Source: Raillietiella orientalis (Eukaryota). From it: DNA of 64,000 nt. The stretch covers positions 62,001 through 126,000 of the forward strand of contig JAYWIR010000053.1 of the NCBI GenBank assembly GCA_036172245.1. The letters are read 5' to 3'. The notes under the pieces are model-generated. The model worked only from the letters and a program-made list of their open reading frames with translations, was not told where the DNA came from and ran no database searches. Below, piece by piece: positions 1-64,000 of this stretch. The translations under genes and the position numbers were made by a program. Each line of letters starts with the position of its first letter. Within the stretch, counting starts at the first letter, position 1.

Positions 1-3000
1 GGCGGCGTCCGCCAACTCACTGGTCTTCCAGGCGCCAAGGATTTTGGTTTTTCCCGCTATCGTGCAGAAAACCTCCCACCTCGTCGGCTGGTAACTGTCG
101 TTTCTTGCCCTGAGGGCAGACAGCGCTGCGGCAAGAGGCGTGGCAGCCAGGGTAGAAAACTTCACCTCGTCCTGCAGTACTTCTTCCAAGGATCGTGGAA
201 AAAATTGACGCAGGGGGCGAAGATCTCCAGGGCGTATTCCTTGGAAAGCCGCCCAGGATTCAACAGACTCCTGCGCCGAGCTTCAAAGTTCATTGGGCGG
301 CAGGAGTTCCACGAGTAAGCTTCCAGAAGTGCGGTCAACTGCCGCAATGGAAACCCGAAACCCCGCTTCCTGTATTGAGTGCCCGGCAAAAGCGAGAGAA
401 ATCCTCCGCTGCCGGCGCATCTCCGCAGGAGAATGCGAGCTGGCACACACAGGGGGGATCTCCATAGCTGGGCACACAGTGCCAGCAGTCGGAACTGCAC
501 CTGCAGTCCGGTTCGCTCCATTATCAGGATACCCAAACCAGCATCCCGACGCCGAGCTGACAAATCTTTAAGGCGGATCCTCGATCTCGCCGGACCCCAG
601 ACAGGGTTCCTGAGCAGGCGTTTAGCCCGCTGTTTTGCCGCATAGGGGGGGTCCAAAACAAAAAACAGGAGACGGAGGAGAGGGGCCACAAATGTGTTCC
701 AAATAGTCGCCCGTTCCTGCAAGGTAAACTTGCCATTAAAGAACGGGCTGATGGCCAACTCTGCTTTCTGAAGACAGTCCGCCCACGCTTTGGCTGCGCC
801 GAAAGCGCCCAACGGAACGCCAAGGTACTTAAAGTACCCGCCCTTGGGGATCCCCAGGCGGATCCAGTCGGACTGCCCCTTTAACGACGTACCCACAGGA
901 ACGACCACGCTCTTCTCTCTGTTCACGCTCATGCCCGCTCCCCGACTAATCAGGTCGAAGAAATCCTCGACACTAGACGCCGGGGTGGACATGGGGAGCA
1001 GAAGAAGCAGGTCATCAGCGTAGGCGGCCACGGCAGGCGTTCCCGGGCAGGAGCTTGGCAAGTAAGACAGCGTCAGCCTGTATGCTCTTAGCACCAACTC
1101 AAAGAAGATGCTGAAGAGCAACGGGCTTAAGCTGTCGCCTTGTCGGATGCCCCTACGAACGGGAATACCATACACGCGGCAGCCGCTGAAAGTATTGCAG
1201 GTTAGCGCGTGCCGCCAGCACGCGCGCAAATACAGCAGGAGTTGCGCCGGGAACCCAAGGCGTTCCATAAACTTTAAAACGAGCTTCTGGTTTACGCAGT
1301 CGAACGCCTTGTGGAGATCGAACGCGACCGCCAAGGCACCTGGCGTTCCCTCCTGCCGTAGGCGCCTGTTCTTCTTGCCTGCGGCAGTGACTTTCGCAGC
1401 AGCCTGGCCTTGTTGCGCCACAACTTCCTGCAGCTGCAACCATGTGCGCGCGAAAAGGATGTTCGCTTCCATGGATCGTCCCGGAACGGCGTAGGTTTGT
1501 TCCGGGCTCACCGCAGATTCCGCGATACTTCCTAACCGCGCGACTCACAGCTTGGAAAACAACTTGACGTCCGAGTTCACCAAGGTGATCGGACGCCAGT
1601 TGTCAAGTTGACGCAAGTCTCCGCCTTACGGCAGGAGACGCACCTTCGCTTAGCTGAAGGAATCCGTGACATTCCCGGATTCACTCATCAGCGTCGCGAG
1701 TTTCAGCATCAATGGAATGAGCTTCACTGCAATGCACTGATAAAACTCTGCAGGGAGCCCATCCTCGCCCGGCGCCTTTCGTCCCTTCAGCCCAGCGATT
1801 GCGGACGAAAATTCATCCGCAGTGAAAGGCTCGTTGAGACGTTCGCGTTCCTCCTCGCCGACAACACGAGCATTCTGAGACAGGAGTATCTCAGAAAGAA
1901 TATCCTCCGTCGGGGATTCCGCGTACAGAGAGGAGTAGTAGCGTCTGACAATGCGGCGTACTTCGGCTGGGGCCGAACATTCCTGGCCCTTGTCGTCCAA
2001 CAGGCATGCAGCTCCGGACTGCCAGACCTGGCGCTCGGCCCTCGCCTTGTACTCTGCGAGACGCCCGACATCGTGGCGTCTCAAAAACGTGCGGGCCTGC
2101 AGAAAGTCTCTACTGTTGGCCACGCCCTTTCCGAAACCGCGTGGAAGCCGGTGCAAGGGGAATTGGCAGCAGAACTCGCGGACAGATCTTTTGAGATCGT
2201 GCCAGTCCGCAAGTTCTTGAATGGCAAAGCCTCGGAGGTATTTACGTAGATGCTCCGCAGCCTCCGGTTAGCTAAGCCAATCCGCCTGCATCCTCCAGTT
2301 TTTCAACGGAGGCCACTTGCCTGGCGGAAGGATCTCAAACTCCAACCTGTGGTGGTCAGAAAGCCTAGTCAACAATCTTCCTCTCCTACCCACACGCGAA
2401 TGCAGGTTTTCATCGAGGAAAACGTGATCGAGCGATCTTTCCATTCCAGGTTCGTTGACCATCAAGTTGGCGGCGTGCACGGACGCGCACATCTCGATGG
2501 GCAGCGCGCGCTCCCTCGGGCGGCTCCAATCGTCGGAGAGCAGGCGGACGTTGAAGTCCCCAGCGACGAGGTGCGCCACTTGGAAACCGGAGTTGTTGAG
2601 CCAGTGGCTCTGCACCTCACCAAAGAAAGCTACTCTTTCTTCGACGTAGCGAGAGCCACTCGGCGCGTAGACGTTCGTAACGACGAGGTCGATGGACTCC
2701 GACCACTTGATGACAAGCTGGCCTATCCGTCCGTTGTCATCGAAACGAACACTACGCACCGCTTCCGCCATTTTTCCTCTTAAGAGTAACGCAACGCCGC
2801 ACGTGTGTGCGCCGTCGCACCGCCAATGTAGCGTTCTGCCTGCGCGCTCCTCGATTTCGGCTGCCTGCTCGTCGGAGATTACGTGAATCTCCTGCAGCAG
2901 CGCGAGGTCGAAGGGGCGCAGGGCGTTGACTACTAATCGCCTCTTCTCGTCGTTCTGGAGTCCGTTCACGTCCAACACGTTACGAACAGACGACGAGAAG

Positions 3001-3016
3001 ACGCGATTCCCCGCAT
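1..3016 (-). pseudogene. A0 ORF2 (APE endonuclease + RT), disrupted
   Basis: LLQEIH, NVYAP, AGDFN, LDH, SDH; GIRQGDSLSPLLF and YADD in ORF 162..1511; broken by stops and frameshift. Confidence 0.92.
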
Positions 3017-4936
3017 TACTGCTGGGAAGGTGGCGGCTTTTTGCTCGCTTTATCCGGCGAGCAGACGGCGAGCAGCACGACTGGCTGGAGGGGACGGTCG
3101 CCACCGTCCTCTGTCGTGCTGCATGCATGTAATGCCTCCACGCCAGGCTGAACCCCGTCGGGTTTCGTGGAGACTTCGCGTTGCTTCGCGGCGAGCGTTG
3201 CCTGGCTGCCTACTTTTGATCGGCGCGCACACGCTTTTGAACGAGTTGTCCTCGTCTCGGTGATCGGAACGGCATCCATTTCGGGGTCCGACCGGCGCAT
3301 GTTCGATCGGGTTTCGGCCTTCCGGGAAGCAGTGACAGGTTCTGCTGGATTGACAGCTGTCCTGTTTTCGTTTTCCGTCACCAGAGCATCGCTTTTGGTG
3401 ACGGCTGCTTTCCCGGCGCGCGCGTTTTCAGCGTGCTCACGCGCAGTTGCACGAGGGACCTTTGCTGAAGTCTTCTTTACTTCATTACGGTTCCTCACTT
3501 CGCGTGGCGCCGTAAGTGGAGATTGTGCTCCATTGCCATCTTCGAAGCCATCCGCGTCTTTGGACGGGAGCACTTTCGATGGCTCCGACACGCTTGTCAT
3601 GGACGCTGCTTTCGGAAGGGCTTTTAATCCCTTCGTTGGCATGGCATCCGCGCCAGTCGAGAGCTTGCCCTCCGACTGCGACGGCGTGAGATTTTTCTCC
3701 GCTTTCGCGGTGTTGGATCGCGACGCGGATTTTTTTTTGCCGACTTTCGAAGTCGACACGGCACAACCCTTCTTACCCGATTTGAGCTTCTCAGTCACTT
3801 CCGGAGGTGAAGGAATGGATCTGACGGTACTGGAAGTGTCCTTACCGCCGTTGTCCATTGGCGTCCTTGCCGGTTGCTCGAACTCCGAGAGAGCCGGGCG
3901 TGCTTGGGAAGTACAGCTATTGCGCCTAGGGGGACTTACCATTGCCCCGGTCTCCCCGCACCCTTTCTTTTGCGGCTCCCCTGCCGCGAGAGGGGGTGCG
4001 CAGGGCTTCGCGTGCGAGGTTTCCTGCTGCTTTGGGGCGACATTCCGCCTCGCGTTTTTACCGAATTTCTGCCGTGCGGTCTCCAGGTTTATCGCAGATT
4101 TTTTCTTTTTATCCGCGCTTTGTTTTTTAAAATGGAGCTTTGCGGCTGCCTTTTTTCGCAAAAGATCCGGTCAATTTTTCAATTGGTGCCCGGATAGTTT
4201 GCAATAACGGCATTTTCCAGAGGGGCATTTATCCAAACAATGCCCCTCCTTCCCGCATTGCTCGCACGTTTGTACTTTGCCCACGAACCACAGGTGAACG
4301 ACCGTGTCTTTCACCTGTAGTTTGGTGGCAGCGGACGGCGGTCCGGCATTGTAAGCCGGACTCCAGCGACTCCGCTGTGTATGGACGGGAAGTCCTTGAG
4401 GTTGCTACGCCCCCTCACAGCGCATGGACCGTGGCGAATTTCGTTAACGCGTCCCGAATATCAGTATCGGAGATTTCCGACTCGATGTCGAAAATCTCCA
4501 CCACAAATGAGTCGTCCATGGCGGCCGGGAAGACCTTCTGGCCACGGATCGACAACGGGGTGCGCAGCAAGCGTTGCACAAGTGCAGCGTCTTTGCAACG
4601 CACCTTGAAATAGCCCATGTCTTTTACGGGCATAATGGCGATAAGGTCCTCCTCCTGCACGCCAACACGGGTCAGTTCATCGTTGAACTGATTCCCGTCT
4701 CGCGCAGAAAGAAAACCACTCACCTTATATCGGAGAGCAGGTCTATAGCCTTGGGCTACGTATGCCCGCAACTCCGACTCGTCGAGAGGTTTCCCTTTGA
4801 CGGCTCCTGTGGCAGCAACGTCAGCAAAACTCCTCTCCATTGGCGAGAAAGACGAAGTGGAGTCGGCCGTCGGTTTCGCGATTGCAGATCCGGATGCTGT
4901 TCCTCCAACTTCAGTAGCTTCAAGTTGGATCGACAT
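3016..4936 (-). pseudogene. A0 ORF1 (gag-like nucleic-acid-binding protein)
   Basis: MSIQLEATEV...GYRPALRYKV; CEQCGKEGHCLDKC and CRYCKLSGHQLKNC knuckles; TGG>TGA stop at 4415; TAATG overlap at 3014-3018. Confidence 0.88.
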
Positions 4937-5514
4937 CGTCGTCAAAATGTACGACGCCAAGATGAAGCGGATGAAAGCACGGAGACGAGAGCGAAGAAAA
5001 GCACGTCCGCACTCGATTGAAATCGCTCGCAATGAGGTGCGCCCTTCGCACGCCTGCTTCGGCCCACCAGTCTCGCCGCAGGGATTCGAAGAACGCAGTG
5101 CGTTCCTCGGCCCTGTGGCTGCCCTCCGGAGCGTACAGGTTCGTGACCACGAGGTCGATCGAGTCGGACAACTTGAGAACAAGCTGCCCAACTCGAACGT
5201 CCCCGTCGAACCGTGCACTACGCAGTGAGTTTTCGACGGACGGCTTCAGTAAAAAGGCCACTCCGCAGGAGTGATCTGTTCCGTTTCTCCACAGTAGCCT
5301 CCCCCTGCGATCCTCTCGAAATCCTGGCCTGCCTCTACTGTGAGCACGTGGGTCTTTTGCAGTAGAGCCAGGTCGAAGTCTCGCAGTATGGCGGCTACGT
5401 CTCGCCTCTTTCCGTCGCTGCTCAACCCGTTGACGTTCCAACAAGTAATTCGCAAGCGACGGCAGCAGGCGAGCCCACCCTTAGGTTTATTTATGGTGGT
5501 GTGGAGGAAACCGT

Positions 5515-7236
5515 CTATTTTTCAGTTAACGGGTGTTCCGCGTCCACGCCGACGGATTCGAAAGGAGTTTGGTGTGCTCCGTCGGCCGAGGACTGTGTCA
5601 ACAGTTGGAATAGGATGCTCTCAGGCGCAGAGTCGCACGCTGGAACGCACATTGACTCCTCCTCGCTGTCGGATGCCATTTCCACCTCTACCTGAGTGAG
5701 GACAGCACGCCTACGAGCTTTCGTTGAACTTTTATTTTTTCTTTTCGGCAACCCTACGGTCGACGAGTTTCAGGTTTCGGCGTCGGACTCGCTGTTTTCT
5801 GGGTCCTTCGCCGTAGCCGGGCGTCGAACGGCCTTCTTCTCGGACTTGACGGGCTGCCTTAACAAGGCTGCCAACTTTTCCGCGGCTTGCGCGAACGTTG
5901 CATCGGAGATGCGTTCCGTGTCATCGCAGACTTCGCCGCCTGTTGGCGAGTCCGGTGACGTCACTGCCGAATCGATAGCCGCAACCGGCGGGCTATCGAT
6001 CGGAACAGCAGCGGCTGAGCTTTCACTCGCCACTACAACAATTCCAGCGGACGGAACTGGAACAATAGTATCGATCGCGGCAACAGGTGCCGCGATATCG
6101 ATCGCTACCGTAGCGATTTCGGTGGACGGAGCCGGAAACGCTCTATCGATCGATGCCGCAGCCGCGGTATCGATCGACGGCTTGCTGGAGGAAGCCTTCG
6201 CGGTAAAGCGATCGATGTTTACGGTGGAACGACGGACGCTTTTCGCCACCGTTTTTACCGTTTTCTTTGGGGCCGTACCTTTCCCCTTGCTCTCCTTTTT
6301 TTTCATCAACTTCCAGCTGTTTTCGGAGACAGCTTCGCCATCCTCCGCCTTTTCTTCCTCCGACGTCGGTTTCTCGCTTGCTTGCGAGCTTTCACACGAT
6401 GGGGGATGCTGTTTGTCTTGCACCTGTGGCGACTTGGTTTTCTTGTTGCCAGCAGGAGTGGACGCAAAACGAGAAGGACACACCTTTCGTACGTGTCCCT
6501 TGGTACCACATCGGAGGCACACGATGTTAGGGCACCTCCGTTTGAGGTGTTCGATGGCCTCGCAATTTCCACAAAATTTTGGTTTCCCTATGTACCACAG
6601 GTCGATGTATTCATCATCGACCTGCAGTCGGTGGGGTAAACCACTTTCCTCTCGGACCGTCACACGCGCGGCGGCATAGCGACTGAACGCCCTGGTATAA
6701 CCCAGGGTGTTGGGCTTAGCCCACAGAGCGTGGACGGTGCCGTATTTCTCGAGTTGTGCTCGTACGGCGTTCTTTGCCATCCTCATCGTTATGCCCGTGA
6801 GGTGGACGACGATGGATTTGTCGGCTGTGAACGGGAAAATCCTTCTCTCGTTCACAGTCACCGGTAATCTCAGCAATTGCTGTGCCATTCCTGCAGTTCT
6901 GCAGTTCAGCTCGACGAGCTGACCGCCACTGCGCACGGAGAGGCCGAGAACTTCTTCTTCGGGCACTCTCAACTTTTTAAATTCCGCGGCGAACGTGCGG
7001 AGCATCACCGGCGAATACAACCCACCTACCTTATAGAGTAGGGACGGGTTGTATCCGTGGGCCTCGTAGGCCCGCTGTTCCTCTGTAAGAAGCGGCAGGG
7101 GCGCCGCCACTACCGCACTCCAAGCACTCGCCGGGGCGGGGGACGAATCCGTGGGGGAGCTGGCCCCCAAATCCATGGGTTGGGGGGACGAGGCTCGCTC
7201 GCCCCACTCCACCGCCTTAGCGGCGTCCTCATGCAT
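5515..7236 (-). pseudogene. K1 ORF1, two zinc knuckles, Ala/Ile/Asp-rich C-terminus
   Basis: MHEDAAK...GYNPSLLYKV; CGNCEAIEHLKRRC and CLRCGTKGHVRKVC; internal stop at 5770. Confidence 0.85.
5970..6220. repeat. Degenerate ATCGAT-containing low-complexity repeats in K1 ORF1 (xID motifs)
   Basis: Many ATCGAT hexamers; protein SIDTAAAASIDR...AIDI...AIDT...PIDS...AIDS. Confidence 0.6.
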
Positions 7237-7326
7237 TTCTGCCCAGGAACAACCGCGCTGAAAAACCCACAAACACCAGCAAAAACAGACGGTTTTCCGG
7301 AGCACCGAAAAAACACGTCCACTCAC

Positions 7327-8296
7327 CGCGGTGACGTCACTGCGGGCGCGATCGGCGCGGATTCGACGGTATCGATCGGTTTTACCGCTATTTTTTCCGC
7401 GGTTTTTATGACCGATACGCGTTCGATTTTCACCGAACAATCGCGGATCACCTGCTTCTTCTTCAGCGGTGCCGCCTTGTTGATCCGTTTGACCTCTTTC
7501 TTCGGGGCCTTTTTCTTCTTCTCCACCTTCTGCCAACCTTCCTCGTTCTCGGCGCTTTCTCCAGCTGGTTGTTCGCTGGTGGATGGCTGAGCAGCGGGTT
7601 GGTCGGCAGGGTGGGTTTCTGCCATTTCGTGACTCCGGTCCTGTTCCTTCGGCGTGTCTGCATTCCTCGCGCCTGTAGGAACTGACCTTCTTCTGTTGGG
7701 GCACATCCGCCTGATGTGCCCCTTTCCGCCGCAGCCCAAGCACACGATGTTGGGGCATCTCTTCTTCAGGTGCCCCGACACCTGGCAAAAGCCGCAGTAT
7801 ACGGGTTTCCCCACATACCACAGGTCGATCTCCTCCTCCCCGACCTGCAGTCTGTGGGGTAGCCCAGCCTCGGCACGTACCGTCACGCGCGCAGCGGCGT
7901 AACCACTAAATGCCCTGGTGTAACCCAGGACATTGGGTTTTGCCCACAACGCGTGGACCGTCCCGAACTTCTCCAAACTTTCCCGAACGGCGGTCTTGGC
8001 CATTCTCATCGTAATACCGGTGAGGTGGACAACGATGGAGTTGTCCGCCGTGAACGGGAAGATTCTTCGACCGTTCACGGTCACCGGCAGGCGGAGCAGC
8101 TGCTGAGCCATCCCTGCAGACTTGCAGTTCAGCTCAACCAGCTGCCCGCCACTTCGCACGGAAAGTCCGAGGACTTCTTCCTCCGGGACTTTCAATTTCT
8201 TAAATTCGGCCGCGAACGACCGTAAAACCGCGGGGGAGTACAGGCCATTTACCTTGTATAACAAGGCCGGGTTATACCCGTCGGCCATGTAAGCCC
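7327..8296 (-). mobile_element. LINE family K copy K2, ORF1 fragment (5' part missing, interrupted by K1)
   Basis: ORF 7323..8288 closely similar to K1 ORF1 (GYNPALLYKV; CGFCQVSGHLKKRC, CLGCGGKGHIRRMC). Confidence 0.87.
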
Positions 8297-9845
8297 GCGA
8301 AACGGAGGAAAACCGCTCCCCGCCGCGAAAAAACCAAGAGCTGCTGCGTCGTCGTAGTGTTTATTAACGCCATCGACCAATGCGGCGCTAAAGAACTCGC
8401 TGCTGCCCGTGCTTTACCCTCCGTTGACAAAGTCAACAGGGAGGGGAGCGAGGCTGCGGCGTCCGTCATCGAGCCCACGCTCGATCACGTCGCCTTTCAG
8501 CGTGCCGCGGAGGTGCTGGCTGCCTCGTTGTAACCGGCCGCCTTCAAGGCTGGCAAGAAGGCCGTCAGGCGTCCGGCTTCCCCTCAGGAGTCGGCCACTT
8601 CCGACCCCGAGGCGAAGGCCGGAAACAGAGCATCCATCTCCGCGGCACCCCGTAAAAAGGCAGGACGAAAGTCCACAATGCCCCTGGAGATCGTCTTCCC
8701 CGACAAAGGGAAAGAGATGGCTTCCGGTTGCGAGGGTGCCATGAGCGTGGGAAACTCCCGGGACCCGTCGCCTGAGAAACTCCCACGCTCCGGCTCGGAG
8801 GAGATGGACGGGCTGGAGGCCGAACCTGATCGGCCCCCAAAACTTACGGTGCCTGATCGGGCCAAGGTGCCTTTAGTGCCTGAAGAGGCCTCCTTCCCCA
8901 CGGACATCCCGAACACATGCCCCGCGGCAGGTGTCGCGACGCCACTTTCCCAGCCATAATGACGGGAATCGCCTCCCGTCTTCGTCTGCTGTTCGCCTGC
9001 TGGAACGTCAACGGGCTAAGCAACGACGGCAAGAGGCGTGACGTGGCCGCCACCCTGGCATCCTTCGACCTGGTGCTGCTGCAGGAGATCCACGTCATCT
9101 CCGCAGATCAAGCCCGGGAGAACGAACGGATCTCGGATGGTCGGATGCTGTGGCGCTGCGGTACCGCGAAATCTAGCGGTGTCGCCTTCCTGCTCCGACC
9201 AGTCATCGAGGCCGCAATAAAGGACTTACGGTTTGATGACGCCGGTCGCGTCGGTCAGCTGACTCAGCTGCTCCATCTCAATCGACCTGGTCGTCACCAA
9301 CTTGTACGCTCCTAGCGTTGAGGACGCGTTGCGGGCGAAGGCAAGAAGAGAATTCTACCTTGCCCTCGGACGCAATTGGCTGATCGAAGCAGACGTTTGC
9401 AAAGCGCACCTGATCGCAGGTGACTTCAAAATGCGCCTGCTTTCATGTGCGCCGGATACACTGAACGACCGCGTCAACAAGTTGTGCGCGCAAATGCATA
9501 CGTGCAACTTGCTGGCCGGAGATACGGACATGGAACGGAGCATCCATCAAGTGTACCTTGACCAGCACCTATGCTCTCGCGTGGGCAGGCGCGGCAAGTT
9601 ACGGTGCGAGCTGTCGGACCATGGCCGAATCGGGTTCGAAGTGCATCTGCGCCACAAGGGCCCCCCCTTGTCAGCGTGGCGTCTGCCAGGGAACTCTCTG
9701 AAGTTCCCGGACGCGACAGAACATCTCCGCGCGTTCATACGGAACTTCAGAATGCGGACGCTTCAGGACTGGGACCGCTTCAAGCTGTCTTCCCAGGAGT
9801 TCTGCGACCGGTTTCCTTTGCATCGCCAACCTGCGGGATTTGGGA
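8297..9845 (+). mobile_element. C-type LINE fragment E-left (ORF1 C-terminus + EN)
   Basis: Aligns to ~13915-15447; TAATG at 8957-8961; WNVNGL, LLQEIH, AGDF, SDH; ends at GGGATTTGGGA 9835-9845. Confidence 0.88.
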
Positions 9846-10056
9846 TTGTCACCCGGGTACGCCCGGGCCGTTTATTGAAAAAACTCTGGATAAACGTGGT
9901 ACGAGGCCTTACTAAGGTCCACACAACACCGGAGCTGCCGGGACGCTAAGACGCAGCCCGGCGTGACGCTCCTTGTCAGTGGAGGGGGATAGGGATCAAA
10001 ACAAAAAGAAAAATAAACATAAGGAAAACAAAGAAAGTTCAAGGGACAGGAAGGGA

Positions 10057-12834
10057 TCACAATCCACTAGGAGGTGGGCCCATCCTTCGCAGGATACCCT
10101 CCAGGTCCATGTTCATGCTTCCCAGATGGGGCCATCTTGCAGCTCTGCGCATGAAGCGGATCGCATGCAGGATGACATCCCTCGCGTGGGCATCGACTCC
10201 TCCGTCGCGAATGTCGCTCCAGGCGACCACGATGCCCCGGATGCAGCAGCGGGCTGCGGCGGGCTGCAGGGCGCCCCGCACGGAGAGGGGCCGAAGAACG
10301 ACTCTGGGCGCGCTGCCCATTGGGAGCCCCAGGGTCGTCCCGAACCGTTCCCACAAGGGTCGGAGGGCAGCAGAGACAACAAGTAGGTGGGGGAGCGATT
10401 CCCGCTTGCCGCACCTGGCACACTTACGCCTTATACTACCCCGGGTCCAGTGGAAGCGGCGCACGTTGCAGGGTAGACCCCAGTGCAACAGCAGCAGCGC
10501 CGACTCTTGCCACTTCAGGGGGAGAAGCCTGCATCCGAATAATATTGAGGGCCACTTCAGTTCATCCGTCGGCATGGCGAGCAGCTAGCCCCAGCGACCA
10601 AGTCCACTCAAGAGGGCACTCGGGGTCGTAGCATCTGCCAGTTCTTTCATGGTTCAACCGCCCATCTTCTTTTCCTTGCCTGCGATTCGGCAGGAGGCTT
10701 GCGACTTTTGCTTGCGGCCACTGGTTAAAGCCCTTCGTAGGTAGGGCAGGGTCGAGGCCAGAGTGGTAGTCTCCGCTTAGGTGCTCCTGGCGGGACACTC
10801 CAGAGTAGTCCGCAGTGTCCAGCAGGCGTTGGGGCCGAATTGCAGGCGGTTCGAGTCCTGGGAAGTCTGGAGGTTCAGATTGGCTTACGTCGCAACGCAT
10901 TCCTCCAGCCAGGCTGAGGAGTTGGCGGGCTGCATACCGTCCAGCCGTGGTCTCTCACCGGGGCTTCCATGCGCCCAAGGAGAAGGCCGCATCTTCTAAA
11001 CTTCCTGTCAGAGCACAGAAGGTACGACGAGAGTCCTTGCGTCCTGGACACACGGCTGGCAAGGATACGGGCCGGAACGCACCAAGAAGTGCTCCATGAC
11101 ATTGCTGCGATAACGAGTGTGCGGCATTGCAGCTGTATGTCCACGCGTTCCAGCGTCAGGAGGCCGAGACCGCCGTCCAGACGAGGAGCGCACAAGTCAT
11201 CTAGAGGCACACGTGGCATCCCGCTGCGCCAGAGGGCGATGCGGAGTAGGTCCTTGGTCCTCTTTTTAATGTCAAGGGGGACGGAACAAACAAAAAGCAG
11301 GGGGCGGAGGATGGAAGCCGCGAACGCGTTCCACACCGCGGCTCATTCCGGCAGAAGGAACAAGCCTTCCAGGAACGGGCCGATTGCCAACTCTACCTTT
11401 TGGAGACGACCAGTCCAGGCTTCTGCGAGGCAGAATTCCTTCAACGGGACACCCAGGTACTTCAAGTACCTCGCCGTGAGATCCATAAGCGGACCCAGTC
11501 CTGCTGCTCAGCCCACGCCGCACCTACCGGTACGACCGACGACTTCGCCTTGTTCACTGTAAGTCCGGTCCCGCGGCTAAGCACAGCGAAGAAATCCCCG
11601 ACCGCCTTCGCCGGGGTGGACATCGGCAACAGAGGCAAAAGATCGTCGGCGTACGCTGCTACGGCGGGCGTGCCGGTACACGACCTCGGCAAGGGAGCCA
11701 AATTCACCCTGTACGCTCTCAGCACCACCTCAAAGTAGGTGCTAAAGAGCAGGGGACTGAGACTGTCGCCCTCCCGTATGCCCCGCCGTACCGGCACGCC
11801 GTACGCCATTTGACCTCTGAAAGAGATATTGATCAGCGCGCTGCGCCAGCAAGAGCGCAGGTAGGTGAGTAGGGAGGGAGGAAAGCCCATGCGTCCCAGG
11901 AGCTCCAGCAGGAGATCCTGGTCCACGCAGTGAAACTCTTTATGCAGATCGACTGCGATAGCTAAGGCTCCCTTTTCCACCTGGGAGTCCTGTCCCTGCC
12001 CGGCTGACGCCCCCAAAGCGGGGCTACCAATCCTTCCCGCTTCCTTTTCTTCACTACTCTGCACATGAAACCATGTGCTCGCGAAGAAGAGGTTGGCCTC
12101 CATACTTCGCCCGGGAACAGCGTAAGTCTGCTCCGGGCTAATTTTGGAATTGGCCACCTGCCCCAGACACGAAGCCCACAGTCCGGCAATCAACTTGGCG
12201 TCCGTGTTCACAATTGTGATCGGACGCCAGTTGCTGAGTTTCCTGAGGTCTCCTCCTTTCGGAAGGAGCCTCACTCTGGCTGATCGAAACGAGGCGGGTA
12301 CATCGCCTTCATCTCGGCTCAGCCTTGTCAACTTAAGCACCAGGGGTGCCAACTCTTCCGCGAAGCATTGAAAAAACTCCGCAGGCAGGCCGTCCTCCCC
12401 TGTTGCTTTCCGCCTCTTGAGCCTTTTAATACCGGCGAGAATTTCGCCGGTGGTAAAAGGCTCGTCGAGGCTTTCCTTCTCCTCCTCCCCTATTAACGGG
12501 GCACCGTTCGGAAGCAAGCGCCGAGAGGCATCTTGTTCCGGATGCTCCCTGGCGTAAAGGGAGGAATAATAACGCCGCACGAGGTGGCGTATTCTAGCCG
12601 TAGCCGAGTGCTCCCGGCCCTGGTCGTCCAGCAAACTGGCCGATTCTGATTGCCAGGCTTGACTTTCGACCCCGGCTCGGTACTCTGCCAGGCGACGGAC
12701 ATTAAGGGTCCTCGCGTAACGACGGGCATACAAGTACGCTTCTTCGTTACGGATCCCCTCCCCAAATTTCCGGGGCAGGAGGTGCAAGGTGAACTCCTCG
12801 CAAAACTCGCAAACCAATTAGCGAGATTGCGGAG
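10057..12834 (-). pseudogene. D ORF2 3' part (RT + C-terminal CCHC)
   Basis: NWRPIT, GIREGDSLSPLL, YADD, CARCGKRESLPHLL. Confidence 0.9.
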
Positions 12835-12919
12835 CGTCGAGCGGACGTGTCTTTTCGCTGCTCCTGAATTTCCATTTCCGGTGGTGTTTTGTGTGGTGTG
12901 GGTGGAGGATTAGGCAGCA

Positions 12920-14559
12920 ATGCCTGATTCCACCACCGGTGAGATTCCGGGGGCGATGACCCCATTGCCCACGGAGGAGATGGAAGTGAGAGCGCCCGCC
13001 ACTACTGATGCGCCCCCAGCCTAACCCAGGGCTTAGAACGCCGTGACTGCCGCGCCCACGCCGGCGGCTGTGGCAGAAATGCGGGCCTACCTGGAGGAGG
13101 GGTACAACCCACCCCTCCTATAAAAGGTGGGCGGATTATATTCTCCCCAGAGCGCGCCCGCCTTCTCGCAGGCGATGCGCGCTCTCGACGTAAAAAAGGA
13201 GGAGCTTCTGGCTATGTCCGTCAGAAGCGGGGGTCAATTTGTGGAAGTTATCTGCAACGAGGCAACTCTTGCGCAGAGACTTCTGCGAACCCCAGTAACT
13301 ATGGGCAGACGGAGGCTTCTCCCAATTACTGAAGACCGGTCGGTGATCATTCACCTGACCGGTATCACGTTCCGGATGACCAAGGAGGCAGTGCGGAACG
13401 AAATAAATAAATTTGCGACCGTCCACGCGCTGTGAGGTAAGCCTACTCCTTTCGTTGATTTCGATAGGGTGCTTGGCGGCCTGGATGCGGCGCGAGTGAC
13501 GGTTCGCGAAGGTGTGAGTTTCCCCACTATCTCACCGTAAACGGTGAATCCGTCGACGTGTGTTACGTGGGGAAATCCAAGTTCTGCGGCTGCTGCAGCA
13601 GCTTTGGTCACCTTAAAATGAGGTGTTCGAGCGTGCAGTGCCAGCAATGCAAACAAGCGGGGCACACCCTTCTGGTGTGCCCCCAAAACACAGTCCGCGT
13701 CGTGTACGCGAAAAACGCGAGAAAGCGCGCGGCTAAAAAAAGAGAGAAGCTATCAGCTCGTGCTGCTGCTAAGGAGGTCACCTCCGCCACCAAGTCCAAG
13801 GCCAGCCCCGAGACCCCGGCGAAAAATGCCTAAAAGGTCGAGGGCGATGGTCAAGAGCCAGGGTGGCAGAAGGTCGACCCCAAGGAAAAAACCCATAAGA
13901 AGGGAAAAAACGTGGCGAAACGGAGCGAAACCGCTCTGCGCCGCGAAAAAATTAAAAGCTGCTGCGTCGTTATAGAGCGGATTCCCGCCATCGACGAATG
14001 CGGCGCTGAAGAACTCGCTGCTGCCCCTGCTCAACCCTTCGTTGACAAAGTCAACAAGGAGGGGAGCGAGGCTGCGGCGTCCGTCATCGAGCTCACGCTC
14101 AATGACGTCGCCTTCGAGCGCGCCGCGGAGGAGCTGGTTGCCTCGCTGCAGCCGGTTGCCCCCAAGGTTGGCAAGAAGGCCGTCAGGAGTCCGGGTTCCC
14201 CTCAGGAGTCGGCCACTTCCGACCCCGAGGTGACGGCCGGAAACACAGCATCCATCTCCGCAACACCCCGCAAAAAGGCAGGACGAAAGTCCACAATGCC
14301 CCAGAAGATAGTCTCCCCCGACGAAGAGGAAGAGATGGCTTCCAGTAGCGAGGGTGCCATGAGCGTGGGAATCTCCCGGGACCCGTCGCCCGAGAGAATT
14401 CCACGCTCGGACACGGAGTGGATGGTGAGAATCGAGGCCGAACAGGTACCCCAGGCGCCTAAAGAGGCCTTCGTCCTCGTTCCGATGGTCCTCGCACCGA
14501 TGGACTTTTCCTACACCTGCCCCGCGGCAGGTGCCTCGACGCCACTTTCCCAGCTATAA
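12920..14559 (+). pseudogene. C1 ORF1
   Basis: AYLEEGYNPPL; CGCCSSFGHLKMRC, CQQCKQAGHTLLVC; several stops and frameshifts; TAATG at 14557-14561. Confidence 0.86.
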
Positions 14560-15447
14560 TGCCGTGAATCGCCTCTCGCCGTCGTCTTCTGAACGCCTGT
14601 TGGAACGTCAACGGGCTAAGCGACGACGGCAAGAGGCGTGACGTGGCCTCCACCCTGGCATCCCGCGATCTGGTGCTGCTGCGGGAGATTTACGTGATCT
14701 CCGCAGATCAACCCCGGGAGATCGAACGGATCTCGGGTGTGCGGTTGCTGTGGCGTTGCGGCACCGCGAAATCAAGCGGTGTCGCCTTCCTGCTCCGGCC
14801 AGCCATCGAGGCCGCAATAAAGGACGTTCGGTTCGAAGACGGAGGTCCCGTCGGTCAGCTGACTTTCAGCTGGTCCGACTCTATCGACCTTTTCGTCACC
14901 AACCTATACGCTCCTAGCGGAAACAACGCGTTGAGGGCGAAGGCAAGAAGGGAATTCTACCTTCCCCTGAGACGTGATTGGCTGACCGATGCAGGAGTTC
15001 GTAAAGCTCACCTGATCGCAGGTGAGTTCAACCTGCGCCTGCTTTCTGGTGCGCCGGATACACTGAACGACCGCGTCAACGAGTTGTGCGCAAAAATGCA
15101 CACGCGCAACTTGTTGGCCGGGGACACGGCCATGGAAAGCAGCATCCATCACGTGTACCTTGATCAGCACCTATGCTGTCGGGTGGGCAGGCGCGACAAG
15201 GTACCATCCGAGCTCTCGGACCATGGTCGGATCATGTTCGAAGTGCGTCCGCGCGAAAAGGGCTTCTTCTCGTCAGCGTGCCGTCTGCCAGGGGACTGGC
15301 TGAAGTTTCCCGACGCATCGGAGCACCTCCGCGCATTTATTCGCAGCTTCAGGATGCAGACACTTCACGACTGGGACCGCTTAAAGCGGTCGGTCCAGGA
15401 GTTCTGCGACCAGTTCCCCCTGCATCGCCTACCTGCGGGATTTGGGG
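14559..15447 (+). pseudogene. C1 ORF2 endonuclease domain
   Basis: WNVNGL, NLYAP, AGEFN, SDH, FPLHRLPAGFG, then the B1 3' end. Confidence 0.9.
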
Positions 15448-18020
15448 TTGTCACCCGGGTACGCTTGGGGCGTTTATTGAAAAAACTTCACATAAACGTG
15501 GTACGAGGCCCCACTAACGGCCACACAACACCGGACATGCCAAGACGCCGGGACGCAGCCCGGCGTGACGCTCCTCGGCAGTGGAGGGGGATAGAAATCG
15601 AAACAAAAAGAAAAATAAAGATAAAGAAAACAAAAAAGAGTTTAGAGGGAGGTTAAGGGATCACGTTCCACTTAGAGGAGGGTCCATTCTTCGCAGGATG
15701 CCCTGTAGGTCCATCTTCATGTTTTTTAGATTGGGCCATCATTCGTGTCGGCCAGCCAATCGCGCTTCAGGGTTTCCAGCAGCATGGTACGGTCGCTGTA
15801 TCCCCCTTTTCCGCTCAAGGAGTACACGTTTGTGACGATCAATTCGATCGAGTCGGACCAGCTGAGAATCAGCTCACCTACCCGACCGTGGTCATCAAAG
15901 CGTACGCCCTTCACGGCAGCGTCGATGGCCGGTTTGACGAAGAACGCGACCCTGCAGGTGTTGCGGGCGCCGCATCGCCAATACAGTCGACCCCCCGCGA
16001 TCGTCTCGATCTCCTGGACTTCTGCCGAGGTGAACACGTGGATCTCCTGCAGCAGGGCCAGGTCGAAGTCACGCAGGGTATCGGCCGTTTCTCGTCTGTT
16101 GCCGTCGTCGCGCAGCCCGTCGACGTTCCAACTGGCCACGCGGATTCTACGGCGACAGGCGAGCCCAGGTATTATTCCTGGAAAATCGGCTGTGCGGCGT
16201 CCGCCACCTGTTGGAACGGGACGCTAGTTGGAGGAGGAGGGTCAGGCGCTGCGTGCACCTGGTCCCGCTCCTCCTTCGGTAACGGCGCGTCGAGCGGGTC
16301 ACCCTCAGGTGGGATCGCGCCTACCTGTTGGCCCTCCTCCATGGGGGCGGGCTGTTCAGGCTCGACCACTGCAGTGAGGACTTCGCCCCGCTGCTCACCC
16401 TCCTCCATGGGGGTGGCCGGCTCGACGGCTTCCGAGAATGGGAGTTCCCCCTCCGGGATTCCCACGTTACCGCTAGCTTCCTACTTCTCCTCCTCGCTGG
16501 TGGATGGGAGGCTCCTCCTGGGTTTCTGGGACTTGCGTCTCGACTTCCTGGGGTGTGCCTTCGACGAGGAGGATGCACTACCGGCCCCCAGGTACGGGTC
16601 ACCTGTGGGGGCCTTTTTCGCGGGAGCCGGCCTTCGCACGGCCTTGCGTGAGGGGTTCTCACGCTCCGCCAGCGTGGCCGCGAGCACCTCCGCCGCCATT
16701 GCGAACGCGGCGTCCTCGGTGTCGACCGGCGCGTCGCACGGCTGACCCTCTGTTTGCACAGAGGGTTCGCCGTCGCGAACTTCGGGCGCGACGGAAACGG
16801 CGAGGGGAGGCTCGTCGCCCCAGGTGGCATCTTCCGGTACGACGATACGTTCCAGTGCCACCGTGCACTCGCGTACGGTTTTCGAACGCGGCCCGCGTTT
16901 TTTTGCCTCACCGGCCAGCTTCTCTTTCTTCTTTTTAAAAGGAGATTTTTTCTGTTTTCTGGCTGCTACAAGTTGCAAGCCCTCTTCACCTTCCGCCTCT
17001 TGGAAAGGTTTACCCTCCGTCTTTTCTTTTGGAGGTTGAGGTTCTGGCAGCTTCAGCCGGCCAGCGTCCGCCTTAGGTCTTGTGACCTTTAGTGAGCGTT
17101 TCTTCTGCGCCTTTTTCGCAACAGGAGGAACCGGGGTGGGGCATTTTGGGCACATACGTCAAACGTGGCCCTTCTCCCCGCACATGTGGCATTGGATGTT
17201 AGGACACCTCTTGCGAAGGTGTCCTACGGTATCGCAGTAGCCGCAATACCGGGGCTTTCCCACGTACCAGAGGTCCACGCTCTCTTGCGCGACCTCCAGC
17301 TTGTGGGGAAGCCCACAATCCTTACTGACGGTTACCCGCTATGCAGCCTGGCCTTCGAAATGGCTATTGAAGCCTTCAAAGATGGTTGTCTTAGGCCACA
17401 GCGCGTGCACCTCGCCTAACTTCTGCAGTTCTTGTGCTACCGCAGAGCGAGTCATACGGCTCGTTATTCCAGTGAGATGGACCACCACGGAGCGGTCCAT
17501 CGTCACCAGCAAGATCTTGCGGCCGTCGACGTTCAGCGGGTTGGTGATGAGAGTCTGAGCCAAGGTGATCTCCTTGCACACCACCTCGACTCGCTGACCT
17601 CCGCTGAGAACGGACAAACCGTCAAGATCTTGTACTCTTACTCCGGCGTTTTGCAGCGCTTTCGAAAACGCGCGTGCCGTTTTTCCATCAAATAAGGGGC
17701 CTACCTGGTATAACAAGCTGGGCTTGTACCCAGCTGCCCGGTAGGCCGCCATCTCGGCCACGGTTATCGCGCTCGGCGCGGTCACCATGGCGCTCCAGCT
17801 CCTCGCCTTGGGCGGCGAGGGCGATTCCGGGGCGGACGCTCCTGATTCTGTAGGCTGTGGGGGTGGGCAAGCCTCCCCCACACCTACCTCCATCGTGGTG
17901 TCCCCAGGCATCGCCGCCATCGGACACCAACGATGTGAAAAAGCACACACAGAACCAAAAAAACCGCTTTCTGCTGCTCGTTTGCAGAGCGCCGGAAAAA
18001 CACGTCCCCTCTCGAGGAGA
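15448..18020 (-). mobile_element. LINE family B copy B1, internally deleted (about 3 kb of ORF2 missing)
   Basis: Both termini present; EN ...DWLADTN fused at ~15741 to the ORF2 C-terminus; flanked by GGGATTTGGGG. Confidence 0.9.
16172..17920 (-). pseudogene. B1 ORF1
   Basis: GYKPSLLYQVG, knuckle region, PMEEG repeats; broken by stops. Confidence 0.85.
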
Positions 18021-18246
18021 GGGATTTGGGGTTTACACCCGGGAACGCCCGGGGCGTTTATTGTATAAAGCTCTACAAGAAAACGTGGTACAAGGCCCCA
18101 CTAACGGCCACACAACACCGGACCTGCCGAGACGCCGGGACGCAGCCCAGCGTGACCCTCCTCGGCTGTGGAGGGGGATAGGGATCAAAACAAAATTGAA
18201 AATCAAAATAAAGCAAAACAAAAAGAGTTTGAGGGAGGGGGAGGGA

Positions 18247-21200
18247 TCACGTTCTACTTAGAGGAGGGTCCATCCTTCGAAGGATGCCCTCTAGGTCCAT
18301 CTTCATGTTTCTTAGATGGGGCCATCTCGCTGCTCTCCGCATGAAGCAGACCGCATACGGGATGACATCCCTCACGTTAGCATCCACTCCGTCGCGAATG
18401 TCGCTCCAGGCCGCCACGATGCCCCGAATGCAGCAGAGGGCTGCTAGGGCTGCGGCGGGCTGCAGGGGATCCCGCACGAAGAGGGGCCGAAGAAGGTCTC
18501 TGGGCGCGCTGCCCGTTGGGAGCCCGATGGTCGTCCCGAACCGTTCCCACAGGTGTCGGAGGGCAGACCAGTCAACTAGTAGGTGGGGGAGCGAATCCCG
18601 CTCCCCACACCTGGCACACTCAGGCCTTACACTCCCCCGCGTCCAGTGGAAGCGGCGCGCGTTGCAGGGTAGACCCCAGTGCAACAGCAGCAGCGCCGAG
18701 TCTTGCCACTTCAGAGGGAGAAGCCTGGATCCGATTAATATTGGGGGCCACTCCAGGTCATCCGTCGGGATGCCGAGCAGCTCGCTCCATCTACGAAGTC
18801 CACGCGGGAGGGCACTCGGGGTTGTGGCATCTGCCAGTTTTCCCATGGCCCAACCGCTCATCTTCTTTTCCTTGCCTGCGATTCGCCAGGAGACTTGCCA
18901 CTTTGGCTTGCGGCCGCTCGTTAAAGCCCTTCGTACGAAGGGCAAGGTCGAAGCTAGGGGGTTAGTCTCCGCCCACGTGCTCCTGGCGGGACACTCCAGT
19001 GTAGTCCGCAGTGTGCAGCAGGCGTTGGGGCCGTATCGCAGGCGGTTCCAGTCCGGGGAAGTCTGGAGGTTCAGCTTGGCCCTCGTTGCAACGGATTCCT
19101 ACAGCCAGGCGGAGGAGTTTAGGGGCTGCATAGCGTCCAGCCGTTGTCTCTCATTAGGGCTTCCATGCGCCCAAGGAGAAGTCCGCATCTTCTGACCTTC
19201 CTGTCAGAGCACAGAAGGTACGACGCCAGTCCTTTCGTCCATGACACACGGCTGGCGAGGATGCGGACCGGAACGCAGCAAGAGGTGCTCCATGACTTTG
19301 CTGCGATGGCGAGGGTGCGCCATCGCAGCTGTATGTCCAGGCGCTCCGGCGTCAGGAGGCCGAGACCGCCGTCCCGACGAGGAGCGCATAGGTCATCTAG
19401 GGGCACACGTGGCCTCCCGCTGCCCCAGAGGGAGATGCGGAGTAGGTCCTTGGTCCTCTTTTTAACGTCACGGAAGACGGAACACACACAAAAAGCAGGG
19501 GCGGAGGATGGGAGCCGCGAAGGCGTTCCACACCGCGGCCCGTTCCGGCAGAAGGAACTTGCCTTCCAGGAACGGGCCGATTGCCAACTTTACCTTCTGG
19601 AGACGACCTGACCAGGCTTCTGCGAGGCAGAAGTCCCCCAACGGGACACCCAGGTACCTCAGGTACCTGGCCGTGGAAATCCCCAAGCGGATCCAGTCAG
19701 GCCGTCCGACCCACGTCGCACCCACCGGTACGACCGACGACTTCGCCTTGTTTACCCGCAGTCCAGTCCCACAACTTAGCAGGTCTAAGAAATTCTCGAC
19801 TGCGGCTGCCGGGGCGGACATGAGCAACATGAGCAGAAGATCGTCGGCGTATGCTGCAACGTCGGGCGTGCCGGGGCACGAGCTGGGCAGGGCAGCCAAA
19901 GTCACCCTGTACGCTCTCAGCACCAACTCAAAGTAGGTGCTGAAGAGCAGGGGACTGAGGCTATCGCCCTGCCGTATGCTCCGCCGCACCGGCACGCCGT
20001 ACACCTGTTGGCTGGAGAAGCAGATGTTAACTATGGCGTTGCGCCAGCAGGAGCGCAGAAAGGAGAGAAGGGAGGTTGGGAAGCCCTTGCGATCCAGGAG
20101 CTCCAACAGTAGGTCCTGGTCAACGCAGTCGAACGCCTTATGGAGATCGACCGCGATCGCTAAGGCCCCCTTTCCAGCCCATGTGTCTATTCCCAGCCCA
20201 GCTGGGGGCCCCAAAGTGGGGTTGCCAATCTTTCCGCCAGTTTCATTCAGGCAGCGCTGCACATGGAACCATGTACTCGCGAAGAACAGGTTGGCATCCA
20301 TACTTCCCCCAGGAACAGCGTACGTCTGTGCCGGGCTAATTATGGGGTCTGCCACCTGTCCTAGACGCAAAGCCCACAGTCCAGCGATCAGCTTGGCGTC
20401 CGTATTCACGATTGTGATGGGACGCCAATTGCCCAAGGATCTCAGGTCTCCTCCCTTCGGGAGGAGCCTCACACGGGCTGACCGAAACGAGGCGGGAACG
20501 TCGTCTTCGTCTCGGATCAGCCCGGTTAACTGAAGCACCAAGGGTGCCAGCTCTGCCGCGAAACATTGAAAGAATTCCGCAGGCAGGCCGTCCTCCCCTT
20601 GCGCCTTTCGCCTCTTGAGCCTTTTAATACCGGCAAGAATTTCACCGATAGAAAAAGGCTCGTCGAGGCTGATCTTCTCCTCCTCCCCTATTGCCGGGGC
20701 TCCATCCGTAAGCAGGAGCCGCGAGGCGTTTCGCTCTGGGGGTGCCCTAGAGTAGAGGGAGGAGTAGTAACGTCGCACGAGGTGCCTGATCGCGGGTGGG
20801 GCGGATCGCTCCCGGCCCTAGTCGTCCAGCAAGCTGGCCGACCCGTATTGCCAGGCTTGGCGTTCGGCCCCGGCTCGATATTTCGCTAGGCGACGGGCAT
20901 TCGGGGTCCTCTCGTACCGGCGGGCCTGCAGATATGCCCTATGGTTCTGAGCCCCCTCCCCGAATCTGAGGGGCAGGCGGTGCAGGGGAACTCCTCGCAG
21001 ATCTCGCGGACCGAGGCCTTGAAGAGGTCCCATTCTTGGAGACTGCGGAGGGTGACGCCTCTCAGGAATTCGCGAAGGTCTTCTTTCGCACCTGAGAACC
21101 GCGTACAGTCCCCAGGCAGCCACCACGCCCTGGACGGGGGTCTTTTGTCGCGCGGGCAAACCTCGGCGATGATCCTGGAATGGTCCGACAGCGTCGACGC

Positions 21201-21839
21201 AACTTTTCCCCGTTTGCCGACCCGCGAGCACAGGTCGACATCCAGGAAGAAGTGGTCGATGCTGCGGTATACTCCCTCCGCGTCTGCCAACAAGTTGCGC
21301 GTGCGCATGGCCGCGCACAACTCGTTGGCCGTGCGTTCTTGTGCTTCGGGCTCACCTGACAGCAAACGGAGATTGAAGTCTCCAGCTATCAGGTGTGCCT
21401 TTCCCGCATTCGTGTCGGCCAGCCAATCGCGCTTCAGGGTTTCCAGCAGCATGGTACGGTCGCTGTATCCCCCTTTTCCGCTCGGGGAGTACACGTTCGT
21501 GACGATCAATTCGATCGAGTCGGACCAGCTGAGAATCAGCTGACCGATCCGACCGTCGTCATCAAAGCGTACGCCCTTCACGGCAGCGTCGATGGCCGGC
21601 TTGACAAAGAACGCGACCCCGCAGGTGTTGCGGGCGCCGCATCGCCAATACACTCGACCCCCCGCGAGCGCCTCGATCTCCTGGACGTCTGCCGAGGTGA
21701 TCACGTGGATCTCCTGCAGCAGCGTTAAATCGAAGTCACGCAGGGTGTCGGCCGTATCTCGTTTGTTGCCGTCGTCGCGCAGCCCGTTGACGTTCCAACT
21801 AGCCACGCGGATTCGACGGCGACAGGCGAGCCCAGGTGT
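18247..21839 (-). pseudogene. B2 ORF2 (EN-RT-CCHC)
   Basis: WNVNGL, AGDFN, IDH, SDH; SIRQGDSLSPLLF, YADD; CARCGERDSLPHLL. Confidence 0.92.
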
Positions 21840-23591
21840 TATTCCTGGGAAATCGGCTGTGCGGCGTCCGCCACCTGTTGGGGCGGGACGCTAGGTGGAG
21901 GAGGAGGGACAGGTGCCTCTAGCACCTGGCCACCCTCTTCCATTTGTGACTGCGCGTCGGGCGGTTCACCCTCAGGTGGGGTCGCGCCTACCTGCTGGCC
22001 CTCCTCCATAGGGGTGGGCTCCTCAGGGTCCGCGACGGCAGGGGGGATTTCGCCTCCCTGCTCACCCTCCTCCATGGGGGTGTCCTGCTCTACGGCTTCC
22101 GCGCGTGGGAACTCCTCCTCCGGGATTCTCACGCTGTCGGCGACTTCCTGCTTCTCCTCCTCACTCGTGGAGGGGAGACGCTTCCTCGGCTTTTGGAATT
22201 TGCGTCCCGTCTTCCCGGGGGGGTGCCCCCGAGGAGGAGGATGCATTTCCGGCCCCCAGTTCGCACTCACCTGCGGGGGCCTTCTTCGGCGGAGCCGGCC
22301 TTCGCACGGCCTTGCGTGAGGGGTTCTCACTCTCAGCCAGCGTGGACGCGAGCGTCTCCGCCGCCTTGGCGAAGGCGGCGTTCTCGCCGGCGGCGAGCGC
22401 GTCGCGCGTCTCACCCTCTGTGCAAACAGAGGGTTCGCCGTCGCGAACCTCGGGCGCGGCGGAAACGGCGAGGGGAGGCTCGTCGCCCCGGGTGGCAGCC
22501 TCGGGAACGCTGATGCGCTCCAGTGCTACCGAGCACTCGCGGAGAGTTTTAGATCGCGGACCAGGTTTTTTCGCCTTCGCGATCGGCTTTTTCTGCGCCT
22601 TCTCTTGTGAACCTTTTTTGGGTTCTTTTGTGGCCTTTACCAGCGTCCATCCTTCTTCCTCGCCCGCGTCTTTCGCGGTTTATTCCACCGCTGCCTGGGT
22701 TGGAGGAGGAGGAGAAGGCTGCTGGGGCTGGCCGTTTTCGCGATGAGGTCTTTCGACCTTATTCACCTTTTTTGCCTGTGCCTTTTTGGCAGCAGGTGGC
22801 ACCGGGGTGGGGCGTTTAGGGCACACACGACGGACGTGTCCCTTTTCCACGCACAAGTGGCACTCGATATTCGGGCACCGCCTGCGCACATGCCCTACTG
22901 CATCGCAGTAGCCACAATAGCGGGGTTTCCCCACGTACCAGATGTCGACGGGCTTCTTCTCGACCTCCAGTTTGTTTGGTAACTCAGCACCCTCGTTCGC
23001 AGTGACACGCTCTGCTGCCTGGCCATTAAAGAGGCTGTTATAGCCGTCAAAAATGGTTGGCTTTGGCCACAGCGCATGCACATCTCCGTATTTTCTCAAT
23101 TCCGCGGTCACCGCACAGCGCGTCATGCGGTTCGTGATCCCCGTTAGATGGACCACTACGGAGCGGTCTATGCTAACGGGTAGGATCTTTCGGCCAGCCA
23201 CATTCAGCAAGGTGTTGATGAGGCGCTGCGTTAGGGCTGCGTCTTTGCAGACGACCTCCACGCGTTGCCCCCCGCTGAGTACGGCGAGACCGTCAAGGTC
23301 CTCCTCACGCACGGGGAATTCCTGTAGTGCCTTGCTAAAGGCACGCGCGGTGCGACCGTCGAACAGTTTTCCTACCTTATAAACCAGGGATGGTTTATAT
23401 CCGGAGGCCCTGTAGGCCGCTTCCTCAGCCAAGGTTTCCGCGCTAGGCGCGGCGACCATGGCGCTCCAGCTCCTCGTCTTGGGCGACGAGGGCGATTTCG
23501 GGGCGGGTGCCCCTGATTCTGTAGGTCGTGGGGGGGGGCTAGCCTCCCTCACGCCTACCTTTATCGTGATGTCCTCTGGCAGCGATGCCAT
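21839..23591 (-). pseudogene. B2 ORF1
   Basis: GYKPSLVYKVG; CGYCDAVGHVRRRC, CHLCVEKGHVRRVC; C-terminal PMEEG(E/Q)Q repeats. Confidence 0.88.
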
Positions 23592-23691
23592 CGGACACCA
23601 ACGATGTGAAAAAGCACACACTGAACCCAAAAAACCGCTTTCCGCTGCTCGTTCGCGGAGCGCCGGAAAAACACGTCCGCTCTCGAGGAGA

Positions 23692-26290
23692 GGGATTTGG
23701 GGAGGGGCCGCGTAACGAAAGGTGCTATCTTCAGGCCCGACGTTACGCAAGAACCCCCGACATGCGCGGATTAGCAGAGTATCGAGAGATAGCCGAGAGG
23801 CAAGCCTGGCAATCCGGTTCGGCCAGCTTGTGGACGACCAGGGCCGAAACCACTCGGTTCCAGTTGAGAAACGCGGGATAGTGAGGAAATTTTACTCCTC
23901 CCTGTTCGCCAGGGCGCCTACGGAGCAGGCTGTCTCACGACTCCTGCTTCCGGAAGGTGCTCCAGCAATCGGGGAGGAGGAGAAAAGGAACCTCGACGAG
24001 CCTCTCACGATGGGCGAGATCATCAGCTCACCTTGTTGATCCGCGAAACAGGTGACGTTCCCACCTCGTTTCGTTCAACAAAGGTGAGGCTTTTCCCTAA
24101 GAAAGGAGACCTTGGGAGCATGAACAACTGGCGTCCCATCACAACAGTGAATGCGGACGCCAGGTTGCTAGCCAAGCTGTGGGCACAGCGCCTGGGACGG
24201 GTCGCCAACATCTTCATCAGCTCGGAGCAGACATATGCTGTTCCCGGGCGAAGTATGGAGGCGAACCTGTTCCACGCTTCCACATGGTTAGAGCTCCAAC
24301 AAAAAAGGAGCATAATAAGCAACCGGAATTCCGGTGCGTCCTTCGGTGGGGAAAGGGATGGTCGGGAGGGGAGAGGAGCCCTCGCGCTCGCAGTCGATTT
24401 GCATAAAGCATTCCATTGCGTCGTCCACAATCTCCTTTTGGAGCTTCTGGAACACTTGGGCTTCCCGGCCTCTTTGCAGGCCTACCTGCGCTCCAGCTGG
24501 CGCGACGCGCTTATTAATGTTCTTTTTAGTGGATCCACCGTGTACGGCGTAACGGTGCGACGCGGCATACGGCAGGGAGAAAGCCTCAGCCACTTGCTCT
24601 TCAGCGCCTATTTCGAATTGGTGCTGAGAGCATACAGGGAGACTCTGGCACACCTGCCGTGCGCTTGTCCCGGTACGCCTGCGGTTTCGGCGTACGCGGA
24701 CGACCTTCTGCTGCTGCTGCCTATGTCCACCCCGGCCTCGGCGGTCGAGGACTTCTTCGAACTGCTGAGTCGTGGAACAGGACTGACGGTGAACAGGGCG
24801 AAGTCGTCCGTAATGCCAGTCGGAGCGGCGTGGGCAGGGCAGCAGGAATGAGTCCGTTTGGGGATCCCCACGGTGAGGTACTTCAGGTACCTTGGTGTGC
24901 CGTTGGGGGACTACTCCCCTGCGGAAGCGTGGTCCCCCTGCCTTTAGAAGGCTCAGGCGGCGATCGGCCCGTTCCAGGACCGCAGGTTCTTCTTGCATGA
25001 ACGGGCCGCGGCGTGGAACGCGTTTGCGTCCCCCCTCCTTCGCCCCTTGCTTTTTGTTTGATCCACCTCAGCGGAGTCAAAGAATAGGACGAAGGACCTC
25101 CTGAGGATCGCCCTTTGGGGTAGAGGTAGGCCCCGTGTCCGTCTTTCGGACTTGTGCGCTCCTCGTCGGGATGGTGGTCTGGGCCTCCTGACGTTAGAGC
25201 GGCTGGAGATACAGCTCCAGTTCCGAGTTGTTGCCTTTATGCCAGAAAATGGGTGCACCCCTTGGTGCCTCCCTGCACGTCTCCTCGTCGATCGGGCCAC
25301 CGGCAATGCGGGACTCTCGTCCTACTTTGCACTCCAAAGCCCCATCTGCCACTGCGGACTTCAGATTCGAAGGGCGGCCAAGCTCGTGAAGACCAACTTG
25401 GAGCGGATCCTCGTACGCCCCGCGAACGGTCCTGCCTGGTTGCAGGAAACCGTCCGCACGTGGGCGATGACTCAGGAGCAGAGCCGCAACACGAGCGAAT
25501 AGCTCTGTTCGGTCCTCACGCCCACCGCACGTTCCGAGAAATCTTTGAGGATCCCCGAAGGAGAGCGTGGGCACAAAGAACCTCCCTTGCTGCGGTACTG
25601 CCTACCTTACGGGAACATCTGGGCAGCGACGTCGCGGCACAATGGGAGGTTACTGTCAAGATCGCCAGCAGGGCAAAGAAGATCGGGGATTGGAGAACGG
25701 GTCAGCTCACCAACGCTGCGACCCCGAGGACCACCCCAAATGGACTGTTGCGCTGGGGAGAGCTACTGGATGTTCCAGAGGAACATCTCGAGTGGCCCCC
25801 GGTGCTCATGGACTCGCACACCCTCCCCATGATGTGGCAACAGTCGGCACTGATGGTGTTGCATTGGGGGCTTCCTTGCAACGCCCGCCGACACCACTGG
25901 ACGCGGGGGGGTGTCAACCCTAATTGTGTCAGGTGCGGGGAGAGGGAATACCTCCCCCACCTGTTAGTGGATTGTGTTGCCCTCCATCCCTTGTTTGAAC
26001 GCTTTGCTGCAGCCCTGGGGATCCCCGGAGGAAACCCAAGAGCCGATTTGCGCCCCCTCTTCGTCCGTGACGCCCTGCCTCCAGCGGCCGCGCTTGCAGC
26101 CCTGTGCTGTCTACGCGGGATCGTCGTGGCATGGAGCAAAGCGACAGGAGGATCCAGCGACAGGGATGCCAACGTGTATGCCGTCCGTTTCCTCAGGATG
26201 GCGACGCGATGGCCCCATCTGGAACTACACACGCAGCAACAGCTTGCCGGCATCCTCCAGAGGATGACGGACCCTCCGAGCAGACTGTGA
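23692..26290 (+). pseudogene. C1 ORF2 resumed (linker, RT, CCHC)
   Basis: GFGEGPRNERCYLQARRY continues from PAGFG; YADD; CVRCGEREYLPHLLVDC; stop at 26290. Confidence 0.9.
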
Positions 26291-26506
26291 TCCCTTCCCT
26301 CACCCTATCCGATTTTTGTTTATTTTTTTTTGTTTTCTTTTTGTTTCGTTCCCCCTCCCCTCTGCTGCCGAGGTCGACCGCACCGGTCTGCGCACCGGTA
26401 GCCCGGCAAGCAATATCTTTCCAGGGCGTGGCTGGACTACTGGTCTAGTCACACATTATATAGGTTTATTCCTGAGAATAAACGCCCAGGCGCAACCGGG
26501 TTTCAA

Positions 26507-29272
26507 GCGAGATTGCGGAGGGTGACGTCTTAGGAATTCGCGAAGGTGTTCCTCCTCACCTGAGAGTGGCGTCCGGTCCCCAGGCAGACGCCACGGCCTG
26601 GATTGGGGGCCCTTGTCGCGCGGGCACACCTCGAATATCAACCGGAAATGGTCTGACAGCTCTGACGCAACTCTTCCCGTTTGCCGACCCGTGAACACAG
26701 GTCGACGTCCACGAAGACGTGGTCGATGCTGCTGACCATTTCCGAAAGATCCCCTAACAAGTTGCGCGTGCGCATGGCGGCGCACAACCCGTTAGCCGTC
26801 CGATCCTGTGCGTGTGGCTCACCTCATAGCAGGCGGAGATTAAAGTCTCCCGCTATCAAGTGAGCCACGCGCACGTTCGCTCGCATCAGCCAGTCGCGCT
26901 TCAGGGTTTCCAGGAACGCCTTACGTTCGTGGTACCTGGTAGGACCGCTCGGAGCGTACACATTTGTTACGACGAGGTCGATCGTGTCGGACCACCTGAG
27001 AATAAGCTGGCCGACACGACCGGCTTCGTCAAAGCGCACGCCCTTCACGGCTGCGTCGACTGCCGGCTTCATAAAAAACGCGACGCCGCAGGTGTATCGG
27101 GTGCCGCATTGCCACATCAACCGTCCCCCTGCGATCCTTTCGATCTCCTGGGCATTCTCCGCGGTGATCACGTGGATCTCCTGCAGGAGTACCAGGTCGA
27201 AGTCACGCAGGGTGGCGGCCGTGTCCCGTCTGTTGCCGTCGTCGCGCAGCCCGTTCACGTTCCAGCAGGCCACGCGTAATCGATGGCGACAGGCGAGCCC
27301 AGGCGTTACTCCTGGGAAAGTGGTAATGGGGCTCCCGCTACCTGGTCGGGCGGGACGGATGGAGGAACGGGATCACCGCGCACCGGTTCTCCCTCCTCCA
27401 TTAGGGCCGATTCTTCGGCGGACCGCAACGGTTGAAGGGGGCGGGTATCACGCACCTGCTCCCCCTCTTCCATGGGAGCCGATTCGTCGGTTGCGTTGGA
27501 CGGCAGGGGCGAGCGCTTGTCAGCTGTCTGCTGCCCCTCCTCCATGGCTATCTCCTGAACAGGTTCCACCGTTGGGAGGGTGCGGCAATCACTCACCTTA
27601 TCCCCCTCCTTCATGGGGGTCTCCAGTTGCTCGGTAGCGGAGGGTGGGAAAATCCCTCCCTCCGTTCCCACGCTGCCGGCTTCCCCCTCGGATGCCGGTG
27701 CGTCCCCCTCCTTTGTCGGGATGCGCCTCTTGGGATTCTAGGACTTCCGTCCAGTCTTCTTCGGAGGCGCCTTCGCGGAGAAGGACGCTCTTCCGGCATC
27801 CAGTTCGTGGTCACCTGTTCGAGGTGCCTTGCTCGCGGCCGGCCTTCGCAAGGCCTTTCGCGCGCCGTTCTCACGCTCCGCGAGTTCGGCCGCTTTGGAG
27901 CGAGCTCCCCCGGTGGAGGTCGCTCCCAAGCGGCGAGCGCGTCGCACGGCTCCCCCTCTGTTTGCACAGAGGGTTCGCCTTCCTCGATCGCGGCTTCGGC
28001 GTCAACCAGGCGGGAGATATCTCCCCCGGTGGAGGTCTCGGGGATCTCTACTCGCTCCAAAGCGACCGAACATTCGCGGAGCAAAGCGCGGCGTTGCCTT
28101 CTATTTAGAGAAGTTGTCGCGGGTTCCGCTGTCGGTTCTTCGGTTTTTCGAATTTTTTTACTTTTCGGCTTCGCTGTCCGCCAGTCCTCGTTGTCACCAG
28201 CGTCGTCGGGAGTTTTCTCGACCGCCGTTTGCTGGGAGCTTTGGGACTCTGGCTTTTTGCTTGGCCTTTACTTTGCTTCAGTGGTCTTGCTTGTTTTCTC
28301 CGAGCGTTTACCCTTACCTTTTTTCAAGGCACAGGGCGCTAGAGGTTCCCGCTTTTAGCACACTTTTCGGAGGTTGCCCTTCTCCCCGCAGTGCATACAC
28401 TGGATGTGAGGGCACCGTTTTTTCAGGTGCCCTGTTGCATCAAAGTGCCCACAGTACTTGCGCTTGCCCACGTACCAGACGTCGACGACCTCGTTGCCGA
28501 CGTCGAGTTTGTGGTACAGCCCATTGTTGTCGTGGACCGTCACACGCGCTGCAACCATGCCACTGAACAGTCTTCCGTATGTTTGGAAGACGTTGGGCTT
28601 AGTCCAGAGCGCGTGAACCGTACCATGTTTTTGCAACTCTTACTGCACGCCAGCTTTGGTCATGCGAAGAGTTACAACCGTAAGGTGGGCAACAATGGAG
28701 CGATCCTCCGTTACAGGGAAGACCTTTCGGCCTTCCAGAGTGATGGGAGTGTTCAGCAGGCTTTCAGCCAGACTTGCGTTTTTGCAAGTCAGCTCCATCC
28801 GCTGGCCCCCACTCATCACGGAGAGACCTTCGAGGTCTTCCTCTTTGACATCCTTCCGCTGTAACTCTCTTTCAAAGTTACGAGCGGTGTTCCCCACAAA
28901 CAGGTTTCCTACCTTGTAAATCAAGGACGGGTTGTATCCTTGTTCCAGGTAGGCGCGCTATTCTGCTAAGGCAGCTGGAGATGGAGCTGCAGCCACGGAG
29001 CTCCAGGTCTTCGTGGATGGAGCAAGTGGAACCAAGGACGCGGTTGCCCCCATTTTCAAGGGGGCGGTTGTGGCCTTTTCCAAGGCGGCGGTTGTCCCCT
29101 TTTTCAAGAGGACGGTTGCGGCCTTTTGCACGAGGACGGTTGCTCCCTTTTTCAAGGGGGCGGTTGCTCTCTCCTCCGTGGGGGCGGTTGCCCTCACCTC
29201 AATAGGTTGGGGAGAGGAGCAATCCTCTACCCCGCCGACTTCCATCGCGCTGTCCTCAGGCATTTGTGCCAT
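26507..29272 (-). pseudogene. D ORF1 (27306-29272) and EN (26507-27306)
   Basis: GYNPSLIYKVG; CMHCGEKGNLRKVC; (A/L/P)MEEG repeats; WNVNGL, NVYAP, AGDFN. Confidence 0.87.
29040..29200. repeat. 24-bp tandem repeat (~6.5 units) in the D ORF1 N-terminus
   Basis: Units begin (G/A)CGGTTG every 24 bp; encodes ATAPLKKG-like octapeptides. Confidence 0.9.
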
Positions 29273-29364
29273 TGGACACCGCAGATGCTCCACACACAAA
29301 CAATAACGAAAAAGAACGCTTTACAACAGGCGCAGAGGAGCGCGGAAAAAACACGTCCGCACTC

Positions 29365-31708
29365 CAAGTTGCTAGCAAAGGTTTGTGCAGAGCGTCTAAA
29401 ACGCGTTGCCAACATCTTCATCAGCCCGGAACAGACATATGCTGTTCCGGGCGAAGCATAGAGGCGAACCTGTTCTACGCTTCCACCTGGCAAGAACTCC
29501 AACATGAAAAAAGCTTGGCGCGCAGCCGAGATCCCGGTGCGTGCGCCGGCAAGGGGTCGGATGGTCGGGTGGGGGAGGGAGCCCTTGCGTTCGCAGTCGA
29601 CTTGAAAAAAGCATTCGATTGCGTCGACCAGAATATCCTTCAGGAGCTTCTAGAATGCTTAGGCTTCTTGGCCTCATCAGTGTCCCATCTGCGAATCTGC
29701 TGGCGCAACGCGCTCATCAACGTTACTTTGAGCGGGCAGACCGTACACGGCGTGCCGGTGCGGCTTGGGATCCGGCAGGGAGACAGCCTGAGCTCCTTGC
29801 TCTTCAGTACCTACTTTAACTTGCTACTGAGAGCGTACAGGGAAACTCTGGCGCACCTGCAGCACGACTGTGCCGGTACGCCGGCGGTTTCAGCATACGC
29901 GGACGACCTTCTGTTGTTGCTCCCTATGTCCACCCGGCTGCGGCGGTCGAGGAGTTCTTCGACCTGCTGCATCGGGGAACCGGACTTACGGTGAACAGGG
30001 CGAAGTCGTCCGTGATGCCAGTTGGTGCGGCGTGGGCAGGGCAGCGGGACTGGGTCCGTTTGGGGATCCCCACGGTGAGGTACTTCAAGTACCTTGGTGT
30101 GCCGTTGGGGGAGTACTCCCCTGCGGAAGCGTGGTCCGGCTGCCTCCAAAAAGTAGAGACGGCGATCGGGCCGTTCGCAGGCGTCAGGTTTTTCCTGCCT
30201 GAACGGTCCGCGGTTTGGAACACGTTCGCGGCTCCTCTCCTCCGCCCCCTGCTTTTTGTTTGGCCCCCCGCAGAGAGAGTTAAAAAGTGGGGAAAGGACC
30301 TCCTCCGTATCGCCCTTTGGGGCGACGGGAAGGCCCGAGTGCGCTCAAAGGATTTGTGCGCTCCTCGTCGGGACGGCGGTCTGGGCCTCCTGACGCTTGA
30401 TCGACTGGAGCTTCAGCTCCAGTTCCGATTGTCGGCACTCGTTCCAGAGTTGTAGTGCACCTGTTGGTGCGTCTTTCACCTCTCCTTCTCCAGCAAGCCA
30501 CCGGCAAGACGGGTCTGACGTCGTTGCTTGCACTCCGTCGCCTCGTCAACCGATGCGGACTCCAGCTACCGAGGGTGGCTGCGCTGTATAGGAAAAACCC
30601 AGGATTGCTCACCTGTCGCCGTTTGAACGGTAGTGCTTGGTTTCAGGAAACCGTTCGAACGTGGGGACAGTTCGGCATGCAACGCTCCCAACAGGAACGA
30701 AGGTTCCTGTTTGTGGGTTACAGAAGTTGCACGCTCCGCGAGATCCTGGTATATCCAAAGAAGAGAGCGTGGGCAGGAAAACCCCCCTTACTGCTGCGCT
30801 GCCATCTCTGATGGAAGATCTGGACAGCGATGTTGTGCCGAAGTGGGAGGTTTCAGTTACAATCTCCGGAAAGGAGAAGAAGATAGGAGGGTGCAAGACG
30901 GGCCAGTCAACAGACGCTGCGTCACCGAATACGCCTCCCAATGGACCTCTGCGCTGGGCCTCGCTGCTCGATGTTCCCATTGAACATCTGAAGTGGCCCC
31001 CGGTGCTCATGAACACTTCCGCCCTTCCCTTAAAATGGCAGGAGTCGGCTCTCCTGTTGGAGCACTGGGGACTCCCCTGCAGCTCCCGCCGACACCACTG
31101 GACCTGGGGAGCGGTAGACCCTAATTGCGTCAGATGTGAGGAACGGGAGTCCCTCCCTCACCTGCTAGTTGATTGTGTTGCCCTTCGGCCCGTTTGGTTT
31201 CGCTTTGCCGCGGCCATCGGAATGCCCTGCCGCAACCCCAGGGACGCACTGAAAGCCCTCTTTGTTGCCCACGCCCTTCGGCCAGTGGCCTCGTGAGCAG
31301 CTTTGTACTGCCTACGCAGGATCTTCACCGCTTGGAGGAAGGCTACGGGAGGATAACGCGACTAGGGTGTTAACCAGCCAGCCTCCCAGTCTCTGAGGAG
31401 GGTGTCCCGATAGCCCCACCTGGATCCAGGAATACAGAAGGAGCTTGCCGCCATCCTGCAAAGGATGCAACGGCCCCACCAGCAACTGTGATCCCTTTCC
31501 TTACCCTCCCAACTTTTCTTTTCTTTTTTGTTTGTGTTTTGTTTTTCCTCCTTCCCCCTGCTGCCGTGGTGGACCGTACCGGTCTGCGAACCGGTGACCC
31601 GGCAGGCTCTGTGTTTCTTCGTGCGTGGCTGGAGCAATGGTCCAGCCACTGCACGTCTTTGTAGATGTTTGTTTTATAATAAACGCCCCGGCGAAATCCG
31701 TGTGAAAA
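29365..31708 (+). mobile_element. C-type LINE 3' half E-right (RT, CCHC, 3' UTR)
   Basis: KLLAKV...ISPEQTYAVPG, GIRQGDSLS, YADD, CVRCEERESLPHLLVDC; stop at 31491; AATAAA at 31678. Confidence 0.88.
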
Positions 31709-33250
31709 TCGGAAGATTGACGTCGGTTAGAGAGGACGTGTTTCCTTGGTGCTCCTAGTGGCGGGAACCGTCCCTAGGTGTAGGCTCCGTGTGTGGTGGT
31801 GATCGCAGAGGCAGCAATGCCTGACAAGACCACCAGTGCGTGTAAGGGGGCTGTTACAACGTCGCTTTCTGAGGAAATGGAGTCCCAGGTGGAAGCGGCA
31901 ACGTCGCCTCTAGGAAAGTTGGAGTGCCAGGGGGAGGCGGCAACGTCGCTCTCAGTGGCGAAGGAACTGGGGGCGTTCGCCCCCAGAAAAGCGATCCCCA
32001 CTGCAACGCGGTTGTGGAGCGCCGTCGTGTCGGCGCCATCGCCTGCAGCCGCTGCGGAATTATCTGCCTATGTAGAAGAGGGGTATAACCCATCACTATT
32101 CTACAAGGTAGGAAATTTGTATTCTTCTGAGAGTGCGCGCACTTTTTCGGAGGGGATGCGCGCTCTCGATGTTAATGTGGAGTAGCTCTGCGCTATGATT
32201 TTCCGTAGCGGGCGGCAGTACGTAGATTTGATCTGCAAAGACGCAGATCAGGCCAAACGTCTGCTCAAAACCCCCGTGGTGATGGGAACACGCAGACTCC
32301 TGCCCATTACGGCGGACCATAGTATGGTGGTGCACCTTTTAGGAGTTACCGCCCGGATGCGGAAAGAACAGTTACGCGCCGCGTTGGGAAAAGAAGGCAC
32401 GGTCCATGCAGTATGGACCAAGCCTAGTACTTTCGAGGACTATACCAGAGTTTAGTGCGGCCTCACGGCTGCCCGTGTAACCGTTTGGGAAAGCTCTACC
32501 CTTCCCCACAAACTGGTGGTCGGCGCAGAAATCGTCGACCTCTGGTACGTGGGGAGGCCCAAATACTGTGGCTTCTGCAACACGTCATACACCTAAAAAT
32601 GAGGTACCCCAAGGTACAGTGCCAGATATGCGGGACAATGAGCCACACAATAGGAAGTGTGTCCACAATCCGCTGTGCACGTGGTTTTCTCGAGGAACCT
32701 AAAAAATCTCGCGCGAGTGCTGCAGAGAAGCCCGGCGGCGAAGGCTGCCGCTCAAGCTGTGCCACCCACACCCGTGGTCCAGGCCGCAGCCGACTCCCCG
32801 ACAACGAATGTTGGAAAGATCGAAAAAAGCGGTCAGGTGTTGGAATGGCAAGAAGGGATAGCGAAAAAAAAAAAGTCGAAGAAAGAACGAGGAATTGAAA
32901 AAAAGCTCGCGTACCAAAACAAAAGAAAGCAGGATAGTGAGAATTTAAAAGAATGCAGCGTCGTCGTGGAACGCGTTCCCGCCGAACGCCGCAAGGTAGA
33001 AATCGCTGCTACCGACGAGCAACCCACTGTTGAAAATGTCAACAGCGTGATGAGCGAACCGGCGGAAGCGTCCGTCATTAAGACCGTGATCGATGACGCC
33101 GCCTTCGAGCGTGCGGCGCAGGAGCTGGCTGCATCGTTGCAGCCAGACCCCTTCACGGCCAGTTGGAGGACGTGTTTTAACTTCACTCCTCAAGAGTAGT
33201 AGGAAAGCGCTTTCTTGTGTGTGGTGTTTTGTGTACATCATCGGTGTCCA

Positions 33251-35001
33251 ATGGCCAAGACGCCAGAGGAAACCGCGATGGAGGTGGGAGTGGGGGAGGC
33301 TAGTTCGCCCCCACAGCCTACTGCAGCAGAAGCAGCCGCCCCGGAATCATCCACGGCCACGCCGAGGACATGGAGCGCTAGGTGGCCGCGCCCAGCGCAG
33401 AAGCCATGGCGGAGATGGCCGCATACAAGGCCTCCGGGTACAAGCCATCGCTTGTCTACCAGGTAGGCAACTTGTTCGACGGCCGGACAGCGCGCGCCTT
33501 CAGCAAAGCGTTGAAGGACGCGAATGTTACCGAGAAGGATCTGGACGGCCTCTCCGTCATCAGCGGCGGGCAGCGGGTCGATGTGGTCTGCAAAGATGTC
33601 ACCTTGGCTCACCGCCTAATCCATGCGCCGCTGAACGTAGACGGCCGCAAGATCCTGCCAGTATCTATGGACCGCTCCGTGGTGGTCCACATGACTGGCA
33701 TCACCAGCCGCATGACGCGGTCAGCGGTTGGTGAGGAATTAAGAAAGTACGGTGAGGTGCACGCACTGTGGCCGAAACCCTCCATTTTCGACGGCTTCGA
33801 TAGCCTTTTTGGTGGGCAGGCTGCAGCGCGGGTCACCGTAAGGGAGAATTGTGGGCTTCCCCACAAACTACAGGTGGCGCAAGAAAACGTCGACCTGTTG
33901 TATGAAGGGAAGCCACGGTATTGCGGGCATTCTGATACCGTGGGACACCTACGTAAAAGGTGTCCCAATATACAATGCCATTTGTGCGGGGAGCGGGGCC
34001 ACGTTCGGCGCGTGTGTCCCAAACGCCCCACTCCGGTTCCCCCTTCCGCGAAAAAAGCGCAGGGGAAACGTGCTTCCAAGGTCTCTAGACCTAAAGTAGA
34101 AAAGGGCCAGCACGAGCTGCCAACACTTCAACCTCCGGCGCGTAAGGCGGAGGATAAACCTTCTGAAACGGTGGAAGGCGAAGAGGGATGGCAGCTTGTA
34201 GAGGCCAGAAAGCCGAGCAAACTCCCACCCGCGGAGAGCAAAGAGCTCAAGACGGCCGGTAAGCCGAAAAAACTCGGTCCGCGCTCGAAAACTCTGCGCG
34301 AGTGCACGGTGGCACTGGAACGAATCGTCGTTCCCGAGATTGCCACCCGGAGCTTCGAACCTCCCCTTGCCGTTTCGGCTGCGCCCGAGGCTCGCGACGG
34401 CGAACCCTCTGTTTACACAGAGGGAGAGCCGCGCGACATAGCGGCGGTCGAAGCCGCAGACGCCGCGTTCGCGCAGGCGGCGGAGGAGCTCGCGGTCACG
34501 CTGGCCGAGCGTGAGAATTCCTCGCGCAAGGCCGTGCGAAGGCCGGCTCCGGCGAAGAAGGCCCCCACAGGTGAGATAGACCTGGGCGCCAGAAGCACAT
34601 CCTCCTCCTCGGAGGCACGCCCCAGGAAGTCGTGACGCAAGTCCAAGAAGCCCAGGAGGCGCCTCCCCTCCACCAGCGAGGAGGAGAAGACGGAAGCCGT
34701 CGCCAGCGTGCGAAATTCGGAGGAGGAATTCCCACGCTCGGAAGCCGTCGATCCGGCCACCCCCATGGAGGAAGGTGAACAGGGGGGTGAAGTCCCCTCT
34801 GCAGGCGCCGACCCTGAACAGCCCGCCCCCATGGAGGAGGGCGAACAGGTAGGCGCGACTCCACCTGCGGGTGATCCGGCGGACGCGCCGGCACCGATGG
34901 AGGAGGGGGACCAGGTGCCTTTAGCACATGACCCCCATCCTCCAGCTAGCGTTTCGCCCCACCAGGTGGCGGACGCCGCACTGCCATCCTCCCAGGGGTA
35001 A
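33251..35001 (+). pseudogene. H ORF1
   Basis: GYKPSLVYQVG; CHLCGERGHVRRVC; PMEEG x3; internal stops. Confidence 0.87.
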
Positions 35002-35468
35002 CACCTGCGCTCGCCAGTCGCCGTCGGATTCGCGCGGCCTGTTGGAATTTCAACGGGCTGCGCGACGACCGTAACAGGCGAGATACAGCCGACACCCTGC
35101 GGGAGTTCGACCTGGCCCTGCTGCAGGAGATCCACGTGATCACAGCGGCAGACGTCCAGGAGATCGAGACGATTGCGGGGTGTCGGCTGTACTGGCAATT
35201 CGGCATCAGCAACACCTGCGGGGTCGCGTTCTTGGTGAAGCCGGCCATCGACGCTGCCGTGAAGGGAGTGCGCTTCGATGACGACGGTCGGGTCTTTCAG
35301 CTGACTCTCGGCTTGTCCGACTCGATCGATCTGATCGTCACGAATGTGTACGCCCCAACCGGTCAAAAGGGATACAGCAACCGTACCAGGCTGCTTGAAT
35401 CCCTGAAGCGCGACTGGCTGGCGAACACGAGCGTGCGGAAGGCTCAGCTGATAGCGGGAGATTTCAAA

Positions 35469-35492
35469 CGAGTGCGGACGTGTTTTTCTTCG
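35469..35492 (+). promoter_or_regulatory. Conserved 5'-terminal motif GGACGTGTTT (putative internal promoter/initiator), representative copy
   Basis: Within ~15 bp of the 5' junction of 11 elements from five families; function is inferred. Confidence 0.55.
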
Positions 35493-35547
35493 CTCTCGTC
35501 TCCGTGCTTTCATCCGCTTCACCTTGGCGTCGTACATTTTGACGACG

Positions 35548-37470
35548 ATGTCGACCCAACTTGAAGCTACTAAAGTTGGAGGAACAGCATCCGGATCTGC
35601 AATTGCGGAACCGACGGCCGCCTCCACTTCATCTTTCTCGCCAATGGAGAGGAGTTTTGCTTACGTTGCTACCACAGCAGCCGTCAAAGGGAAACCACTC
35701 GACGAGTCGGAGTTGCGAACATACGTAGCCCAAGGCTATAGACCTGCTCTCCGACATAAGGTGAGTGGCTTTCTTTCTGCGCGCGACGGAAATCAGTTCA
35801 ACGATGAACTGACCCGTGTTGGCGTGCGGGAGGAGGACCTTCTCGCCATTATGCCCGTAAAAGACATGGGCTATTTCAAGGTGCGTTGCAAAGACGCTGC
35901 ACTTGTGCAACGCTTGCTGCGCACCCCGTTGTCGATCCGTGGCCAGAAGGTCTTCCCGGCCGCCATGGACGACTCATTTGTGGCGGAGATGTTCGACAGC
36001 GAGTCGGAAATCTCCGATATTGATATTCGGAACGCGTTGGCGAAATTCGCCACGGTCCATGCGCTGTGGAGGATGCGTAGCAACCTCAAGGACTACCCGT
36101 CCATACATAGCGGAGTCGCTGGAGTCCGGCTTACAATGCCGGACCGCCGTCTGCTACCCAACAAACTACAGGTGAAAGACACGGTCGTTTACCTGTGGTT
36201 CGTGGGCAAAGTAAGAACGTGCGAGCAATGCGGGAAGGAGGGGCATTGTTTAGATAAATGCCCCTCTGGAAAATGCCGTTATTGGAAACTATCCGGGCAG
36301 CAATTGAAAAATTAACCGGATCTTTTGCGAAAAAAGACAGCCGCAAAGCTGCATCTTAAAAAACAAAGCGCGGATAAAAAGAAAAAATCTGCGAAAAACC
36401 TGGAGACCCCACGGCAAAAATTCCTAAAAATAGCGAGGTGGAATGTCGCCCCAAAGCAGCAGGAAACCTCGCACGCGAAGCCATGCGCGCCCCCTCTCAC
36501 GGCAGGAAAGCCGCAAAAAAAAGGCTGCGGGGAATCCGGGGCAATAATAAGTCCCCCTAGGCGCAATAGCTGTCCTTCCCAAGCACGCCCGGCTCCGTCG
36601 GAGTTCGAGCAACCGGCGGGGACGTCAAAGGACAACGGCGGTAAGGACACTTCCAGTACCGTCAGATCCATTCCTTCACCTCCTGCAGTGGCTGAGAAGC
36701 CCAAATCGGGTAAGAAGAATTGTGCCCTGTCGACTTCGAAAGTCGGCAAAAAAAAATACGCGTCGCGATCCAACACCGCGAAAGCGGAGAAAAATCTCAC
36801 GCCGTCGCAATCGGAGAGCAAGCTCTCGACTGGCGCCGATGCCATGCCAACGAAAAGATTAAAAACCCTTCCGAAGGCAGCGTCCATGACGAGCGTGTCG
36901 AAGCCATCCAAAGTGCTCCCGTCCAAATACGCGGATGGATTCAAAGATGGCAATGGAGCACAATCTCCATTTTCGGCGCCACGCGAAGTGAGGAACCGTA
37001 AGGAAGTAAAAAAGGCTTCAGCAAAGGTCCCTCGTGCAACTGCGCGTGAGCACGCTGAAAACGCACGCGCCGGGAAAGCAGCCGGCACCAAAAGCGATGC
37101 TCTGGTGACGGAAAACGAAAACAGGACAGCTGTCAATCCAGCAGAACCTGTCACTGCTTCGCGAAAGGCCGAAACCCGATCGAGCATGCGCCGTTCGGAC
37201 TCCGAAATGGATGCCGTTCCGATCACCGAGACGAGCACAACTCGTTCAAAAGCGTGTGCGCGCCGATCAAAAGTAGGCAGCCAGGCAACGCTCGCCGCGA
37301 AGCTACGCAAAGTCTCCACGAAACCCGACGGGGTTGAGCCTGGCGTGGAGGCATTTCACGCATGCAGCACGACAGAAGACGGTGGTGACCGTCCCCTCCA
37401 AACAGTCGTGCTGCTCGCCGTCTGCTCGCCGGATAAAGCGAGCAAAAAGCTGCCACCTTCCCAGCAGTAA
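35548..37470 (+). pseudogene. A1 ORF1
   Basis: MSTQLEAT...CEQCGKEGHCLDKC; single in-frame stop at 36313-36315; TAATG at 37468-37472. Confidence 0.9.
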
Positions 37471-40400
37471 TGCGGGGAATCGCGTCTTCTCGTCGTCTGT
37501 CGGTAACGTGTTGGAACGAGAACGGACTGCAGAACGACGAGAAGAGGCGATTAGTAGCCAACGCACTGCGCCCCTCCGACCTCGCGCTGCTGCAGGAGAT
37601 TCACGTAATCTCCGACGAGCAGGCAGCCGAAATCGAGGAGCGCGCAGGCGGAACGCTACATTGGTGGTGCGGCGGCGAACACACGTGCGGCGTCGCGTTC
37701 CTCGTAAGAGGAAAAATGGCGGAAGCGGTGCGTAGTGTTCGTTTCGATGACCACGGACAGATAGGCCAGCTTGTCATCAAGTGGTCCGAGTCCATCGATC
37801 TCGTCGTAACGAACGTCTACGCGCCGAGTGGCTCTCGCTACCTCGAAGAAAGAGTAGCTTTCTTTGGTGAGGTGCAGAACCACTGGCTCAACAACTCCGG
37901 CTTCAAAGTGGCGCCCCTCGTCGCTGGGGACTTCAACGTCCGCCTGCTCTCCGACGATTGGAGCCACCGAGGGAGCGCGCGCTGCCCATCGAGATGTGCG
38001 CGTCCGTGCACGCCGCCAACTTGATGGTCAGCGAACCTGGAATGGAAAGATCGCTCGATCACGTTTTCCTCGATGAAGACCTGCATTCGCGTGTGGGCAG
38101 GAGAGGAAGATTGTTGACTGAGCTTTCTGACCACCACAGGTTGGAGTTTGAGATCCTTCCGCCAGGCAGGGGGCCTCCGTTGCAAAGCTGGAGGATGCAG
38201 GCGGATTAGCTTAGCCAACTGGAGGCTGCGTAGCATCTACGTGGATACCTCCGAGGCTTTGCCATTCAAGAACTTGCGGACTGGGACGATCTCAAAATAT
38301 CTGTCCGCGAGTTCTGTTGCCAATTCCCCTTTTACCGGCTTCCACGCGGTTTCGGAGAAAGCGTGGCCAACAGTAGAGACTTACTGCAGGCCCGCACGTT
38401 TTCGAGACGCGCCGATGTCGGGCGTATCGCAGAGAACAAGGCGAGGGCCGAGCGCCACGTCTGGCAGTCCGGAGCAGCATGCCTGTTGGACGACAAGGGC
38501 CAGGAATGTTCGGCCCCAGCCGAATTACGCCGCATTGTGAGACGCTACTACTCCTCGCTCTACGTGGAATTCCCGACGGAGGATATTCTTTCTGAGATAC
38601 TCCTGTCTCAGGATGCTCGTGTTGTCGGCGAGGAGGAACGCGAACGTCTCGACGAGCCCTTCACGGCGGATGAATTTTCGTCCGCCATCGCTGGGCTGAA
38701 GAGGCGCAAGGCGTCACGCGAGGATGGGCTCCCTGCAGAGTTTTATCAGTGCTTTGCAGTGGAGCTCATTCCCTTGATGCTGAAACTCGCGACGCTGATG
38801 ACTGAATCCGGGAATGTCCCTGATTCCTTCCGCTCAGCGAAGGTGCGTCTCCTGCCGAAAGGTGGAGACTTGCGCCAACTTGACAACTGGCGTCCGATCA
38901 CCTTGGTGAACTTGGACGTCAAGTTGTTTTTTAAGCTGTGGGTAGCGCGGTTAAGAAGAATCGCGGAATCTGTGGTGAGCCCGGAACAAACCTACGCGGT
39001 TCCGGGACGAGCCATGGAGGCGAACATCCTTTTCGCGCGTACATGGATGCAGCTGCAGGAAGTTGTGGCGCAGCAAAGCCAGGCTGCTGCGAAAGTCACT
39101 GCCGCAGGGAAAAAGAACAGGCGCCGACGGCAGGAGGGAACGCCAGGTGCCTTGGCGGTTGCGGTCGATCTCCACAAGGCGTTCGACTGCGTAAACCAGA
39201 AGCTGCTTTTGGAGCTTATGGAACGCCTTGGGTTCCCGGCGTAACTCCTGCTGTATTTGCGCGCGTGCTGGCGCCACGCGCTAACCTGCATTACTTTCAG
39301 CGGCTGCCGCGTGTATGGTATTCCCGTTCGTAGTGGCATCCGACAGGGCGACAGCTTAAGCCCGTAGCTCTTCAGCATCTTCTTTGAGTTGGAGCTAAGA
39401 GCATACAGGCTGACGCTGACTCACTTGCCAAGCTCCTGCCCAGGAACGCCTGTCGTGGCCGCCTACGCTGATGACCTGCTTCTTCTGCTCCCCATGTCCA
39501 CCCCGGCGTCCAGTGTCGAGGATTTCTTCGACCTGATTCGTCGGGGAGCGGGCGTGAGCGTGAACAGAGAGAAGAGCGGAGTCGTTCCTGTGGGTACGTC
39601 GAGGGAGGGGCAGTCCGACTGGATCCACCTGGGGATCCTCACGGGCGGGTACTTTAAGTACATTGGCGTTCCGTTGGGCGCTTTCGGCGCAGCCGAAGCT
39701 TGGGCGTACTGTTTTCAGAAAGCAGAGTTGGCCATCAGCCCGTTCTTTAACGGCAAGTTTACCTTGCAGGAACGGGCGACTATTTGGAACACCTTTGTGG
39801 CCCCCCTCCTCCGTCCCCTGTTTTTAGTTTTGGACCCCCCCTATGCGGCAAAACAACGGGCTAAGCGCCTGCTCAGGAACGCTCTCTGGGGTCCGGCGAG
39901 ATCCAGGATCCGCCTTAAAGACTTGTCAGCTCCGCGTTGGGATGCTGGTTTGGGTATCCTGACAATGGAGCGAATCGGACTGCAGGTGCAGTTCCGACTG
40001 CTTGCACTGTGTGAGCAGCTATGGACATCCCCCCTGTGTGTGCCAGCTCGCATTCTCCTGCGGAAATGCGCCGGCAGCGGAGGATTTCTCTCGCTTTTGC
40101 CGGGCACTCAATACAGCATGCGGGGTTTCGGGTTTCCATTGCTGCTGTTGACCGCACTTCTGAAAGCACACTCTTGGATCTCCTGCCGCCCAATGAACTT
40201 TGACGCTTGGCGGCAGGTATCTGTTGAATCCAGGGCGGCGTTCCAAGGAATACACCCTGAAGATCTTCTTCCCCTGCGCCAATTTTTTCCACGATCCTTG
40301 GAAGAATTACTGCATGACGAGGTGAAGTTTTCTACCCTGGCTGCAACGCCTGTTGCCGCAGCGCTGTCTGCCCTCAGGGCAAGAAACGACAGTTACCAAC

Positions 40401-41062
40401 CGGCGAGGTGGGAGGTTTCCTGCACGATAGCGGGAAGAACCAAACTCCTTGGCACCTGGAAGACAAGTGAGTTGGCGGACGCCGCCACTCCTCGTGTTAC
40501 TGCAAAGGGACTACTCCGGTGGGCAGAAGAACTTTCTGTTACCCCCGAAGAACTTGTAGTCCCTCCACAGTGTATTGACAGTTCGCTGCTCCCCCTAGCT
40601 TGGAAACAAGCCGTGCTGCTTTTCGTTCACTGGGGTTTTCAGTGCAACGAGCGTTGGCATCGTGACTCCGGGGGACTTCCGTCTGCGAACTGCGTTCGGT
40701 GCGTTTCGACGGAGTCGATTCCGCACCTACTTCTGGACTGCGGTGTCCTACAAGGACTGTGGCGTAGGCTGGCAACAGCACTAATGCATCCCGTGGACAC
40801 CGCAAGAGACTTGCTGCGACAATTCTTCACGCCGAGCGGGCTGTCACTAAGCGCAAGGATGGCAACCATTGGTTGCATACGCGCGATAGTTTCCGTCCGC
40901 CAGGCGTTGGTAATCAACGGACAGCACCAAGAGGTAATCAGCAAAGCAACCTTCTACATAAGAGCATATGCTAAATGGCCTCATTTGACAGAGGAGACAA
41001 AGAGGAATCTCGCCGCAATACTCCGCCGGTTTACACACCCTCATCAGCGGCCAACCCGGTGA
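37470..41062 (+). pseudogene. A1 ORF2 (EN-RT-CCHC, ~1200 codons), disrupted
   Basis: AGDFN, LDH, SDH; NWRPIT; YADD; CVRCVSTESIPHLLLDC. Confidence 0.93.
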
Positions 41063-41345
41063 TCATTGCACTACCCTCCATAAACTAAATTTGTATTTTC
41101 TTTTTACATCCGCGTCCCCATAGGCTCCGGAACATTTTAGGTGCTCATCGTATAAATCCCCGTGAGTACGGAGCCTAACCAAAAACCCGTTACCCTTCCC
41201 TCCAGTTTTTGATTTTTGTTTGTTTCCCCTCATTCCTCCCGCGCTGCGAGCGGTTTGTTTACCAGGCCTGAGTGCCGGTGATTTTAATATGTTCTCTGTC
41301 GTTCTGTTGGTTGGTGACATTGTCCCTGACCAGTTTATTATTATT

Positions 41346-41375
41346 AATAAACGCCCCGGCGTGACCGGGTGATAA
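41346..41375 (+). terminator. Conserved 3'-terminal AATAAA + CCCGG-N5-CCGGG hairpin, representative copy
   Basis: Related ~30-nt end on 10 elements; function is inferred. Confidence 0.6.
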
Positions 41376-41462
41376 ATTTCAATCGAGTGCGGACGTGTTT
41401 TTCTTCGCTCTCGTCTCCGTGCTTTCATCCGCTTCATCTTGGCGTCGTACATTTTGACGACG

Positions 41463-43374
41463 ATGTCGACCCAACTTGAAGCTACTCAAGTTGGAGGAAC
41501 AGCATCCGGATCTGCAATCGCGGTACCTACGGCCGCCTTCACTTCGTCTTTGTCGCCAATGGAGAGGAGTTTTGCTGACGTTGCTGCCACAGCAGCCGTC
41601 AAAGGGAAACCACTCGACGAGTCGGAGTTGCGGGCATCCGTAGCTTAAGGCTATAGACCTGCTCTCCGATATAAGGTGAGTGGTTTTCTTTCTGCGCGCG
41701 ACGGGAATCAGTTCAACGATGAACTGACCCGTGTTGGCGTGCGGGAGGAGGACCATCTCGCCATTATGATCGTAAAAGACATGGGCTATTTCAAGGTGCG
41801 TTGCAAAGACGCTGCACTTGTTCAACGCTTGCTGCGCACCCCGTTGTCGATCCGTGGCCAGAAGGTCTTCCCGGCCGCCATGGACTACTCATTTGTGGCG
41901 GAGATTGTCGACATCGAGTCGGAAATCTCCGATATTGATATTCGGAACGCGTTGGCGGAATTCGCCACGGTCCATGCGCTGTGGAGTGTGCGTAGCAACC
42001 TCAAGGACTTCCCGTCCATACACAGCGGAGTCGCTGGAGTCCGGCTTACAATGCCGGACCGCCGTCTGCTGCCCACGAAACTACAGGTGAAAGACACGTT
42101 CGTTTACCTGTGGTTCGTGGGCAAAGTAAGAACGTGCGAGCAATGCGGGAAGGAGGGGCATTGTTTGGATAAATGCCCCTCTGGAAAATGCCGTTATTGG
42201 AAACTATCCGGGCACCAATTGAAAAATTGCCCGGATCTTTTGCGAAAACAGGCAGCCGCGGAGCTCCATCTTAAAAAACAAAGCGCGGATAAAAAGAAAA
42301 AATCTCCGAAAAACCTGGAGACCCCACGGCAGAAATTCCGAAAAAACGCGAGGCGGAATTTCGCACGAAAGCAGCATGAAACCTCGCACGCGAAGCCCTG
42401 CCCGCCCCCTCTCGCGGCAGGGGAGCCGCAAAAGAAAGGGTGCGGGGAATCCGGGGCAATGGTAAGTCCCCCTAAGCGCAATAGCTGTCCTTCCCAAGCA
42501 CGCCCGGCTCTTTCAGAGTTCGAGCAACCGGAGGGGACGACAATGGACAACGGCGGTAAGGACACTTCCAGTACCGTCAGATCCATTCCTTCACCTCCTG
42601 CAGTGGCTGAGAAGCCCAAATCGGGTAAGAAGGGTTGTGCCGTGTCGACTTCGACAGTGGGCAAAAAAAAATCCGCGTCGCGATCCAACACCGCGAAAGC
42701 GGAGAAAAATCTCACGCCGTCGCAGTCGGAGAGCAAGCTCTCGTCTAACGCGGATGCCATGCCAACGAAGGGATTAAAAGCTCTTCCGAAGGCAGCGTCC
42801 ATGACGAGCGTGTGGAAGCCATCGAAAGTGCTCCCGTTTAAAGACGCGAATGGCTTCAAAGATGTCAATGGAGCACAATCTTTATTTACGGCGCCACGCG
42901 AAGTGAGGAACCGTAATGAAGTAAAGAAGACTTCAGCAAGGGTCCCTCGTGCAACTGCGCGTGAGCACGCTGAAAACTCGCGCGCCGGGAAAGCAGCCGT
43001 CAGCAAAAGCGATGCTCTGGTGACGGAAAACGAAAACAGGACAGCTGTCAATCCAGCAGAACCTGTCACTGCTTCGCGGAAGGCCGAAACCCGATCGAAT
43101 ATGCGCCGGTCGGACTCCGAAATGGATGCCGTTTTGATCACCGAGACGAGGACAACTCGTTCGAAAGCGTGTGCGCGCCGATCAAAAGTAGGCAGCCAGG
43201 CAACGCTAGCCGCGAAGCCACGCGAAGTCTCCACGAAACCCGGCGGAGTTAAGCCTGGCGTGGAGGCATTACGTGCATGCAGCACGACAGAGGACGGTGG
43301 CGACCGTCCCCTCCAGCCAGTCGTGCTGCTCGCCGTCTCCTCGCCGGATAAAGCTAGCAAAAAGCCGCTAGTAA
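41463..43374 (+). pseudogene. A2 ORF1
   Basis: Homologous to A1 ORF1; stop at 41646-41648; 11-bp deletion before TAATG. Confidence 0.88.
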
Positions 43375-46300
43375 TGCGGGGAATCGCGTCTTCTCCTCGT
43401 CTGTCCGTAATGTGTTATAACGTGAACGGACTACAGAACGACGAGAAGAGGCGATTAGTAGCCAACGCCCTGCGCCCCTTCGACCTCGCGCTCCTGCAGG
43501 AGATTCACGTAATCTCCGACGAGCAGGCAGCCGAAATCGAGGAGCGCACAGAGGGAACGCTACATTGACGGTCCGGCGGCGCACACACGTGCGGCGTCGC
43601 GTTCCTCGTAAGAGGAAAAATGGCGGAAGCGGTGCGTAGTGTTCGTTTCGATGACGACGGACGGATAGGCCAGCTTGTCATCAAGTGGTCCGAGTCCATC
43701 GATCTCTTTGTTACGAATGTCTACGCGCCGAGTGGCTCTCGCTACTTCGAAGAAAGAGTAGCTTTCTTTGGTGAGGTGCAGAGCGAGTGGCTCAACAACT
43801 CCGGCTTCCAAGTGGCGCACCTCGTCGCTGGGGACTTCAACGTCCGCCTGCTCTCCGACGATTGGAGCCGCCCGAAGCAGCGCGCGCTGCCCATTCAGAT
43901 GTGCGCGTCCGTGCACGCCGCCAACTTGATTGTCTGCGAAGCTGGAATGGAAACATCGCTCGATCACGTTTTTTTCGATGAAAAGCTGCATATGCGTGTG
44001 GGTAGGAGAGGAAGATTGTTGACTAGGCTTTCTGACCACTGCAGGTTGGGGTTTGAGATCCTTCCGCCAGGCAGGAAACCTCCGTTGCAAAACTGGAGGA
44101 TGCAGGCGGATTGGCTTAGCCACCCGGAGGCTGCGGAGCATCTACGTGGATACCTCCGATGCTTTGCCATTCAAGAACTTGCGGATTGGGACGATCTCAA
44201 CAGATCTGTCCGCGAGTTCTGCTGCCAATTTCCCTTGCATTGGCTTCCACGCAGTCTCGAAAAGGGCGTGGCAAACAGTAGAGACCTTCTGCAGGCCCGC
44301 ACGTTTTCGAGACGCGCGGATGTCGGGAGTCTCGCAGAGTACAAGGCGAGGGCCGAGGGCCAGGCATGGCAGTCCGGAGCAGCATGCCTGTTGGACGACA
44401 AGGGCCAGGAATGTTCGGCCCCAGCCGAAGTACGCCGCTTTGTGAGACGCAACTACTTCTCGCTCTACGCGGAATCCCCGACGGAGGATATTCTTTCTCA
44501 GATACTCCTGTCTCAGGATGCTGGTGTTCTCGGCGAGGAGGAACGCGAACGTCTCAACGAGATCTTCACGGCGGATGAATTTTCGTCCGCAATCGCTGGG
44601 CTGAAGAGACGAAAGGCGCCAGGCGAGGATGGGCTCCCTGCAGAGTTTTATCAGTGCTTTGCAGTGGACCTTATTCCCTTGATGCTGAAACTCTCGACGC
44701 TGATGAGTGAATCCGGGAATGTCCAGGATTCCTTTCGCTCAGCGAAGGTGCGTGTCCTGCCGAAAGGCGGAGACTTGCGTCAACTTAACAACTGGCGTCC
44801 GATCACCTTGGTGAACTCGGACGTCAAGTTGTTTTCCAAGCTGTGGGTAGCGCGGTTAGGAAGAATCGCGGAATCTGTGGTGAGCCCGGAACAAACCTCC
44901 GCGGTTCCGGGACGATCCATGGAGGCGAACATCCTTTTCGCGCGTACATGGATGCAGCTGCAGGAAGTTGTGGCGCAGCAAAGCCAGGCTGCTGCGAAAT
45001 TCACTGCCGCAGGCAAGAAGAACAGGCGCCGACGGCAGGAGGGAACGCCAGGTGCCTTGGCGGTCGCGGTCGATTTCCACAAGGCGTTCGACTGCGTAAA
45101 CCAGAAGCTGCTTTGGGAGCTTATGGAACGCCATGGGTTCCCGGCGCAACTCCTGCTGTATTTGCGCGCGTGCTGGCGCCACGCGCTAACTTGCATTACT
45201 TTCAGCGGCTGCCGCGTGTATGGTATTACCGTTCGTAGGGGCATCCGACAGGGCGACAGCTTAAGCCCGTTGCTCTTCAGCATCTTCTTTGAGTTGGTGC
45301 TAAGAGCATATAGGCTGACGCTGTCTCACTTGCCAAGCTCTTGCCCTGGAACGCTTGCCGTGGCCGCACACGCTGATGACCTGCTTCTTCGGCTCCCCAT
45401 GTCCACCCCGGCGTCCAGTGTCGAGGATTTCTTCGACCTGATTCGTCGGGGAGCGGGCGTGAGCGTGAACAGAGAGAAGAGCGGAGTCGTTCCTGTGGGT
45501 ACGTCGAGGGAGGGGCAGTCCGACTGGATCCGCATGGGGATCCCAACGGGCGGGTACTTTAAGTACCTTGGCGATCCGTTGGGCGCTTTCGGCGTAGCCG
45601 AAGCGTGGGCGGACTGTCTTCAGAAAGCAGAGTTGGCCATCAGCCCGTTCTTTAACGGCAAGTTTACCTTGCAGGAACGGGCGACTATTGGGAACATCTT
45701 TGTGGCCCTCCTCCTCCGTCCCCTGTTTTTTGTTTTGGACCCTACCTATGCGGCAAAACACCGGGCTAAACGCCTGCTCAGGAACGCTCTCTGGGGTTCG
45801 GCGAGATCCAGAATCCGCCTTAAAGATTTGTTAGCTCCGCGTCGGGATGCTGGTTTGGGTATCTTGACAATGGAGCGAATCGGACTGCAGGTGCAGTTCC
45901 GACTGCTGGCACTGTGTGCCCAGCTATGGACATCCCCTTTGTGTGTGCCAGCTTGCATTCTCCTGCGGAGATGCGCCGGCAGCAAAGGATTTCTCTCGCT
46001 TTTGCCGGGCACTCAATACAGGAAGCGGGGTTTCGGGTTTCCATTGCGGCAGTTGACCGCACTTCTGGAAGCACATTCGTGGATCTCCTGCCGCCCAATG
46101 AACTTTGAAGCTTGGCGGCAGGAGTCTGTTGAATCCTGAGCGGCGTTCCAAGGAATACGCCCTGAAGATCTTCGCCCCCTGCGCCACTTTTTTCCACGAT
46201 CCTTGGAAGAAGTACTGCAGGACGAGGTGAAGTTTTCTACCCTGGCTGCCACGCCTCTTGCCGCAGCGCTGTCTGCCCTCAGGGCAAGAAACGACAGTTA

Positions 46301-46965
46301 CCAACCGGCGAGGTGGGAGGTTTCCTGCACAATAGCGGGAAAAAACAAACCCCTTGGTGCCTGGAAGACGAGTGAGCTGGCGGACGCCTCCACTCCTCGT
46401 GTTACTGCAATGGGACTTCTCCGATGGGCAGAAGAACTTGCTTTCACCCCCGAAGAACTCGTAGTCCCTTCACAGTGTATTGAGAGTTCGCTGCTCTTCC
46501 TTGCCTGGAAACAAGCCGTGTTTCTTTTCGTTCACTGGGGTTTTCAGTGCAACGAGCGTTGGCATCGTGACACCGGGGGACTTGCGTCTGCGAACTGCGT
46601 TTAGTGCGGATCGACGGAGTCGATTCCGCACCTACTTCTGGACTGCGGTGTCCTACATGTACTGTAGCGTAGGCTAACAACAGCACTAATGCATCCCGTG
46701 GACACCGGAAGAGTCTTGCTGCGACGATTCTTCACGCCGAGCGGGCTGTCACTAAGCGCAAGGATGGCAACCATTGGTTACATACGCGCGATAGTTTCCG
46801 TCCGCCAGGCGTTGGTAATCAACGGACAGCACCAAGAGGTAATCAGCAAAGCATCCTTCTACATGGGAGCATTTGCTAGATGGCCTCATTTGACAGAGGA
46901 GACAAAAAGGAATCTCTGGAATACACCGCCGGTTTACACACGCTCAGCAGCGGCCAACCCGGTGA
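43374..46965 (+). pseudogene. A2 ORF2 (EN-RT-CCHC), disrupted
   Basis: 839-aa open segment 43620..46139; YADD mutated to HADD; stops at 43568, 46139 and 46604. Confidence 0.92.
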
Positions 46966-47278
46966 TCATTGCCCTACCCTCCATAAACTATTTTTGTATT
47001 TTCTTTTTACACCCGCGTCCCCATAGGCTCCGGAACATTTTAGGTGCTCTTCGTTTAAATACCCGTGAGTACGGAGCCTAACCAAAAACCCGTTACCCTT
47101 CCCTCTAGTTTTTGATTTTTGTTTGTTTCCCCTCATTCCTCCCACGTTGCGAGCGGTGTGTTTACCAGGCCTGCGTGCCGGTAATTTTTCTATGTTCTCG
47201 GTCGTTTTCTTGGTTGGGGACATTGTCTTTGACCAGTTTATTATTATTAATAAACACCCCGGCGTGACCGGGTGATAA

Positions 47279-50200
47279 ATTTCAATCTACGCCTTCAAAC
47301 AGGTGAGCCGGGAACACAAGTGAACGCGATGAACGAGTCGTGTACCGCCATGCGTGCGCGCAACTTGTTCGCGGGTGAGAGGGGAATGGTCCGCAGCATC
47401 GACCACGTCTTCCTCGATGCTGACCTGTGTTCACGGGTCGGCAAACGGGGGTGGGTTGCGTCAACGTTGTCGGACCATTCCCGGTTAATTTTCGAGATGC
47501 GGCCTCGCGACAAAGGACCGCGATCCAGGGACTGGCGTCTACCCGGAAACTCGACGAGACTCTCAGGTGCGAAGAAACACCTTCGCGAATACCTGAGAGG
47601 CGTCACGCTCCAGAATCTCCAGGGCTGTGACCTTTTTTAGGAATCGGTAAGGGAGTTCTGCGAGCAGTTCCCCCTGGACCGCCTGCCTTTCGGATTCGTC
47701 GAGGGTCCTCGCAACCATCGGGCCTATTAACAGGCCCGTTGGTACGAGCGAACCCCTAATGTCCGTCGCCTGTCCGAGTGCCGCGACGGGGCCGAACGCC
47801 AAGCCTAGCAATCCTGGTCGGCCAGCTTTCTGGAGGACCAGGGCCGGGAATGTTCCTCCCCGGCGTCGGTACGGCATCTTGTGCGGAGTTATTATTTCTC
47901 CTTTTACGCCCGGGCACCCCCGGAAAAGATGCCTAGCAACTCTTGCTTCCGGATGGTGCCGCGGCAATAGGGGAGGAGGAGTCGTTAAGCCTGGATGAGC
48001 CTCTTACCACCGGCGAAATTCTCGCCGGTATCAAAAGGCTCAAGAGGCGGAAAGCTCCAGGAAAAGACGGCTTGCCCGCGGAGTTCTCTCAGAGCTTCGC
48101 GGAAGAGCTGGCGCCCCTGCTGCTTCAGCTGACAAGGCTGATCCGAGACGAAGGCGATGTTCCCGCCTCGTTTCGGTCACCTAGAGTGAGGCTCCTTCCG
48201 AAAGGGGGAGATCTTAGGAATTTGAACAACTGTTGTCCGATCACGATTGTGAATACGGACGCCAAGTTGGTTGCCGGGCTATGGGCTTCGCGTCTGGGGC
48301 AGGTGGCAGAATCCATAATTAGCCCGGAGGAGACATATGCTGTTCCCGGGCGAACTATGGATGCCAACCTCTTCTTCGCGAGCACATGGATGCACGCGCA
48401 GAGGTGTCAATAGGAAGGGAAAGGAAAAATCGGCGACCCCACTTTGGGGCCGCCAGCAGGGCAGGGAATGGACCCTTAAGCGGGAATGGGGCCTTAGCGC
48501 TCGCAGTCGATCTCCATAAGGCGTTCCACTGTGTTGACCAGAAGCTTTTGTTTGAGCTCCCGGGTCGCATGGACTTCCCACCCTCCTTGATCAACTACCT
48601 GCGCTCTTGCTGGCGGAATGCAATTATCTCCATCTCTTTCAGTAGACAGAAGGTGTATGGCGTGCCGGTGAGGCGGGGCATCAGGCAGGGCGATAGCCTC
48701 AGCCCCCTGCTCTTCAGCACCTACTTTGAGTTGGTGCTGAGAGCCTACAGGGTGACTTTGGCTTCCTTGCCGAGCTCGTGTCCCGGCACGCCCGCCGTAG
48801 AAGCCTATGCCGACGACATTCTACTACTGTTACCTATGTCCACTCCGGCGAAGGCGGTCAGAGACTTCTTCGATCTGCTCAGCCGTGGGACCGGACTCCA
48901 GGTCAACAGGGCGAAGTCGTCGGTGGTGCCAGTAGGTGCCGCGTGGGCAGGGCAGCAGGACTGGGTCCGTCTGGGGATCCCCACGGCGAAATGCCTCAAG
49001 TACCTTGGTGTGCCGTAGGGTGACTACTCCTCTGCGGAAGCGTGGTCCAGCTGTCTTCAAAAAGTTGAGACGGCGATCGGCCCGTTCCTGGAAGGCAAGT
49101 TTCACTTGCCGGAACGGGCCGCGGTTTGGAACGCCTTCGCGGCCCCCATCCTCCGCCCCTTTCTTTTTGTTTGCCCCTCCCCAAAAGTAGTTAAAAAGAG
49201 GACGAAGGACCTCCTCCGCATCGCCCTTTGGGGCAAGGGGAGGCTCCGAGTCCCTCTGCAGGACTTGTGCGCTCCGCGTCGGGACGGCGGCCTTGGCGTC
49301 CTGACGCTGGAGCGCGTGGAGAAGCAGCTGCGGTGGCTAAACCCTCGCCATCGCAGCGAAAATGTGGAGCACCCCTTTGTGCGTTTCGGCCCGCCACCTC
49401 GCCAGGGGTGTGTCCTGATGCGAAGGACTCGCGTCGTTTCTTCTGTGCCCTGGCCGGAAGATCCGAAGATGCGGTCTTATGCTCGGACGCATAGCAATCT
49501 TGGCGAAGACGAACGGTTGGATGGTTTGTGGCCCCGTCAACTCCTCCGCCTGGTTAGAGGAGTCTGCTGGCACATGGGCTAAGCTGAACCGGAGGAGTGA
49601 AAACCACATGAACTGCCTGCGCATCGGCCCATACGCCAACCGCACCCTGCGGGAAATACTGGAATTTCCTCGAAGTCGCAGGTGGGCGTTGACAACCCCC
49701 CTTGCTACGGCGATGCCCTACCTCCTGAGAGCGCCTCAGGATCGCCGGAAGCCGAGGTGGCAAGTCACCTGCCAGATCGCAGGCAGGGAGAAGAAGTTAA
49801 GCGGCTGGACCACAGGAGAACTGGCGGACGCCACGACCCCGAGCGTCCAGCCGCGTGGATTAATGAGATGGGGCGAGCTGCTCGCCATCCCTACGGATGT
49901 GCTTAAGTGGCCCCCGGTACTAAAGGAATCCAGGATCCTGCCCTTTAAATGGCAAGAGTCGGCGTTGCTACAGCTGCACTGGGGTTTACCCCGCAACGCA
50001 CGCCGCTTCCACTGGACAAGGGGAACTGTGGATCCTGAGTGTGTCAGGTGCGGAGAGCGAGAATCGTTCTCCCACCTTATTGTGGACTGTGCTGCCATCT
50101 GACCCCTCTGGAAACGGTTCGGGGCGACCCTAGGGCTCCCTACGGGCAGCAACCCCAGAGAAGTTCTTCAGCCCCTCTTCGTGAAGGACGCACTGCAGCC

Positions 50201-50414
50201 AGCCGCAGCCATCCTTGCCTTGTGCTGTGTCCGTAGCATCGTGGCGGCATGGAGCGACGCCAATAACGAAGGAGTGGGTCCACACGCGAGGGATGTCATC
50301 CCATACGCCCAACGCTTCATGCGGAGAGCTACCGGATTGCCCCAACTGGCGAATATACGGACGGACCTCGAGGGCTTCCTTCAACGGATGTGCCCTCCTC
50401 ACAGCGCTCAGTGA
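47279..50414 (+). pseudogene. H ORF2 resumed (EN C-terminal half, RT, CCHC)
   Basis: FNLRL, IDH, SDH; GIRQGDSLSPLLF, YADD; CVRCGERESFSHLIVDC. Confidence 0.9.
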
Positions 50415-51162
50415 TCCCTTCCCTGCCCTCCAACTTCTTTTTGTCTGTTTATTTTTTTATTTTTCTTTTTGTTTTATCCCCATCCCCCTTCGCTGCTGAG
50501 GAACGCTACGCTGGGCTGCGTCCCGGCAGGTCCAGTGCATATGGCCGTGAGCAAGGCCTTGTACCGCGGATGTAGAGTTTTTTAAAAATAAATGCCCTGG
50601 GCGTACCCGGGTGTAAACCTCCAAGGCTGGCAAGAAGGCCGTAAGGCGTCCGGCCTCCCCTCAGGAGTCCTTCACTTCCCACCCCGAGGTGGAGGCCGGA
50701 AGCGCAGCCTCCGTTTCCACGGCACCGCGCAAGAAGGCTAAACGTAAGTCCACAAAGACAAGGAAGCTCGTCTCCCCCGTCGAAGGGGAAGAGATGGCTT
50801 CCGCAAGCGAGGGTTCCATGAGCGTGGGAAACTCTCGGGATCCGTCGCCCGAGAGACTCCCACGCGCGGACACGGAGGGGATGGAGGGGGTGGAGGCCGA
50901 ACAGGTGCCTCAGGTGCCTGAGAAGGCCGAAACCCCCATGGTCATCCCGCCCGCCTCGCAAGAGGAGGGCTCCCCAAACCTTAATCTTCCCAGCAGTAAT
51001 GCCGGGAATCTCCTCCCGCCGTCGTCTGCGCATCGCCGTTTGGAACGTGAACGGCATGACAGACGCCGGCAGGAGACGAGACATGGCCGCCCTTCTGGAG
51101 TCCTACGACCTTGCGCTGCTGTAGGAGATCCACGTGATCTCTGCAGAACAAGCGCAAGAGAT

Positions 51163-54100
51163 TTCTCACCAGGTTACGCCGGGGCGTTTATTCCATATAA
51201 CATAACCAAAAAAAGCAATTATACAAAATAAACCAGTTGGGAACCAAACTCCCAACCGACGACTGAACAAGAATGAAGAGAATATTGCTGGCACGCAGGC
51301 CAGAGTAACAGTTTCTTGAACGGTGCGGGGGGACGGGAAAAACAAAGAAACCAAAATAAAATAGAAACAATGAATAAGGAGGACGGGATAAGTGTCTTTG
51401 GGATCGCTCTGGAAGACACAAGGATAAAAGCATGGGCACCGGAAATTTTACCGAGCGAACGGGAACGGGGTATGGGTGGGCGAGAGGTCGCAGGGGCCAC
51501 CGGATTACGCCGTTCTCAAAGGTGTGTAAACCGGCGATGTATGCCGGTGATGTACTCATTCACCTTGTCACGAAGATGAGACCACCTTGAAGCCTTCTCC
51601 ATGAATTGAGCTGCAAGCAGGTGAGCCTCCCTTCGCTACGATGACAACTTCAGGGCGTAGCGGGCCTTCACGATGGCGCGAACGCAACACATGGTTGCGA
51701 CAATCGCGCCAACCGAAAGTCCATTTCTGCTGAAGAAGCGCCGCAGCACATCAATGGCAGTGCCTCCTTTTGGCATGATGGCCGAAGTGAGCCTTCGCCA
51801 CAGTTCCCGGAGTTCACCGCAGTCCAGCAAAAGGTGCGGAAAAGATTCGATCTCTCCGCACCTTAAACAGTTTGGCAAAGCAGCTCCCCCGGAAACGATG
51901 CTTCGCTGCCCATTACAGTGTAATGCACAATGTGAAAAGAGCAGCACATCTTGCTTCCACTTAAGGGGGAACCTGGAGCTGCCCAAGCAAACGGGGGGAA
52001 CCAACATCTCTCCGGGGGGCACACTTAAGTGTTCGCTCCACCGAAGCAGGCCCTTCGCCCGATTCCGAGGTGTGGAGGCTTGCACCAGCTCCTTTGTCTT
52101 CCAGCTGCCGAGGAGCTTACTGACTTACGCTATTTTGCAGGAGAACTTTTATTCCGCCGGCAGGCAACCGTCGTTGCCTGCCCTGAGGGGAGACAGCGCT
52201 ACGGAGAGTGGTGTGGCGGCCAGACGATCGGACAACTTCTTGTCCTGCATGACTTCGTCCATTTGATGAATGAGGAGAAGTCGCAGGCGTCGAAGATCTT
52301 CCGGGCGCGTTCCTTCGGAAGCTGCCCACGATGAAAAAGATTCCTGCCGCCATGCATTAATGTTCATGGGGCGGCAGGAGATCCAGCTTTGGGCTTCCAG
52401 CAGTGAGGACAGCTGCCTCAGCGGGAAGCCAAACCCTATTCTGGTGTGCCGAAAGTGGAGTAGCAACGAAAGCAGTCCCTCGCTTCCCGTGCAGCGCCTC
52501 AGTATAAGGCGTGCGGGTAAGCACCACGGCGTACACCTCAGCTCGGCACAGAGCCGAGGCATGCGAAACTGCACCTGCAGTTTGATGCTGTTTAAGTTGA
52601 GGATGCCAAAGCCTGCATCCTGATGCGGCATCACAAAGTCTTTAAGTCTAACACGGGATCTTGCAGCGCCCCACAACGCTTTGAGTAGAAGGCGCTGCGC
52701 CCAGACTTTGACTTCCTGGGGGGGTGGACAAACAAAAAACAGGGGGCGGAGGAGAGGGGCAAAGAAGGTGTTCCAGATGCAGGCCCGTTCCGGCAAGACG
52801 AACTCGCCTCCTGAAAACGTGCCAAGTGCACGCTCTGCCTTCCGAAGGCAGTCCGACCACGCTTCTGAGATGCAGAAGTCGCCCAACGGCACGTCAAGGT
52901 ACCTGAGGCACCTGTCCTTGGGGATCCCCAGACCGATCCAGTCGTAGTGCATATCCCACGTCGCAACCACCGGGACAACCATACACTCACTCCTTTTAAC
53001 GCTCACGCCGGCACCGCGACGAATCAACTCAAAGAAGTCTTCAGGCGATGTCACAGGGGTCGACATGGGCAACAGGAGAAGCAGGTCGTCGCCATAGGCT
53101 GCTACGGCAAGCGTACATGGACAGGAGCTCGGCAGGTTGGATAGCGTCAGCCTGTAAGCTCCCAACACCAATTCAAAATAGATGCTGAAGAGCAGCGGGC
53201 TTAAGCTATCACCCCGCCTAATTCCTCGTCGTACTGGCACGCCATACACGCGACAGCCACTGAAAACAATGGATGTAATCGCGTGGCGCCAGCAGGAGCG
53301 CAGGTACGCCAACAGGGATGCCAGAAGACCCAGACGTTCCAAAAGCTCAAGAAGAAGCTTTTGGTTCACGCAATCTAAAGCTTTGTGCAGATCGACTGCA
53401 ACCGCCAAGGCTCCCGGTGTCTACCTTTGCGTCCCGCGCCTTCGTCGGTGAGAGATCGCAGGCGTCGCTTCCGCACGACGATCCACCGCCACACGATGCT
53501 GCAATTTCAGTGATGTACGGATGAACAAGAGATTCGCGTCAATGGACCGCCTAGGAACAGCGTACGTCTGCTCCGGACTTACCAAGGATTCCGCGATCCT
53601 ACCCATCCGCGCCACCCGGAGTTTCGAGAAAAACTTGACGTCTGAATTCACTAATGTGATAGGACGTCAGTTGTTCAGTTGGCGCAAATCTCCGCCTTTC
53701 GGCAGTAGACGCACCTTCGCTGATCGAAACGAGGCGAGCACATCGCCCGAGACTCGCATCAGCGCCGAGAGTTGGAGCACCAGGAGGATGAACTCCGCCG
53801 TAAAACACTGAAACAATTTCGAGGGGAGCCCATCTTCGACTGGCGTTTTTTGTCTCTTGAGCTCCGAGATGGCCGAGGAAATTTCCTCTGCCGTGAAGGG
53901 CTCATCAAGACGCGCGCGATCCTCGTCGTCTACAACGGGTGCATCAATCGGCAGAAGCAGCCGGAAGAGGCTGCTTTCCGTCGGTGCCTCTGTATACAGA
54001 AAAGTGTAATAAAGCCTGACTATCAGTCGCACGTCGGCTGGAGCCGAGCATTCACGGTCCTGGTCGTGGTGCAGTACTGTCGCCTCTGACTGCGAGACCT

Positions 54101-54213
54101 GGCGCTCGGTCTTGGCCTTGTACTCGGAAAATCGACCAAGGTCCGACCGCCTGGAAAATGAGCGGGCCTGCAGAAAAACTCTACTGTTGGCTGCGCCCTC
54201 TCCGAAGCCGCTT
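51163..54213 (-). mobile_element. LINE family F (A-related) 3' half: linker, RT, CCHC, 3' UTR
   Basis: GFGEGAANSRVFLQARSF; GIRRGDSLSPLLF, YGDD; CLRCGEIESFPHLLLDC; AATAAA-hairpin at 51163-51192. Confidence 0.88.
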
Positions 54214-54232
54214 TTAAGCGGCTTCGGAGAGG
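54197..54232. repeat. Perfect 17-bp inverted repeat with 2-nt loop at the F/B3 junction
   Basis: CCTCTCCGAAGCCGCTT-TT-AAGCGGCTTCGGAGAGG. Confidence 0.95.
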
Positions 54233-57200
54233 TTTGGGACGACGAACCCTCTGTTTGCACAGAGGGTGCGCTGCGCGAATCGCACGCCGAAATCGAGGAC
54301 GCCGCGTTCGCGCAGGCGGCGGAGGAGCTCGCGGCCACGCTGGCCGAGCATGAGAATCCCTCGCGCAAGGCCGTGCGAAGGCCGGCTCCGCCGAAGAAGG
54401 CCTCCGCAGGGGAGTGCTTCCTGGGGGCCGGAAGTGCATCCTCCTCGTCGGAGGCACCCCCCCGGAAGACGGGACGCAAGTCCCAGAAACGAAGGAGGCG
54501 CCTCCCCTCCACGAGCGAGGAGGAGAAGCAGGAATCCGACGGCAGCGTGGGAATCCCGGAGGGGAAATCGCACGCGCGGAAGTTGTCGAGCAGGCCACCC
54601 CCATGGAGGAGGGTGAGCATAGGGGCGAAGTCCTCCTTGTCAGCGCGGACCCTGTACAGCCCACCCCTATAGAGGAGGGATAACAGATAGGCGTGACCCC
54701 ACCGGAGGGTGACCCGCCCGACGCGCCGTCACCGATGGAGCAGGAGGACCAGGTGCTCGAGGCACATGTGCCTCCGGCTCCACCTAGTGTGCCGCCCCAA
54801 CAGGTGGCCGACGCCGCCGAGTCGATTTTTAAGGAACAACACCTGGGCTCGCCTGTCGCCGTCGAATCCGCGTGGCCAGTTGGGACGTCAAGGGGCTGCG
54901 CGACGACGTCAACAGACGAGATACGGCCGACACCCTGCGTGAGTTCGACCTGGCCCTGCTGCAGGAGATCGACGTGATCACCTCGGCAGACGTCCAGGAG
55001 ATGGAGACGATCGCGAGGGGTCGACTGTATTGGCGATGCGGCGCTCGCAACACCTGTGGTTTCGCGTTTTCCGTGAAGCCGGCCATCGACGCTGCCGTGA
55101 AGGGCGTACGCTTCGATGACGACGGTCGGGTCGGTCAGCTGACTCTCAGCTGATCCGACTCGAACGAATTGATCGTCACGCACGTGTACGCCCTAAGAGG
55201 GAAAGGGGGATACAGAGACCGTACCAGGTTGCTGGAAACCCTGAAGCGCGACTGGCTGGCCGATAGGAACGTGCGGAAGGCACACCTGATAGCTGGGGAC
55301 TTTAATCTCCGTCTGCTGTCAGGTGAGCCTGAAGCACAAGAACGCACGGCCAGCGAGCTGTGCGCTGCCATGCGCACGCGCAACTAGTTGGCGGGCGCGG
55401 AGCGAATGGATCGCAGCATCGACCCTTTCTTCCTGGATGTCGACCTGTGCTCGAGGGTCGGCAAACAGAGAAAAGTTGCGTCGACGCTGTCGGACCATTC
55501 CAGGATAATCGCCGAGGTTTGCCCGCGCTATAAAGGACCCCTGTCCAGGGCTTGGCGGCTGACTGGGGACTGGACGCGGTCCTCAGGTGCGAAGGAACAC
55601 CTTCGCGAATTCCTGAGAGGCGTCACCCTCCGCAGTATGAAAGATTGGAACCTCTTCAAGGCCTCGGTCCGCGAGTTCTGCGAGGAGTTCCCCCTTCACT
55701 GCCTGCACCTTGGATTTGGTAAGAGGGCTTGGAACCATAGGGCCTATCTACAGGCCCGCCGGTACGAGAGGACCCCCAATGTCCGTCGCCTGGCCAAATA
55801 TCGAGCCGGGGCCTAGCGTTAAGCCTGGCAATCTGGTTCGGCCAGCTTGCTGGACAACCAGGGCCGGGAGCGATCAGCCCCACCCGCAATCAGGCACCTC
55901 GTGCGGCATTATTATTTCTCCCTCTACGCTAGGGCGCCCCCAGAGCGGGACGCCTCGCGGCTCCTGCTTCCGGGTGGAGGCCAGACAATAGGGGACGAGG
56001 AGAAGGAAAGCCTCGACGAGCCTTTTTCTACCGGTGAAATTCTCGCCGATATCAAAAGGCTCAAGGAGCGAAAGGCGCAAGGGGAGGACGGCCTGCCTGC
56101 GGAATTCTTTCAATGTTTCGCGGCAGAGCTGGCACCCTTGGTGCTTCAGTTGAACGGGCTGATCCGAGACGAAGACGACGTTCCCGCCTCGTTTCGGTCA
56201 GCCCGTGTGAGGCTCCTCCCGAAGGGAGGAGACCTGAGATCCTTAGGCAATTGGCGTCCGATCACAATTGTGAATAGGGACGCCTAGCTGGTCGATGGAC
56301 TGTGAGCTTCGCGTCTAAGACAGGTGGCAAACTCCATAATTAGCTTGGAGCAGACATACGCTGTTCACGGGCGAAGTATGGATGCCAACCTGTTCTTCGC
56401 GAGCGCATGGTTCCATGTGCAGCGCTGCCTGAATAAAACTGGCGTAAAGATTGGCAACCCCACTTTGGGGCCGCCAGATGGGCTGGGAATGGGCACCCGG
56501 GCTGGTAAGGGGGCCCTAGTGATCGCGGTCGATCTCCATAAGGCGTTCGACTGCGTTGACCAGGAGATAATGCTGTAGCTTCTGGGTCGAATGGGCTTCC
56601 TACCCTCCCTTCTCTCCTTCCTGCGCTCCTGCTGGCGGAATGCGATGATTATTGTCTCTTTGAGCGGTCACAAGGTTTATGGCGTGCTGGTGCGGCGGGG
56701 CATACGGCAGGGCGATAGCCTCAGTTTCCTGCTCTTTAGCACCTACTTTGATTTGGTGCTGAGAGCGTACAGGGTGACTTTGGCTGCCCTGCACAGCTCG
56801 TGGCCCTGCACGCCCGCCGTAGCAGCATACGCCGACCACCTTCTGCTCATGTTGCCTATGTCCGCCCCGGCTGCCGCAGTCGAGGATTTCTTCGACCTGC
56901 TAAGTCACGGGACTGGACTTCGGGTAAACAAGTCGAAGTCGTCGGTCGTACCGGTGGGTGCGACGTGGGTCGTACGGCCTGACAGGATCCGCTTGCTGAT
57001 CCCCGCGGCCAGGTACTTAAAGTACTTGGGTGTCATGTTGGGGGAATTCTGTGTTGCAGAAGCCTGGCAGGTCGTCTCCAAAAGGTAGAGTTGGCAATCG
57101 GCCCGTTCCTGGAAGGCAGGATCCTTCTGCCGGGACGGGCCGCGGTGTGGAACGCGTTGGCGGCTCCCATCCTCCGCCTTCTGCTTTCTGTTTGCCCCGT

Positions 57201-58644
57201 TTCTTGTGACATTCAAAAGAGGACCAAGGACCCACTCAGCATCGCCCTCTGGGGCAGCGGGAGGCAACGTGTGTTTCTAGATGACTTATGCGCTCCTCGT
57301 CGGGACGGCGGTCTCGGCCTCCTGACGCTGGAGCGCCGGGATATACAGCTACGATAGCGCACCCTCGCCATTGCAGCAAAGTTATGGAGCACTTCTTGGT
57401 GCGTTCCGGCCCGCAACCTCGCCAGCCGTGTGTCCAGGACGCAAGGAATCGCGTCGTACCTTCTGTGCTCTCGCAGGAAGTTCAGAAGATGCGGCCCTCT
57501 CCTTGGGCGCATGGAAGCCCTGGTGAGAGACAACGGTTGGACGGTATGCAGCATCGCCAACTCCTAGGTCTGGCTGGAGGAATCCGTTGTGACGTGGGCC
57601 AAGCTGAACCTCCAGACTTCCCCGGACTGGAACCGCCTGCGATACGGCCCCAACGCCTGCTGCACACTGCCGACTACACTGGAGTGTCCCGCTAGGAGCA
57701 CGTGGGCGGGACTACCACTCTAGCCTCGACCCTGCCCTACCTACGAAGGGCTTTAACGAGTGGCCGCAAGCCAAAGTGGAAAGTCTCCTGCCGAATCGCA
57801 GGCAAGGAAAAGAATATGAGCGGTTGGACCATGGGAGAACTGGCAGATGCCACAACCCCGAGTGCCCTCCCGCGTGGACTTCGTCGATGGGCGATCTGCT
57901 CGGCATCCCGACGGATGACCTGAAGTGGCCCCCAATATTAATCGGATCCAGGCTTCTCCCCCTGAAGTGGCAAGACTCGGCGCTGCTGCTGTTGCACTGT
58001 GGTCTACCCTGCAACGCGCACCGCATCCACTGGACGCGGGGAAGTGTAAGGCCTGAGTGTGCCATTTATGGGAAGCAAGAATCGCTCTCTCACTTACTTG
58101 TTGACTGTGCTGCCCTCCGTCCCCTGTGGGAACGGTTCGGGACGACCCTCGGGCTCCCAATGGGCAGCGCGCCCAGAGAAGTTCTTCGGCACCTCTTCGT
58201 GCGGGACGCCCTGCAGCCCGCCGCAGCCCTCGCCGCCTTCTGCTGCATCCGGGGCATTGTGGCGGCCTGGAGCGACATACGCGACGAAGGAGTGGATGCC
58301 AACGCGAGGGATGTCATCCCGTATGCGGTCTGCTTCATGCGGAGATCTGCGAGATGGCCCCATCTGGGAAGCATGAAGATGGACCTGGAGGGCATCCCGC
58401 GGAGGATGGGACTTCCTCCCAGTGGATTGTGATCCCTTCCCCTCCCTCCAAACTCTTTTTCTGTTTTCCTGATCTATATTTTTTTTTGTGTTTTGATCCC
58501 TATCCCCCTCAACTGCCGAGGAGCGCTACGCCGGTATGTGTCCCGGCGTCCCGGCAGGTCCGGTGTTGTGTAGCCGTTTGTGGGGCCTCGTACCACGTGC
58601 ATGTAGAGTTTTCAATGAACTCCTTGGGCGTACCCGGGTGACAG
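54233..58644 (+). mobile_element. LINE family B copy B3, 5'-truncated in ORF1
   Basis: EPSVCTEG ORF1 tail; EN; RT (YADH); ORF2 stop at 58432; 3' AATGAA-hairpin followed by CCGCAAATCCC. Confidence 0.9.
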
Positions 58645-59382
58645 CCGCAAATCCCGAAGGAAGGCGATGCAGAGGGAAATGGTCGCAGAACTCCTGGATC
58701 TACCGCTTGCAGCGTTCCCAGTCCTGAAGTGTCTGCATCCTGAAGCTCCGAATAAACGCGCGGAGGTGTTAAGCCTCGTAGGGAAACTTCAGCCAGTCCC
58801 CTAGCAGACGACACGCTAACGAGGGGGGGCCCTTGTCGCACGGACGCACTTCGAACATGATCCGACCATGGTCCGAAAGCTCGGATGGTACATTGCCGCG
58901 CCTGCCCACCCGAGAGCATAGGTGCTGATCAAGGTACACGTGATCGATACTGCTTTCCATGGCCGCATCCGAGGCCAACAAGTTGCGCGTGTTCATTTCT
59001 GCGCACAACTCGTTGACGTGGTCTTTCAGTGCACCCGGCGCAGCTGAAAGCAGGCGCAGGTTGAAATAACCAGCGATCAGGTGCGCTTTGCAAACTCTTG
59101 CATCGGTCAGCCAATCGCGTCTCAAGGCAAGGTAGAACTCCCTTCTTGCCTTCGCCCTCAACGCGTAGTTTCCGCTAGCAGCGTATAGGTTGGTAACGAA
59201 CAGGTCGATAGAGTCGGACGAGCTGAGAGTCAGCTGACCGACGCGACCTGCGTCCATGGAACCGAACGTCTTTTATTGCGGTCTCGATGGCAGGCTGAAG
59301 CACGAAGGCGACACCGCGTGATTTCGCTATGCCGCAACGCCACAACAGCCGTCCACCCGAGATCCGTTCGATCACCTGGGCT
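58645..59382 (-). mobile_element. C-type LINE EN fragment C' bounded by B3 and G
   Basis: AQVIERISGGRLLWRCG...KARREFYL...IDH...SDH...FPLHRLPSGF. Confidence 0.88.
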
Positions 59383-60770
59383 CGTACAGTGGAGACGTGT
59401 TTCCGCGTCTATCCGCGCCAACGATCGGGCAACTTTGTGCCTGCGTTTTCGCTCGCACTTGTGTGTTCCTGTGCAATCTGCCAAGTAGCATAATGCAACA
59501 TGCCCAGTACACAGGATTGTGTGGAGGAGCAAGCTACTAGATGCACTTCAGCAGCACTTGAAGTGGCCGCATCCTCCGTCATGGTTTCCTTGCCCCCGTT
59601 GAGGAGTTACGCCGCCGTTAGTTCCTAAAGACCAGGACCCTGCGATGCAGAGTTCGAGGCATATGTGTCATCAGGATACATGCCTGCACTCCGTTATAAG
59701 GTCAGTGGGCCCCTTAACGAAAGAATCAGTCGTGAGCTCAACGATGAGCTCGTCCGGATCGGCGTTCGCGAGGAGGAACTCCTTGCATAATGCCTGCTGG
59801 CAGGATGGAATATACGAAGATTCGGTGCGAGAACGCAGCACTTGTGCAGCGCCTTATTCGTACGCCGTTGACCATCAATGGCAAGGAAGTCCTACCTACC
59901 GCGATGGACGACTCTTTTGTCGTTCAATTGTGCGACATCGAACAGGAAATCTCCGCCCGCGATGTCGTAAGTGTGCTGGTGAAGTTCGCCACCGTGCACG
60001 CTCTGTGGAGGAAGCCAAATCCTCTAAAGGATTTCCCCTCTGTCCACATTGGACAACCCTCCGCGCGGATCACCGTCACGAACAGGAGTGTTGTGCCTGA
60101 GCAGCTGCAGGTGAACGGCACGGTCGTTTACTTGTGGTTCATAGGCCAGGCTCGCGCGTGCGAGCAGTGCGGCAAGGAGGGGCACCGAATTAAAGAGTGC
60201 CCCTCTCCAAGATGCCGCTATTGCAAAGATTCCGAACACGAAATCAAAAAGTGCCCGGTACTTGCAAGAAAAAGAGCCGCAGCGGAAATTCGTGGGGTTC
60301 AAGACACCACTGCACGAATAGCCGCAGCGGCAAATAAAAAACGTCGTCCGCAAAAACTCGCAAAAAACCACGAAGGATACGCGGATGAAAAGAAAGCATC
60401 CCCGATCGCAACGCCCCGAAAGGGGAAAGTCAAGGCGGGGCAGCCAATTAAAAAGAGGCGCGAGGGTTTGACGTGTGCCGTTCCTTCCCTTTCTGCCGAA
60501 CTCCCAGGCACCTCTCCGAGCCAGGAACCAGGAAATCTCCGTAAAACCTTGGAGGGAAAGGTAGGAAAACAGAAAGATCGCAACAGTGCGAAGACTTCTT
60601 GCCCCGTTCCGTTGTCCCTTCCGAGTTCCGGACAGCCCCACTGCAGCGCAGGGCCCTCTGCAAAGGCTACGAAAGTCGTAAAAAGCAGCGTCGCGACGAG
60701 CAAAAGCACGCTGCATGCAGTCGCCCCATCGCCCACTCGGCAGTTTTCCCCAAGTCCCACGAGGGGTGGG
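59383..60770 (+). mobile_element. LINE family G (A-related) 5' UTR + ORF1 fragment
   Basis: 5' GGAGACGTGTTTCC; GYMPALRYKVSG; CEQCGKEGHRIKEC, CRYCKDSEHEIKKC; cut by J. Confidence 0.86.
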
Positions 60771-63700
60771 GTAAATAAATTTTTCTAAAATTTTTCTATA
60801 AAAACATTCACACTACAATCTCATCCATACCACTAGCACTTTTTTTTTACCACTATGAAGTCCTTGGGTTCTCACAAGTTCTGCACTCATGGGGTGCTTC
60901 CTACTGTTTGGCCCCGGGCGTCGTCTTCTATCCTCTTCCGGATGAATCGGTACGTCCAGGCTTGGATTTTCCCACAGTTTCTAATGCCGATTTCCCTCTT
61001 CAGAAGCCCTTGTAGGATCTCCATCGGTGGTGCGGCTCTTCTGGCTTTCCTCATTTTCCACTACCGCACAAGTATGGCGGTGATGAAGAGGTCGATGGTC
61101 GTCCTCACCATGGGATTGTAACAGGGAACATTACCATCCCCCTGAAACATCCCGGCGAGGATCTCCATTACGGATCTGTTCGTAAGTCCGATGATCCTTT
61201 TCAGGATCAGCCAGTCATGCAGCAATGTGGGACACGTCAAGACGTGAAGTCTCGTGTCGATGTCTCCACATGCTGTGCAGTCTCGATCTTCCCTTCTTCC
61301 GGTGTAGTGCTGCAATCGGGACCCACTCTAGATTCCTCCATAATAAAACATCAGGAGGTCATCCTGGGTGCCCGGCGGAAGATCACTCCTCCAGAGCGTC
61401 GTGCCGATCGCTAACAGGTTAAACCGTTCACTCCCGTAGCGTTCGGTGGCTTCCTGGAGGGCACTGGTGTCACGGTCGTTTTCTTGGATAAGCCTTCGGA
61501 GGTTTGTTCTGGTTACCCTCGACCATGCGAAGTCGTTGTGGTTGAACCACACTTCGCGGGTCCTGTGGGTAAACCTTCCTAACATCATCTCTGTATACCG
61601 AAGTATACGTGTTTGATGTAGGTAGCCTCCTCGCCTCCACTCCTGATTTGCAGTAGGGTAACTCTGGACCGCTGGTAGATCCAGCTTCTCGTGTCCGGCG
61701 GGACAGGAAGCAACCAAGGGATCACCAGGATGGACTCGTCCTGCCAGAGTTCCCTGCTTCGCGGCACGATCTTGATTTGGTGCTTCCGCACCAGCCGTTG
61801 CTTACTCCTCCAGGTCGTTTCGATTGTTATCCATTCCCCTACTTTGCCTAGCAGCGCAGTCATCAGGCCTTTCGAGTTGTTAAGCAACAACGCGTAGGTC
61901 CTGTGCGCCGTATACGGCCAGTCATCCCACTAAGTGGCAATGTCCAGGATGTCTCGCGTATCCATGATTTCCATGGAATGTGCAAGCGATTTCATCCAGG
62001 AACCGCCTTCTTCCCTGGGACGACACAGGGGTTTCAGACTTACTCTTGGGCGATAGTGGCCCCAGAGTGTTTTTCTTTGCAGCTTGTCGAACTCCCTAGT
62101 AGTGTCCTTGTTCATCCTCGCGAAGGCCGCGCCGAAGAGCACTTTCGGAAGGAGTACTCCGTTCCATATGTTGGCCTTTCGCTTCATCCCAAGGTCCGTT
62201 CGGTTGTACTTGGCTGCTTCCTTGGCCGTTTTCCCCAGGATTTCCTTCCACAGCACCTTCGACGCAGAGCCGTCGCCGATGTAGACTCCCAGGTACTTGG
62301 CCGTGTCCACCGTACGGAATCCACTACCCGTTAGAGTGGAGAGATCCAGTATTCCGACGGGCAAAAGCTGGCTCTTCTGGGAATTGATTTTTAAGCCCAA
62401 GCCCTGTTCCATCAGGTCCACCACATCCAGAGACGCACGCTGATTTTTCTCTCCCTTGAAGAAGAAGAGTAGAACATCGCCGTATGCCAGATGGGTAAGA
62501 CGCTGGCCATCGATTGTTATGCCTTGCAGTCGTCCGCTCTTCTCGATAAAGGACGACAACGCCTCCATGTAGATGACTTACAGCATCGGATTCAGCGAAT
62601 CGCCCTGCCGGACTCCCCGTTCCATCCTGATTGCTGCTGTCTCCTGGCCGTTGATCCTGATCCGGCAGTACTGGTTCTGGAGTACAGCCCTTACGAAGTT
62701 GCTGAAGTATTCCGGAAGTCCTAGCTTCTCCAGAACCCTCAGCAGCATCCCGTGGTCGATGGAGTTGAAAGCCTTCTCCATGTAAGTGAACTCTAGCATC
62801 AGGTTCTCGCAGACGTATCGACTGAGTCCAACAGTGGCCTGGGCACACTTGACATTGTCCGACATGTGCCGTCCTGGGACTGCACATGTCTGGACCGGAG
62901 AGATCAGCCTCGACATGACCTTGCCTAAGCGGTTGGACCCGATCTTCGCCAACCACTTGGCATCGGAGTTTAGGATCGAGATTGGCCTCCATTGGGCGAT
63001 CTGGGTAGAGTCGCCTCCTTTCGGCAGCAATCTCATCCGACTCTCGTAGAAGGACTGAGGTAGTCTGCCTTCTTCCCGGATGCAGAGGGTCAACTGGTGG
63101 AACAAGCGCAGGTAGGCGTGCAGGTACCGCTGATAGTGCGTGGTGGGTACACTGTCAGGGCCCGCTGCCACGTCCTTGCGAAGTTGCCCAAACGCAGTCT
63201 TCACCTCTTCTTCGGAGAACTCCTCCTCCAGTCTGTTCCGCTGGAGGTCGTCGATCCTCTTCTCGAGATAGCTCAAGAAGGCCTGTTGACTAGAGCGACA
63301 CAGCTGTGGTCGCCTGAAGTGTTTCGTGTAATGCCTGTGAAAGGCATCCACGATGTCCTCAGACGACTGTCGCTTTTGGCCGTCGTACTGGATGCAGAAG
63401 ATATCTGTTGCCAGATTTCTCTTCTCCAGCACGCCGACTTTCCCTTTTATGTTATTGAGGACGTACCGTCTCTCGTACTGATCGAAGTACTTTAAGAGGG
63501 AGCGATCTTGGATGTTCAGCTCCCGGTACGCCTCTTGCCTCAAGCGCCTATCCCCGAACTGCATGTTCGCAAACAGATGTATCCTGTGTTTCAGGCTGTC
63601 CCAGTCGGCGACTCTTCGGATTGTTGTTGCCTTCAGAATCGTCTCCAGGACAGCCTGATGTCCGGGATGGGTTTCGAACCAGGCGGGCATGCTGATGAGC

Positions 63701-64000
63701 GCCGCCCTGGTGCCTTGCCTCCGCCGAGGATTTTCCGTTCTTAGGGAAAACCGCACCAGGGGGTGATCGGACACCGTGGTCATAATGTCTCGAAAACCCT
63801 GGATGCGATTCCCAAGTTCGGTGCTGTGCAGTACGTGATCGATCGGCTTGTGACTTGCAGTTCGCCACACCAGTCCGAACTCGTCGGATAACCGCCGATA
63901 CGCCGTCCTTCCTCTGGCGTCTTCGGAGTGAGTGATCTCATCCAATATGTTGAGATTGCCAGCAACAATCACGACGTCCTTGGAAGCAACCTTTTCACGG
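60771..64000 (-). mobile_element. Divergent APE-RT LINE family J (3' part; continues beyond window)
   Basis: IVAGNLN, PIDHVL, SDH; QWRPIS, GVRQGDSLNPML, degenerate YGDV, KYLGV; CTACGDIDTRLHVLTC; AT-rich 3' end without the shared hairpin. Confidence 0.88.

Follow-up and report, generated by a model that had tools for sequence, protein, structure and literature searches.

Two LINE families, A and B, each occupy a short sequence of their own in the ORF2 of another family, in a fixed orientation and with a duplication of fixed length, within the 64-kb stretch of DNA analysed here (the window). We consider it likely that this arrangement reflects sequence-specific, target-primed insertion of at least A and B into the ORF2 of other families, with a LINE-only cluster as the outcome. 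An earlier note on this DNA had proposed a multi-family network in which every family has its own target site; given a single 64-kb window and small numbers, this proposal is partly supported, in that A and B are site-specific whereas C into B, D into E and K into K are represented by one event each.

The elements of the window

The window consists of LINE DNA throughout, and Pfam identifies endonuclease and reverse-transcriptase (RT) domains in it. The endonuclease PF03372 scores 54.7 bits in the B3 piece against a cut-off of 24.5, the RT PF00078 scores 66–69 bits, and zf-CCHC gives a weak match in ORF1 (16.6 bits, under the cut-off of 20.8). Cys/His knuckle-like strings are visible on reading the ORF1 translations. 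The nearest solved chain to the RT is human L1 ORF2p (E 1e-36; R2 only 1e-13 to 1e-14), and that to the endonuclease is L1-EN, with the GDFN of B3 aligning with that of L1. Judged by sequence, the elements classify as bicistronic APE-type non-LTR retrotransposons (LINEs), with L1 as the nearest solved relative, and appear to fall into four or more families: A together with its sister F/G, B together with D, C together with E, and K. Among database relatives, the best reaches 55% identity and the remainder 30% at most. The window contains no intact copy (the longest open frame has 856 codons) and no sign of present activity. Rfam at E up to 1 returned three weak matches, far under the gathering scores, and no ribozyme; a metagenome scan with the 3′ end pattern returned five loci, none of which was window-like by blastn or tblastx, which makes them chance matches; viral contigs scanned with the A ORF2 protein held no relatives; and a protein atlas returned generic LINE clusters alone, with uninformative taxonomy.

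The elements have in common a motif at the 5′ end and an AATAAAC-hairpin terminus at the 3′ side, and poly(A) is absent (a poly(A) run in 0 of 10 3′ ends). The 5′ motif has 11 matches in the window, 9 of them read as element 5′ ends; two 3-mismatch matches (32675 and 42089) were set aside, and the 5′ ends of E and G were identified by eye. Complete 5′ ends (that is, with the terminal motif) are found in 11 of the 14 copies with a judgeable 5′ state. As an alignment of the ten 3′ ends gave a five-pair stem without compensatory change, the 3′ hairpin is unsupported as a structure, and conservation of the motif is at the sequence level. The features are as follows (positions in the window, with strand where assigned).

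1–5015, minus: A3, family A copy with its 3′ part beyond the window; 93.6% identical to A2 over 5,027 bases; 5′ motif at 4996–5010
5016–5023: A target copy (ATTTCAAT, element strand) in the K1 GDFN codons; sole intact GATTTCAAT in the window
5024–7327, minus: K1, host of A3, comprising K 5′ UTR, ORF1 and endonuclease up to GDFN (basis: 5′ motif at 7308–7322, endonuclease alignment, flank 65% identical to the other A host)
7328–8296, minus: K2, ORF1 fragment of a second K copy, broken by the K1 5′ end (basis: translation)
8297–9834, plus: C0, C-reference 1081–2605, up to the GFG site; 83.5% identical to C2
9835–9845: B target copy GGGATTTGGGA
9846–12820, minus: B1 3′ part, B-reference 2696–5682; its 3′ end at 9846 adjoins the C0 GFG codons
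12821–12834: left copy of the 14-bp duplication GCGAGATTGCGGAG in the B1 TLRNL codons; 14/14 against 26507–26520
12835–15436, plus: C2 5′ part, from the full 5′ end to the GFG site
15437–15447: B target copy GGGATTTGGGG, one of three here
15448–18020, minus: B′/B″, one B copy with both ends complete, internally deleted
18021–18031: B target copy GGGATTTGGGG between the tandem B copies
18032–23691, minus: B3, full-length B of 5,660 bases (Pfam endonuclease and RT)
23692–23702: B target copy GGGATTTGGGG on the B3 5′ side
23703–26506, plus: C2 3′ part, to the 3′ hairpin end
26507–26520: right copy of the 14-bp duplication
26521–29364, minus: B1 5′ part with complete 5′ end; ORF1 region 59% identical to B3
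29365–31708, plus: Cx, C-like 3′ part, C-reference 3054 to end
31709–31720: 12-base spacer TCGGAAGATTGA separating the 3′ end of Cx from the 5′ end of E, resembling the C2 duplication (by eye)
31721–33160, plus: E 5′ part, C-like subfamily, host of D
33161–35460, plus: D 5′ part, B-like, host of A1 and A2
35461–35468: A target copy ATTTCAAA
35469–41375, plus: A1, full-length A
41376–41383: A target copy ATTTCAAT between the tandem A copies
41384–47278, plus: A2, full-length A
47279–47286: A target copy ATTTCAAT
47287–50617, plus: D 3′ part, to the 3′ hairpin end
50618–51162, plus: E continuation, C-reference 1325–1888, up to the AQEI site
51163–54215, minus: F, A-like 3′ part; 3′ end in the E AQEI site, other boundary at its own GFG codons
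54216–54231: perfect 16-base inverted copy of the adjoining F sequence, unexplained
54232–58644, plus: B4, 5′-truncated B, B-reference ~1252–5682; 88% identical to B3
58645–58655: B target copy (GGGATTTGCGG, host strand)
58656–59380, minus: C5, C fragment from the AQEI site to the GFG site; 88.7% identical to C2
59381–60775, plus: G, A-like 5′ part; its 5′ end adjoins the C5 AQEI site
60780–64000, minus: L, more distant LINE with an AT-rich 3′ end, running beyond the window; boundary approximate (RT domain)

The two K copies match at 75% (6517–7075 against 7740–8298), the deletion in B′/B″ removes ~3.1 kb at 15740/15741 (B-reference 2296 joined to 5377), and Cx may be the remainder of C0 after a loss of ~450 bases.

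Recurrent insertion sites of families A and B

All 13 junctions listed in the earlier note exist. Eleven are exact to the base (5016, 35461, 41376, 47279, 9835, 15437, 18021, 23692, 58645, 12821/26507 and 7327), whereas the two F/G junctions are better placed at 51162/51163 and 59380/59381, ~10–11 bases from the 51151 and 59371 given there; a further candidate at 5477 is merely the end of between-family similarity within one K element. The recurrence of sites is likewise real, but involves fewer independent events than coordinates: for A, a single site with two tandem copies accounts for 35461 and 47279 (its outer edges) and for 41376 (the duplicated target between the copies), and 5016 is a second locus; for B, 15437 and 23692 likewise bound a single occupied site, with 18021 marking the duplicated target between its tandem copies, and 9835 and 58645 add two loci. 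The independent loci thus number two for A (three copies), three for B (four copies), one for C, two for F/G (one side of each within the window) and one for K (the 5′ junction alone). As had been proposed, orientation is constant at each recurrent site (A sense in 2/2 hosts, B antisense in 3/3, F/G antisense in 2/2). Four of five sites had been assigned to the endonuclease region; AQEI and GDFN do lie inside the Pfam endonuclease domain (residues 30–237 of the 334-residue B3 piece), but TLRNL and GFG lie ~40–70 codons past it, in the pre-RT linker (counted on the translation).

Two unrelated hosts, D and K1, carry family A at GATTTCAAT (GDFN codons) with an 8-bp duplication. The junction is the same to the base in both, while identity is 65.3% between the host flanks (453 bases) and 95.7% between the adjoining A sequences (460 bases; 94–96% among the A copies). 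The three A copies, including the tandem pair (A1 and A2) in D, are mutually equidistant (93.3–93.9% identity), so the tandem pair is not a recent local duplication. The target GATTTCAAT is confined to D and K1, both of which are occupied. Among eight unoccupied GDFN copies compared, six (A1–A3, B3, B1 and B4) differ from the target at third codon positions only, and C2 and C0 carry an amino-acid change in the motif as well.

Three C-type copies carry family B in antisense orientation at GGGATTTGGGG (GFG codons), with an 11-bp duplication; one of these loci has a second, tandem copy, and all three 3′ junctions fall at the same base of the C copies. Allowing one mismatch, GGGATTTGGGG has seven matches in the window, five of which adjoin a B end, including all three exact ones; GFG codons are occupied in 3/3 C-family copies and 0/7 others (A1–A3, B3, B1, B4 and D). 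Divergence among the inserts is mosaic (B1 and B3 are 59% identical in the 5′ UTR and ORF1 and 78–87% elsewhere; B′ and B3 are 73% identical in ORF1 and 94% in the endonuclease), which indicates that B1, B′ and B3 are members of different subfamilies and not one insert copied. Two B junctions are irregular (29364 and 54215): the B1 5′ end adjoins the RT region of a C-like element, not GFG, and the B4 5′ end adjoins the GFG codons of F, which mismatch the B target at 5 of 11 bases (our count).

One sequencing run carried 8% of the sampled words from the window. Against 8200–28199, at 80% likeness, 693 contigs from this run mapped, 395 of them less than 90% alike. A single contig links 15436 with 23692 through 11 shared letters, like an empty GFG site; its shorter side has 26 letters, below the 31-letter bar, and it was left uncounted. 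Most other contig joints have offsets that equal paralogue spacing (8.0–8.3 kb for B1/B3; ~5.66 kb for tandem copies).

If insertions were spread uniformly along an element of ~5.5 kb, in both orientations, we calculate odds of about 1 in 11,000 for a single recurrence at one base, and chance is excluded for A and B. Each site-specific insertion of the A and B type interrupts the ORF2 of its host element, in agreement with the earlier suggestion that a competitor's ORF2 is destroyed.

Nesting, single events and the choice of site

One C copy lies in a B-type element between perfect 14-bp duplications (TLRNL codons), within a nest ordered C > B > C > B. As the C2 duplication lies inside B1 and C2 itself carries B′ and B3, B1 entered C0 before B entered C2, and the reciprocal targeting that had been claimed (B into C, C into B) is found at least once, within this nest. 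F/G account for two events, at most ~10 bases apart, antisense in the AQEI codons of two different C-like hosts. Identity to C2 jumps from ~72% to ~89% at the F/G junction, so E and C5 are different elements, and on the same ground an inversion that would connect E to C5 and F to G was rejected. C5 and F as one host element was also rejected, given that F is A-like (61–70% to A versus 47–63% to C2 or Cx) and that the GFG copies of C5 and F are unlike. Empty AQEI sites in B-type copies closely resemble the occupied ones. D is B-like (70–83% identity), yet lies at a non-B site with a degenerate duplication (8/11 bases).

We suggest that target-primed reverse transcription inserts at least A and B, each at a single short sequence. 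The A 3′ end would be joined in sense orientation at GATTTCAAT, the GDFN catalytic motif of the D and K endonucleases, giving 8-bp duplications; for B, the sense strand of the C family would be nicked after GGGATTTGGGG (GFG, in the endonuclease–RT linker), giving antisense copies with 11-bp duplications. C would insert antisense into the B-type linker with a 14-bp duplication, and F/G antisense at the AQEI codons of C-like endonucleases. Given that the duplication would restore the target, a second copy may land alongside the first, yielding tandem pairs separated by one target copy, and over repeated rounds, nests of the C > B > C > B kind and an island made up solely of LINEs could grow. The element's own endonuclease would read the target sequence, and host genes may be spared or competitors harmed, which is how the avoidance of host genes and the inter-family competition envisaged earlier might come about.

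Alternatively, the site may be chosen mainly by the 3′ tail of a read-through RNA (that is, the previous target) pairing with the new one, the endonuclease having little specificity. We regard this as unlikely: although poly(A) is absent and 3′ ends are precise, the 3′-side and 5′-side target copies are sometimes unlike (ATTTCAAA versus ATTTCAAT for A; 8/11 for D) and the B4 5′ end lies at the homologous F codons despite the sequence difference, the duplication length is constant for each family (8, 11 and 14 bases), implying a pair of nicks at set positions, and occupancy follows single-base differences in the target.

It is less probable still, to the point of being a slim prospect, that the recurrent junctions descend from one ancestral junction copied by segmental duplication or by composite C + B retrotransposition, the case that the earlier note named as fatal to its model. 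At the B sites, divergence is alike between hosts (82–89% identity) and inserts (81–87%), and the groupings are congruent (C2 with C5, B3 with B4), so that, judged on divergence alone, the C5/B4 junction could have been copied from that of C2; however, waves of insertion would also give congruent groupings. The three B sites differ in kind (one holds a full-length copy, one a tandem pair with a deletion, one a 5′-truncated copy), the mosaic of B1, B′ and B3 (59–73% in ORF1 versus 78–94% elsewhere) is impossible by uniform decay, and the nest requires B1 into C0, then C2 into B1, then B into C2, with a perfect 14-bp C2 duplication. For A, the 65% identity of host flanks stands against 96% for the inserts. 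A single duplicated junction is thereby excluded for A and for at least three of the four B copies; for C5/B4 it is formally conceivable.

That insertion is merely regional (heterochromatin or centromere) and the coincidences are due to chance or assembly artefacts is barely credible: any insertion into a window that holds nothing except LINE DNA must hit a LINE, which makes the earlier statement that almost every junction is a LINE in a LINE correct here but trivial on its own, yet hosts that have diverged share junctions to the exact base, orientation and duplication length agree as well, and perfect duplications around complete elements are not producible by assembly error.

Building on sequence-specific insertion, one could envision a long conflict among LINE families in which each family's endonuclease reads a short sequence in a constrained part of a rival ORF2 (the catalytic GDFN codons in the case of A), escape is only synonymous (compare the six of eight unoccupied GDFN copies that differ at third positions alone), modules are exchanged and LINE-only islands arise as a by-product; we offer this tentatively, as a possibility that we presently doubt more than we favour.

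Relation to known systems and meaning

Nested LINE clusters that arise by insertion into existing copies are described in green algae for Zepp (Coccomyxa/Chlorella) and ZeppL (Chlamydomonas) in the consulted portions of two reports (PMC3446292, PMC8226300), according to the second of which Zepp arrays consist mostly of 3′ ends through frequent 5′ truncation. The window is similarly a LINE-only nested cluster grown by insertion into existing copies, but it contains several families, each landing in another family and not in itself, its sites are base-exact with fixed duplications, and 11 of 14 copies are 5′-complete, as opposed to the mostly 5′-truncated arrays of those excerpts. Zepp has a poly(A) tail, whereas the window elements lack poly(A) (0/10 3′ ends).

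Known targets of sequence-specific LINEs include transposons, as stated in the portion consulted of a further report (PMC4640811). With regard to features, A and B resemble the Tx1/R1 clades (APE-type endonuclease, one sequence in a multicopy target, precise junctions), but what they target is coding sequence in other autonomous LINEs from their own superfamily, and B and C target each other. Homing endonuclease genes and mobile introns target codons of conserved catalytic sites. The likeness to these homing elements lies in a target that is hard for the host sequence to change, here the GDFN catalytic motif; the differences are DNA homing versus reverse transcription, and targets that are selfish elements and not host genes. 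Tandem dimers from double transposable-element insertion at one site, in the excerpt of their description consulted (bioRxiv 10.1101/158386), are likewise head-to-tail with one target copy between, as in A1–A2 and B′–B3; that study does not deal with algae. In the portions of the literature searched, we found no description of multi-family, site-specific, reciprocal LINE targeting, a point that the original accounts of Zepp insertion sites may affect. Zepp-like nesting and site-specific LINEs are each known, and their combination appears to be new.

If the pattern holds genome-wide, it would provide a base-level mechanism for the growth of LINE-only nested clusters and a new target class for sequence-specific LINEs (that is, the coding sequence of rival LINEs, catalytic motif included). 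Competition among transposable elements would become directly testable (through synonymous escape, self-immunity and module exchange), and the families would offer a naturally occurring set of related APE endonucleases that differ in their 8–14-base specificities. Should the conflict among families also prove true, mutual targeting would build and maintain LINE-only islands, Zepp-type clusters of which kind are centromere candidates in green algae.

Element families and shared anatomy

Bases 1–64000 are LINE-derived throughout, as judged by self-comparison and by mapping in which three of the window's own copies served as references, and apurinic-like endonuclease and reverse-transcriptase (RT) domains are present (Pfam). 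The closest solved structure to the RT is human L1 ORF2p (1e-36; R2, 1e-13 to 1e-14) and that to the endonuclease is L1-EN, with the GDFN residues of copy B3 aligned to those of L1. The top protein-database relative of family A ORF2 is an unnamed protein (55% identity), and the other 22 database matches, which include charophyte alga and orchid proteins, have at most 30% identity.

On the basis of identity tables for seven regions, the copies were grouped into family A (A1–A3, 90–96% mutual identity), with F and G as an A-like sister group (55–70%); family B (B3, B4, B′ and B1), with D as a B-like relative (70–83%); family C (C2, C0 and C5, 80–90%), with C-like Cx and E; and family K (K1 and K2). 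A more distant LINE, L (60780–64000, minus strand), has an AT-rich 3′ end without the common hairpin motif; its insertion point is near the end of the G ORF1 and its other end is beyond the window. Divergence within families is mosaic (overall 59–73% identity in ORF1 versus 78–94% in the endonuclease, RT and C-terminus): B1 (26521–29364) and B3 (18032–23691) share 59% in the 5′ UTR and ORF1 versus 78–87% elsewhere, and B′ (15741–18020) shares 73% with B3 in ORF1 versus 94% in the endonuclease. This pattern suggests an exchange of modules between lineages.

A 5′ terminal motif common to the copies gave 11 matches in a scan of the window (2.4 expected), nine of which were taken as element 5′ ends (the 3-mismatch matches at 32675 and 42089 were left out); the 5′ ends of E and G, identified by eye, are additional. 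In the common 3′ end (n = 10), AATAAAC is followed by a short palindrome rich in G and C and then by 2–4 A's, and poly(A) is absent from all ten. Given that their alignment contains a 5-pair stem with zero compensatory changes, conservation of this motif is conservation of sequence, and the structure is only putative. An AATAAA resembling a polyadenylation signal lies ~25 bases upstream of each element's 3′ end (for example, 41346–41375), and no copy has a poly(A) run. In A1, A3, C0 and E, the sequence TAATG contains both the ORF1 stop and the overlapping ORF2 start, for example at these boundaries:

~3200, minus strand: A3
~9000: C0
~50950: E

C2 has a stop two codons past the TAATG position, B-type copies have TAACAC there, and the two frames of A2 are fused by an 11-base deletion.

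Family A at the GDFN codons

The element D is interrupted at GGAG/ATTTCAAT/CTACGCC, the G-D-F-N-L-R codons of its ORF2, by A1 and A2 in head-to-tail arrangement; the 8-base target is present on each side of the pair and between the two:

35461–68: left target copy
41376–83: middle target copy
47279–86: right target copy

The 5′ end of A3 joins the same target sequence in K1 (5016–5023). As the host flanks in D and K1 are only 65.3% identical (453 bases) whereas the adjoining A sequences are 95.7% identical (460 bases), the insertions are independent and the hosts unrelated. Recent local duplication of the A1–A2 pair is ruled out, because A1, A2 and A3 are equally diverged (93.3–93.9% pairwise identity) and the tandem pair is thus as old as the third copy. 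The target GATTTCAAT was found in D and K1 only and is occupied in both (2/2); the GDFN codons are empty in all eight other copies listed, C5 not being among them.

Empty GDFN sequences
A1–A3: GACTTCAAC
B3: GACTTCAAT
B1 and B4: GACTTTAAT
C2: GAGTTCAAC
C0: GACTTCAAA

Family B at the GFG codons

B1, B″ and B4 lie antisense in C0, C2 and C5, respectively, each with its 3′ end at the identical host base; the junction comes after GGGATTTGGGG or a sequence that differs from it by one base. The GFG site of C2 is occupied twice, by B′/B″ (one copy with an internal deletion) and by B3, and holds three identical copies of the 11-base target:

15437–47: first target copy
18021–31: second target copy
23692–702: third target copy

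Seven matches to this 11-mer (≤1 mismatch) occur in the window, of which five adjoin B ends and two are away from them, in K1 and G. The GFG codons are occupied in 3/3 C-family copies and 0/7 others. B′/B″ is complete at both ends (5′ and 3′) but lacks ~3.1 kb internally at 15740/15741 (B-reference 2296 joined to 5377), and its GDFN codons lie ~30 bases downstream of the break.

C2 (12835–15436 and 23703–26506) interrupts the TLRNL codons of B1 and has a perfect 14-base duplication on its two sides (12821–34 and 26507–20), and the 3′ end of B1 sits in the GFG site of C0. With C2 inside B1 and B1 inside C0, the order of events is C0, B1, C2 and B′/B3; the nest is two rounds of B into C, with one round of C into B between. 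The earlier note had proposed a network of LINE families, each inserting at its own site in the others' endonuclease-coding DNA, and had named descent from a single duplicated junction as the alternative. For A, that alternative is ruled out by the flank and insert identities, and for at least three B insertions by the combination of nest order and mosaic divergence among B1, B′ and B3. The C5/B4 junction may be a copy of another B junction rather than an independent insertion, given that host and insert identities are alike (82–89% versus 81–87%) and their groupings in the identity tables congruent; however, waves of activity predict the same congruent pattern, and the data fit both.

Other junctions and site specificity

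The F 3′ end joins E after CAAGAGAT (51162/51163) and the G 5′ end joins C5 at CCCAGGTGAT (59380/59381), both antisense; given a duplication of about 10 bases, the two sites would be one. Judging from the jump in identity to C2 (66–84% on the E side, 84–91% on the C5 side, with the C2–C0 comparison even across the junction), E and C5 are different elements. D lies in E in sense orientation, in the ORF1–endonuclease linker, with a degenerate duplication (8/11 bases), and the K1 5′ end lies in the K2 ORF1, its 3′ side being beyond the window. A 12-base spacer separates the 3′ end of Cx from the 5′ end of E and is, by eye, similar to the C2 duplication. The complete 5′ end of B1 (29364/29365) adjoins the RT region of Cx (C-reference ~3054) instead of GFG; either the host lacks ~450 bases or a different element forms the flank. 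B4, at its truncated 5′ end, adjoins F exactly at the GFG-homologous codons of F, with a perfect 16-base inverted repeat at the joint (54198–54231), and the flanks of B4 are two different families, each broken at GFG. Cuts by the B endonuclease at two GFG sites, with the insertion spanning the pair, are a possible origin of this joint.

Two of the sites, AQEI and GDFN, are inside the endonuclease domain as delimited by Pfam; the other two, TLRNL and GFG, are in the linker upstream of the RT. All four lie within ~720 bases of the B reference. The junctions on which the network was proposed are real, but represent fewer independent events than their coordinates suggest, as 35461, 41376 and 47279 are three target copies at one D site, and 15437, 18021 and 23692 three at one C2 site. 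The evidence for site-specific insertion is good for A and B, suggestive for F/G, and consists of single events for C, D and K.

One sequencing run contained related sequence, mostly <90% alike to the window, and gave no usable support; a single empty-site joint in it was below the reporting threshold and was not counted. Bin 26209–26875 had a summed contig depth of ~530 in this run, versus 3–38 in the other 29 bins. Metagenome and viral scans returned zero relatives. Two papers describe Zepp as building nested clusters by inserting into copies already present, and 5′ truncation as frequent (PMC3446292, PMC8226300); a third names transposons as one kind of target for sequence-specific LINEs (PMC4640811). 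Our literature search, with the original Zepp papers outside the comparison, found no description of multiple LINE families at fixed sites in each other's ORF2. In ecological terms, the families may occupy partitioned niches and harm their competitors.

Follow-up and report, generated by a model that had tools for sequence, protein, structure and literature searches.

Probable recurrent antisense insertion of a LINE family at one coding position of sister LINEs in a nested region of Raillietiella orientalis

Here, we analysed a 64-kb stretch of the Raillietiella orientalis assembly (GCA_036172245.1, contig JAYWIR010000053.1; the whole stretch is hereafter called the window) and found LINEs of one family, B, inserted repeatedly and in antisense at a single position of related, C-type LINEs. 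All four B or B-type inserts (B1, B2, B3 and D), distributed over three host copies (C, C′ and E), place their intact 3′ end next to the identical C-type nucleotide, in line with the count given by the first-pass annotation. We regard this shared junction as a confirmed observation and repeated site-specific LINE-into-LINE insertion as its supported interpretation: B is probably a sequence-specific LINE lineage that lands in the coding strand of sister C-type LINEs, at their G-F-G linker codons.

Results

The window is a LINE-only nest of elements. It is repeated inside itself over 85% of its length, and a tRNA scan and an Rfam scan found no tRNA or Rfam genes in it. In the larger nest D lies within E, C within D, and B1 and B2 lie within C; B3 and its flanks stand further downstream. 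The features, by window position, are as follows.

8297–9845 (+), E-left: 5′-truncated C-type element with the end of ORF1 and APE, ending in GGGATTTGGGA (9835–9845); it shares 83.6% identity with C-left along 1550 nt
9846–12834 (−), D-right: RT-to-3′-end part of the B-type insert D, corresponding to B2 coordinates 2685–5656 at 83.2% identity; its 3′ end ..CCCGGGTGACAA adjoins the E site
12835–15447 (+), C-left: host C from its full 5′ end through ORF1 and APE to the 11-mer (15437–15447)
15448–18020 (−), B1: B-family insert, intact at both its 5′ and 3′ ends, that internally lacks B2 coordinates ~2286–5365 (15452–15740 = B2 5366–5656; 15740–18020 = B2 1–2285)
18021–18031 (+), the 11-bp target-site duplication in its middle copy, which separates B1 from B2
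18032–23691 (−), B2: full-length B-family element of 5660 bp with a putatively CCHC-bearing ORF1, APE, RT and a Cys-rich C-terminus; ORF2 is split over three frames
23692–26505 (+), C-right: third 11-mer (23692–23702), then GFGEGPRN.., RT and the 3′ end ..AATAAACGCCCAGGCGCAACCGGGTTTCA
26506–29368 (−), D-left: second copy of a 15-bp target-site duplication (26506–26520), followed by the APE and ORF1 of D and its near-full 5′ end
29369–31707 (+), E-right: C-type RT-to-3′-end part starting ~450 bp past the site; 74.1% identical to C-right coordinates 463–2804
51164–54215 (−), F-right: RT-to-3′-end part with the in-register start ..SGFGEGAANS, sharing 70% identity with C-right and 69% with family A, and adjoining element G, antisense, with its 3′ end at ~51163
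54216–58644 (+), B3: B-family element 5′-truncated at B2 coordinate ~1241, 88.2% identical to B2 over coordinates 1241–5656; its 3′ end ..GGGTGACAG adjoins the C′ site
58645–59379 (−), C′-left: C-type APE fragment ending in GGGATTTGCGG (58645–58655), 88.6% identical to C-left over 736 nt; it begins at C-left coordinate ~1903, adjoined there by the 5′ end of element J (+ strand)

The landing site is marked by the 11-mer GGGATTTGGGG. A scan of the 64-kb window found exact matches at 15437–15447, 18021–18031 and 23692–23702, all on the plus strand, so that the triple occurrence around the B1+B2 tandem reported earlier is borne out; copies with one mismatch stand at the E site (9835–9845, plus strand) and the C′ site (58645–58655, minus strand). 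Matches with at most one mismatch number seven in the window, against 1.59 expected, a count reached by 0 of 100 shuffles; two of the seven (at 7165 and 60748, both minus strand) are unconnected with any junction. The insertion point falls in the G-F-G codons, between the APE and RT of the C-type element. On its upstream side, in host sense, E, C and C′ share 60 nt of homologous sequence (...TTCTGCGACC..TTyCCyyTGCATCGCC..CCTkC), and downstream follows the reverse-complemented B-family 3′ end, beginning TTGTCACCCGGGTACGC.. or TTTACACCCGGGAACGC... Read in their own sense, B-family 3′ ends finish in ..CCCGGGTGWMAA, and the C-type flank expected beside them is CCCCAAATCCCGCAGG...

In host C, the reading ...FPLHRLPAGFG is interrupted at 15447 and picked up at 23692 as GFGEGPRN, in register as first described, and the 11-mer forms an exact target-site duplication around B1 and again around B2. 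Clean resumption is confined to this host, and the both-sided duplication to one of the three. The proposal that D in E and B3 in C′ share site and orientation with B1 and B2 holds for their 3′ junctions. The reading of E returns ~450 bp 3′ of the site, and the far flank of B3 starts in register (SGFGEG) but belongs to another lineage than C′-left. Given that E-right starts ~450 bp downstream of the site, a target deletion or rearrangement accompanies the insertion of D. The common 3′ junction, the 11-bp duplications, the presence of both full-length and truncated inserts and the nesting order are direct observations, and the junction anatomy, the duplications and the varied 5′ ends support repeated antisense insertion of B at one C-type position.

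The 11-mer is confined to C-type copies, all three of which are occupied in the window, while the homologous sites of seven other copies (B2, B3, B4, D, A0, A1 and A2) differ from it and are unoccupied. Also unoccupied are the 10/11 match TGGATTTGGGG (7165, minus strand) and the 18 TTTGGGG heptamers of the window other than the three junction copies. Among public runs, one (X1) shares 7% of the window's words. One of its contigs joins 15436 to 23692 with 11 letters common to both sides and appears to show an unoccupied site with a single 11-mer, its shorter side being only 26 letters. The X1 contigs are mostly only 85–95% alike to the window and therefore cannot validate the assembly, and their depth is uninformative on copy number.

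Judged by its predicted domains, the B family is an L1-like, APE-type non-LTR retrotransposon with a putatively CCHC-bearing ORF1 and an ORF2 of APE followed by RT. ORF2 matches PF03372 at 20886–21890 (minus strand, E=1.5e-14) and PF00078 at 19468–20817 (minus strand, E=4.6e-18). The zf-CCHC match reaches 22.2 bits (cut-off 20.8) in one ORF1, with lower scores in the rest; a zf-RVT match is weak (E=0.018, 16 bits against a cut-off of 27.5), and PF13966 is carried by distant relatives. Pfam also places RVT_1 and Exo_endo_phos domains in families A and C, with Exo_endo_phos in the ORF at 14568–15656 of C-left. Neither an LTR nor a TIR bounds B2, which is flanked by the 11-mer alone. None of the ten 3′ ends carries a poly(A) or simple-repeat tail: all stop at ..GGGTG(N)2-3A, 29–31 nt past AATAAA, with no A-run, and a 3′ tail is not universal among LINEs. 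Folding of the 3′ end gave a conserved 5-bp hairpin, for which we make no structural claim because it lacks covariation. The target-site duplications of the window measure 11, 15 and 7 bp.

At their 5′ sides the inserts are diverse. B1 and B2 start at the family's 5′ terminus (TCTCCTCGAGAG..), and they and D are full length at the 5′ end, as against the truncated B3. B1 and B2 are 72.6% identical at coordinates 1–1240 and 87% identical further on; they are thus of different lineages and not a tandem duplicate. D-left is 59–71% identical to B2 and D-right 83.5%, and D derives from another master copy. A further B-like copy, B4, stands at another site and in sense orientation.

The order of events can be followed through the nest. 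Exact 15-bp repeats (12820–12834 and 26506–26520) flank C within D, whose two parts are collinear in B2 coordinates (~2653 vs 2685). This duplication indicates that C came in by its own retrotransposition after D had entered E. All element copies are degenerate, and terminal branches follow the nesting order (E 0.13, D 0.10, C 0.047).

The surroundings of B3 are less simple. Its flanks, C′-left and F-right, are of different lineages and agree at ~6 of the 16 positions that a duplication would cover. Before B3 stands an inverted copy, 17 nt long, of the flank next to it. The two flanks do not form one element, and the junction needs an extra event. Twin priming was rejected as the origin of the layout of C-left with antisense B, the inverted part lying beyond the intact 3′ end and not on the 5′ side.

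The earlier reading proved too narrow: the B-type insert D itself hosts C, and the sister families have recurrent landing sequences of their own. Family A is a second site-specific family: A1, A2 and A0 stand at GA TTT CAA with a 7-bp duplication, in hosts only ~60% alike. They lie in sense within the GDFN codons of APE (GATTTCAA), and two different hosts are involved. We considered the A0 flank as a duplicate of the A1 flank, a 91.6% HSP having reached the host flank, but direct alignment of the flanks gave only ~60%, and the hosts of A0 and A1 are therefore separate. C-type elements in turn lie antisense beside AGATTG-containing flanks (A.CG.AGATTG.CG). The whole window is thus a guild of LINEs inserting into one another.

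Searches beyond the window were made with junction and protein sequences. A degenerate form of the junction pattern occurs at at least 119 metagenomic loci; among the matches listed, 0 of 119 resembled the junction or B2 by blastn, or the B RT by tblastn, and these are chance matches. The ORF spanning the C/B1 junction had no match in a protein search, and the ESM Atlas returned generic APE-RT clusters only. The family A ORF2 had 23 protein matches, the best at 55% identity and the others at ≤30%.

Discussion

Target-primed reverse transcription as it operates in R1, TRAS and Tx1L offers a model by analogy. The B endonuclease would nick the C-type sense strand directly after ..CCTGCGGGATTTGGGG, and the freed 3′-OH would prime reverse transcription at the conserved 3′ end of B, which reads ..AATAAACGCCCCGGGCGTNCCCGGGTGWMAA and has no poly(A). 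A second cut would fall on the opposite strand, 11 bp upstream, so that an antisense insert with an 11-bp duplication on both sides would result. Since the duplication restores the site on either side, a single C copy would have been hit twice, by B1 before B2 or in the opposite order. The role of the endonuclease in setting the specificity and the order of the two nicks are inferences.

We argue for the independence of the insertions from their 5′ modules, branch lengths, target-site duplications and 5′ junctions, and the argument is weakest for B3. The three 5′ junctions differ: that in C shows a clean duplication, that in E has lost ~450 bp of the target, and that of B3 combines truncation at 1241 with the inverted copy. 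The 5′ modules also differ among B1, B2 and D. In three-taxon comparisons, branch counts are 78:46:25 for the hosts (E:C′:C) vs 21:24:27 for the inserts (D:B3:B1; chi-square p=0.0006).

A first alternative is that only one or two real insertions took place and that the occupied junction was then spread by gene conversion or ectopic recombination, the site being also a recombination boundary. Gene conversion between copies does occur in this region. Mosaic boundaries lie near the APE/RT linker, as in the step in identity to B2 between D-left and D-right; C-left and C′-left are 88.6% identical vs 70% for C-right and F-right; B1 and B2 share 93.8% identity in APE vs 72.6% in ORF1; and the two lineages flanking B3 are broken at nearly the same homologous position. 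Conversion, however, does not produce exact 11-bp duplications around B1 and B2, nor does it produce differing 5′ ends. The junction-side 3′ ends of the inserts (82–83% identical) are no closer than unlinked parts, and B1 and B3, at 82.1%, fall below the 88.6% of C and C′. We consider this explanation of the junctions unlikely.

More doubtful still is the alternative named by the first-pass annotation, a single ancestral C::B composite that was copied, by segmental duplication or as a retrotransposed C read-through transcript with antisense B, and then diverged and was rearranged. Consistent with it, alignments cross the junction at even identity (55671–59395 vs 12810–9098, 82.7% over 3733 nt; 8297–10136 vs 13915–15740, 83.5%), and identities of host pairs resemble those of insert pairs (C–C′ 88.6% vs B2–B3 88–89.5%; C–E 83.6% vs B2–D 83.5%). 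Comparing insert and host trees, as had been proposed, revealed no incongruence, both being without resolution (a trifurcation of C, C′ and E for the hosts, a star for the 3′ 295 nt of the inserts); the branch proportions, on the other hand, do differ between hosts and inserts, at the p-value given above. Copying of a composite is further disfavoured by B2, which is bounded by the 11-mer on both sides and sits beside a B1 that differs by 27% in the first 1240 nt, by the different left module of D, by the distinctness of all three 5′ junctions, and by the entry of C into D, with its own 15-bp duplication, later than the formation of E::D. Together these points make a single duplicated composite an unlikely source of the junctions, with some small probability left to it for B3. 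An assembly artefact, in which a short word shared within a repeat-rich region led to a false join, is highly improbable: the self-repetition of the window, the odd C′-left/B3/F-right layout and the limited likeness of the X1 contigs could be read that way, but the junctions fall four times at exact element termini with target-site duplications, the copies are 11–28% apart, too far for a collapse of near-identical repeats, and the nested parts are collinear (D-left/D-right, C-left/C-right).

LINEs with a specific target are known to use rDNA, telomeres, snRNA genes, microsatellites and a small number of DNA or LTR transposons. A close parallel to site-specific insertion of B into C-type LINEs is provided by APE-type LINEs with a specific target in another transposon. 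For example, Tx1L inserts into the piggyBac-type Tx1D of Xenopus, Tx1-Mar into Mariner-N4_AMi, Tx1-9_AMi into Harbinger elements, and Tx1-8_Crp and Tx1-4_AMi into LTR retrotransposons (PMC4494074). As in these cases, an APE element sits at one position and orientation of another mobile repeat, with sequential double insertions. In contrast to these cases, the B target lies in a protein-coding stretch of a sister LINE belonging to the same superfamily, the inserts of the window are also hosts, with nesting four deep, and at least two sister lineages of this one locus use different sites.

Zepp and ZeppL of green algae form clusters of nested L1-type LINEs, a tendency left unexplained in the excerpts of these reports (PMC3446292, PMC8226300, PMC9940879). 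The window resembles them in architecture as a GC-rich, LINE-only nested island without other genes. It differs in having several diverged families instead of one, elements without poly(A) tails, and a fixed site, whereas those excerpts state neither a target site at nucleotide level nor an orientation rule for the nesting of Zepp (PMC3446292, PMC8226300, PMC9940879). With R1/R2, TRAS/SART and other LINEs specific for rDNA or telomeres, B shares a fixed nucleotide and orientation, a constant short duplication and a multicopy conserved target as safe haven; its target, in contrast to theirs, is another parasite and not a multicopy gene or repeat of the host. In the literature searched, we found no LINE lineage with a landing pad in the coding sequence of a sister LINE and with host and insert roles swapped four levels deep.

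A broader and tentative reading, which we hold to be possible but less likely than its opposite, is a guild of sister LINEs in which each endonuclease has evolved for a conserved coding stretch of the other lineages: B for the G-F-G linker codons in antisense, A for the GDFN catalytic-motif codons in sense, and C-type elements for CAATCT-type sites in antisense. Its members might be hyperparasites that disable rivals and spare host genes, mutual targeting might build and confine islands of the Zepp type, and the differences at B's own site (CAGATTCGGGG, GAAATTTGGGG) might be self-immunity in an arms race. The site-specific insertion of one LINE into another, if true genome-wide, would offer a nucleotide-level mechanism for the growth and confinement of LINE-only islands. 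Related APE endonucleases with different, rather long recognition sequences could also aid the understanding of target choice in target-primed reverse transcription, and perhaps its engineering.

One further meeting of elements concerns G (50618–51163, plus strand) and C′-left (minus strand), which meet at coordinates 1912/1903 and were considered as one element split by an inversion. G is 73.7% identical to C-left vs 88.6% for C′-left, and two antisense hits at a single APE site fit better.

Insertion site and junctions

The exact 11-mer GGGATTTGGGG is found at 15437, 18021 and 23692 (+), three times around two adjacent B-family LINEs (B1 and B2), as the first-pass annotation had described, and forms with one mismatch lie at 9835 (+) and 58645 (-). 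Allowing up to one mismatch, we found seven matches against 1.59 expected, a count reached in 0/100 shuffles; two of the seven (7165-, 60748-) bear no relation to any junction. The 60 nt 5' of the site (host-sense) are homologous among the C-type LINE hosts E, C and C', and what follows on its 3' side is in all cases the B-family 3' end in reverse complement. This confirms that a single site, abutted by an antisense B 3' end, received insert D in E and insert B3 in C' as well as the tandem in C. The frame of C (..FPLHRLPAGFG) is interrupted at 15447 and picks up at 23692 as GFGEGPRN, so that host reading does resume as had been proposed.

Inserts, host segments and homologous positions (insert coordinates refer to B2)
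15448-18020: B1, without B2 coordinates about 2286-5365
18032-23691 (-): B2, 5660 bp
9846-12834: right half of D, ending at B2 coordinate about 2685
26506-29368 (-): left half of D, 5' end to B2 coordinate about 2653
58645-59379 (-): left part of C', 88.6% identity to the left part of C
54215 downward: right part of a further element, F, on the far side of the truncated B3 5' end
33.16-35.47 kb and 47.28-50.62 kb: B-like copy B4, interrupted by family A copies A1 and A2
Position homologous to the site in B2: CAGATTCGGGG, unoccupied
The same in B3: TGGATTTGGTA, unoccupied
The same in B4: CGGATTCGTCG, unoccupied
The same in D: GAAATTTGGGG, unoccupied
The same in family A: GCGGTTTCGGA, unoccupied

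B1 and B2 have the 5' terminus TCTCCTCGAGAG.. and the 3' end in common, and D (9846 onward, -) and B3 (to 58644, +) end 3' as B2 does. No terminal repeats were found in B2, and no direct repeat other than the 11-mer borders it; B1 and B2 are therefore each bounded on both sides by an exact 11-bp target-site duplication. These two copies are 72.6% identical over ORF1 and 93.8% over APE. The 5' part of D carries a 24-nt tandem repeat of 6.7 copies (29032-29193; CAAGGGGGCGGTTGCCCCCTTTTT on the + strand).

D is split into two halves by a C that is complete from 5' terminus to 3' end (12835-26505). Flanking C is the exact 15-mer AGCGAGATTGCGGAG at 12820-12834 and 26506-26520, its only two copies in the window; as this 15-bp duplication encloses the whole 13.7-kb C including B1 and B2, the nesting runs E > D > C > B1 + B2. 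C entered D antisense, about 60 nt before the G-F-G codons that D itself carries. Orientation switches with every nesting level, and terminal branches shorten with nesting depth (E 0.13, D 0.10, C 0.047). Beyond the D 5' end, the E sequence picks up at 29369, some 450 bp past the site; the D event involved either a deletion of target sequence or some later rearrangement of E.

Independent insertions or a copied composite

Had one host-insert composite been copied, its halves would share their history, and several comparisons fit this. Both C'|B3 against E|D (82.7% over 3733 nt) and E|D against C|B1 (83.5%) align through the junction with even identity, and host and insert similarities run close (C-C' 88.6%, B2-B3 88-89.5%; C-E 83.6%, B2-D 83.5%). 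Maximum-likelihood trees resolve neither C, C' and E nor, over their 3' 295 nt, the four inserts; the comparison of insert and host trees suggested by the first-pass annotation thus supports no claim of incongruence, and resolves only the right module, as (D,(B2,B3)) with full support. We nevertheless regard a copied composite as very improbable. B1 and B2 are adjacent, each with its own duplication, yet they stand 27% apart over the first 1240 nt and 13% beyond; they trace to different master copies. The left half of D has 59-71% identity to B2 and the right half 83.5%; D represents a different recombinant lineage. All three 5' junctions are unlike, and C came into place by its own retrotransposition once E::D existed. 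Co-inherited halves should also show the same proportions of private changes, but a three-taxon comparison of the composites gave 78:46:25 in the host half (E:C':C) and 21:24:27 in the insert half (D:B3:B1; chi-square p=0.0006). Finally, one contig of the public sequencing run X1 joins 15436 straight to 23692 with 11 letters compatible with both sides, lending modest support, given a shorter side of only 26 letters, to a C-like site that is unoccupied and has one 11-mer. We conclude that at least three events (D, B1, B2) were independent, and probably four with B3 included.

Among the four inserts, the case is weakest for B3. The right part of F shows only 70% identity to the right part of C and 69% to family A, and starts a few nt before the G-F-G codons of F (GGCTTCGGAGAG). 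In front of it stands an inverted copy of 17 nt of the same sequence, giving at the truncated B3 5' end a perfect palindrome (54197-54232; 17+2+17, CCTCTCCGAAGCCGCTT AA AAGCGGCTTCGGAGAGG on the host-sense strand) with GAGG microhomology to B. Since the would-be duplication copies around B3 match at about 6/16 positions, its flanks did not belong to a single molecule at the time of insertion. The mismatch may stem from ectopic exchange between a pair of occupied sites, from a cDNA that bridged two cleaved copies or from an assembly mis-join.

Site recognition and mechanism

In the window, TTTGGGG occurs 22 times and GGATTTGGGG four times, at the three junction copies and, unoccupied, as TGGATTTGGGG at 7165. 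B4, which shares 76% identity with B2, sits at another location in sense orientation, and its primer-strand end ..CCTTGGAGG is similar to ..ATTTGGGG. Together with the unoccupied heptamers and variant sites, this end shows a recognition sequence that exceeds the heptamer and is not alike among lineages.

The inserts have the anatomy of target-primed reverse transcription, with an APE endonuclease of defined sequence specificity: the C-type sense strand would be nicked after the 11-mer, synthesis primed at the conserved B 3' end, and a second nick made 11 bp upstream. We infer the order of the nicks and the part played by the endonuclease from what is established for R1, TRAS and Tx1L. Tx1-group LINEs landing in other transposons (PMC4494074) and nested L1-type Zepp/ZeppL clusters (PMC3446292, PMC8226300, PMC9940879) have been described, but the accessible portions of these reports give no nucleotide-level target rule for nesting. 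In the literature, to the extent accessible, we found no LINE described as targeting a specific site in a sister LINE's coding sequence; the original Zepp description may bear on this claim.

Other landing sites and element architecture

A second lineage with site specificity is family A, whose members, of about 5.9 kb, sit in the APE domain of B-like hosts at GGA GAT TTC AA|T. A1 (35468-41375) and A2 (41383-47278) lie in tandem and in sense within the GDFN codons of B4, with the 7-bp duplication ATTTCAA at 35461-35467, 41376-41382 and 47279-47285 (+). A third copy, A0 (<=5016, -), occupies the GDFN codons of another host (junction 5017-5024, -), whose flank has only about 60% identity to that of B4. 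B4 itself is inserted in sense between ORF1 and ORF2 of a C-like element, G, with a short imperfect duplication (CCTTCA / CCTCCA, at 33155-33165 and 50617-50626). Its identity to B2 is 83% in coordinates 1241-2285 and 76% in RT.

C and E have A.CG.AGATTG.CG in common in their 3' flanks. The E flank at 31708-31729 (ATCGGAAGATTGACG..) is similar to the AGCGAGATTGCGGAG duplication around C and corresponds to GDFN-like codons in a LINE remnant on the minus strand. Antisense junctions recur at one APE position (codons ..EIERISG; coordinates 1903-1912 of the left part of C) in G, where the F 3' end abuts at 51163/51164, and in C', where element J (+) meets the left part with its 5' end at 59379/59380. 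The left parts of C and C' are 88.6% identical and the corresponding right parts 70%.

The window has a G+C content of about 58%, and 85% of it is self-repeated (E<1e-15); scans of the 64 kb found no tRNA or Rfam RNA genes. Stop-to-stop ORFs comprise ORF1, bearing CCHC knuckles, and ORF2, bearing APE endonuclease, reverse transcriptase and a Cys-rich C-terminus, an L1-like non-LTR retrotransposon layout. A protein database search gave only 23 matches (the top one at 55% identity, the others <=30%), several with zf-RVT. All ten 3' ends in the window, across all families (for example 26477-26505, 41346-41375 and 50587-50617, +; 18032-18062, -), lack poly(A) and carry a common motif, AATAAACGCCC.GGCG..ACC.GGGTG..A, which ends 29-31 nt past an AATAAA signal and contains a conserved 5-bp hairpin without covariation. 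The elements are mosaics of modules with differing histories, with a module boundary near the APE/RT linker. A more distant APE-RT LINE (62578-63999, -; RVT_1 match at E=1e-12) shows no similarity at the nucleotide level to the window's other families. Adjoining the truncated 5' end of E, two tandem ORF1-type frames (5770-8360, -) show 75% identity between 7740-8298 and 6517-7075.

Follow-up and report, generated by a model that had tools for sequence, protein, structure and literature searches.

We read the 64-kb window of Raillietiella orientalis DNA analysed here (the whole stretch, 64,000 nucleotides) as a self-built pile of L1-like non-LTR retrotransposons, in which sibling subfamilies have sequence-specific targets in each other's endonuclease/linker coding region, a reading to which we assign a probability of roughly 0.7. 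The window, which is free of genes, is a mosaic of L1-like elements (APE endonuclease plus reverse transcriptase, RT) from several sibling subfamilies, and LINE sequence fills the entire 64 kb.

The elements are 5.4–5.9 kb long, with an ORF1 carrying two CCHC knuckles and an ORF2 in which an N-terminal APE endonuclease is followed by RT, the arrangement of APE-type LINEs. Pfam matches were obtained for Exo_endo_phos (E = 1e-14, in the B2 ORF at 20886–21806) and for RVT_1 (E = 7e-19 and 4e-18, in the A and B ORFs). In ORF1 translations, such as that of 7323–8288, two CX2CX4HX4C knuckles are visible, and a Pfam search of ORF1 gave no match at E ≤ 1e-3. The best solved relative is human LINE-1 ORF2p (RT, E = 5e-35; endonuclease, E = 2e-6) and R2 is weaker (1e-13), in a ranking of PDB matches. 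The zf-RVT domain (PF13966) is present in many database homologues, protein atlas matches were to generic EN-RT clusters only, and an Rfam scan of the window returned no family at gathering score. All elements of the pile share a 5' end (..GCGGACGTGT..) and a 3' end (AATAAA + CCCGG..CCGGG + ..AA); all nine element 3' ends found by motif have AATAAA, a GC-rich palindrome-like stretch and AA, and a poly(A) tail is absent from the window's elements. Within each element the two ends are unlike each other, that is, there are no terminal repeats. The 3' hairpin folds, with a stability not above that of shuffles (z 0.1 to -1.8) and no covariation, and we do not claim it as a real structure. Target-site duplications (TSDs), as made by APE-type LINEs, are 14 bp for C1, 11 bp for B0+B1 and B2, and 8 bp for A2 and A3, a length specific to each family (8, 11 and 14 bp for A, B and C). 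None of the window's copies has an intact ORF2, and the activity is therefore historical.

The nest at 8297–31720 consists of the following parts.

8297–9834, plus strand: E5', a C-type fragment running from the end of ORF1 through the APE endonuclease as far as the G-F-G codons
9835–9845, plus strand: copy of the B-type target, GGGATTTGGGA, at D's 3' junction
9846–12820, minus strand: 3' part of D, B-type, with RT, C-terminal region and 3' end ..GGGCGTACCCGGGTGACAA
12821–12834, plus strand: left copy of the 14-bp TSD GCGAGATTGCGGAG, antisense of the D codons ..LRNL
12835–15436, plus strand: 5' part of C1, with full-length 5' end CGTCGAGCGGACGTG, ORF1 and the APE domain up to ..LPA
15437–15447, plus strand: copy 1 of the 11-bp B target GGGATTTGGGG, the C1 G-F-G codons
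15448–18020, minus strand: B0+B1, a single B-type copy, internally deleted
15448–15740, minus strand: B0, the final 293 bp of the B element
15741–18020, minus strand: B1, the 5'UTR, ORF1 and first ~60 codons of ORF2
18021–18031, plus strand: copy 2 of GGGATTTGGGG, the spacer separating B0+B1 from B2
18032–23691, minus strand: B2, a full-length B-type element of 5,660 bp with five disabling ORF2 mutations
23692–23702, plus strand: copy 3 of GGGATTTGGGG, exact
23703–26506, plus strand: 3' part of C1, with the remaining ORF2 and 3' end AATAAACGCCCAGGCGCAACCGGGTTTCAA
26507–26520, plus strand: right copy of the 14-bp TSD, an exact match to the left copy
26521–29365, minus strand: 5' part of D, with the APE start, ORF1 and 5'UTR, ending in an 8-nt microhomology (29358–65) common with E3
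29358–31708, plus strand: E3, a C-clade RT/3' fragment starting at the equivalent of C1 24154
31709–31720, plus strand: TCGGAAGATTGA, a 12-nt spacer resembling the C target, which separates the 3' end of E3 from a divergent C-like element whose 5' end (CGTCGG..) lies at 31721

The C-type insertion is delimited by a sequence, GCGAGATTGCGGAG, that occurs exactly twice in the window, with its copies directly adjoining the C-type 5' end (CGTCGAGCGGACGTG.., 12835) and 3' end (..AACCGGGTTTCAA, 26506). The equivalent site is single-copy in the uninterrupted B copies B2 and B+, where both D flanks are contiguous; the B2 version is GGAGACTGCGGAG at 21038. From this exact 14-bp duplication and its single-copy counterparts it follows that C1 (12835–26506, plus strand) inserted into D (B-type, minus strand), and the original observation of a perfect TSD around C1, with D split by C1 and C1 split in turn by minus-strand B-type sequence, stands as made. 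C1 lies antisense in its host, at a target that codes in D for ..DVTLRNL. This target had also been placed about 70–80 bp upstream of the G-F-G-equivalent position, which describes B2, where it begins 80 bp from the start of that site (gap 68 bp); in D a 19-bp deletion at this place has reduced the gap to 50 bp. Only one TSD-confirmed C event had been seen at first, and in the window the count is still one; the case for C-into-B specificity is weaker than that for B-into-C. A search for further C-in-B junctions yielded none with a TSD beyond C1: apart from that of C1, a C-clade 3' end occurs only at 31708 (E3), where the spacer TCGGAAGATTGA, which only resembles the target, leads into the 5' end of another C-like element. 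The equivalent C site is unoccupied in the other three of the four B-clade copies holding it, and the site sequences differ there.

C1 itself is split at its G-F-G codons (15437/23702) by B0+B1 and B2, both in antisense orientation and with an 11-bp TSD. The target GGGATTTGGGG is exact at 15437, 18021 and 23692, each time at a B end, and brackets the two insertions; by our own arithmetic, an exact 11-mer has a chance expectation of ~0.03 matches in 128 kb of sequence (both strands). Three identical 11-bp targets around two insertions are the signature of a double insertion at one site. Both B1 and B2 are present inside C1 as first noted, except that B1 is just part of the internally deleted copy B0+B1. 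The same B 3' junction is also found in two other C-type copies, at 9835 (E5') and 58655 (C2_5'), giving four B insertions (D, B0+B1, B2 and B+) at the same nucleotides of three different C-type copies, with all three C-type copies that have the G-F-G region occupied. Five of the seven window sites within one mismatch of GGGATTTGGGG are occupied, the two empty ones being at 7165 and 60748. Independent insertions into the same target, the mark of a sequence-specific LINE, are represented for B-type elements by the junctions at 9835, 15437, 18021/23692 and 58655, and B-into-C insertion at the G-F-G codons appears to be sequence-specific, a conclusion that we consider well supported. In a related public run, one contig joins 15436 to 23692 through 11 shared letters, corresponding to an uninterrupted C-type site, a weak match whose shorter side has only 26 letters.

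The target system is broader than the B/C pair, and A, G, and a divergent B copy are also involved. A-type elements insert in sense orientation, with an 8-bp TSD, at GATTTCAAT, the G-D-F-N codons of B-like copies. Two B-like hosts (5016; 35461/47279), visibly diverged from each other in alignment, have A junctions at GATTTCAA(T), and an A-A tandem is separated by ATTTCAAT; altogether there are three A insertions in two hosts at one site. A-type elements occur only in hosts reading GAT-TTC-AAT, and B copies with GAC at the G-D-F-N codon are without an A insertion. The divergent B copy, B', has 75% identity to the other B copies. It lies in sense orientation within an ORF1, its site being CCTCCAAGGCTGG and its TSD a degenerate one of ~13 bp, which means that targeting by the B clade is not limited to G-F-G; the B' site shares only CCYCCAA with the canonical B target. 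B+ is flanked on one side by a C-type element and on the other by a different element, 'G', of the A clade; the G-F-G site of G reads GGCTTCGGAGA and bears a perfect inverted duplication of 17 nt. These chimeric flanks and the inverted duplication indicate that rearrangement also shapes the region. The G element is located in the endonuclease start of a C-like copy.

Four levels of nesting, C-type and B-type in alternation, had been proposed. Three of these (D, C1, and the B copies) are solid, but the outermost, E containing D, lacks a proper 5' junction. On its 3' side D has a canonical junction (9835 GGGATTTGGGA, then the B 3' end), but on the 5' side there is no second target copy: the D 5' end (29365) joins C-like sequence at the equivalent of C1 24154, with 452 bp of C missing, no duplication, and the 8-nt microhomology CGCACTCC at 29358–65 between the D 5' end and E3. 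The left piece, E5', is equivalent to C1 13915–15436 with 84% identity, and its left edge adjoins another element's minus-strand ORF1, whereas the right piece, E3, is 73% identical to C1; E3 is a possible continuation of E5'. Against other B copies, the D 5' module reaches an identity of only ~62%.

The nesting fixes the order of events: D (B-type) came first, C1 (C-type) second, and B0+B1 and B2 (B-type) last, so that B-type elements were active before as well as after a C-type insertion. The view that B and C were active together, each providing the other's target, is borne out in that each lies in the other's ORF2; that their periods of activity overlapped is something we infer. Divergence was predicted to fall inward (E > D > C1 > B2), and disabling ORF2 mutations per codons do run in that direction (E3 7/663, D 7/1041, C1 about 5/1040, B2 5/1068, leaving out two short spurious matches of 65 codons in the C1 5' piece and 49 codons in E5'), as do private substitutions at otherwise invariant columns, but the trend is not significant, and these age proxies are small counts (5–8 per element) confounded by closeness of the nearest in-window relative.

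Mechanistically, the endonuclease would make a bottom-strand nick at the target's left edge, target-primed reverse transcription (TPRT) would be primed at the nick, and the top strand would be cut 8, 11 or 14 bp downstream of it. The target would then be duplicated on either side of the new copy and could be hit again, which would give head-to-tail tandems, while each new copy would provide the other family with a new and intact target, and alternating nests would result. As TSDs would regenerate targets in this way, clusters would grow by themselves, and their growth may be open-ended; the endonuclease is presumably the reader of the target. Under this explanation, B-type 3' ends would mostly be flanked by CCCCAAATCCC-like sequence.

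Recurrent junctions could also be copies of one event, if segmental duplication, unequal crossing-over or ectopic recombination, in a region rich in repeats and resembling heterochromatin, had amplified a single ancestral composite (a C-type copy with a B-type insertion). The region has indeed been rearranged (the chimeric B+ flanks, the 17-nt inverted duplication, the 452-bp gap at the D 5' junction, and a 1,223-bp tandem duplication at 6517–8298), and the junction pieces differ similarly on both sides (C part 82–89%, B part 80–87%). We nevertheless think such an origin unlikely. With respect to the INDEPENDENCE of events, B1 and B2 are just 79% identical in their 5' parts yet are bracketed by three identical targets, so the pair are not mutual duplicates. 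Pairwise identities of B 3' ends (B0-B2 87%, B0-B+ 83%, D-B+ 84%) fail to mirror those of the C part (C1-C2 89%, C1-E5' 84%), and copying of one composite junction is therefore unsupported, in a test that is weak with a B part of only 293 bp. C1, for its part, is bounded by a clean TSD of 14 bp and has an equivalent empty site, and the A-type insertions repeat the pattern at another site, in two hosts that have visibly diverged.

It is also rather improbable, in our judgement, that these LINEs target a region or themselves, that is, LINE-rich chromatin or existing copies generally, with the shared points as a by-product of a short, loose endonuclease preference. Clusters of the Zepp type are described as arising from nested insertion into existing copies (PMC8226300, PMC3446292), all 64 kb here is LINE sequence, and B' sits at a different site that has only CCYCCAA in common with the canonical B target. 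Against a loose preference stand four B insertions at the same nucleotide in three hosts, with five of seven near-exact 11-mers occupied, A-type insertions confined to GAT-TTC-AAT hosts and lacking from GAC hosts, and the family-specific TSD lengths. An assembly artefact, in which repeats were collapsed or fused into chimeras, seems highly improbable, even though the region consists wholly of repeats that are 65–94% identical, one public run holds only 8% of the sampled words of window 12000–21999, and no listed piece spans the whole of 9300–29299; exact TSDs precisely at canonical termini and three in-register target copies are not expected from misassembly. Of the 702 public-run contigs placed on 9300–29299, 640 are less than 95% alike; these contigs are relatives or other copies and therefore do not validate the assembly. 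Homology-guided insertion was considered and rejected, because both B and C lie antisense to the host copy and nothing in their termini is shared with the sequences flanking the target.

To our knowledge, the growth of nested LINE clusters has been poorly described at the sequence level. The self-built pile offers a concrete, testable rule: the target of one subfamily is a short codon string in the ORF2 of another, duplication preserves this target, and each copy imports a new one. If the rule held across the genome, it would account for LINE islands of the tandem and Russian-doll kind with no need for chromatin targeting, provide natural APE endonucleases with 8–14-bp specificities that are of interest for targeted insertion tools, and amount to transposon-against-transposon competition at the codon level. 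More speculatively, and with clearly less than even odds, the elements may form a guild of sibling L1-like LINEs whose endonucleases each read a conserved motif of a sibling's endonuclease gene (G-D-F-N, ..LRNL, G-F-G), where insertion kills a rival copy yet supplies the rival's new landing site. Together with TSD-regenerated targets, this could produce a self-propagating, gene-free LINE island and be a general route to Zepp-type (centromere-like) clusters, with an arms race played out in synonymous codons (GAT vs. GAC at G-D-F-N, GGGATTTGGGG vs. AGATTCGGGG at G-F-G).

Site-specific LINEs are known in rDNA, telomeres, microsatellites, and other transposons. Our full-text literature search (with Repbase Reports and most subscription journals outside its scope) found no report of reciprocal LINE-into-LINE targeting. 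In metagenome scans, an endonuclease protein alignment matched 347 pattern stretches, none confirmed, and the B 3'-end motif (DNA) matched 24 loci, close to chance expectation, with none related by blastn or tblastn. A study of TE networks in Drosophila reportedly found ordinary nested TE insertions in heterochromatin, with younger elements within older ones; sites in such nests are scattered, whereas here the same nucleotides are reused repeatedly. R1 makes a 14-bp TSD, and its target is a host multicopy gene (28S rDNA), whereas here the target is another retrotransposon's ORF. The likeness to R1 lies in a site-specific LINE whose TSD preserves the target, such that a second hit at the site gives head-to-tail dimers; tandems from double insertion, with the target kept in the junction, are described for R1 and the P element (PMC5932611).

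Another parallel is offered by the target-specific LINEs of the Tx1 clade, which include Tx1L in the piggyBac-type Tx1D, Tx1-Mar in Mariner-N4_AMi, Tx1-8_Crp and Tx1-4_AMi in LTR retrotransposons, and Tx1-9_AMi in Harbinger (PMC4494074). These too are APE-type LINEs found at a defined place within another transposon family, with specificity attributed to the endonuclease (PMC4494074). Target-specific insertion into a transposon family was likewise found here, with four B insertions in three C-type hosts and three A insertions in two hosts, a comparison by insertion habit. Unlike in Tx1, the hosts are sibling LINE subfamilies that are hit within their own endonuclease-coding sequence, and the relation is reciprocal at least once (B in C, C in B).

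The Zepp and ZeppL elements of green algae form GC-rich clusters of nested L1-type LINE copies, and, as described, they resemble our pile as L1-like LINEs that insert into existing copies and are possible building blocks of centromere-type regions (PMC3446292, PMC8226300). Zepp arrays are described as mostly 3' ends, a result of frequent 5' truncation (PMC3446292, PMC8226300). The pile is not such an array: C1, B1, B2, A2, A3, and the element at 31721 start full-length next to the target, and truncated copies are only E3, B+ and perhaps E5'. Compared by description only, our elements differ from Zepp in that most copies have a precise full-length 5' end, and in that subfamilies cross-target fixed codons, with 8–14-bp TSDs and without poly(A).

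In a self-comparison of the window, repeats of 5.4–5.9 kb, in both orientations and with 65–94% mutual identity, fill almost all of the 64 kb. Translations of the long ORFs show two CX2CX4HX4C knuckles in ORF1 and Exo_endo_phos (APE) and RVT_1 domains in ORF2, and the closest relatives of solved structure are human LINE-1 ORF2p (RT, E=5e-35; EN, E=2e-6), with R2 proteins next (1e-13). One of the 61 database homologues reaches 55% identity, on a 2.9-kb metagenome contig, and the others are eukaryotic EN-RT proteins at 22–35% identity, many with zf-RVT. Given these domains and relatives, the repeats are best regarded as L1-like non-LTR retrotransposons. An Rfam search of the window returned zero family matches, and no copy retains an intact ORF2.

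An alignment of the RT region of nine copies separates three clades: A (A2 and A3 at 94% identity, and a distant element, G, at 64%), B (B2, B+, D, and B', 75–88%), and C (C1 and E3, only 73%). Each family has typical termini:

A-type: 5' end CGAGTGCGGACGTG; 3' end AATAAACACCCCGGCGTGACCGGGTGATAA
B-type: 5' end TCTCCTCGAGAGCGGACGTG; 3' end AATAAACGCCCCGGGCGTTCCCGGGTGTAAA
C-type: 5' end CGTCGAGCGGACGTG; 3' end AATAAACGCCCAGGCGCAACCGGGTTTCAA

Poly(A) is absent at all nine 3' ends located by motif. A terminal GC-rich palindrome-like stretch can be folded, yet its stability is not above that of shuffles (z from 0.1 to −1.8), so we regard it as no more than a conserved motif of the termini. Two more LINE families are present: one at 59383–60800 (+), whose 5' end (..GGAGACGTGTTTCC) lies near 59383 and whose ORF1 shares 48% identity with A-type ORF1, and a much more distant EN-RT ORF at 61729–63999 (−), which is 25% identical to A ORF2 and runs past the window edge.

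Copies of the B and C subfamilies form what the original prediction described as a four-level nest, in which E contains D, D contains C1, and C1 contains B1 and B2:

8297–9834, plus: E5', C-type piece
9846–12820 (3' part) and 26521–29365 (5' part), minus: D, B-type copy split by C1
12835–15436 and 23703–26506, plus: C1, C-type copy
15448–18020, minus: B0 + B1, B-type
18032–23691, minus: B2, B-type copy
29358–31708, plus: E3, C-type piece

The perfect 14-bp TSD predicted around C1 is exact: the 14-mer GCGAGATTGCGGAG occurs at 12821–34 and 26507–20 and nowhere else in the window, directly outside the C-type 5' end and the C-type 3' end. In uninterrupted B copies the counterparts of the two D flanks run together without a break, and the site is found once (GGAGACTGCGGAG at 21038 in B2). 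Because of this duplication at C-type ends and the single site in uninterrupted copies, C1 is a bona fide antisense insertion into D, at a site that codes for ..DVTLRNL on the D sense strand. This reciprocal half, C into B, is supported by one event in one window. After the 3' end of E3 (31708) come TCGGAAGATTGA and then at once a divergent C-like element (31721, 5' end CGTCGG..), a head-to-tail pair; the resemblance of its spacer to the C1 target is suggestive only.

C1 is in turn broken at ..LPAGFG by minus-strand B-type DNA. The order is C1 ..CCTGCG, GGGATTTGGGG, a first B copy (3' end to 5' end), GGGATTTGGGG, B2 (3' end to 5' end), GGGATTTGGGG, and AGGGGCC.. of C1, and the three 11-mers (15437, 18021, and 23692) are the only exact ones in the window. 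Two B-type insertions are therefore present in C1 as predicted, but B1 is only part of the first: together with B0, a 293-bp 3' terminal piece (15448–15740), it is a single, internally deleted copy. The 5' parts of B1 and B2 share only 79% identity, so this site was hit twice, and the pair did not come from duplication of one copy. In one related public run, a contig connects 15436 to 23692 (11 letters are ambiguous), the arrangement that an unbroken C-type site should give; only 26 letters fall on its shorter side.

The B 3' junction (target, then ..CCCGGGTGACAA in antisense) recurs at 9835 in E5' and at 58655 in C2_5', a third C-type fragment, and the C-type copies that hold the G-F-G region are occupied in three cases out of three. 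Within the window, five of the seven sites at most one mismatch from the 11-mer are B junctions; the empty near-sites, one mismatch away, lie at 7165–7175 and 60748–60758, and recognition of the B target probably extends past 11 bp. The idea that these recurrent junctions are copies of one composite junction finds no support, as the B-part identities (B0–B2 87%, B0–D 83%, B0–B+ 83%, D–B+ 84%) fail to mirror the C-part identities (C1–C2_5' 89%, C1–E5' 84%, E5'–C2_5' 82%), although a B part of 293 bp gives little to go on.

The outermost level, E containing D, is half borne out and as a level unproven. D has a canonical 3' junction in E5', whereas its 5' end (29365) is fused to C-like sequence at the point that corresponds to C1 24154, with an 8-nt overlap (CGCACTCC), 452 bp of C absent, and no second target copy at this junction. 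On one hand, D may have inserted once, deleting 452 bp of its target and joining at its 5' end through microhomology, a course known from L1 insertions. On the other hand, and about equally likely, E5' and E3 may be parts of different elements, as E3 is 73% identical to C1 and E5' 84%. That contrast is not decisive because mosaics are evidently frequent in this region: D matches B2 at 84% identity in the RT region (the 9846–12820 part), but its 5' module (5'UTR/ORF1, 26521–29365) reaches only ~62% with any of the remaining B copies, which suggests module exchange between subfamilies.

Nesting fixes the order of events as D, then C1, then B0+B1 and B2. From this B, C, B succession we infer that the activity periods of B and C overlapped, and the 84% identity of D and B2 marks "B-type" as a long-lived lineage, not a single burst. 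Private substitutions were counted in the RT and EN regions at alignment columns invariant in all other copies, and disabling mutations (frameshifts and stops) in a frameshift-aware alignment to the A-type protein, with two short spurious matches excluded.

Private substitutions and disabling ORF2 mutations
E3: RT 72/627; disabling 7/663 codons
E5': EN 12/198; disabling about 1/204 codons
D: RT 33/588, EN 14/200; disabling 7/1041 codons
C1: RT 38/593, EN 7/193; disabling about 5/1040 codons
B2: RT 26/581, EN 7/193; disabling 5/1068 codons
A2: RT 12/567
A3: disabling 3/1113 codons

Both proxies fall inward, as predicted for divergence, but the differences are not significant, and the private-substitution counts are also affected by the closeness of the most similar other copy in the window.

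Insertions are not confined to B and C:

1–5014, minus: A1, abutting the G-D-F-N codons of a diverged B-like fragment at 5016–5026
31721–33148 and 50631–51147: divergent C-like element
33165–35467 and 47279–50617: B', host of the A2–A3 tandem
35461–47286, sense to host: A2–A3 tandem
51148–54232, minus: G, A-clade, stopping at its own G-F-G codons

Two B-like hosts, diverged from each other, carry A-type insertions at their G-D-F-N codons, in sense orientation. The A1 host junction is GCGATTTCAAT–A1 at 5016. In B' (junction 35461), A2 and A3 stand head to tail with ATTTCAA(T) before, between, and after them, ATTTCAAT being the spacer (41376) and recurring after the tandem (47279). B copies reading GAC-TTC/TTT-AAT are unoccupied by A, and the equivalent site of A-type itself reads GGGGACTTCAAC. 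B', with its A–A cargo, lies in sense inside ORF1 of the divergent C-like element, between CCCTTCACGGCCAG (33149–33162) and CCTCCAAGGCTGG (50618–50630), a degenerate ~13-bp TSD that agrees at 10 of 13 positions, starts CCYYCA, and has only CCYCCAA in common with the canonical B target. The 3' end of G (..GGTGAGAA/ATCTCTTGCGC, 51148) is inserted, in antisense, in the early part of the endonuclease gene of the C-like element.

The flanks of B+ derive from different elements, C-type with GGGATTTGCGG on the right and G, beginning at its own G-F-G codons (GGCTTCGGAGA), on the left. A perfect 17-nt inverted duplication (54197–54213 / 54216–54232) lies beside the G end and the 5'-truncated B+ end, and a tandem duplication of 1,223-bp period (6517–7075 and 7740–8298) is 75% identical. 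Processes besides insertion thus shape the region. The element holding the 6517–8298 duplication, in its ORF1 region, is on the minus strand; it borders E5' at 8297 and runs on into the B-like fragment carrying A1. The C-like element stops at ..GCGCAAGAGAT (51147; region 51100–51147, +), and an opposite-orientation C-type fragment (59380 down to 58656; 59360–59400, −) starts with a similar GCCCAGGTGAT at the corresponding position, and an inversion breakpoint may lie here.

The insertions have precise termini and reuse identical nucleotides, TSD lengths are family-specific (8, 11, and 14 bp), and the targets are EN/linker coding sequence of other subfamilies, kept on both sides of each insertion. 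By extension from TPRT and sequence-specific APE LINEs (Tx1, R1; PMC4494074), each subfamily's endonuclease would nick its own target on the bottom strand, at the left edge; cDNA synthesis would, given the lack of poly(A), begin precisely at the 3' terminus of the RNA; and the top strand would be cut at a fixed distance downstream. Tandems and alternating nests would then arise automatically, as the target is restored by the duplication and each new copy brings the other family's target intact. B and C have each landed in the other's ORF2, and open-ended alternating growth would be a predicted consequence.

Within one window, this nesting and cross-targeting is real and mechanistically neat. 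TE-targeting LINEs, nested LINE clusters, and double-insertion tandems are already known; searches of article full texts yielded no sibling LINE subfamilies reciprocally targeting fixed codons of each other's endonuclease gene. R1 and P elements show double insertion in which the target survives at the tandem junction (PMC5932611), as between B0+B1 and B2. Zepp and ZeppL build nested LINE clusters with existing copies as targets (PMC3446292 and PMC8226300); further papers on Chlamydomonas gave no information about target sites. Tx1 LINEs share the targeting of other TEs, namely piggyBac, Mariner, LTR, and Harbinger elements (PMC4494074), whereas the hosts in the window are sibling LINE subfamilies.

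Follow-up and report, generated by a model that had tools for sequence, protein, structure and literature searches.

The 64-kb window (the whole stretch of DNA that was analysed, 64,000 nucleotides) contains about 12 related elements nested within it. With one copy of family A, termed A2, as the BLAST query, we found three copies of this family in the window and no more: A0, A1 and A2. A2 (41384..47278, plus strand) is a full-length copy of 5895 bp. Its single ORF (41463..46604, plus strand) encodes an N-terminal, nucleic-acid-binding-like domain with a CCHC knuckle, an APE endonuclease (EN) and a reverse transcriptase (RT), and is interrupted by three in-frame stops, at 41646, 43566 and 46137. 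A1 (35469..41375, plus strand) is also full-length, with an ATG at 35548 and frameshifts that break its ORF. A0 (1..5015, minus strand) has its 5′ end at 5015, its 3′ part lies beyond the window start, and it is 93.6% identical to positions 1-5008 of A2 by BLAST. Degeneration in the form of stops or frameshifts affects all three copies alike, and all three have complete 5′ ends.

The reverse transcriptase of family A matches the Pfam domain RVT_1 with 68.6 bits (cut-off 29.6). The endonuclease, which sits N-terminal to it, matches Exo_endo_phos with E=3e-4 and 21.1 bits, under the curated Pfam cut-off of 24.5, and its GDFN and SDHC motifs align with those of ExoIII-type PDB chains (E about 1e-3). 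Pfam found no domain in the N-terminal 639 or the C-terminal 154 amino acids of the protein. The conserved 3′ end of A2 (47249..47278, plus strand; 41346-41375 in A1) consists of AATAAAC, the hairpin CCCCGGCGTGACCGGG and TGATAA. This hairpin is conserved across nine element ends, with a compensatory change in 0 of 7 pairs. A search of A2 and its flanks for LTRs or TIRs returned only chance repeats of 14-23 nt. Family A is an APE-type non-LTR (LINE) retrotransposon with one ORF, which encodes EN and RT, and is without LTRs or TIRs.

All three A copies start at the identical nucleotide, directly after GATTTCAA(T/A), which represents the D-F-N codons of the EN gene in two other families, H and K1. 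The left part of host element H (33161..35468, plus strand) comprises its 5′ end, N-terminal domain and EN as far as G-D-F-(K), and the right part (47279..50623, plus strand) comprises the rest of EN, RT, the 3′ UTR and the 3′ hairpin, ending in ...gggtgtaaa. A1 and A2 lie head-to-tail between the two parts. At the left H junction, GCGGGAG is followed by ATTTCAAA (35461..35468, plus strand) and then by cgagtgcgg of A1. At the junction between A1 and A2, gggtgataa is followed by ATTTCAAT (41376..41383, plus strand) and cgagtgcgg of A2, and at the right H junction gggtgataa is followed by ATTTCAAT (47279..47286, plus strand) and ctacgcc, which continues in frame into H (N-L-R-L). The H peptide reads ...LIAGDF(K) ahead of the array and (DF)N-LRL... 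behind it. The host-side copy of the 8-mer in H, ATTTCAAA, has one mismatch to ATTTCAAT (AAA versus AAT). Host element K1 (5016..7327, minus strand; delimited by tblastn, with a 5′ motif at 7308-7320) is represented by its 5′ end, its N-terminal domain and EN as far as the DFN codons (...HLIASDFN), and its remainder is beyond A0, outside the window. Here, GCGAGC is followed by GATTTCAAT (5024-5016, minus strand), the D-F-N codons of the K1 EN gene, which directly abut the 5′ end of A0 (cgagtgcgg). These junction positions and letters are as the first-pass annotation had described them.

In a nucleotide alignment of EN copies, the 9-mers of H and K1 fall in a homologous column. The A inserts are in the sense orientation relative to the host EN gene, split the host's catalytic motif and have a nucleotide-exact 5′ junction. 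The target motif aligns with the GDFN motif of ExoIII/APE enzymes, in agreement with its earlier assignment to the APE active site. In the available excerpts of a study on L1, the equivalent residues D145 and N147 are required for retrotransposition (PMC1950540).

The A junctions sampled come from a single 64-kb window, with its three copies, and from a few short contigs. Within the window, the 8-mer is present at 3 of 3 A 5′ junctions and at 2 of 2 A 3′ junctions. ATTTCAAT has three matches in the 64 kb, counting both strands, and each of them abuts an A terminus. In shuffled sequences the mean number of matches is 1.05, with at least three in 10 of 100 shuffles, so the count by itself is unremarkable and the signal lies in the adjacency to A termini. 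The contigs come from X1, a public sequencing run for which 10 of 91 loose ends were listed and whose contigs break no more than about 31 nt from repeat junctions. Among the loose ends listed, two contigs carry the A 3′ end followed by ATTTCAAT and CTCCGCCTGCTATCAG..., the latter corresponding to L-R-L-L-S codons of an EN gene different from that of H and from every other sequence in the window. This host flank may be the unseen right half of K1, leaving two hosts, not three. Target-specific LINEs have been operationally recognized by one sequence type in >20% of flanks (PMC4494074, in the excerpts available); for A, on a tiny sample, the 8-mer occupies every window junction counted above and those of both X1 contigs. 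Another X1 contig links 35460 to 47279 with a 7-nt overlap, which resembles an empty site, though weakly, as its shorter side is just 21 nt. A further X1 contig speaks against such targeting: it runs from 32 nt of a 3′ end that is A-like or B-like into antisense H-like sequence at 35190, where the site is not ATTTCAAT.

The first-pass annotation had proposed that A targets the GDFN motif across families, and that this motif is one the victim can hardly change. The first part holds, in that the insertions are precise and in the same register in hosts that are 60-66% identical, but the second is not supported in this wording. The 9-mer contains three synonymous third positions and the target is thus not hard to change. 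Given the codon usage of these elements, GATTTCAAT is expected in only about 7% of D-F-N codon triplets. Moreover, the window contains eight non-A EN copies, six of which spell the site differently (GACTTTAAT twice, GACTTCAAT, GAGTTCAAC, TATTTCAAC and GACTTCAAA), and all six are empty. The D-F-N codons of A2 itself read GACTTCAAC (43833..43841, plus strand), which differs from the target at two positions, and the same sequence is found in A1 (37929-37937) and A0 (2558-2550, minus strand). Occupancy is therefore 2 of 2 EN copies with the 8-mer versus 0 of 9 without it (the six non-A copies and A's own three), a contrast that is confounded with host family. We also considered GGTGATTTTAAT, an AGDFN-like sequence at 41277 in the A1 3′ UTR, as a meaningful site, but it is missing from A2 and we took it to be a chance occurrence.

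A second family, F, behaves like A, at an 11-mer. A head-to-tail array of two F-type elements (15437..23702, minus strand) lies antisense in the element B/X#2, with the 11-mer GGGATTTGGGG on either side of the array and also between its two elements (15437, 18021 and 23692). F, in antisense orientation, would use the stretch of B/X that encodes G-F-G and lies between its EN and RT. We did not accept the F insertions in B/X as independent proof of targeting: the identity of the flanks (81-89%) is about that of the inserts (81-88%), so that only the differing insert structures argue for independence. The idea that B-type elements target one site was likewise rejected, since B(-) lies in an antisense EN (51163) and a 14-bp TSD (GCGAGATTGCGGAG, at 12821 and 26507) flanks B/X#2, whose site is unrelated.

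We consider it likely, with a probability of roughly three in four, that family A is an autonomous, sequence-specific LINE of ~5.9 kb that uses the D-F-N codons of the EN of sibling LINEs as its target. From the junctions we infer that the A endonuclease cleaves GATTTCAAT sequence-specifically. In the mechanism that we propose, this endonuclease would nick the antisense strand where the 8-mer has its left boundary (5′-ATTGAAAT^C), and the freed 3′ end would prime reverse transcription of the A RNA, whose end would be formed by the conserved stem-loop and TGATAA behind it. The 8-bp duplication would then arise from another nick, in the sense strand 8 nt downstream (AAT^C). Staggered nicking is normal in this group of elements, as indicated by the ordinary TSD of B/X#2. 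Since each insertion would leave two copies of the 8-mer, a later insertion could extend a head-to-tail array such as A1-A2, and it is plausible that the 8-bp TSD was used twice, by A1 and by A2. The pay-off for A would presumably be a multicopy, self-renewing target whose use does no harm to the cell. The first-pass annotation had allowed that the 8-mer might belong to both of the element's own termini; its 5′ copy, however, stems from the host, whose reading frame would be incomplete without it.

The 8-mer that flanks the A insert on either side could instead be carried by the A RNA. A would then have the same site specificity, but the 8-mer would not be a TSD: the RNA would carry AUUUCAAU at its 3′ end, as a tail or through read-through into a downstream copy, and this end would pair with the nicked target. 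Integration would be homology-guided, with a small stagger or none, as has been proposed for co-transcribed R1/R2-type elements. We regard this as the strongest competitor, yet as rather doubtful. It fits the observation that the host-side copy in H is ATTTCAAA, whereas ATTTCAAT is found at both element 3′ sides. The F elements offer a parallel, as the 11-mer beside the F 3′ end in a minus-strand B/X copy is GGGATTTGCGG, while the host on the far side encodes the same S-G-F-G peptide in other codons, AGCGGCTTCGGAG. The F 11-mer also follows the F 3′ end at 18021, where the flanking sequence is quite different. In addition, co-transcription is said to strengthen target-specific integration (PMC4494074, in the excerpts available). 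Against an RNA-borne 8-mer, the lone T/A difference may have arisen by mutation afterwards, given a divergence of about 3% per copy; palindromic filler makes up the F 5′ junction at 54201-54228, so that this site has been rearranged; and the sibling element B/X#2 makes a normal 14-bp TSD.

A further alternative, which we think improbable, is that A1-A2 is a dimer produced in a single event, in which RT, on reaching the 5′ end of one A RNA, switched to a second one at its 3′ end. The distance between A1 and A2 is not smaller than the distance of either one to A0, and three-way site patterns show star-like private changes (135 in A0, 158 in A1 and 161 in A2). That A1 and A2 are as far apart from each other as from A0 suggests two integrations and not a duplication, but it is also compatible with two RNA templates used at once, and the F family is found in the same dimer form. 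A template jump between RNAs that lack the 8-mer would, however, leave none between A1 and A2, and the available part of PMC4494074 documents SINEU-3 copies that inserted one after another into a regenerated site.

It is very unlikely that a single ancestral A insertion was copied together with its host, by segmental duplication or composite retrotransposition, such that the junction was inherited and not targeted. One blastn HSP does span A0 with K1 and A1 with H (1-5443 versus 40486-35040, 91.9%). Measured apart, however, identity is 60.3-65.7% between the flanks of K1 and H (100-461 nt compared), but among the A copies it is 95.2-95.7% over the first 461 nt and 93.3-93.9% overall. A composite predicts equal divergence of flank and insert, as is the case for F in B/X; the contrast between host flanks (60-66%) and A inserts (93-96%), together with the star-like site patterns, shows that the insertions are independent. 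Finally, random landing in an element graveyard, with the shared register a coincidence or a retention bias, could draw on the density of this nest of about a dozen elements and on the unrelated site of B/X#2, but has a negligible probability given that, in elements of about 6 kb, three 5′ junctions share one exact position and one orientation, and that all ATTTCAAT occurrences in the window are at A ends.

Further database searches were made for A and its junctions. Sequencing run X2 contained no matching pieces, and run X3 only four short pieces of low likeness. In metagenome contigs, a 22-mer from the 3′ end (degenerate for A and B) had one match, L001, which is unrelated past 27 nt. In genome contigs, a 3′ junction 19-mer had six bacterial matches; with blastn, two of these aligned over no more than 20-25 nt, and the A2 ORF had no tblastn match. 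There were 0 matches in viral contigs. A protein search found no additional A copies; the best relative, from a metagenome, is 55% identical, and other database relatives of the A protein are 22-30% identical, many of them with RVT_1, Exo_endo_phos and zf-RVT. A search of the Atlas led to generic EN-RT clusters and nothing more specific.

Target-specific LINEs are known for rRNA and snRNA genes and microsatellites, and a few for DNA transposons. Among the systems described in the partly available sources, Tx1L of Xenopus laevis resembles A as an APE-type LINE with a sequence-specific EN and a target inside another multicopy transposable element (PMC4494074, PMC1950540, PMC6719617). The target of Tx1L is the non-autonomous DNA transposon Tx1D, however, whereas A goes into a sibling LINE's coding sequence. 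The crocodilian SINEU-3, which the accessible text of PMC4494074 treats together with crocodilian Tx1 LINEs, has a fixed TSD inside a transposon (Mariner-N4_AMi) and tandem copies that sandwich this TSD, as A1 and A2 do with the 8-mer; these tandems are explained there by sequential insertion. SINEU-3 differs in its 16-bp site in a DNA transposon and in its 347 copies, 90% of them flanked, compared to three copies of A (PMC4494074, same excerpts). The green-algal L1 elements Zepp and ZeppL form clusters via nested insertion into existing copies, like the elements in the window (PMC8226300, PMC3446292, in part). Their arrays consist chiefly of 3′ ends left by 5′ truncation, according to the excerpts of PMC8226300, whereas 3 of 3 A copies are 5′-complete, and a nucleotide-level target is absent from the available part of their description, whereas A uses one 8-9-mer in other families. 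R1 and R2, as far as the available sources describe them, are, like A, strictly site-specific for a sequence that is conserved and multicopy, and for R1Bm the high specificity of the EN has been demonstrated. Their target is the host rRNA gene, in contrast to the catalytic-motif codons of competing retrotransposons, and the R2 EN is restriction-like. Our search of open-access papers and preprints did not find a LINE that targets the EN motif of another LINE.

Family A is thus a new variant among the known target-specific LINEs, and its novelty is a target in the catalytic-motif codons of competing LINEs. With each insertion, A would gain a safe, self-renewing harbour and knock out a rival's endonuclease. 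This amounts to a testable arms race of parasite on parasite, which predicts synonymous escape at the D-F-N codons and self-immunity of A. Insertion of A also offers a nucleotide-level mechanism for the growth of nested LINE clusters, and the junctions point to a further natural APE-type endonuclease with a putative specificity of roughly 8-9 bp.

More tentatively, A and F could belong to a guild of sibling LINEs, in which several families have specialised, each on a separate short coding sequence of its siblings, a possibility that we consider less probable than not by some distance. A (at the EN D-F-N codons, in sense, with an 8-mer) and F would each regenerate their site and build head-to-tail arrays. 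If this is true, reciprocal hyperparasitism would create and maintain nested LINE clusters that are Zepp-like and possibly centromeric. Synonymous escape at the targeted motifs would be driven by it as well, and the GACTTCAAC of A itself would represent self-immunity.

In H, one of two LINE families that host inserts of the LINE family A, the sequence ...GCGGGAG ATTTCAAA abuts the first copy, A1 (35469-41375, plus strand), whose terminal GGGTGATAA is followed by ATTTCAAT and a second copy, A2 (41384-47278, plus strand, 5895 bp), which again ends in GGGTGATAA ATTTCAAT before CTACGCC. In the other host, K1, the minus strand reads GCGAGC GATTTCAAT directly before A0 (5015..1, minus strand; truncated by the start of the window). 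At the protein level, H runs ...LIAGDF(K) ahead of the A1-A2 array and (DF)N-LRL beyond it, and K1 reads ...HLIASDFN up to A0. These junctions confirm the claim of the first-pass annotation that A1 and A2 lie head-to-tail in H with an 8-mer at three junctions. They likewise bear out the placement of A0 at the same nucleotide register in another host family, since the 9-mers covering the D-F-N catalytic codons of H and K1 share one column in a nucleotide alignment of all endonuclease (EN) copies in the window. With both strands of the 64 kb counted, ATTTCAAT occurs three times in all and touches an A end each time; its count is within chance (mean expectation 1.05), but its adjacency to A ends exceeds chance. 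Together, these observations are strong evidence, from a small sample, that A is a real, sequence-specific LINE.

We compared the 11 EN copies in the window that have a readable D-F-N site. H and K1, the two copies that carry the 8-mer, each contain an insert, and all nine without it are empty. The empty sites read GACTTTAAT (55298 and 26847), GACTTCAAT (21380), GAGTTCAAC (~15025), TATTTCAAC (~59067), GACTTCAAA (~9423) and, three times in A's own EN, GACTTCAAC, a spelling consistent with self-avoidance. They depart from the target mainly at synonymous third positions, and the codon usage of the window's ORFs predicts that only ~7% of D-F-N triplets would be spelled GATTTCAAT. The D-F-N protein motif is constrained, as illustrated by L1 D145A/N147A, described in PMC1950540, in which retrotransposition is abolished; the nucleotide target is under no such constraint. 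The proposal that A had found a durable target is therefore only half right.

A0+K1 and A1+H are joined in a single blastn HSP, as would be seen if an A-host composite had been inherited as a unit. This is ruled out, because the K1 and H flanks measured alone are 60.3-65.7% identical, far more diverged than the A copies (95.2-95.7% over the first 461 nt, 93.3-93.9% over whole copies). A post-insertion duplication giving A1 and A2 is also rejected, given star-like site patterns among the three copies (private changes: A0 135, A1 158, A2 161); A1 and A2 represent two integrations or two RNA templates.

We assign A to the APE-type LINEs because A2 has neither LTR nor TIR, the family-A ORF matches RVT_1 (68.6 bits) and, below threshold, Exo_endo_phos in Pfam, its GDFN and SDHC motifs align with ExoIII-family PDB chains, and many of its database relatives at 22-30% identity carry RVT_1, Exo_endo_phos and zf-RVT. 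The closest relative is a metagenome match at 55%, and an Atlas search returned generic EN-RT clusters only. A2 has a single long ORF (ATG 41463 to 46604) with three in-frame stops; that of A1 opens at the equivalent ATG (35548) and is disrupted by frameshifts. In A and its siblings one continuous frame, rather than two ORFs, encodes an ORF1-like N-terminal domain with a CCHC knuckle, EN and reverse transcriptase (RT).

A second family, F, behaves as A does, at an 11-mer. GGGATTTGGGG lies at 15437, 18021 and 23692, the two flanks and internal junction of an F-type array (15437-23702) whose members, one full-length (~23691->18021) and one with an internal deletion (~18020->15437), are head-to-tail and antisense within B/X#2, a related element (12835-26506). 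The 11-mer supplies, exactly once, the G-F-G codons of B/X#2 between EN and RT. Differently structured F-type inserts fill the same site in two other B/X copies (9835-9845 and 58645-58655), where flank and insert divergence are about alike, which leaves the independence of these inserts unproven. At 58655, host sequence on the far side encodes S-G-F-G by other codons, beside a 28-nt palindromic filler. This filler, the perfect palindrome TCCGAAGCCGCTT AA AAGCGGCTTCGGA in minus-strand reading (54201-54228), lies at the 5′ junction of a 5′-truncated F copy and looks like a fold-back repair scar.

These data fit two readings of how the 8-mer arises. In the first it is a target-site duplication (TSD): the bottom strand would be nicked at ATTGAAAT^C, priming would follow on the 3′ end of A RNA, and a top-strand nick at AAT^C would yield the 8-bp duplication. 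B/X#2 is flanked by an ordinary 14-bp TSD (GCGAGATTGCGGAG, 12821-12834 and 26507-26520), so staggered nicking is normal in the group, which speaks against the alternative, an 8-mer carried at the 3′ terminus of the RNA that would direct annealing. The AAA/AAT difference among junction 8-mers and the F-type case in B/X copies favour that alternative.

All families share the 5′ motif (C/G)GAG(T/A)G(C/G)-GGACGTGTTTTT(C/T) (11 matches, 1.76 expected). Its GGACGTGTTTTT(C/T) part, which might act as a shared internal promoter or a 5′ recognition signal, lies a few bases from the 5′ end of every full-length element, at 4996-5008, 7308-7320, 12843-12855, 17995-18007, 23666-23678, 29346-29358, 33168-33180, 35476-35488 and 41391-41403. 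All families also end in AATAAAC, a G+C hairpin and TGAnAA (41346-41375, 47249-47278, 51163-51192 on the minus strand, 26477-26506 and 50584-50623, and the 3′ termini of F), an arrangement kept in nine ends; no compensatory changes or covariation occur in the hairpin among these nine, and no window family has a 3′ poly(A) tail. The common termini suggest an RT that would recognise a stem-loop.

Contigs of the public run X1, which contains 27% of the words sampled, were compared with window positions 34800-47800. Among the contig ends listed, at least two join the A 3′ end to ATTTCAAT+C and then TCCGCCTGCTATCAGTTGATCC..., a flank that is absent from the 64-kb window, translates as L-R-L-L-S like EN genes immediately past D-F-N, and is ~68% like the H right flank (X1 consensus, letters counted by eye). 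This flank therefore belongs to a second or third A host, and may be the unseen right half of K1. Another listed contig links 35460 to 47279 through a 7-letter overlap, its shorter side being only 21 nt, and hints weakly at an empty H-type site; another repeats the window's own B junction. In a further listed contig, a 3′ end resembling that of A or B (41375) is followed by antisense H-like EN at 35190, a non-canonical junction matching neither the A target nor B's site. The metagenome, prokaryote-genome and viral collections scanned gave chance matches only, or none.

Among known systems, Tx1L targets the transposon Tx1D (PMC4494074; PMC6719617). Crocodilian SINEU-3, handled jointly with crocodilian Tx1 LINEs in PMC4494074, targets Mariner-N4_AMi, and its tandem copies "sandwiching a TSD" are ascribed there to sequential insertion. 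Zepp and ZeppL build nested clusters by targeting existing copies, but the portions of PMC8226300 and PMC3446292 describing them state no nucleotide-level target. We found no report in the open-access literature of a LINE directed at another LINE's EN motif; A adds a LINE-on-LINE EN target to the already known target-specific LINEs.

The window (53-63% G+C) holds ~12 densely nested related retroelements, which sort into families by self-BLAST; on either strand and across its full length, the family-A ORF used as a tblastn query picks up segments of N-terminal domain, EN and RT. Nesting is at least three levels deep. A G/F-type element on the minus strand is interrupted by B/X#2, its two parts being 29365->26521 and 12820->9835. 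A B-type 3′ end (...GGTGAGAA, 51163, minus strand) adjoins ATCTCTTGCGC, antisense of another element's EN gene (codons ...ISAEQAQE), a site that differs from family A's target. At the nest's edge, an RT-bearing ORF (61729-63873, minus strand) is only ~26% identical to the family-A ORF and probably represents another retroelement lineage.

Follow-up and report, generated by a model that had tools for sequence, protein, structure and literature searches.

A LINE element that probably inserts at the catalytic Asp-Phe-Asn codons of related LINEs, and the synonymous spelling of its target

The window, a stretch of 64,000 nucleotides, contains three copies of an element that we call A (A1, A2 and A3), the two LINEs in which these copies are inserted (H1 and H2), and further LINE copies in which the corresponding site is empty (Table 1). 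In A1 and A2 a single ORF runs from element base 80. A3 also has an ATG at element base 80, followed by a long ORF coding for two CCHC-like knuckles, an APE endonuclease and a reverse transcriptase, with two stops private to this copy, a TAA some 60 codons from the ORF's start and a TGG to TGA change at 43566-43568. Read-through or an unusual code had been considered for the in-frame stop that separates 'ORF1' from 'ORF2' in A3, an idea that was dropped because the stop is this private TGG to TGA change. ORF2 of A3 matched RVT_1 (PF00078, E=7.3e-19), which identifies the reverse transcriptase, and the endonuclease region of A1 matched Exo_endo_phos (PF03372, E=6.9e-10), as did that of B2 (E=1.2e-14). 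The best PDB matches of the endonuclease were structures of the human L1 endonuclease (2v0s and 7n8s). As in APE-type LINEs, the endonuclease lies N-terminal to the reverse transcriptase and carries a GDFN catalytic motif, and, as in LINEs generally, terminal repeats are absent and the insertions show target-site duplications (8 bp, ATTTCAAT, for A).

Table 1. Coordinates of element A, its hosts and the DFN sites in the window
Feature	Position	Strand	Remarks
A1	1..5015	-	5' end CGAGTGCGGACGTG at 5002-5015; 3' end beyond the window
A1, own DFN codons GACTTCAAC	2550..2558	-	
H1, DFN codons GATTTCAAT	5016..5024	-	Adjoins A1 5' end CGAGTGCGG; upstream duplication copy
H1, 5' part up to DFN	5016..7327	-	A lineage of its own (64-70% identity to all others); 5' end approximate
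Empty site E, GACTTCAAA	9422..9430	+	Reads DFK
Empty site C1, GAGTTCAAC	15024..15032	+	Reads EFN
Empty site B2, GACTTCAAT	21372..21380	-	7/8 target match
Empty site D, GACTTTAAT	26839..26847	-	10 nt upstream identical to those of H2; GAC TTT
H2, 5' half	33168..35468	+	LINE of the B family; endonuclease region 84% identical to that of B2/B3
H2, DFN codons GATTTCAAA	35460..35468	+	Adjoins A2 5' end; upstream duplication copy, last base changed
A2	35469..41375	+	Full length, 5907 nt, terminates ...CCGGGTGATAA
A2, own G-D-F-N codons, GGG GAC TTC AAC G	37926..37938	+	Site flagged in the first-pass annotation; GACTTCAAC at 37929-37937
Single ATTTCAAT between A2 and A3	41376..41383	+	Mark of double insertion at one target
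A3	41384..47278	+	Full length, 5895 nt
A3, own DFN codons GACTTCAAC	43833..43841	+	
Downstream ATTTCAAT copy	47279..47286	+	H2 continues from 47287 (CTACGCC...)
H2, 3' half	47287..50617	+	Terminates ...CCCGGGTGTAAA
Empty site B3, GACTTTAAT	55298..55306	+	
Empty site C', TATTTCAAC	59060..59068	-	Reads YFN; 7/8 target match

In a protein search the best relative, P0001 from a metagenome contig of 2.9 kb, was 55% identical; to the reverse transcriptases of the B/C type, P0001 is 67-69% identical. A scan with the reverse transcriptase alignment returned two loci at 21-22% identity, from one MAG, in genome contigs and none in viral contigs. When metagenomes were scanned for the shared 5'-end pattern, 50 loci were returned, and neither blastn nor tblastn showed similarity to the window in any of them (0/50). 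A search of Rfam gave no match, and hence no known 5' ribozyme. Fold prediction on the conserved 3' ends gave seven predicted pairs, none with a compensatory change.

A1 lies in H1, and A2 and A3 lie in H2, at the same nucleotide, after the Asn codon and in the sense orientation, which places A functionally among the target-specific LINEs on the two sites seen. With slashes at the joints, the junctions read host ...GATTTCAAT/CGAGTGCGG for A1, host ...GATTTCAAA/CGAGTGCGG for A2, ...GGGTGATAA/ATTTCAAT/CGAGTGCGG between A2 and A3, and ...GGGTGATAA/ATTTCAAT/CTACGCC where A3 exits into H2. The insertions are thus at the eight bases ATTTCAAT, codons of the catalytic Asp-Phe-Asn motif in related LINEs, and carry an 8-bp target-site duplication. 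The downstream flank of H1 is beyond the window, which leaves a single 3' junction with a host. The halves of H2 join at residues 73/72 (A-ORF2 coordinate), and taking A out therefore restores one endonuclease gene. The first-pass annotation had both hosts hit by A encoding DFN as GAT TTC AAT; this was confirmed with one correction, in that the last base of the upstream copy in H2 is A and not T, the downstream copy of ATTTCAAT showing that GAT TTC AAT was nevertheless the pre-insertion site. A2 and A3 form a head-to-tail double insertion in H2. A tandem with a single duplication copy in its junction is a known mark of double insertion in R1, as described for that element (PMC5932611), and because the duplication regenerates ATTTCAAT, a second insertion is possible. 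Three ATTTCAAT 8-mers were found in the window against 0.67 expected from composition; all three abut a terminus of A, and no unoccupied copy was found.

The two host insertions are independent events: the host flanks are 66% identical, whereas the A copies are 92-94% identical to one another. Duplicated composite segments do occur in the window, and the junctions might on that ground be ascribed to segmental duplication or mis-assembly of a single composite rather than to repeated insertion. The disparity between flanks and inserts speaks against this, as does the finding that H1 and H2 belong to different lineages with different surroundings. Moreover, with a difference of 7% between them, A2 and A3 are not one assembly copy collapsed or expanded. 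We regard this explanation as scarcely credible.

It is also conceivable that A itself supplies ATTTCAAT, for example through a transcript with its start or end in the flank of a donor, which is then copied in; in that case the host spelling would be a consequence of insertion. A lies in the sense orientation inside host ORFs, where read-through transcripts are conceivable, and duplication and terminal identity look alike in the sequence alone. However, the true 3' end has the form ...GGGTG-NN-AA in all families (GATAA in A, GACAA/GTAAA in B, GAGAA in F), which puts ATTTCAAT outside the element and makes it a duplication, and in the sister families the same end is followed by differing duplications of 11, 13, 14 and 18 bp, as target-site duplications behave. 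Furthermore, H1 and H2 diverge directly upstream of GATTTCAA, so that at most nine bases could have been copied in, and the upstream copy is host DNA under either cutting model. An origin of ATTTCAAT in A is thus very improbable. Together, we think it likely that A is an APE-type (L1-like), target-specific non-LTR retrotransposon of 5.9 kb with a single ORF, whose insertion site is g/ATTTCAAT/c, found in the genome mainly as the GDFN codons of the endonuclease of related LINE families.

Logan contigs of sequencing runs were compared with positions 41200-56000. In run X1, which contained 0.24 of the window's words, most contigs (321 of 508) were less than 90% alike; no RNA run was listed as containing them. 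The alignment of one 3755-nt contig from this run (about 96% alike) has its first base precisely at 41376, behind 21 letters that do not align, which fits another copy of A preceded by ATTTCAAT and a flank other than A. Another contig of X1, of low depth (4.3) and with 33 letters on its shorter side, connects 41376 with 55020 of the opposite strand and may represent an end of A at a place other than a GDFN motif. For runs X2 and X3 the matches were confined to a patch of low complexity near 50438-50488.

GAYTTYAAY occurs eight times in the window against 2.79 expected, a count of at least eight being reached in one of 100 shuffles; the eighth match, GATTTTAAT at 41280, lies in the 3' untranslated region of A2 and is no endonuclease site. 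In all three A copies GACTTCAAC is in frame, as V-A-G-D-F-N-V, so that the GAC TTC AAC reported earlier for A's own motif was found at each of its three positions, and the spellings listed earlier for the empty sites B2, D, B3, E, C1 and C' matched exactly. The wobble bases of both Asp and Asn lie inside the 8-bp duplication; A's own ACTTCAAC differs from the target at two of eight positions, exactly these two wobble bases, and is therefore a non-target. Both endonuclease sites spelled GATTTCAAT are occupied, against none of the six other non-A sites (one-sided Fisher p=0.036). Sites that match the target at seven of eight positions are all empty (B2, C', H2 at 35047 and the three copies of A's own TATTTCAAG). 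Occupancy tracks spelling and not host family, as B2 and B3, the nearest relatives of H2 (84%), are empty, and D is also empty.

The wobble bases could nevertheless be irrelevant, if recognition is looser or uses a longer context, if the empty sites owe their state to chance, to timing or to the rarity of A, and if the GATTTCAAT of the hosts is a coincidence. The sample is small (2/2 against 0/3 within B/H-type hosts, p=0.10), A has only three copies in 64 kb, and the context downstream also differs, H2 having CTACGC where empty B-type sites have CTCCGY. Yet D shares the 10 upstream bases of H2 and is empty, and no ATTTCAAT in the window escaped occupation. The empty B-type copies differ by 11-23%, compared with 6-8% among the A copies, suggesting that they were probably present while A was active. 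In addition, GAT-TTC-AAT is expected from codon usage at only about 6.5% of such motifs, yet both hosts carry that spelling; the chance of this (P ~0.065 for one lineage) is ~0.004 for two independent host lineages. We consider it quite unlikely that the wobble bases play no part.

A different question is whether the spellings were selected. The first-pass annotation had proposed that synonymous variants escape A and that this could mark an arms race. The first proposal holds in so far as the wobble bases lie within the duplication and occupancy tracks spelling; it is not supported as regards selection for self-avoidance or host escape, and neither is the arms race, since codon usage gives A a non-target spelling anyway, the susceptible GAT appears derived and the association is small. 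In its full form, the proposal would be that A keeps GAC..AAC to avoid cutting itself while hosts move from GAT..AAT to GAC.. to escape, in a contest that, the amino acids being catalytic, could be fought at wobble positions only. The overlap of the target with an invariant catalytic motif, which limits hosts to silent changes, would accord with it, as would the perfect match of occupancy and spelling in the window (2/2 against 0/6) and the restriction of the difference between A and the target to the two wobble bases. Homing endonucleases resident in protein-coding genes offer a parallel: there too the amino-acid meaning of the target is fixed, and the host is described as varying at silent positions only (PMC3159444). 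The same precedent, however, predicts a parasite that tolerates wobble changes, as reported for homing endonucleases (PMC3159444), whereas A appears to need the exact spelling; in enzyme family and in mechanism of mobility the two are unrelated.

Further observations count against selection. In the codon usage of the A ORF, the probability of GAC together with AAC is 0.41, and that of any spelling other than GAT-TTC-AAT is 0.94. The spelling of A thus does not depart from its codon usage, nor, with sister families that probably share it, from its ancestry. The three A copies descend from one lineage, so that their common spelling is a single observation (n=1), and wobble variation at DFN is no greater than expected among copies that are 60-89% identical. 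On the tree (D,(H2,(B3,(B2,H3)))), parsimony weakly suggests that GAC is ancestral in the B family and that the GAT of H2 is a new allele that created the target (four B-family tips with the site; H3 is without it). Escape predicts the opposite order, with resistance derived, and the parsimony result therefore counts against it; on these four tips the resistant host alleles do not come out as derived relative to the susceptible one. The copies of the E/C type look derived from GAC TTC AAC. Most simply, the non-target spelling of A is the common spelling of a GC-rich group, retained. Deliberate self-protection by the codons of A is not supported, as ordinary codon usage suffices, and we consider it unlikely that the spellings were selected.

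If A is a target-specific LINE, its insertion may proceed through target-primed reverse transcription. A's endonuclease would nick the bottom strand, presumably at the left edge of ATTTCAAT, and the freed 3' end would prime reverse transcription at the 3' terminus of A (...CCGGGTGATAA). A cut of the top strand 8 bp downstream would then leave ATTTCAAT on both sides of the insert, splitting the catalytic motif of the host with A in the sense orientation, and the restored target would admit the second insertion that gave the A2-A3 tandem. The 8-mer would be read by the endonuclease domain rather than by RNA pairing. Copies spelled GAC... or ...AAC, the GAC TTC AAC of A included, would be inexact targets and for that reason empty in the window; one mismatch would seem to be enough to block insertion. 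Recognition may extend past the 8-mer, to the downstream bases in which H2 differs from the empty B-type sites.

At least two further LINE families in the window likewise home to fixed positions within other LINEs; B would do so at a fixed site in ORF2 of E/C-type elements, F in the endonuclease N-terminus of E/C-type elements. The target-site duplication of C1 is a perfect 14-bp GCGAGATTGCGGAG, and that of B is the 11-bp CCCCAAATCCC. It is tempting to see the window as part of a closed community of LINEs that home into each other's reading frames, in which the frozen target of A moves the conflict to synonymous sites, hosts gain or lose susceptibility by single wobble changes, the spelling of A spares its own kin and an arms race is played out at silent positions; on balance, we doubt this wider picture.

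The known targets of target-specific LINEs are rRNA and snRNA genes, microsatellites, telomeres, DNA transposons and LTR elements. The L1-type Zepp/ZeppL clusters of green algae resemble the window in that LINEs are piled up in LINE-only regions, and Zepp copies are nested in one another. ZeppL elements, which form repeat regions at Chlamydomonas centromeres, are about 8.3 kb long, compared with 5.9 kb for A, and the text available for them describes no fixed codon-level target (10.1101/2025.03.28.645958). Transposons are among the known targets of LINEs (PMC4640811). In the Tx1 clade, Tx1 inserts in the DNA transposon Tx1D, and crocodilian Tx1 families are described in Mariner, Harbinger and LTR elements (PMC4494074). 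Like A, these are APE-type elements that use a fixed place inside another transposable element, multicopy selfish DNA being a safe target (PMC4494074). The likeness is drawn on target habit: unlike the Tx1 clade, A targets the coding sequence of another LINE, at the catalytic motif of its endonuclease, and its hosts are relatives of the invader. Our literature search found no description of a LINE that targets the endonuclease codons of another LINE, although one may still exist.

With R1, which inserts in insect 28S rDNA, the likeness is one of insertion features. Each is an APE-type element that inserts in a sequence-specific way and makes a target-site duplication of fixed kind, and in both, double insertion gives tandems split by one duplication copy, although the duplication of A is 8 bp and those reported in rDNA between tandem R1 copies are 33 nt (PMC5932611). 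Where R1 targets rRNA, A targets a protein-coding motif, and one that belongs to a selfish element. In R1Bm, specificity is reported to reside in the endonuclease domain (PMC1919474).

If true, the codons for the catalytic motif of a LINE's own relatives, as a site into which it homes, would be a new kind of target. The junctions in the window make up a natural system in which APE-type endonuclease specificities of 8-14 bp can be read directly, which is useful for understanding, and perhaps for re-aiming, such endonucleases. Conflict at synonymous sites can be tested genome-wide, because every copy of the endonuclease can be scored as occupied or empty and for which of eight spellings it has. 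Finally, homing of LINEs into LINEs would explain how LINE-only regions, nested like Russian dolls, build up while genes are spared.

At the H1/A1 junction, the host LINE H1 runs from ...AGC GAT TTC AAT into CGAGTGCGG, the start of A, an APE-type non-LTR retrotransposon (LINE); at the H2/A2 junction, ...GGA GAT TTC AAA of the host H2 is followed by the same CGAGTGCGG. Between A2 and A3 the order is ...GGGTGATAA, ATTTCAAT, CGAGTGCGG, and at the end of A3 it is ...GGGTGATAA, ATTTCAAT, CTACGCC..., where H2 resumes, the two halves of H2 joining at residues 73/72 (A-ORF2 coordinates). These junctions indicate that A inserts in the sense orientation, directly after the Asn codon of the catalytic Asp-Phe-Asn (DFN) motif, with an 8-bp target-site duplication, ATTTCAAT. 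All three ATTTCAAT 8-mers within the 64-kb window adjoin an A end (expected number, 0.67). The lone 8-mer between A2 and A3 is the classic mark of a double insertion into a single target, and a passage on R1 describes two insertions into one target with the same single-duplication mark (PMC5932611). The hits in H1 and H2 are independent events in hosts of different families: upstream of the site the hosts are 66% identical, and the A copies are 92-94% identical. H2 groups with family B, at 84% identity to both B2 and B3; the identity of H1 to all other elements is 64-70%. For the nick positions of A and the role of its endonuclease domain we infer what the R1/L1 model of target-primed reverse transcription would predict. 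In sequencing run X1, one low-depth contig connects 41376 with 55020 of the other strand, a joint that might be an A end elsewhere.

A starts with CGAGTGCGGACGTGTTTTTC, has an ATG at base 80 and ends in ...AATAAACGCCCCGGCGTGACCGGGTGATAA without poly(A). In A1 and A2, one long frame encodes an endonuclease of the APE type (Pfam PF03372), whose best solved relative is the human L1 enzyme, and a reverse transcriptase (PF00078), together with two CCHC-like knuckles. The division of A3 into 'ORF1' and 'ORF2' is a private TGG>TGA (43566-43568), and a second private stop, CAA>TAA, lies near the ORF start (~41640). Frame breaks are also present in A2, and none of the three copies was seen intact. All families in the window have in common a 3' block, AATAAAC-GCCCCGGGCGTACCCGGGTG-NNAA, terminating ...GGGTG-NN-AA and without a poly(A) tail, and element 5' ends are marked by the motif GAG.G.GGACGTGTTTTTC. 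A hairpin in the 3' block is possible; across the families' shared 3' ends, no compensatory changes were found in it.

Coordinates of A copies, DFN codons and shared 3' ends in the window
Feature	Position	Strand	DFN spelling	Remark
A1	1-5015	-		runs off window
A2	35469-41375	+		full length, 5.9 kb
A3	41384-47278	+		full length, 5.9 kb
B2, family B example	18032-23691	-		
H1 site	5016-5024	-	GATTTCAAT	occupied by A1
H2 site	35460-35468	+	GATTTCAAA	occupied by A2+A3
B2 site	21372	-	GACTTCAAT	empty
D site	26839	-	GACTTTAAT	empty
B3 site	55298	+	GACTTTAAT	empty
E site	9422	+	GACTTCAAA	empty
C1 site	15024	+	GAGTTCAAC	empty
C' site	59060	-	TATTTCAAC	empty
Shared 3' ends	41326-41375, 47229-47278, 9846-9895(-), 18032-18081(-), 50568-50617, 26457-26506, 51163-51212(-), 31659-31708			

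The first-pass annotation had A spell its own motif GAC TTC AAC, its two hosts GAT TTC AAT, and the unhit copies mostly with GAC. The spelling of A was recovered in all three copies, where GACTTCAAC is in frame as VAGDFNV (2550(-), 37929(+), 43833(+)), and each listed spelling of the unhit copies B2, D, B3, E, C1 and C' was found in its place. The host spelling holds for H1 and for the downstream duplicate of H2, which retains the original ...AAT (47279-47286), but the upstream copy of H2 reads GAT TTC AAA. A further match, GATTTTAAT at 41280, lies in the 3' UTR of A and is irrelevant as an endonuclease site.

Within the window, spelling does matter for occupancy by A: both GATTTCAAT endonuclease sites are occupied, as against none of the six other non-A sites (Fisher p=0.036), counts that include only two occupied sites, both within the window; among B/H-type hosts alone the figures are 2/2 and 0/3 (p=0.10). 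The ten bases preceding the site are identical in D and H2, yet D reads GAC TTT and is empty. B2, whose sole mismatch to the target is the Asp wobble base, and C', which matches at 7/8 target positions, are also empty. The codon usage of these elements predicts GAT-TTC-AAT for only ~6.5% of such motifs, and it is therefore unlikely that two unrelated hosts have it in common by accident. Divergence, part of which predates insertion, is 11-23% among empty B-type copies and 6-8% among A copies, suggesting that the former were probably already present when A moved.

The proposal that the synonymous spelling arose through self-avoidance or through an arms race is not supported. In A, GAC makes up 54% of Asp codons and AAC 75% of Asn codons, so that GAC+AAC has by default a probability of 0.41, and any non-target spelling one of 0.94. 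The three A copies inherited their spelling together, and the three E/C-type variants would each lie one or two steps from GAC TTC AAC. With an endonuclease phylogeny of (D,(H2,(B3,(B2,H3)))), parsimony places GAC at the B-family root and makes the GAT of H2 a derived C>T; the target would thus have been gained by one host lineage rather than escaped by its relatives. Homing endonucleases in protein genes are the sole well-studied parallel, and there the parasite comes to tolerate wobble changes as it evolves (PMC3159444); A seemingly has not. Any element whose target is short and exact has to be free of that target in its own sequence, or it would destroy its kin. A does lack its own target, but adaptation is a further step beyond the evidence, and synonymous immunity seems an improbable reading of its spelling.

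Further families in the nest also appear to be site-specific for LINE sequences. Family B leaves an 11-bp duplication, CCCCAAATCCC (9835-9845, 15437-15447, 18021-18031, 23692-23702, 58645-58655), and lies antisense in one and the same ORF2 site (~residue 212, A coordinates) in E, C1 and C', three copies of the E/C type. One insertion is a tandem of B2 and an internally deleted copy, which share one duplication copy. The events are distinct: D/B1 is a B-type insert in E and in turn encloses C1, together with the B2 insert that C1 contains. C1 (12835-26506) is bracketed by a 14-bp duplication without mismatch, GCGAGATTGCGGAG (12821-12834 and 26507-26520); it contains nested B2 and H3* inserts and splits one B-type element into D (26521-~29370) and B1 (9846-12820), an arrangement that proves a three-level nest. 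Family F has a 3' junction in the element K (51163-51171, minus strand), and a related, A-like element has a 5' junction in C' (~59383); both junctions map, in antisense orientation, to a single stretch of ~13 nt that encodes the N-terminus of the E/C-type endonuclease (LQEIHV region). We infer that both belong to one family F, and the shared site suggests a third target-specific family. H2 is inserted in K with a ~18 bp duplication, at a site empty in E and C1.

Other joints were also seen. At 54190-54229, the 5'-truncated end of B3 joins F via a perfect palindrome (CTCTCCGAAGCCGCTTTTAAGCGGCTTCGGAGAG), a junction of the fold-back type rather than a duplication. At 31700-31740, the 3' end of the element G (...GTGTGAAAA) is followed by ~21 nt and the 5' motif of K, another head-to-tail pair. 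H1 and the element H0 (minus strand) present two 5' regions with ORF starts in series (6581-7075 and 7804-8298); the 5' end of H1 lies inside the ORF of H0 (~residue 259), and H1 with its A1 insert is therefore nested in another element.

Self-comparison and a tblastn map with A's proteins showed that non-LTR retrotransposons nested in one another make up nearly all of the 64-kb window (G+C, 58%). In a large protein collection, the nearest protein to ORF2 of A, from a metagenome contig, was 55% identical; the same protein is 67-69% identical to B/C-type reverse transcriptases. The right edge (61729-63999, minus strand) holds a different LINE family, with an ORF2 only ~25-30% identical to the others and its endonuclease motif at or beyond the window end. 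A low-complexity patch (50438-50488) drew very deep, unrelated contigs of runs X2 and X3 (depth in thousands); these matches are an artefact of the patch and do not indicate that X2 or X3 contains the locus.

The Tx1 clade includes APE-type LINEs that insert at a fixed site in another transposon: Tx1 in Tx1D, and crocodilian families that target Mariner, Harbinger and LTR elements (PMC4494074, PMC4640811). Our full-text literature search turned up neither a LINE aimed at the codons of the catalytic motif in its relatives nor a set of LINE families that target one another.
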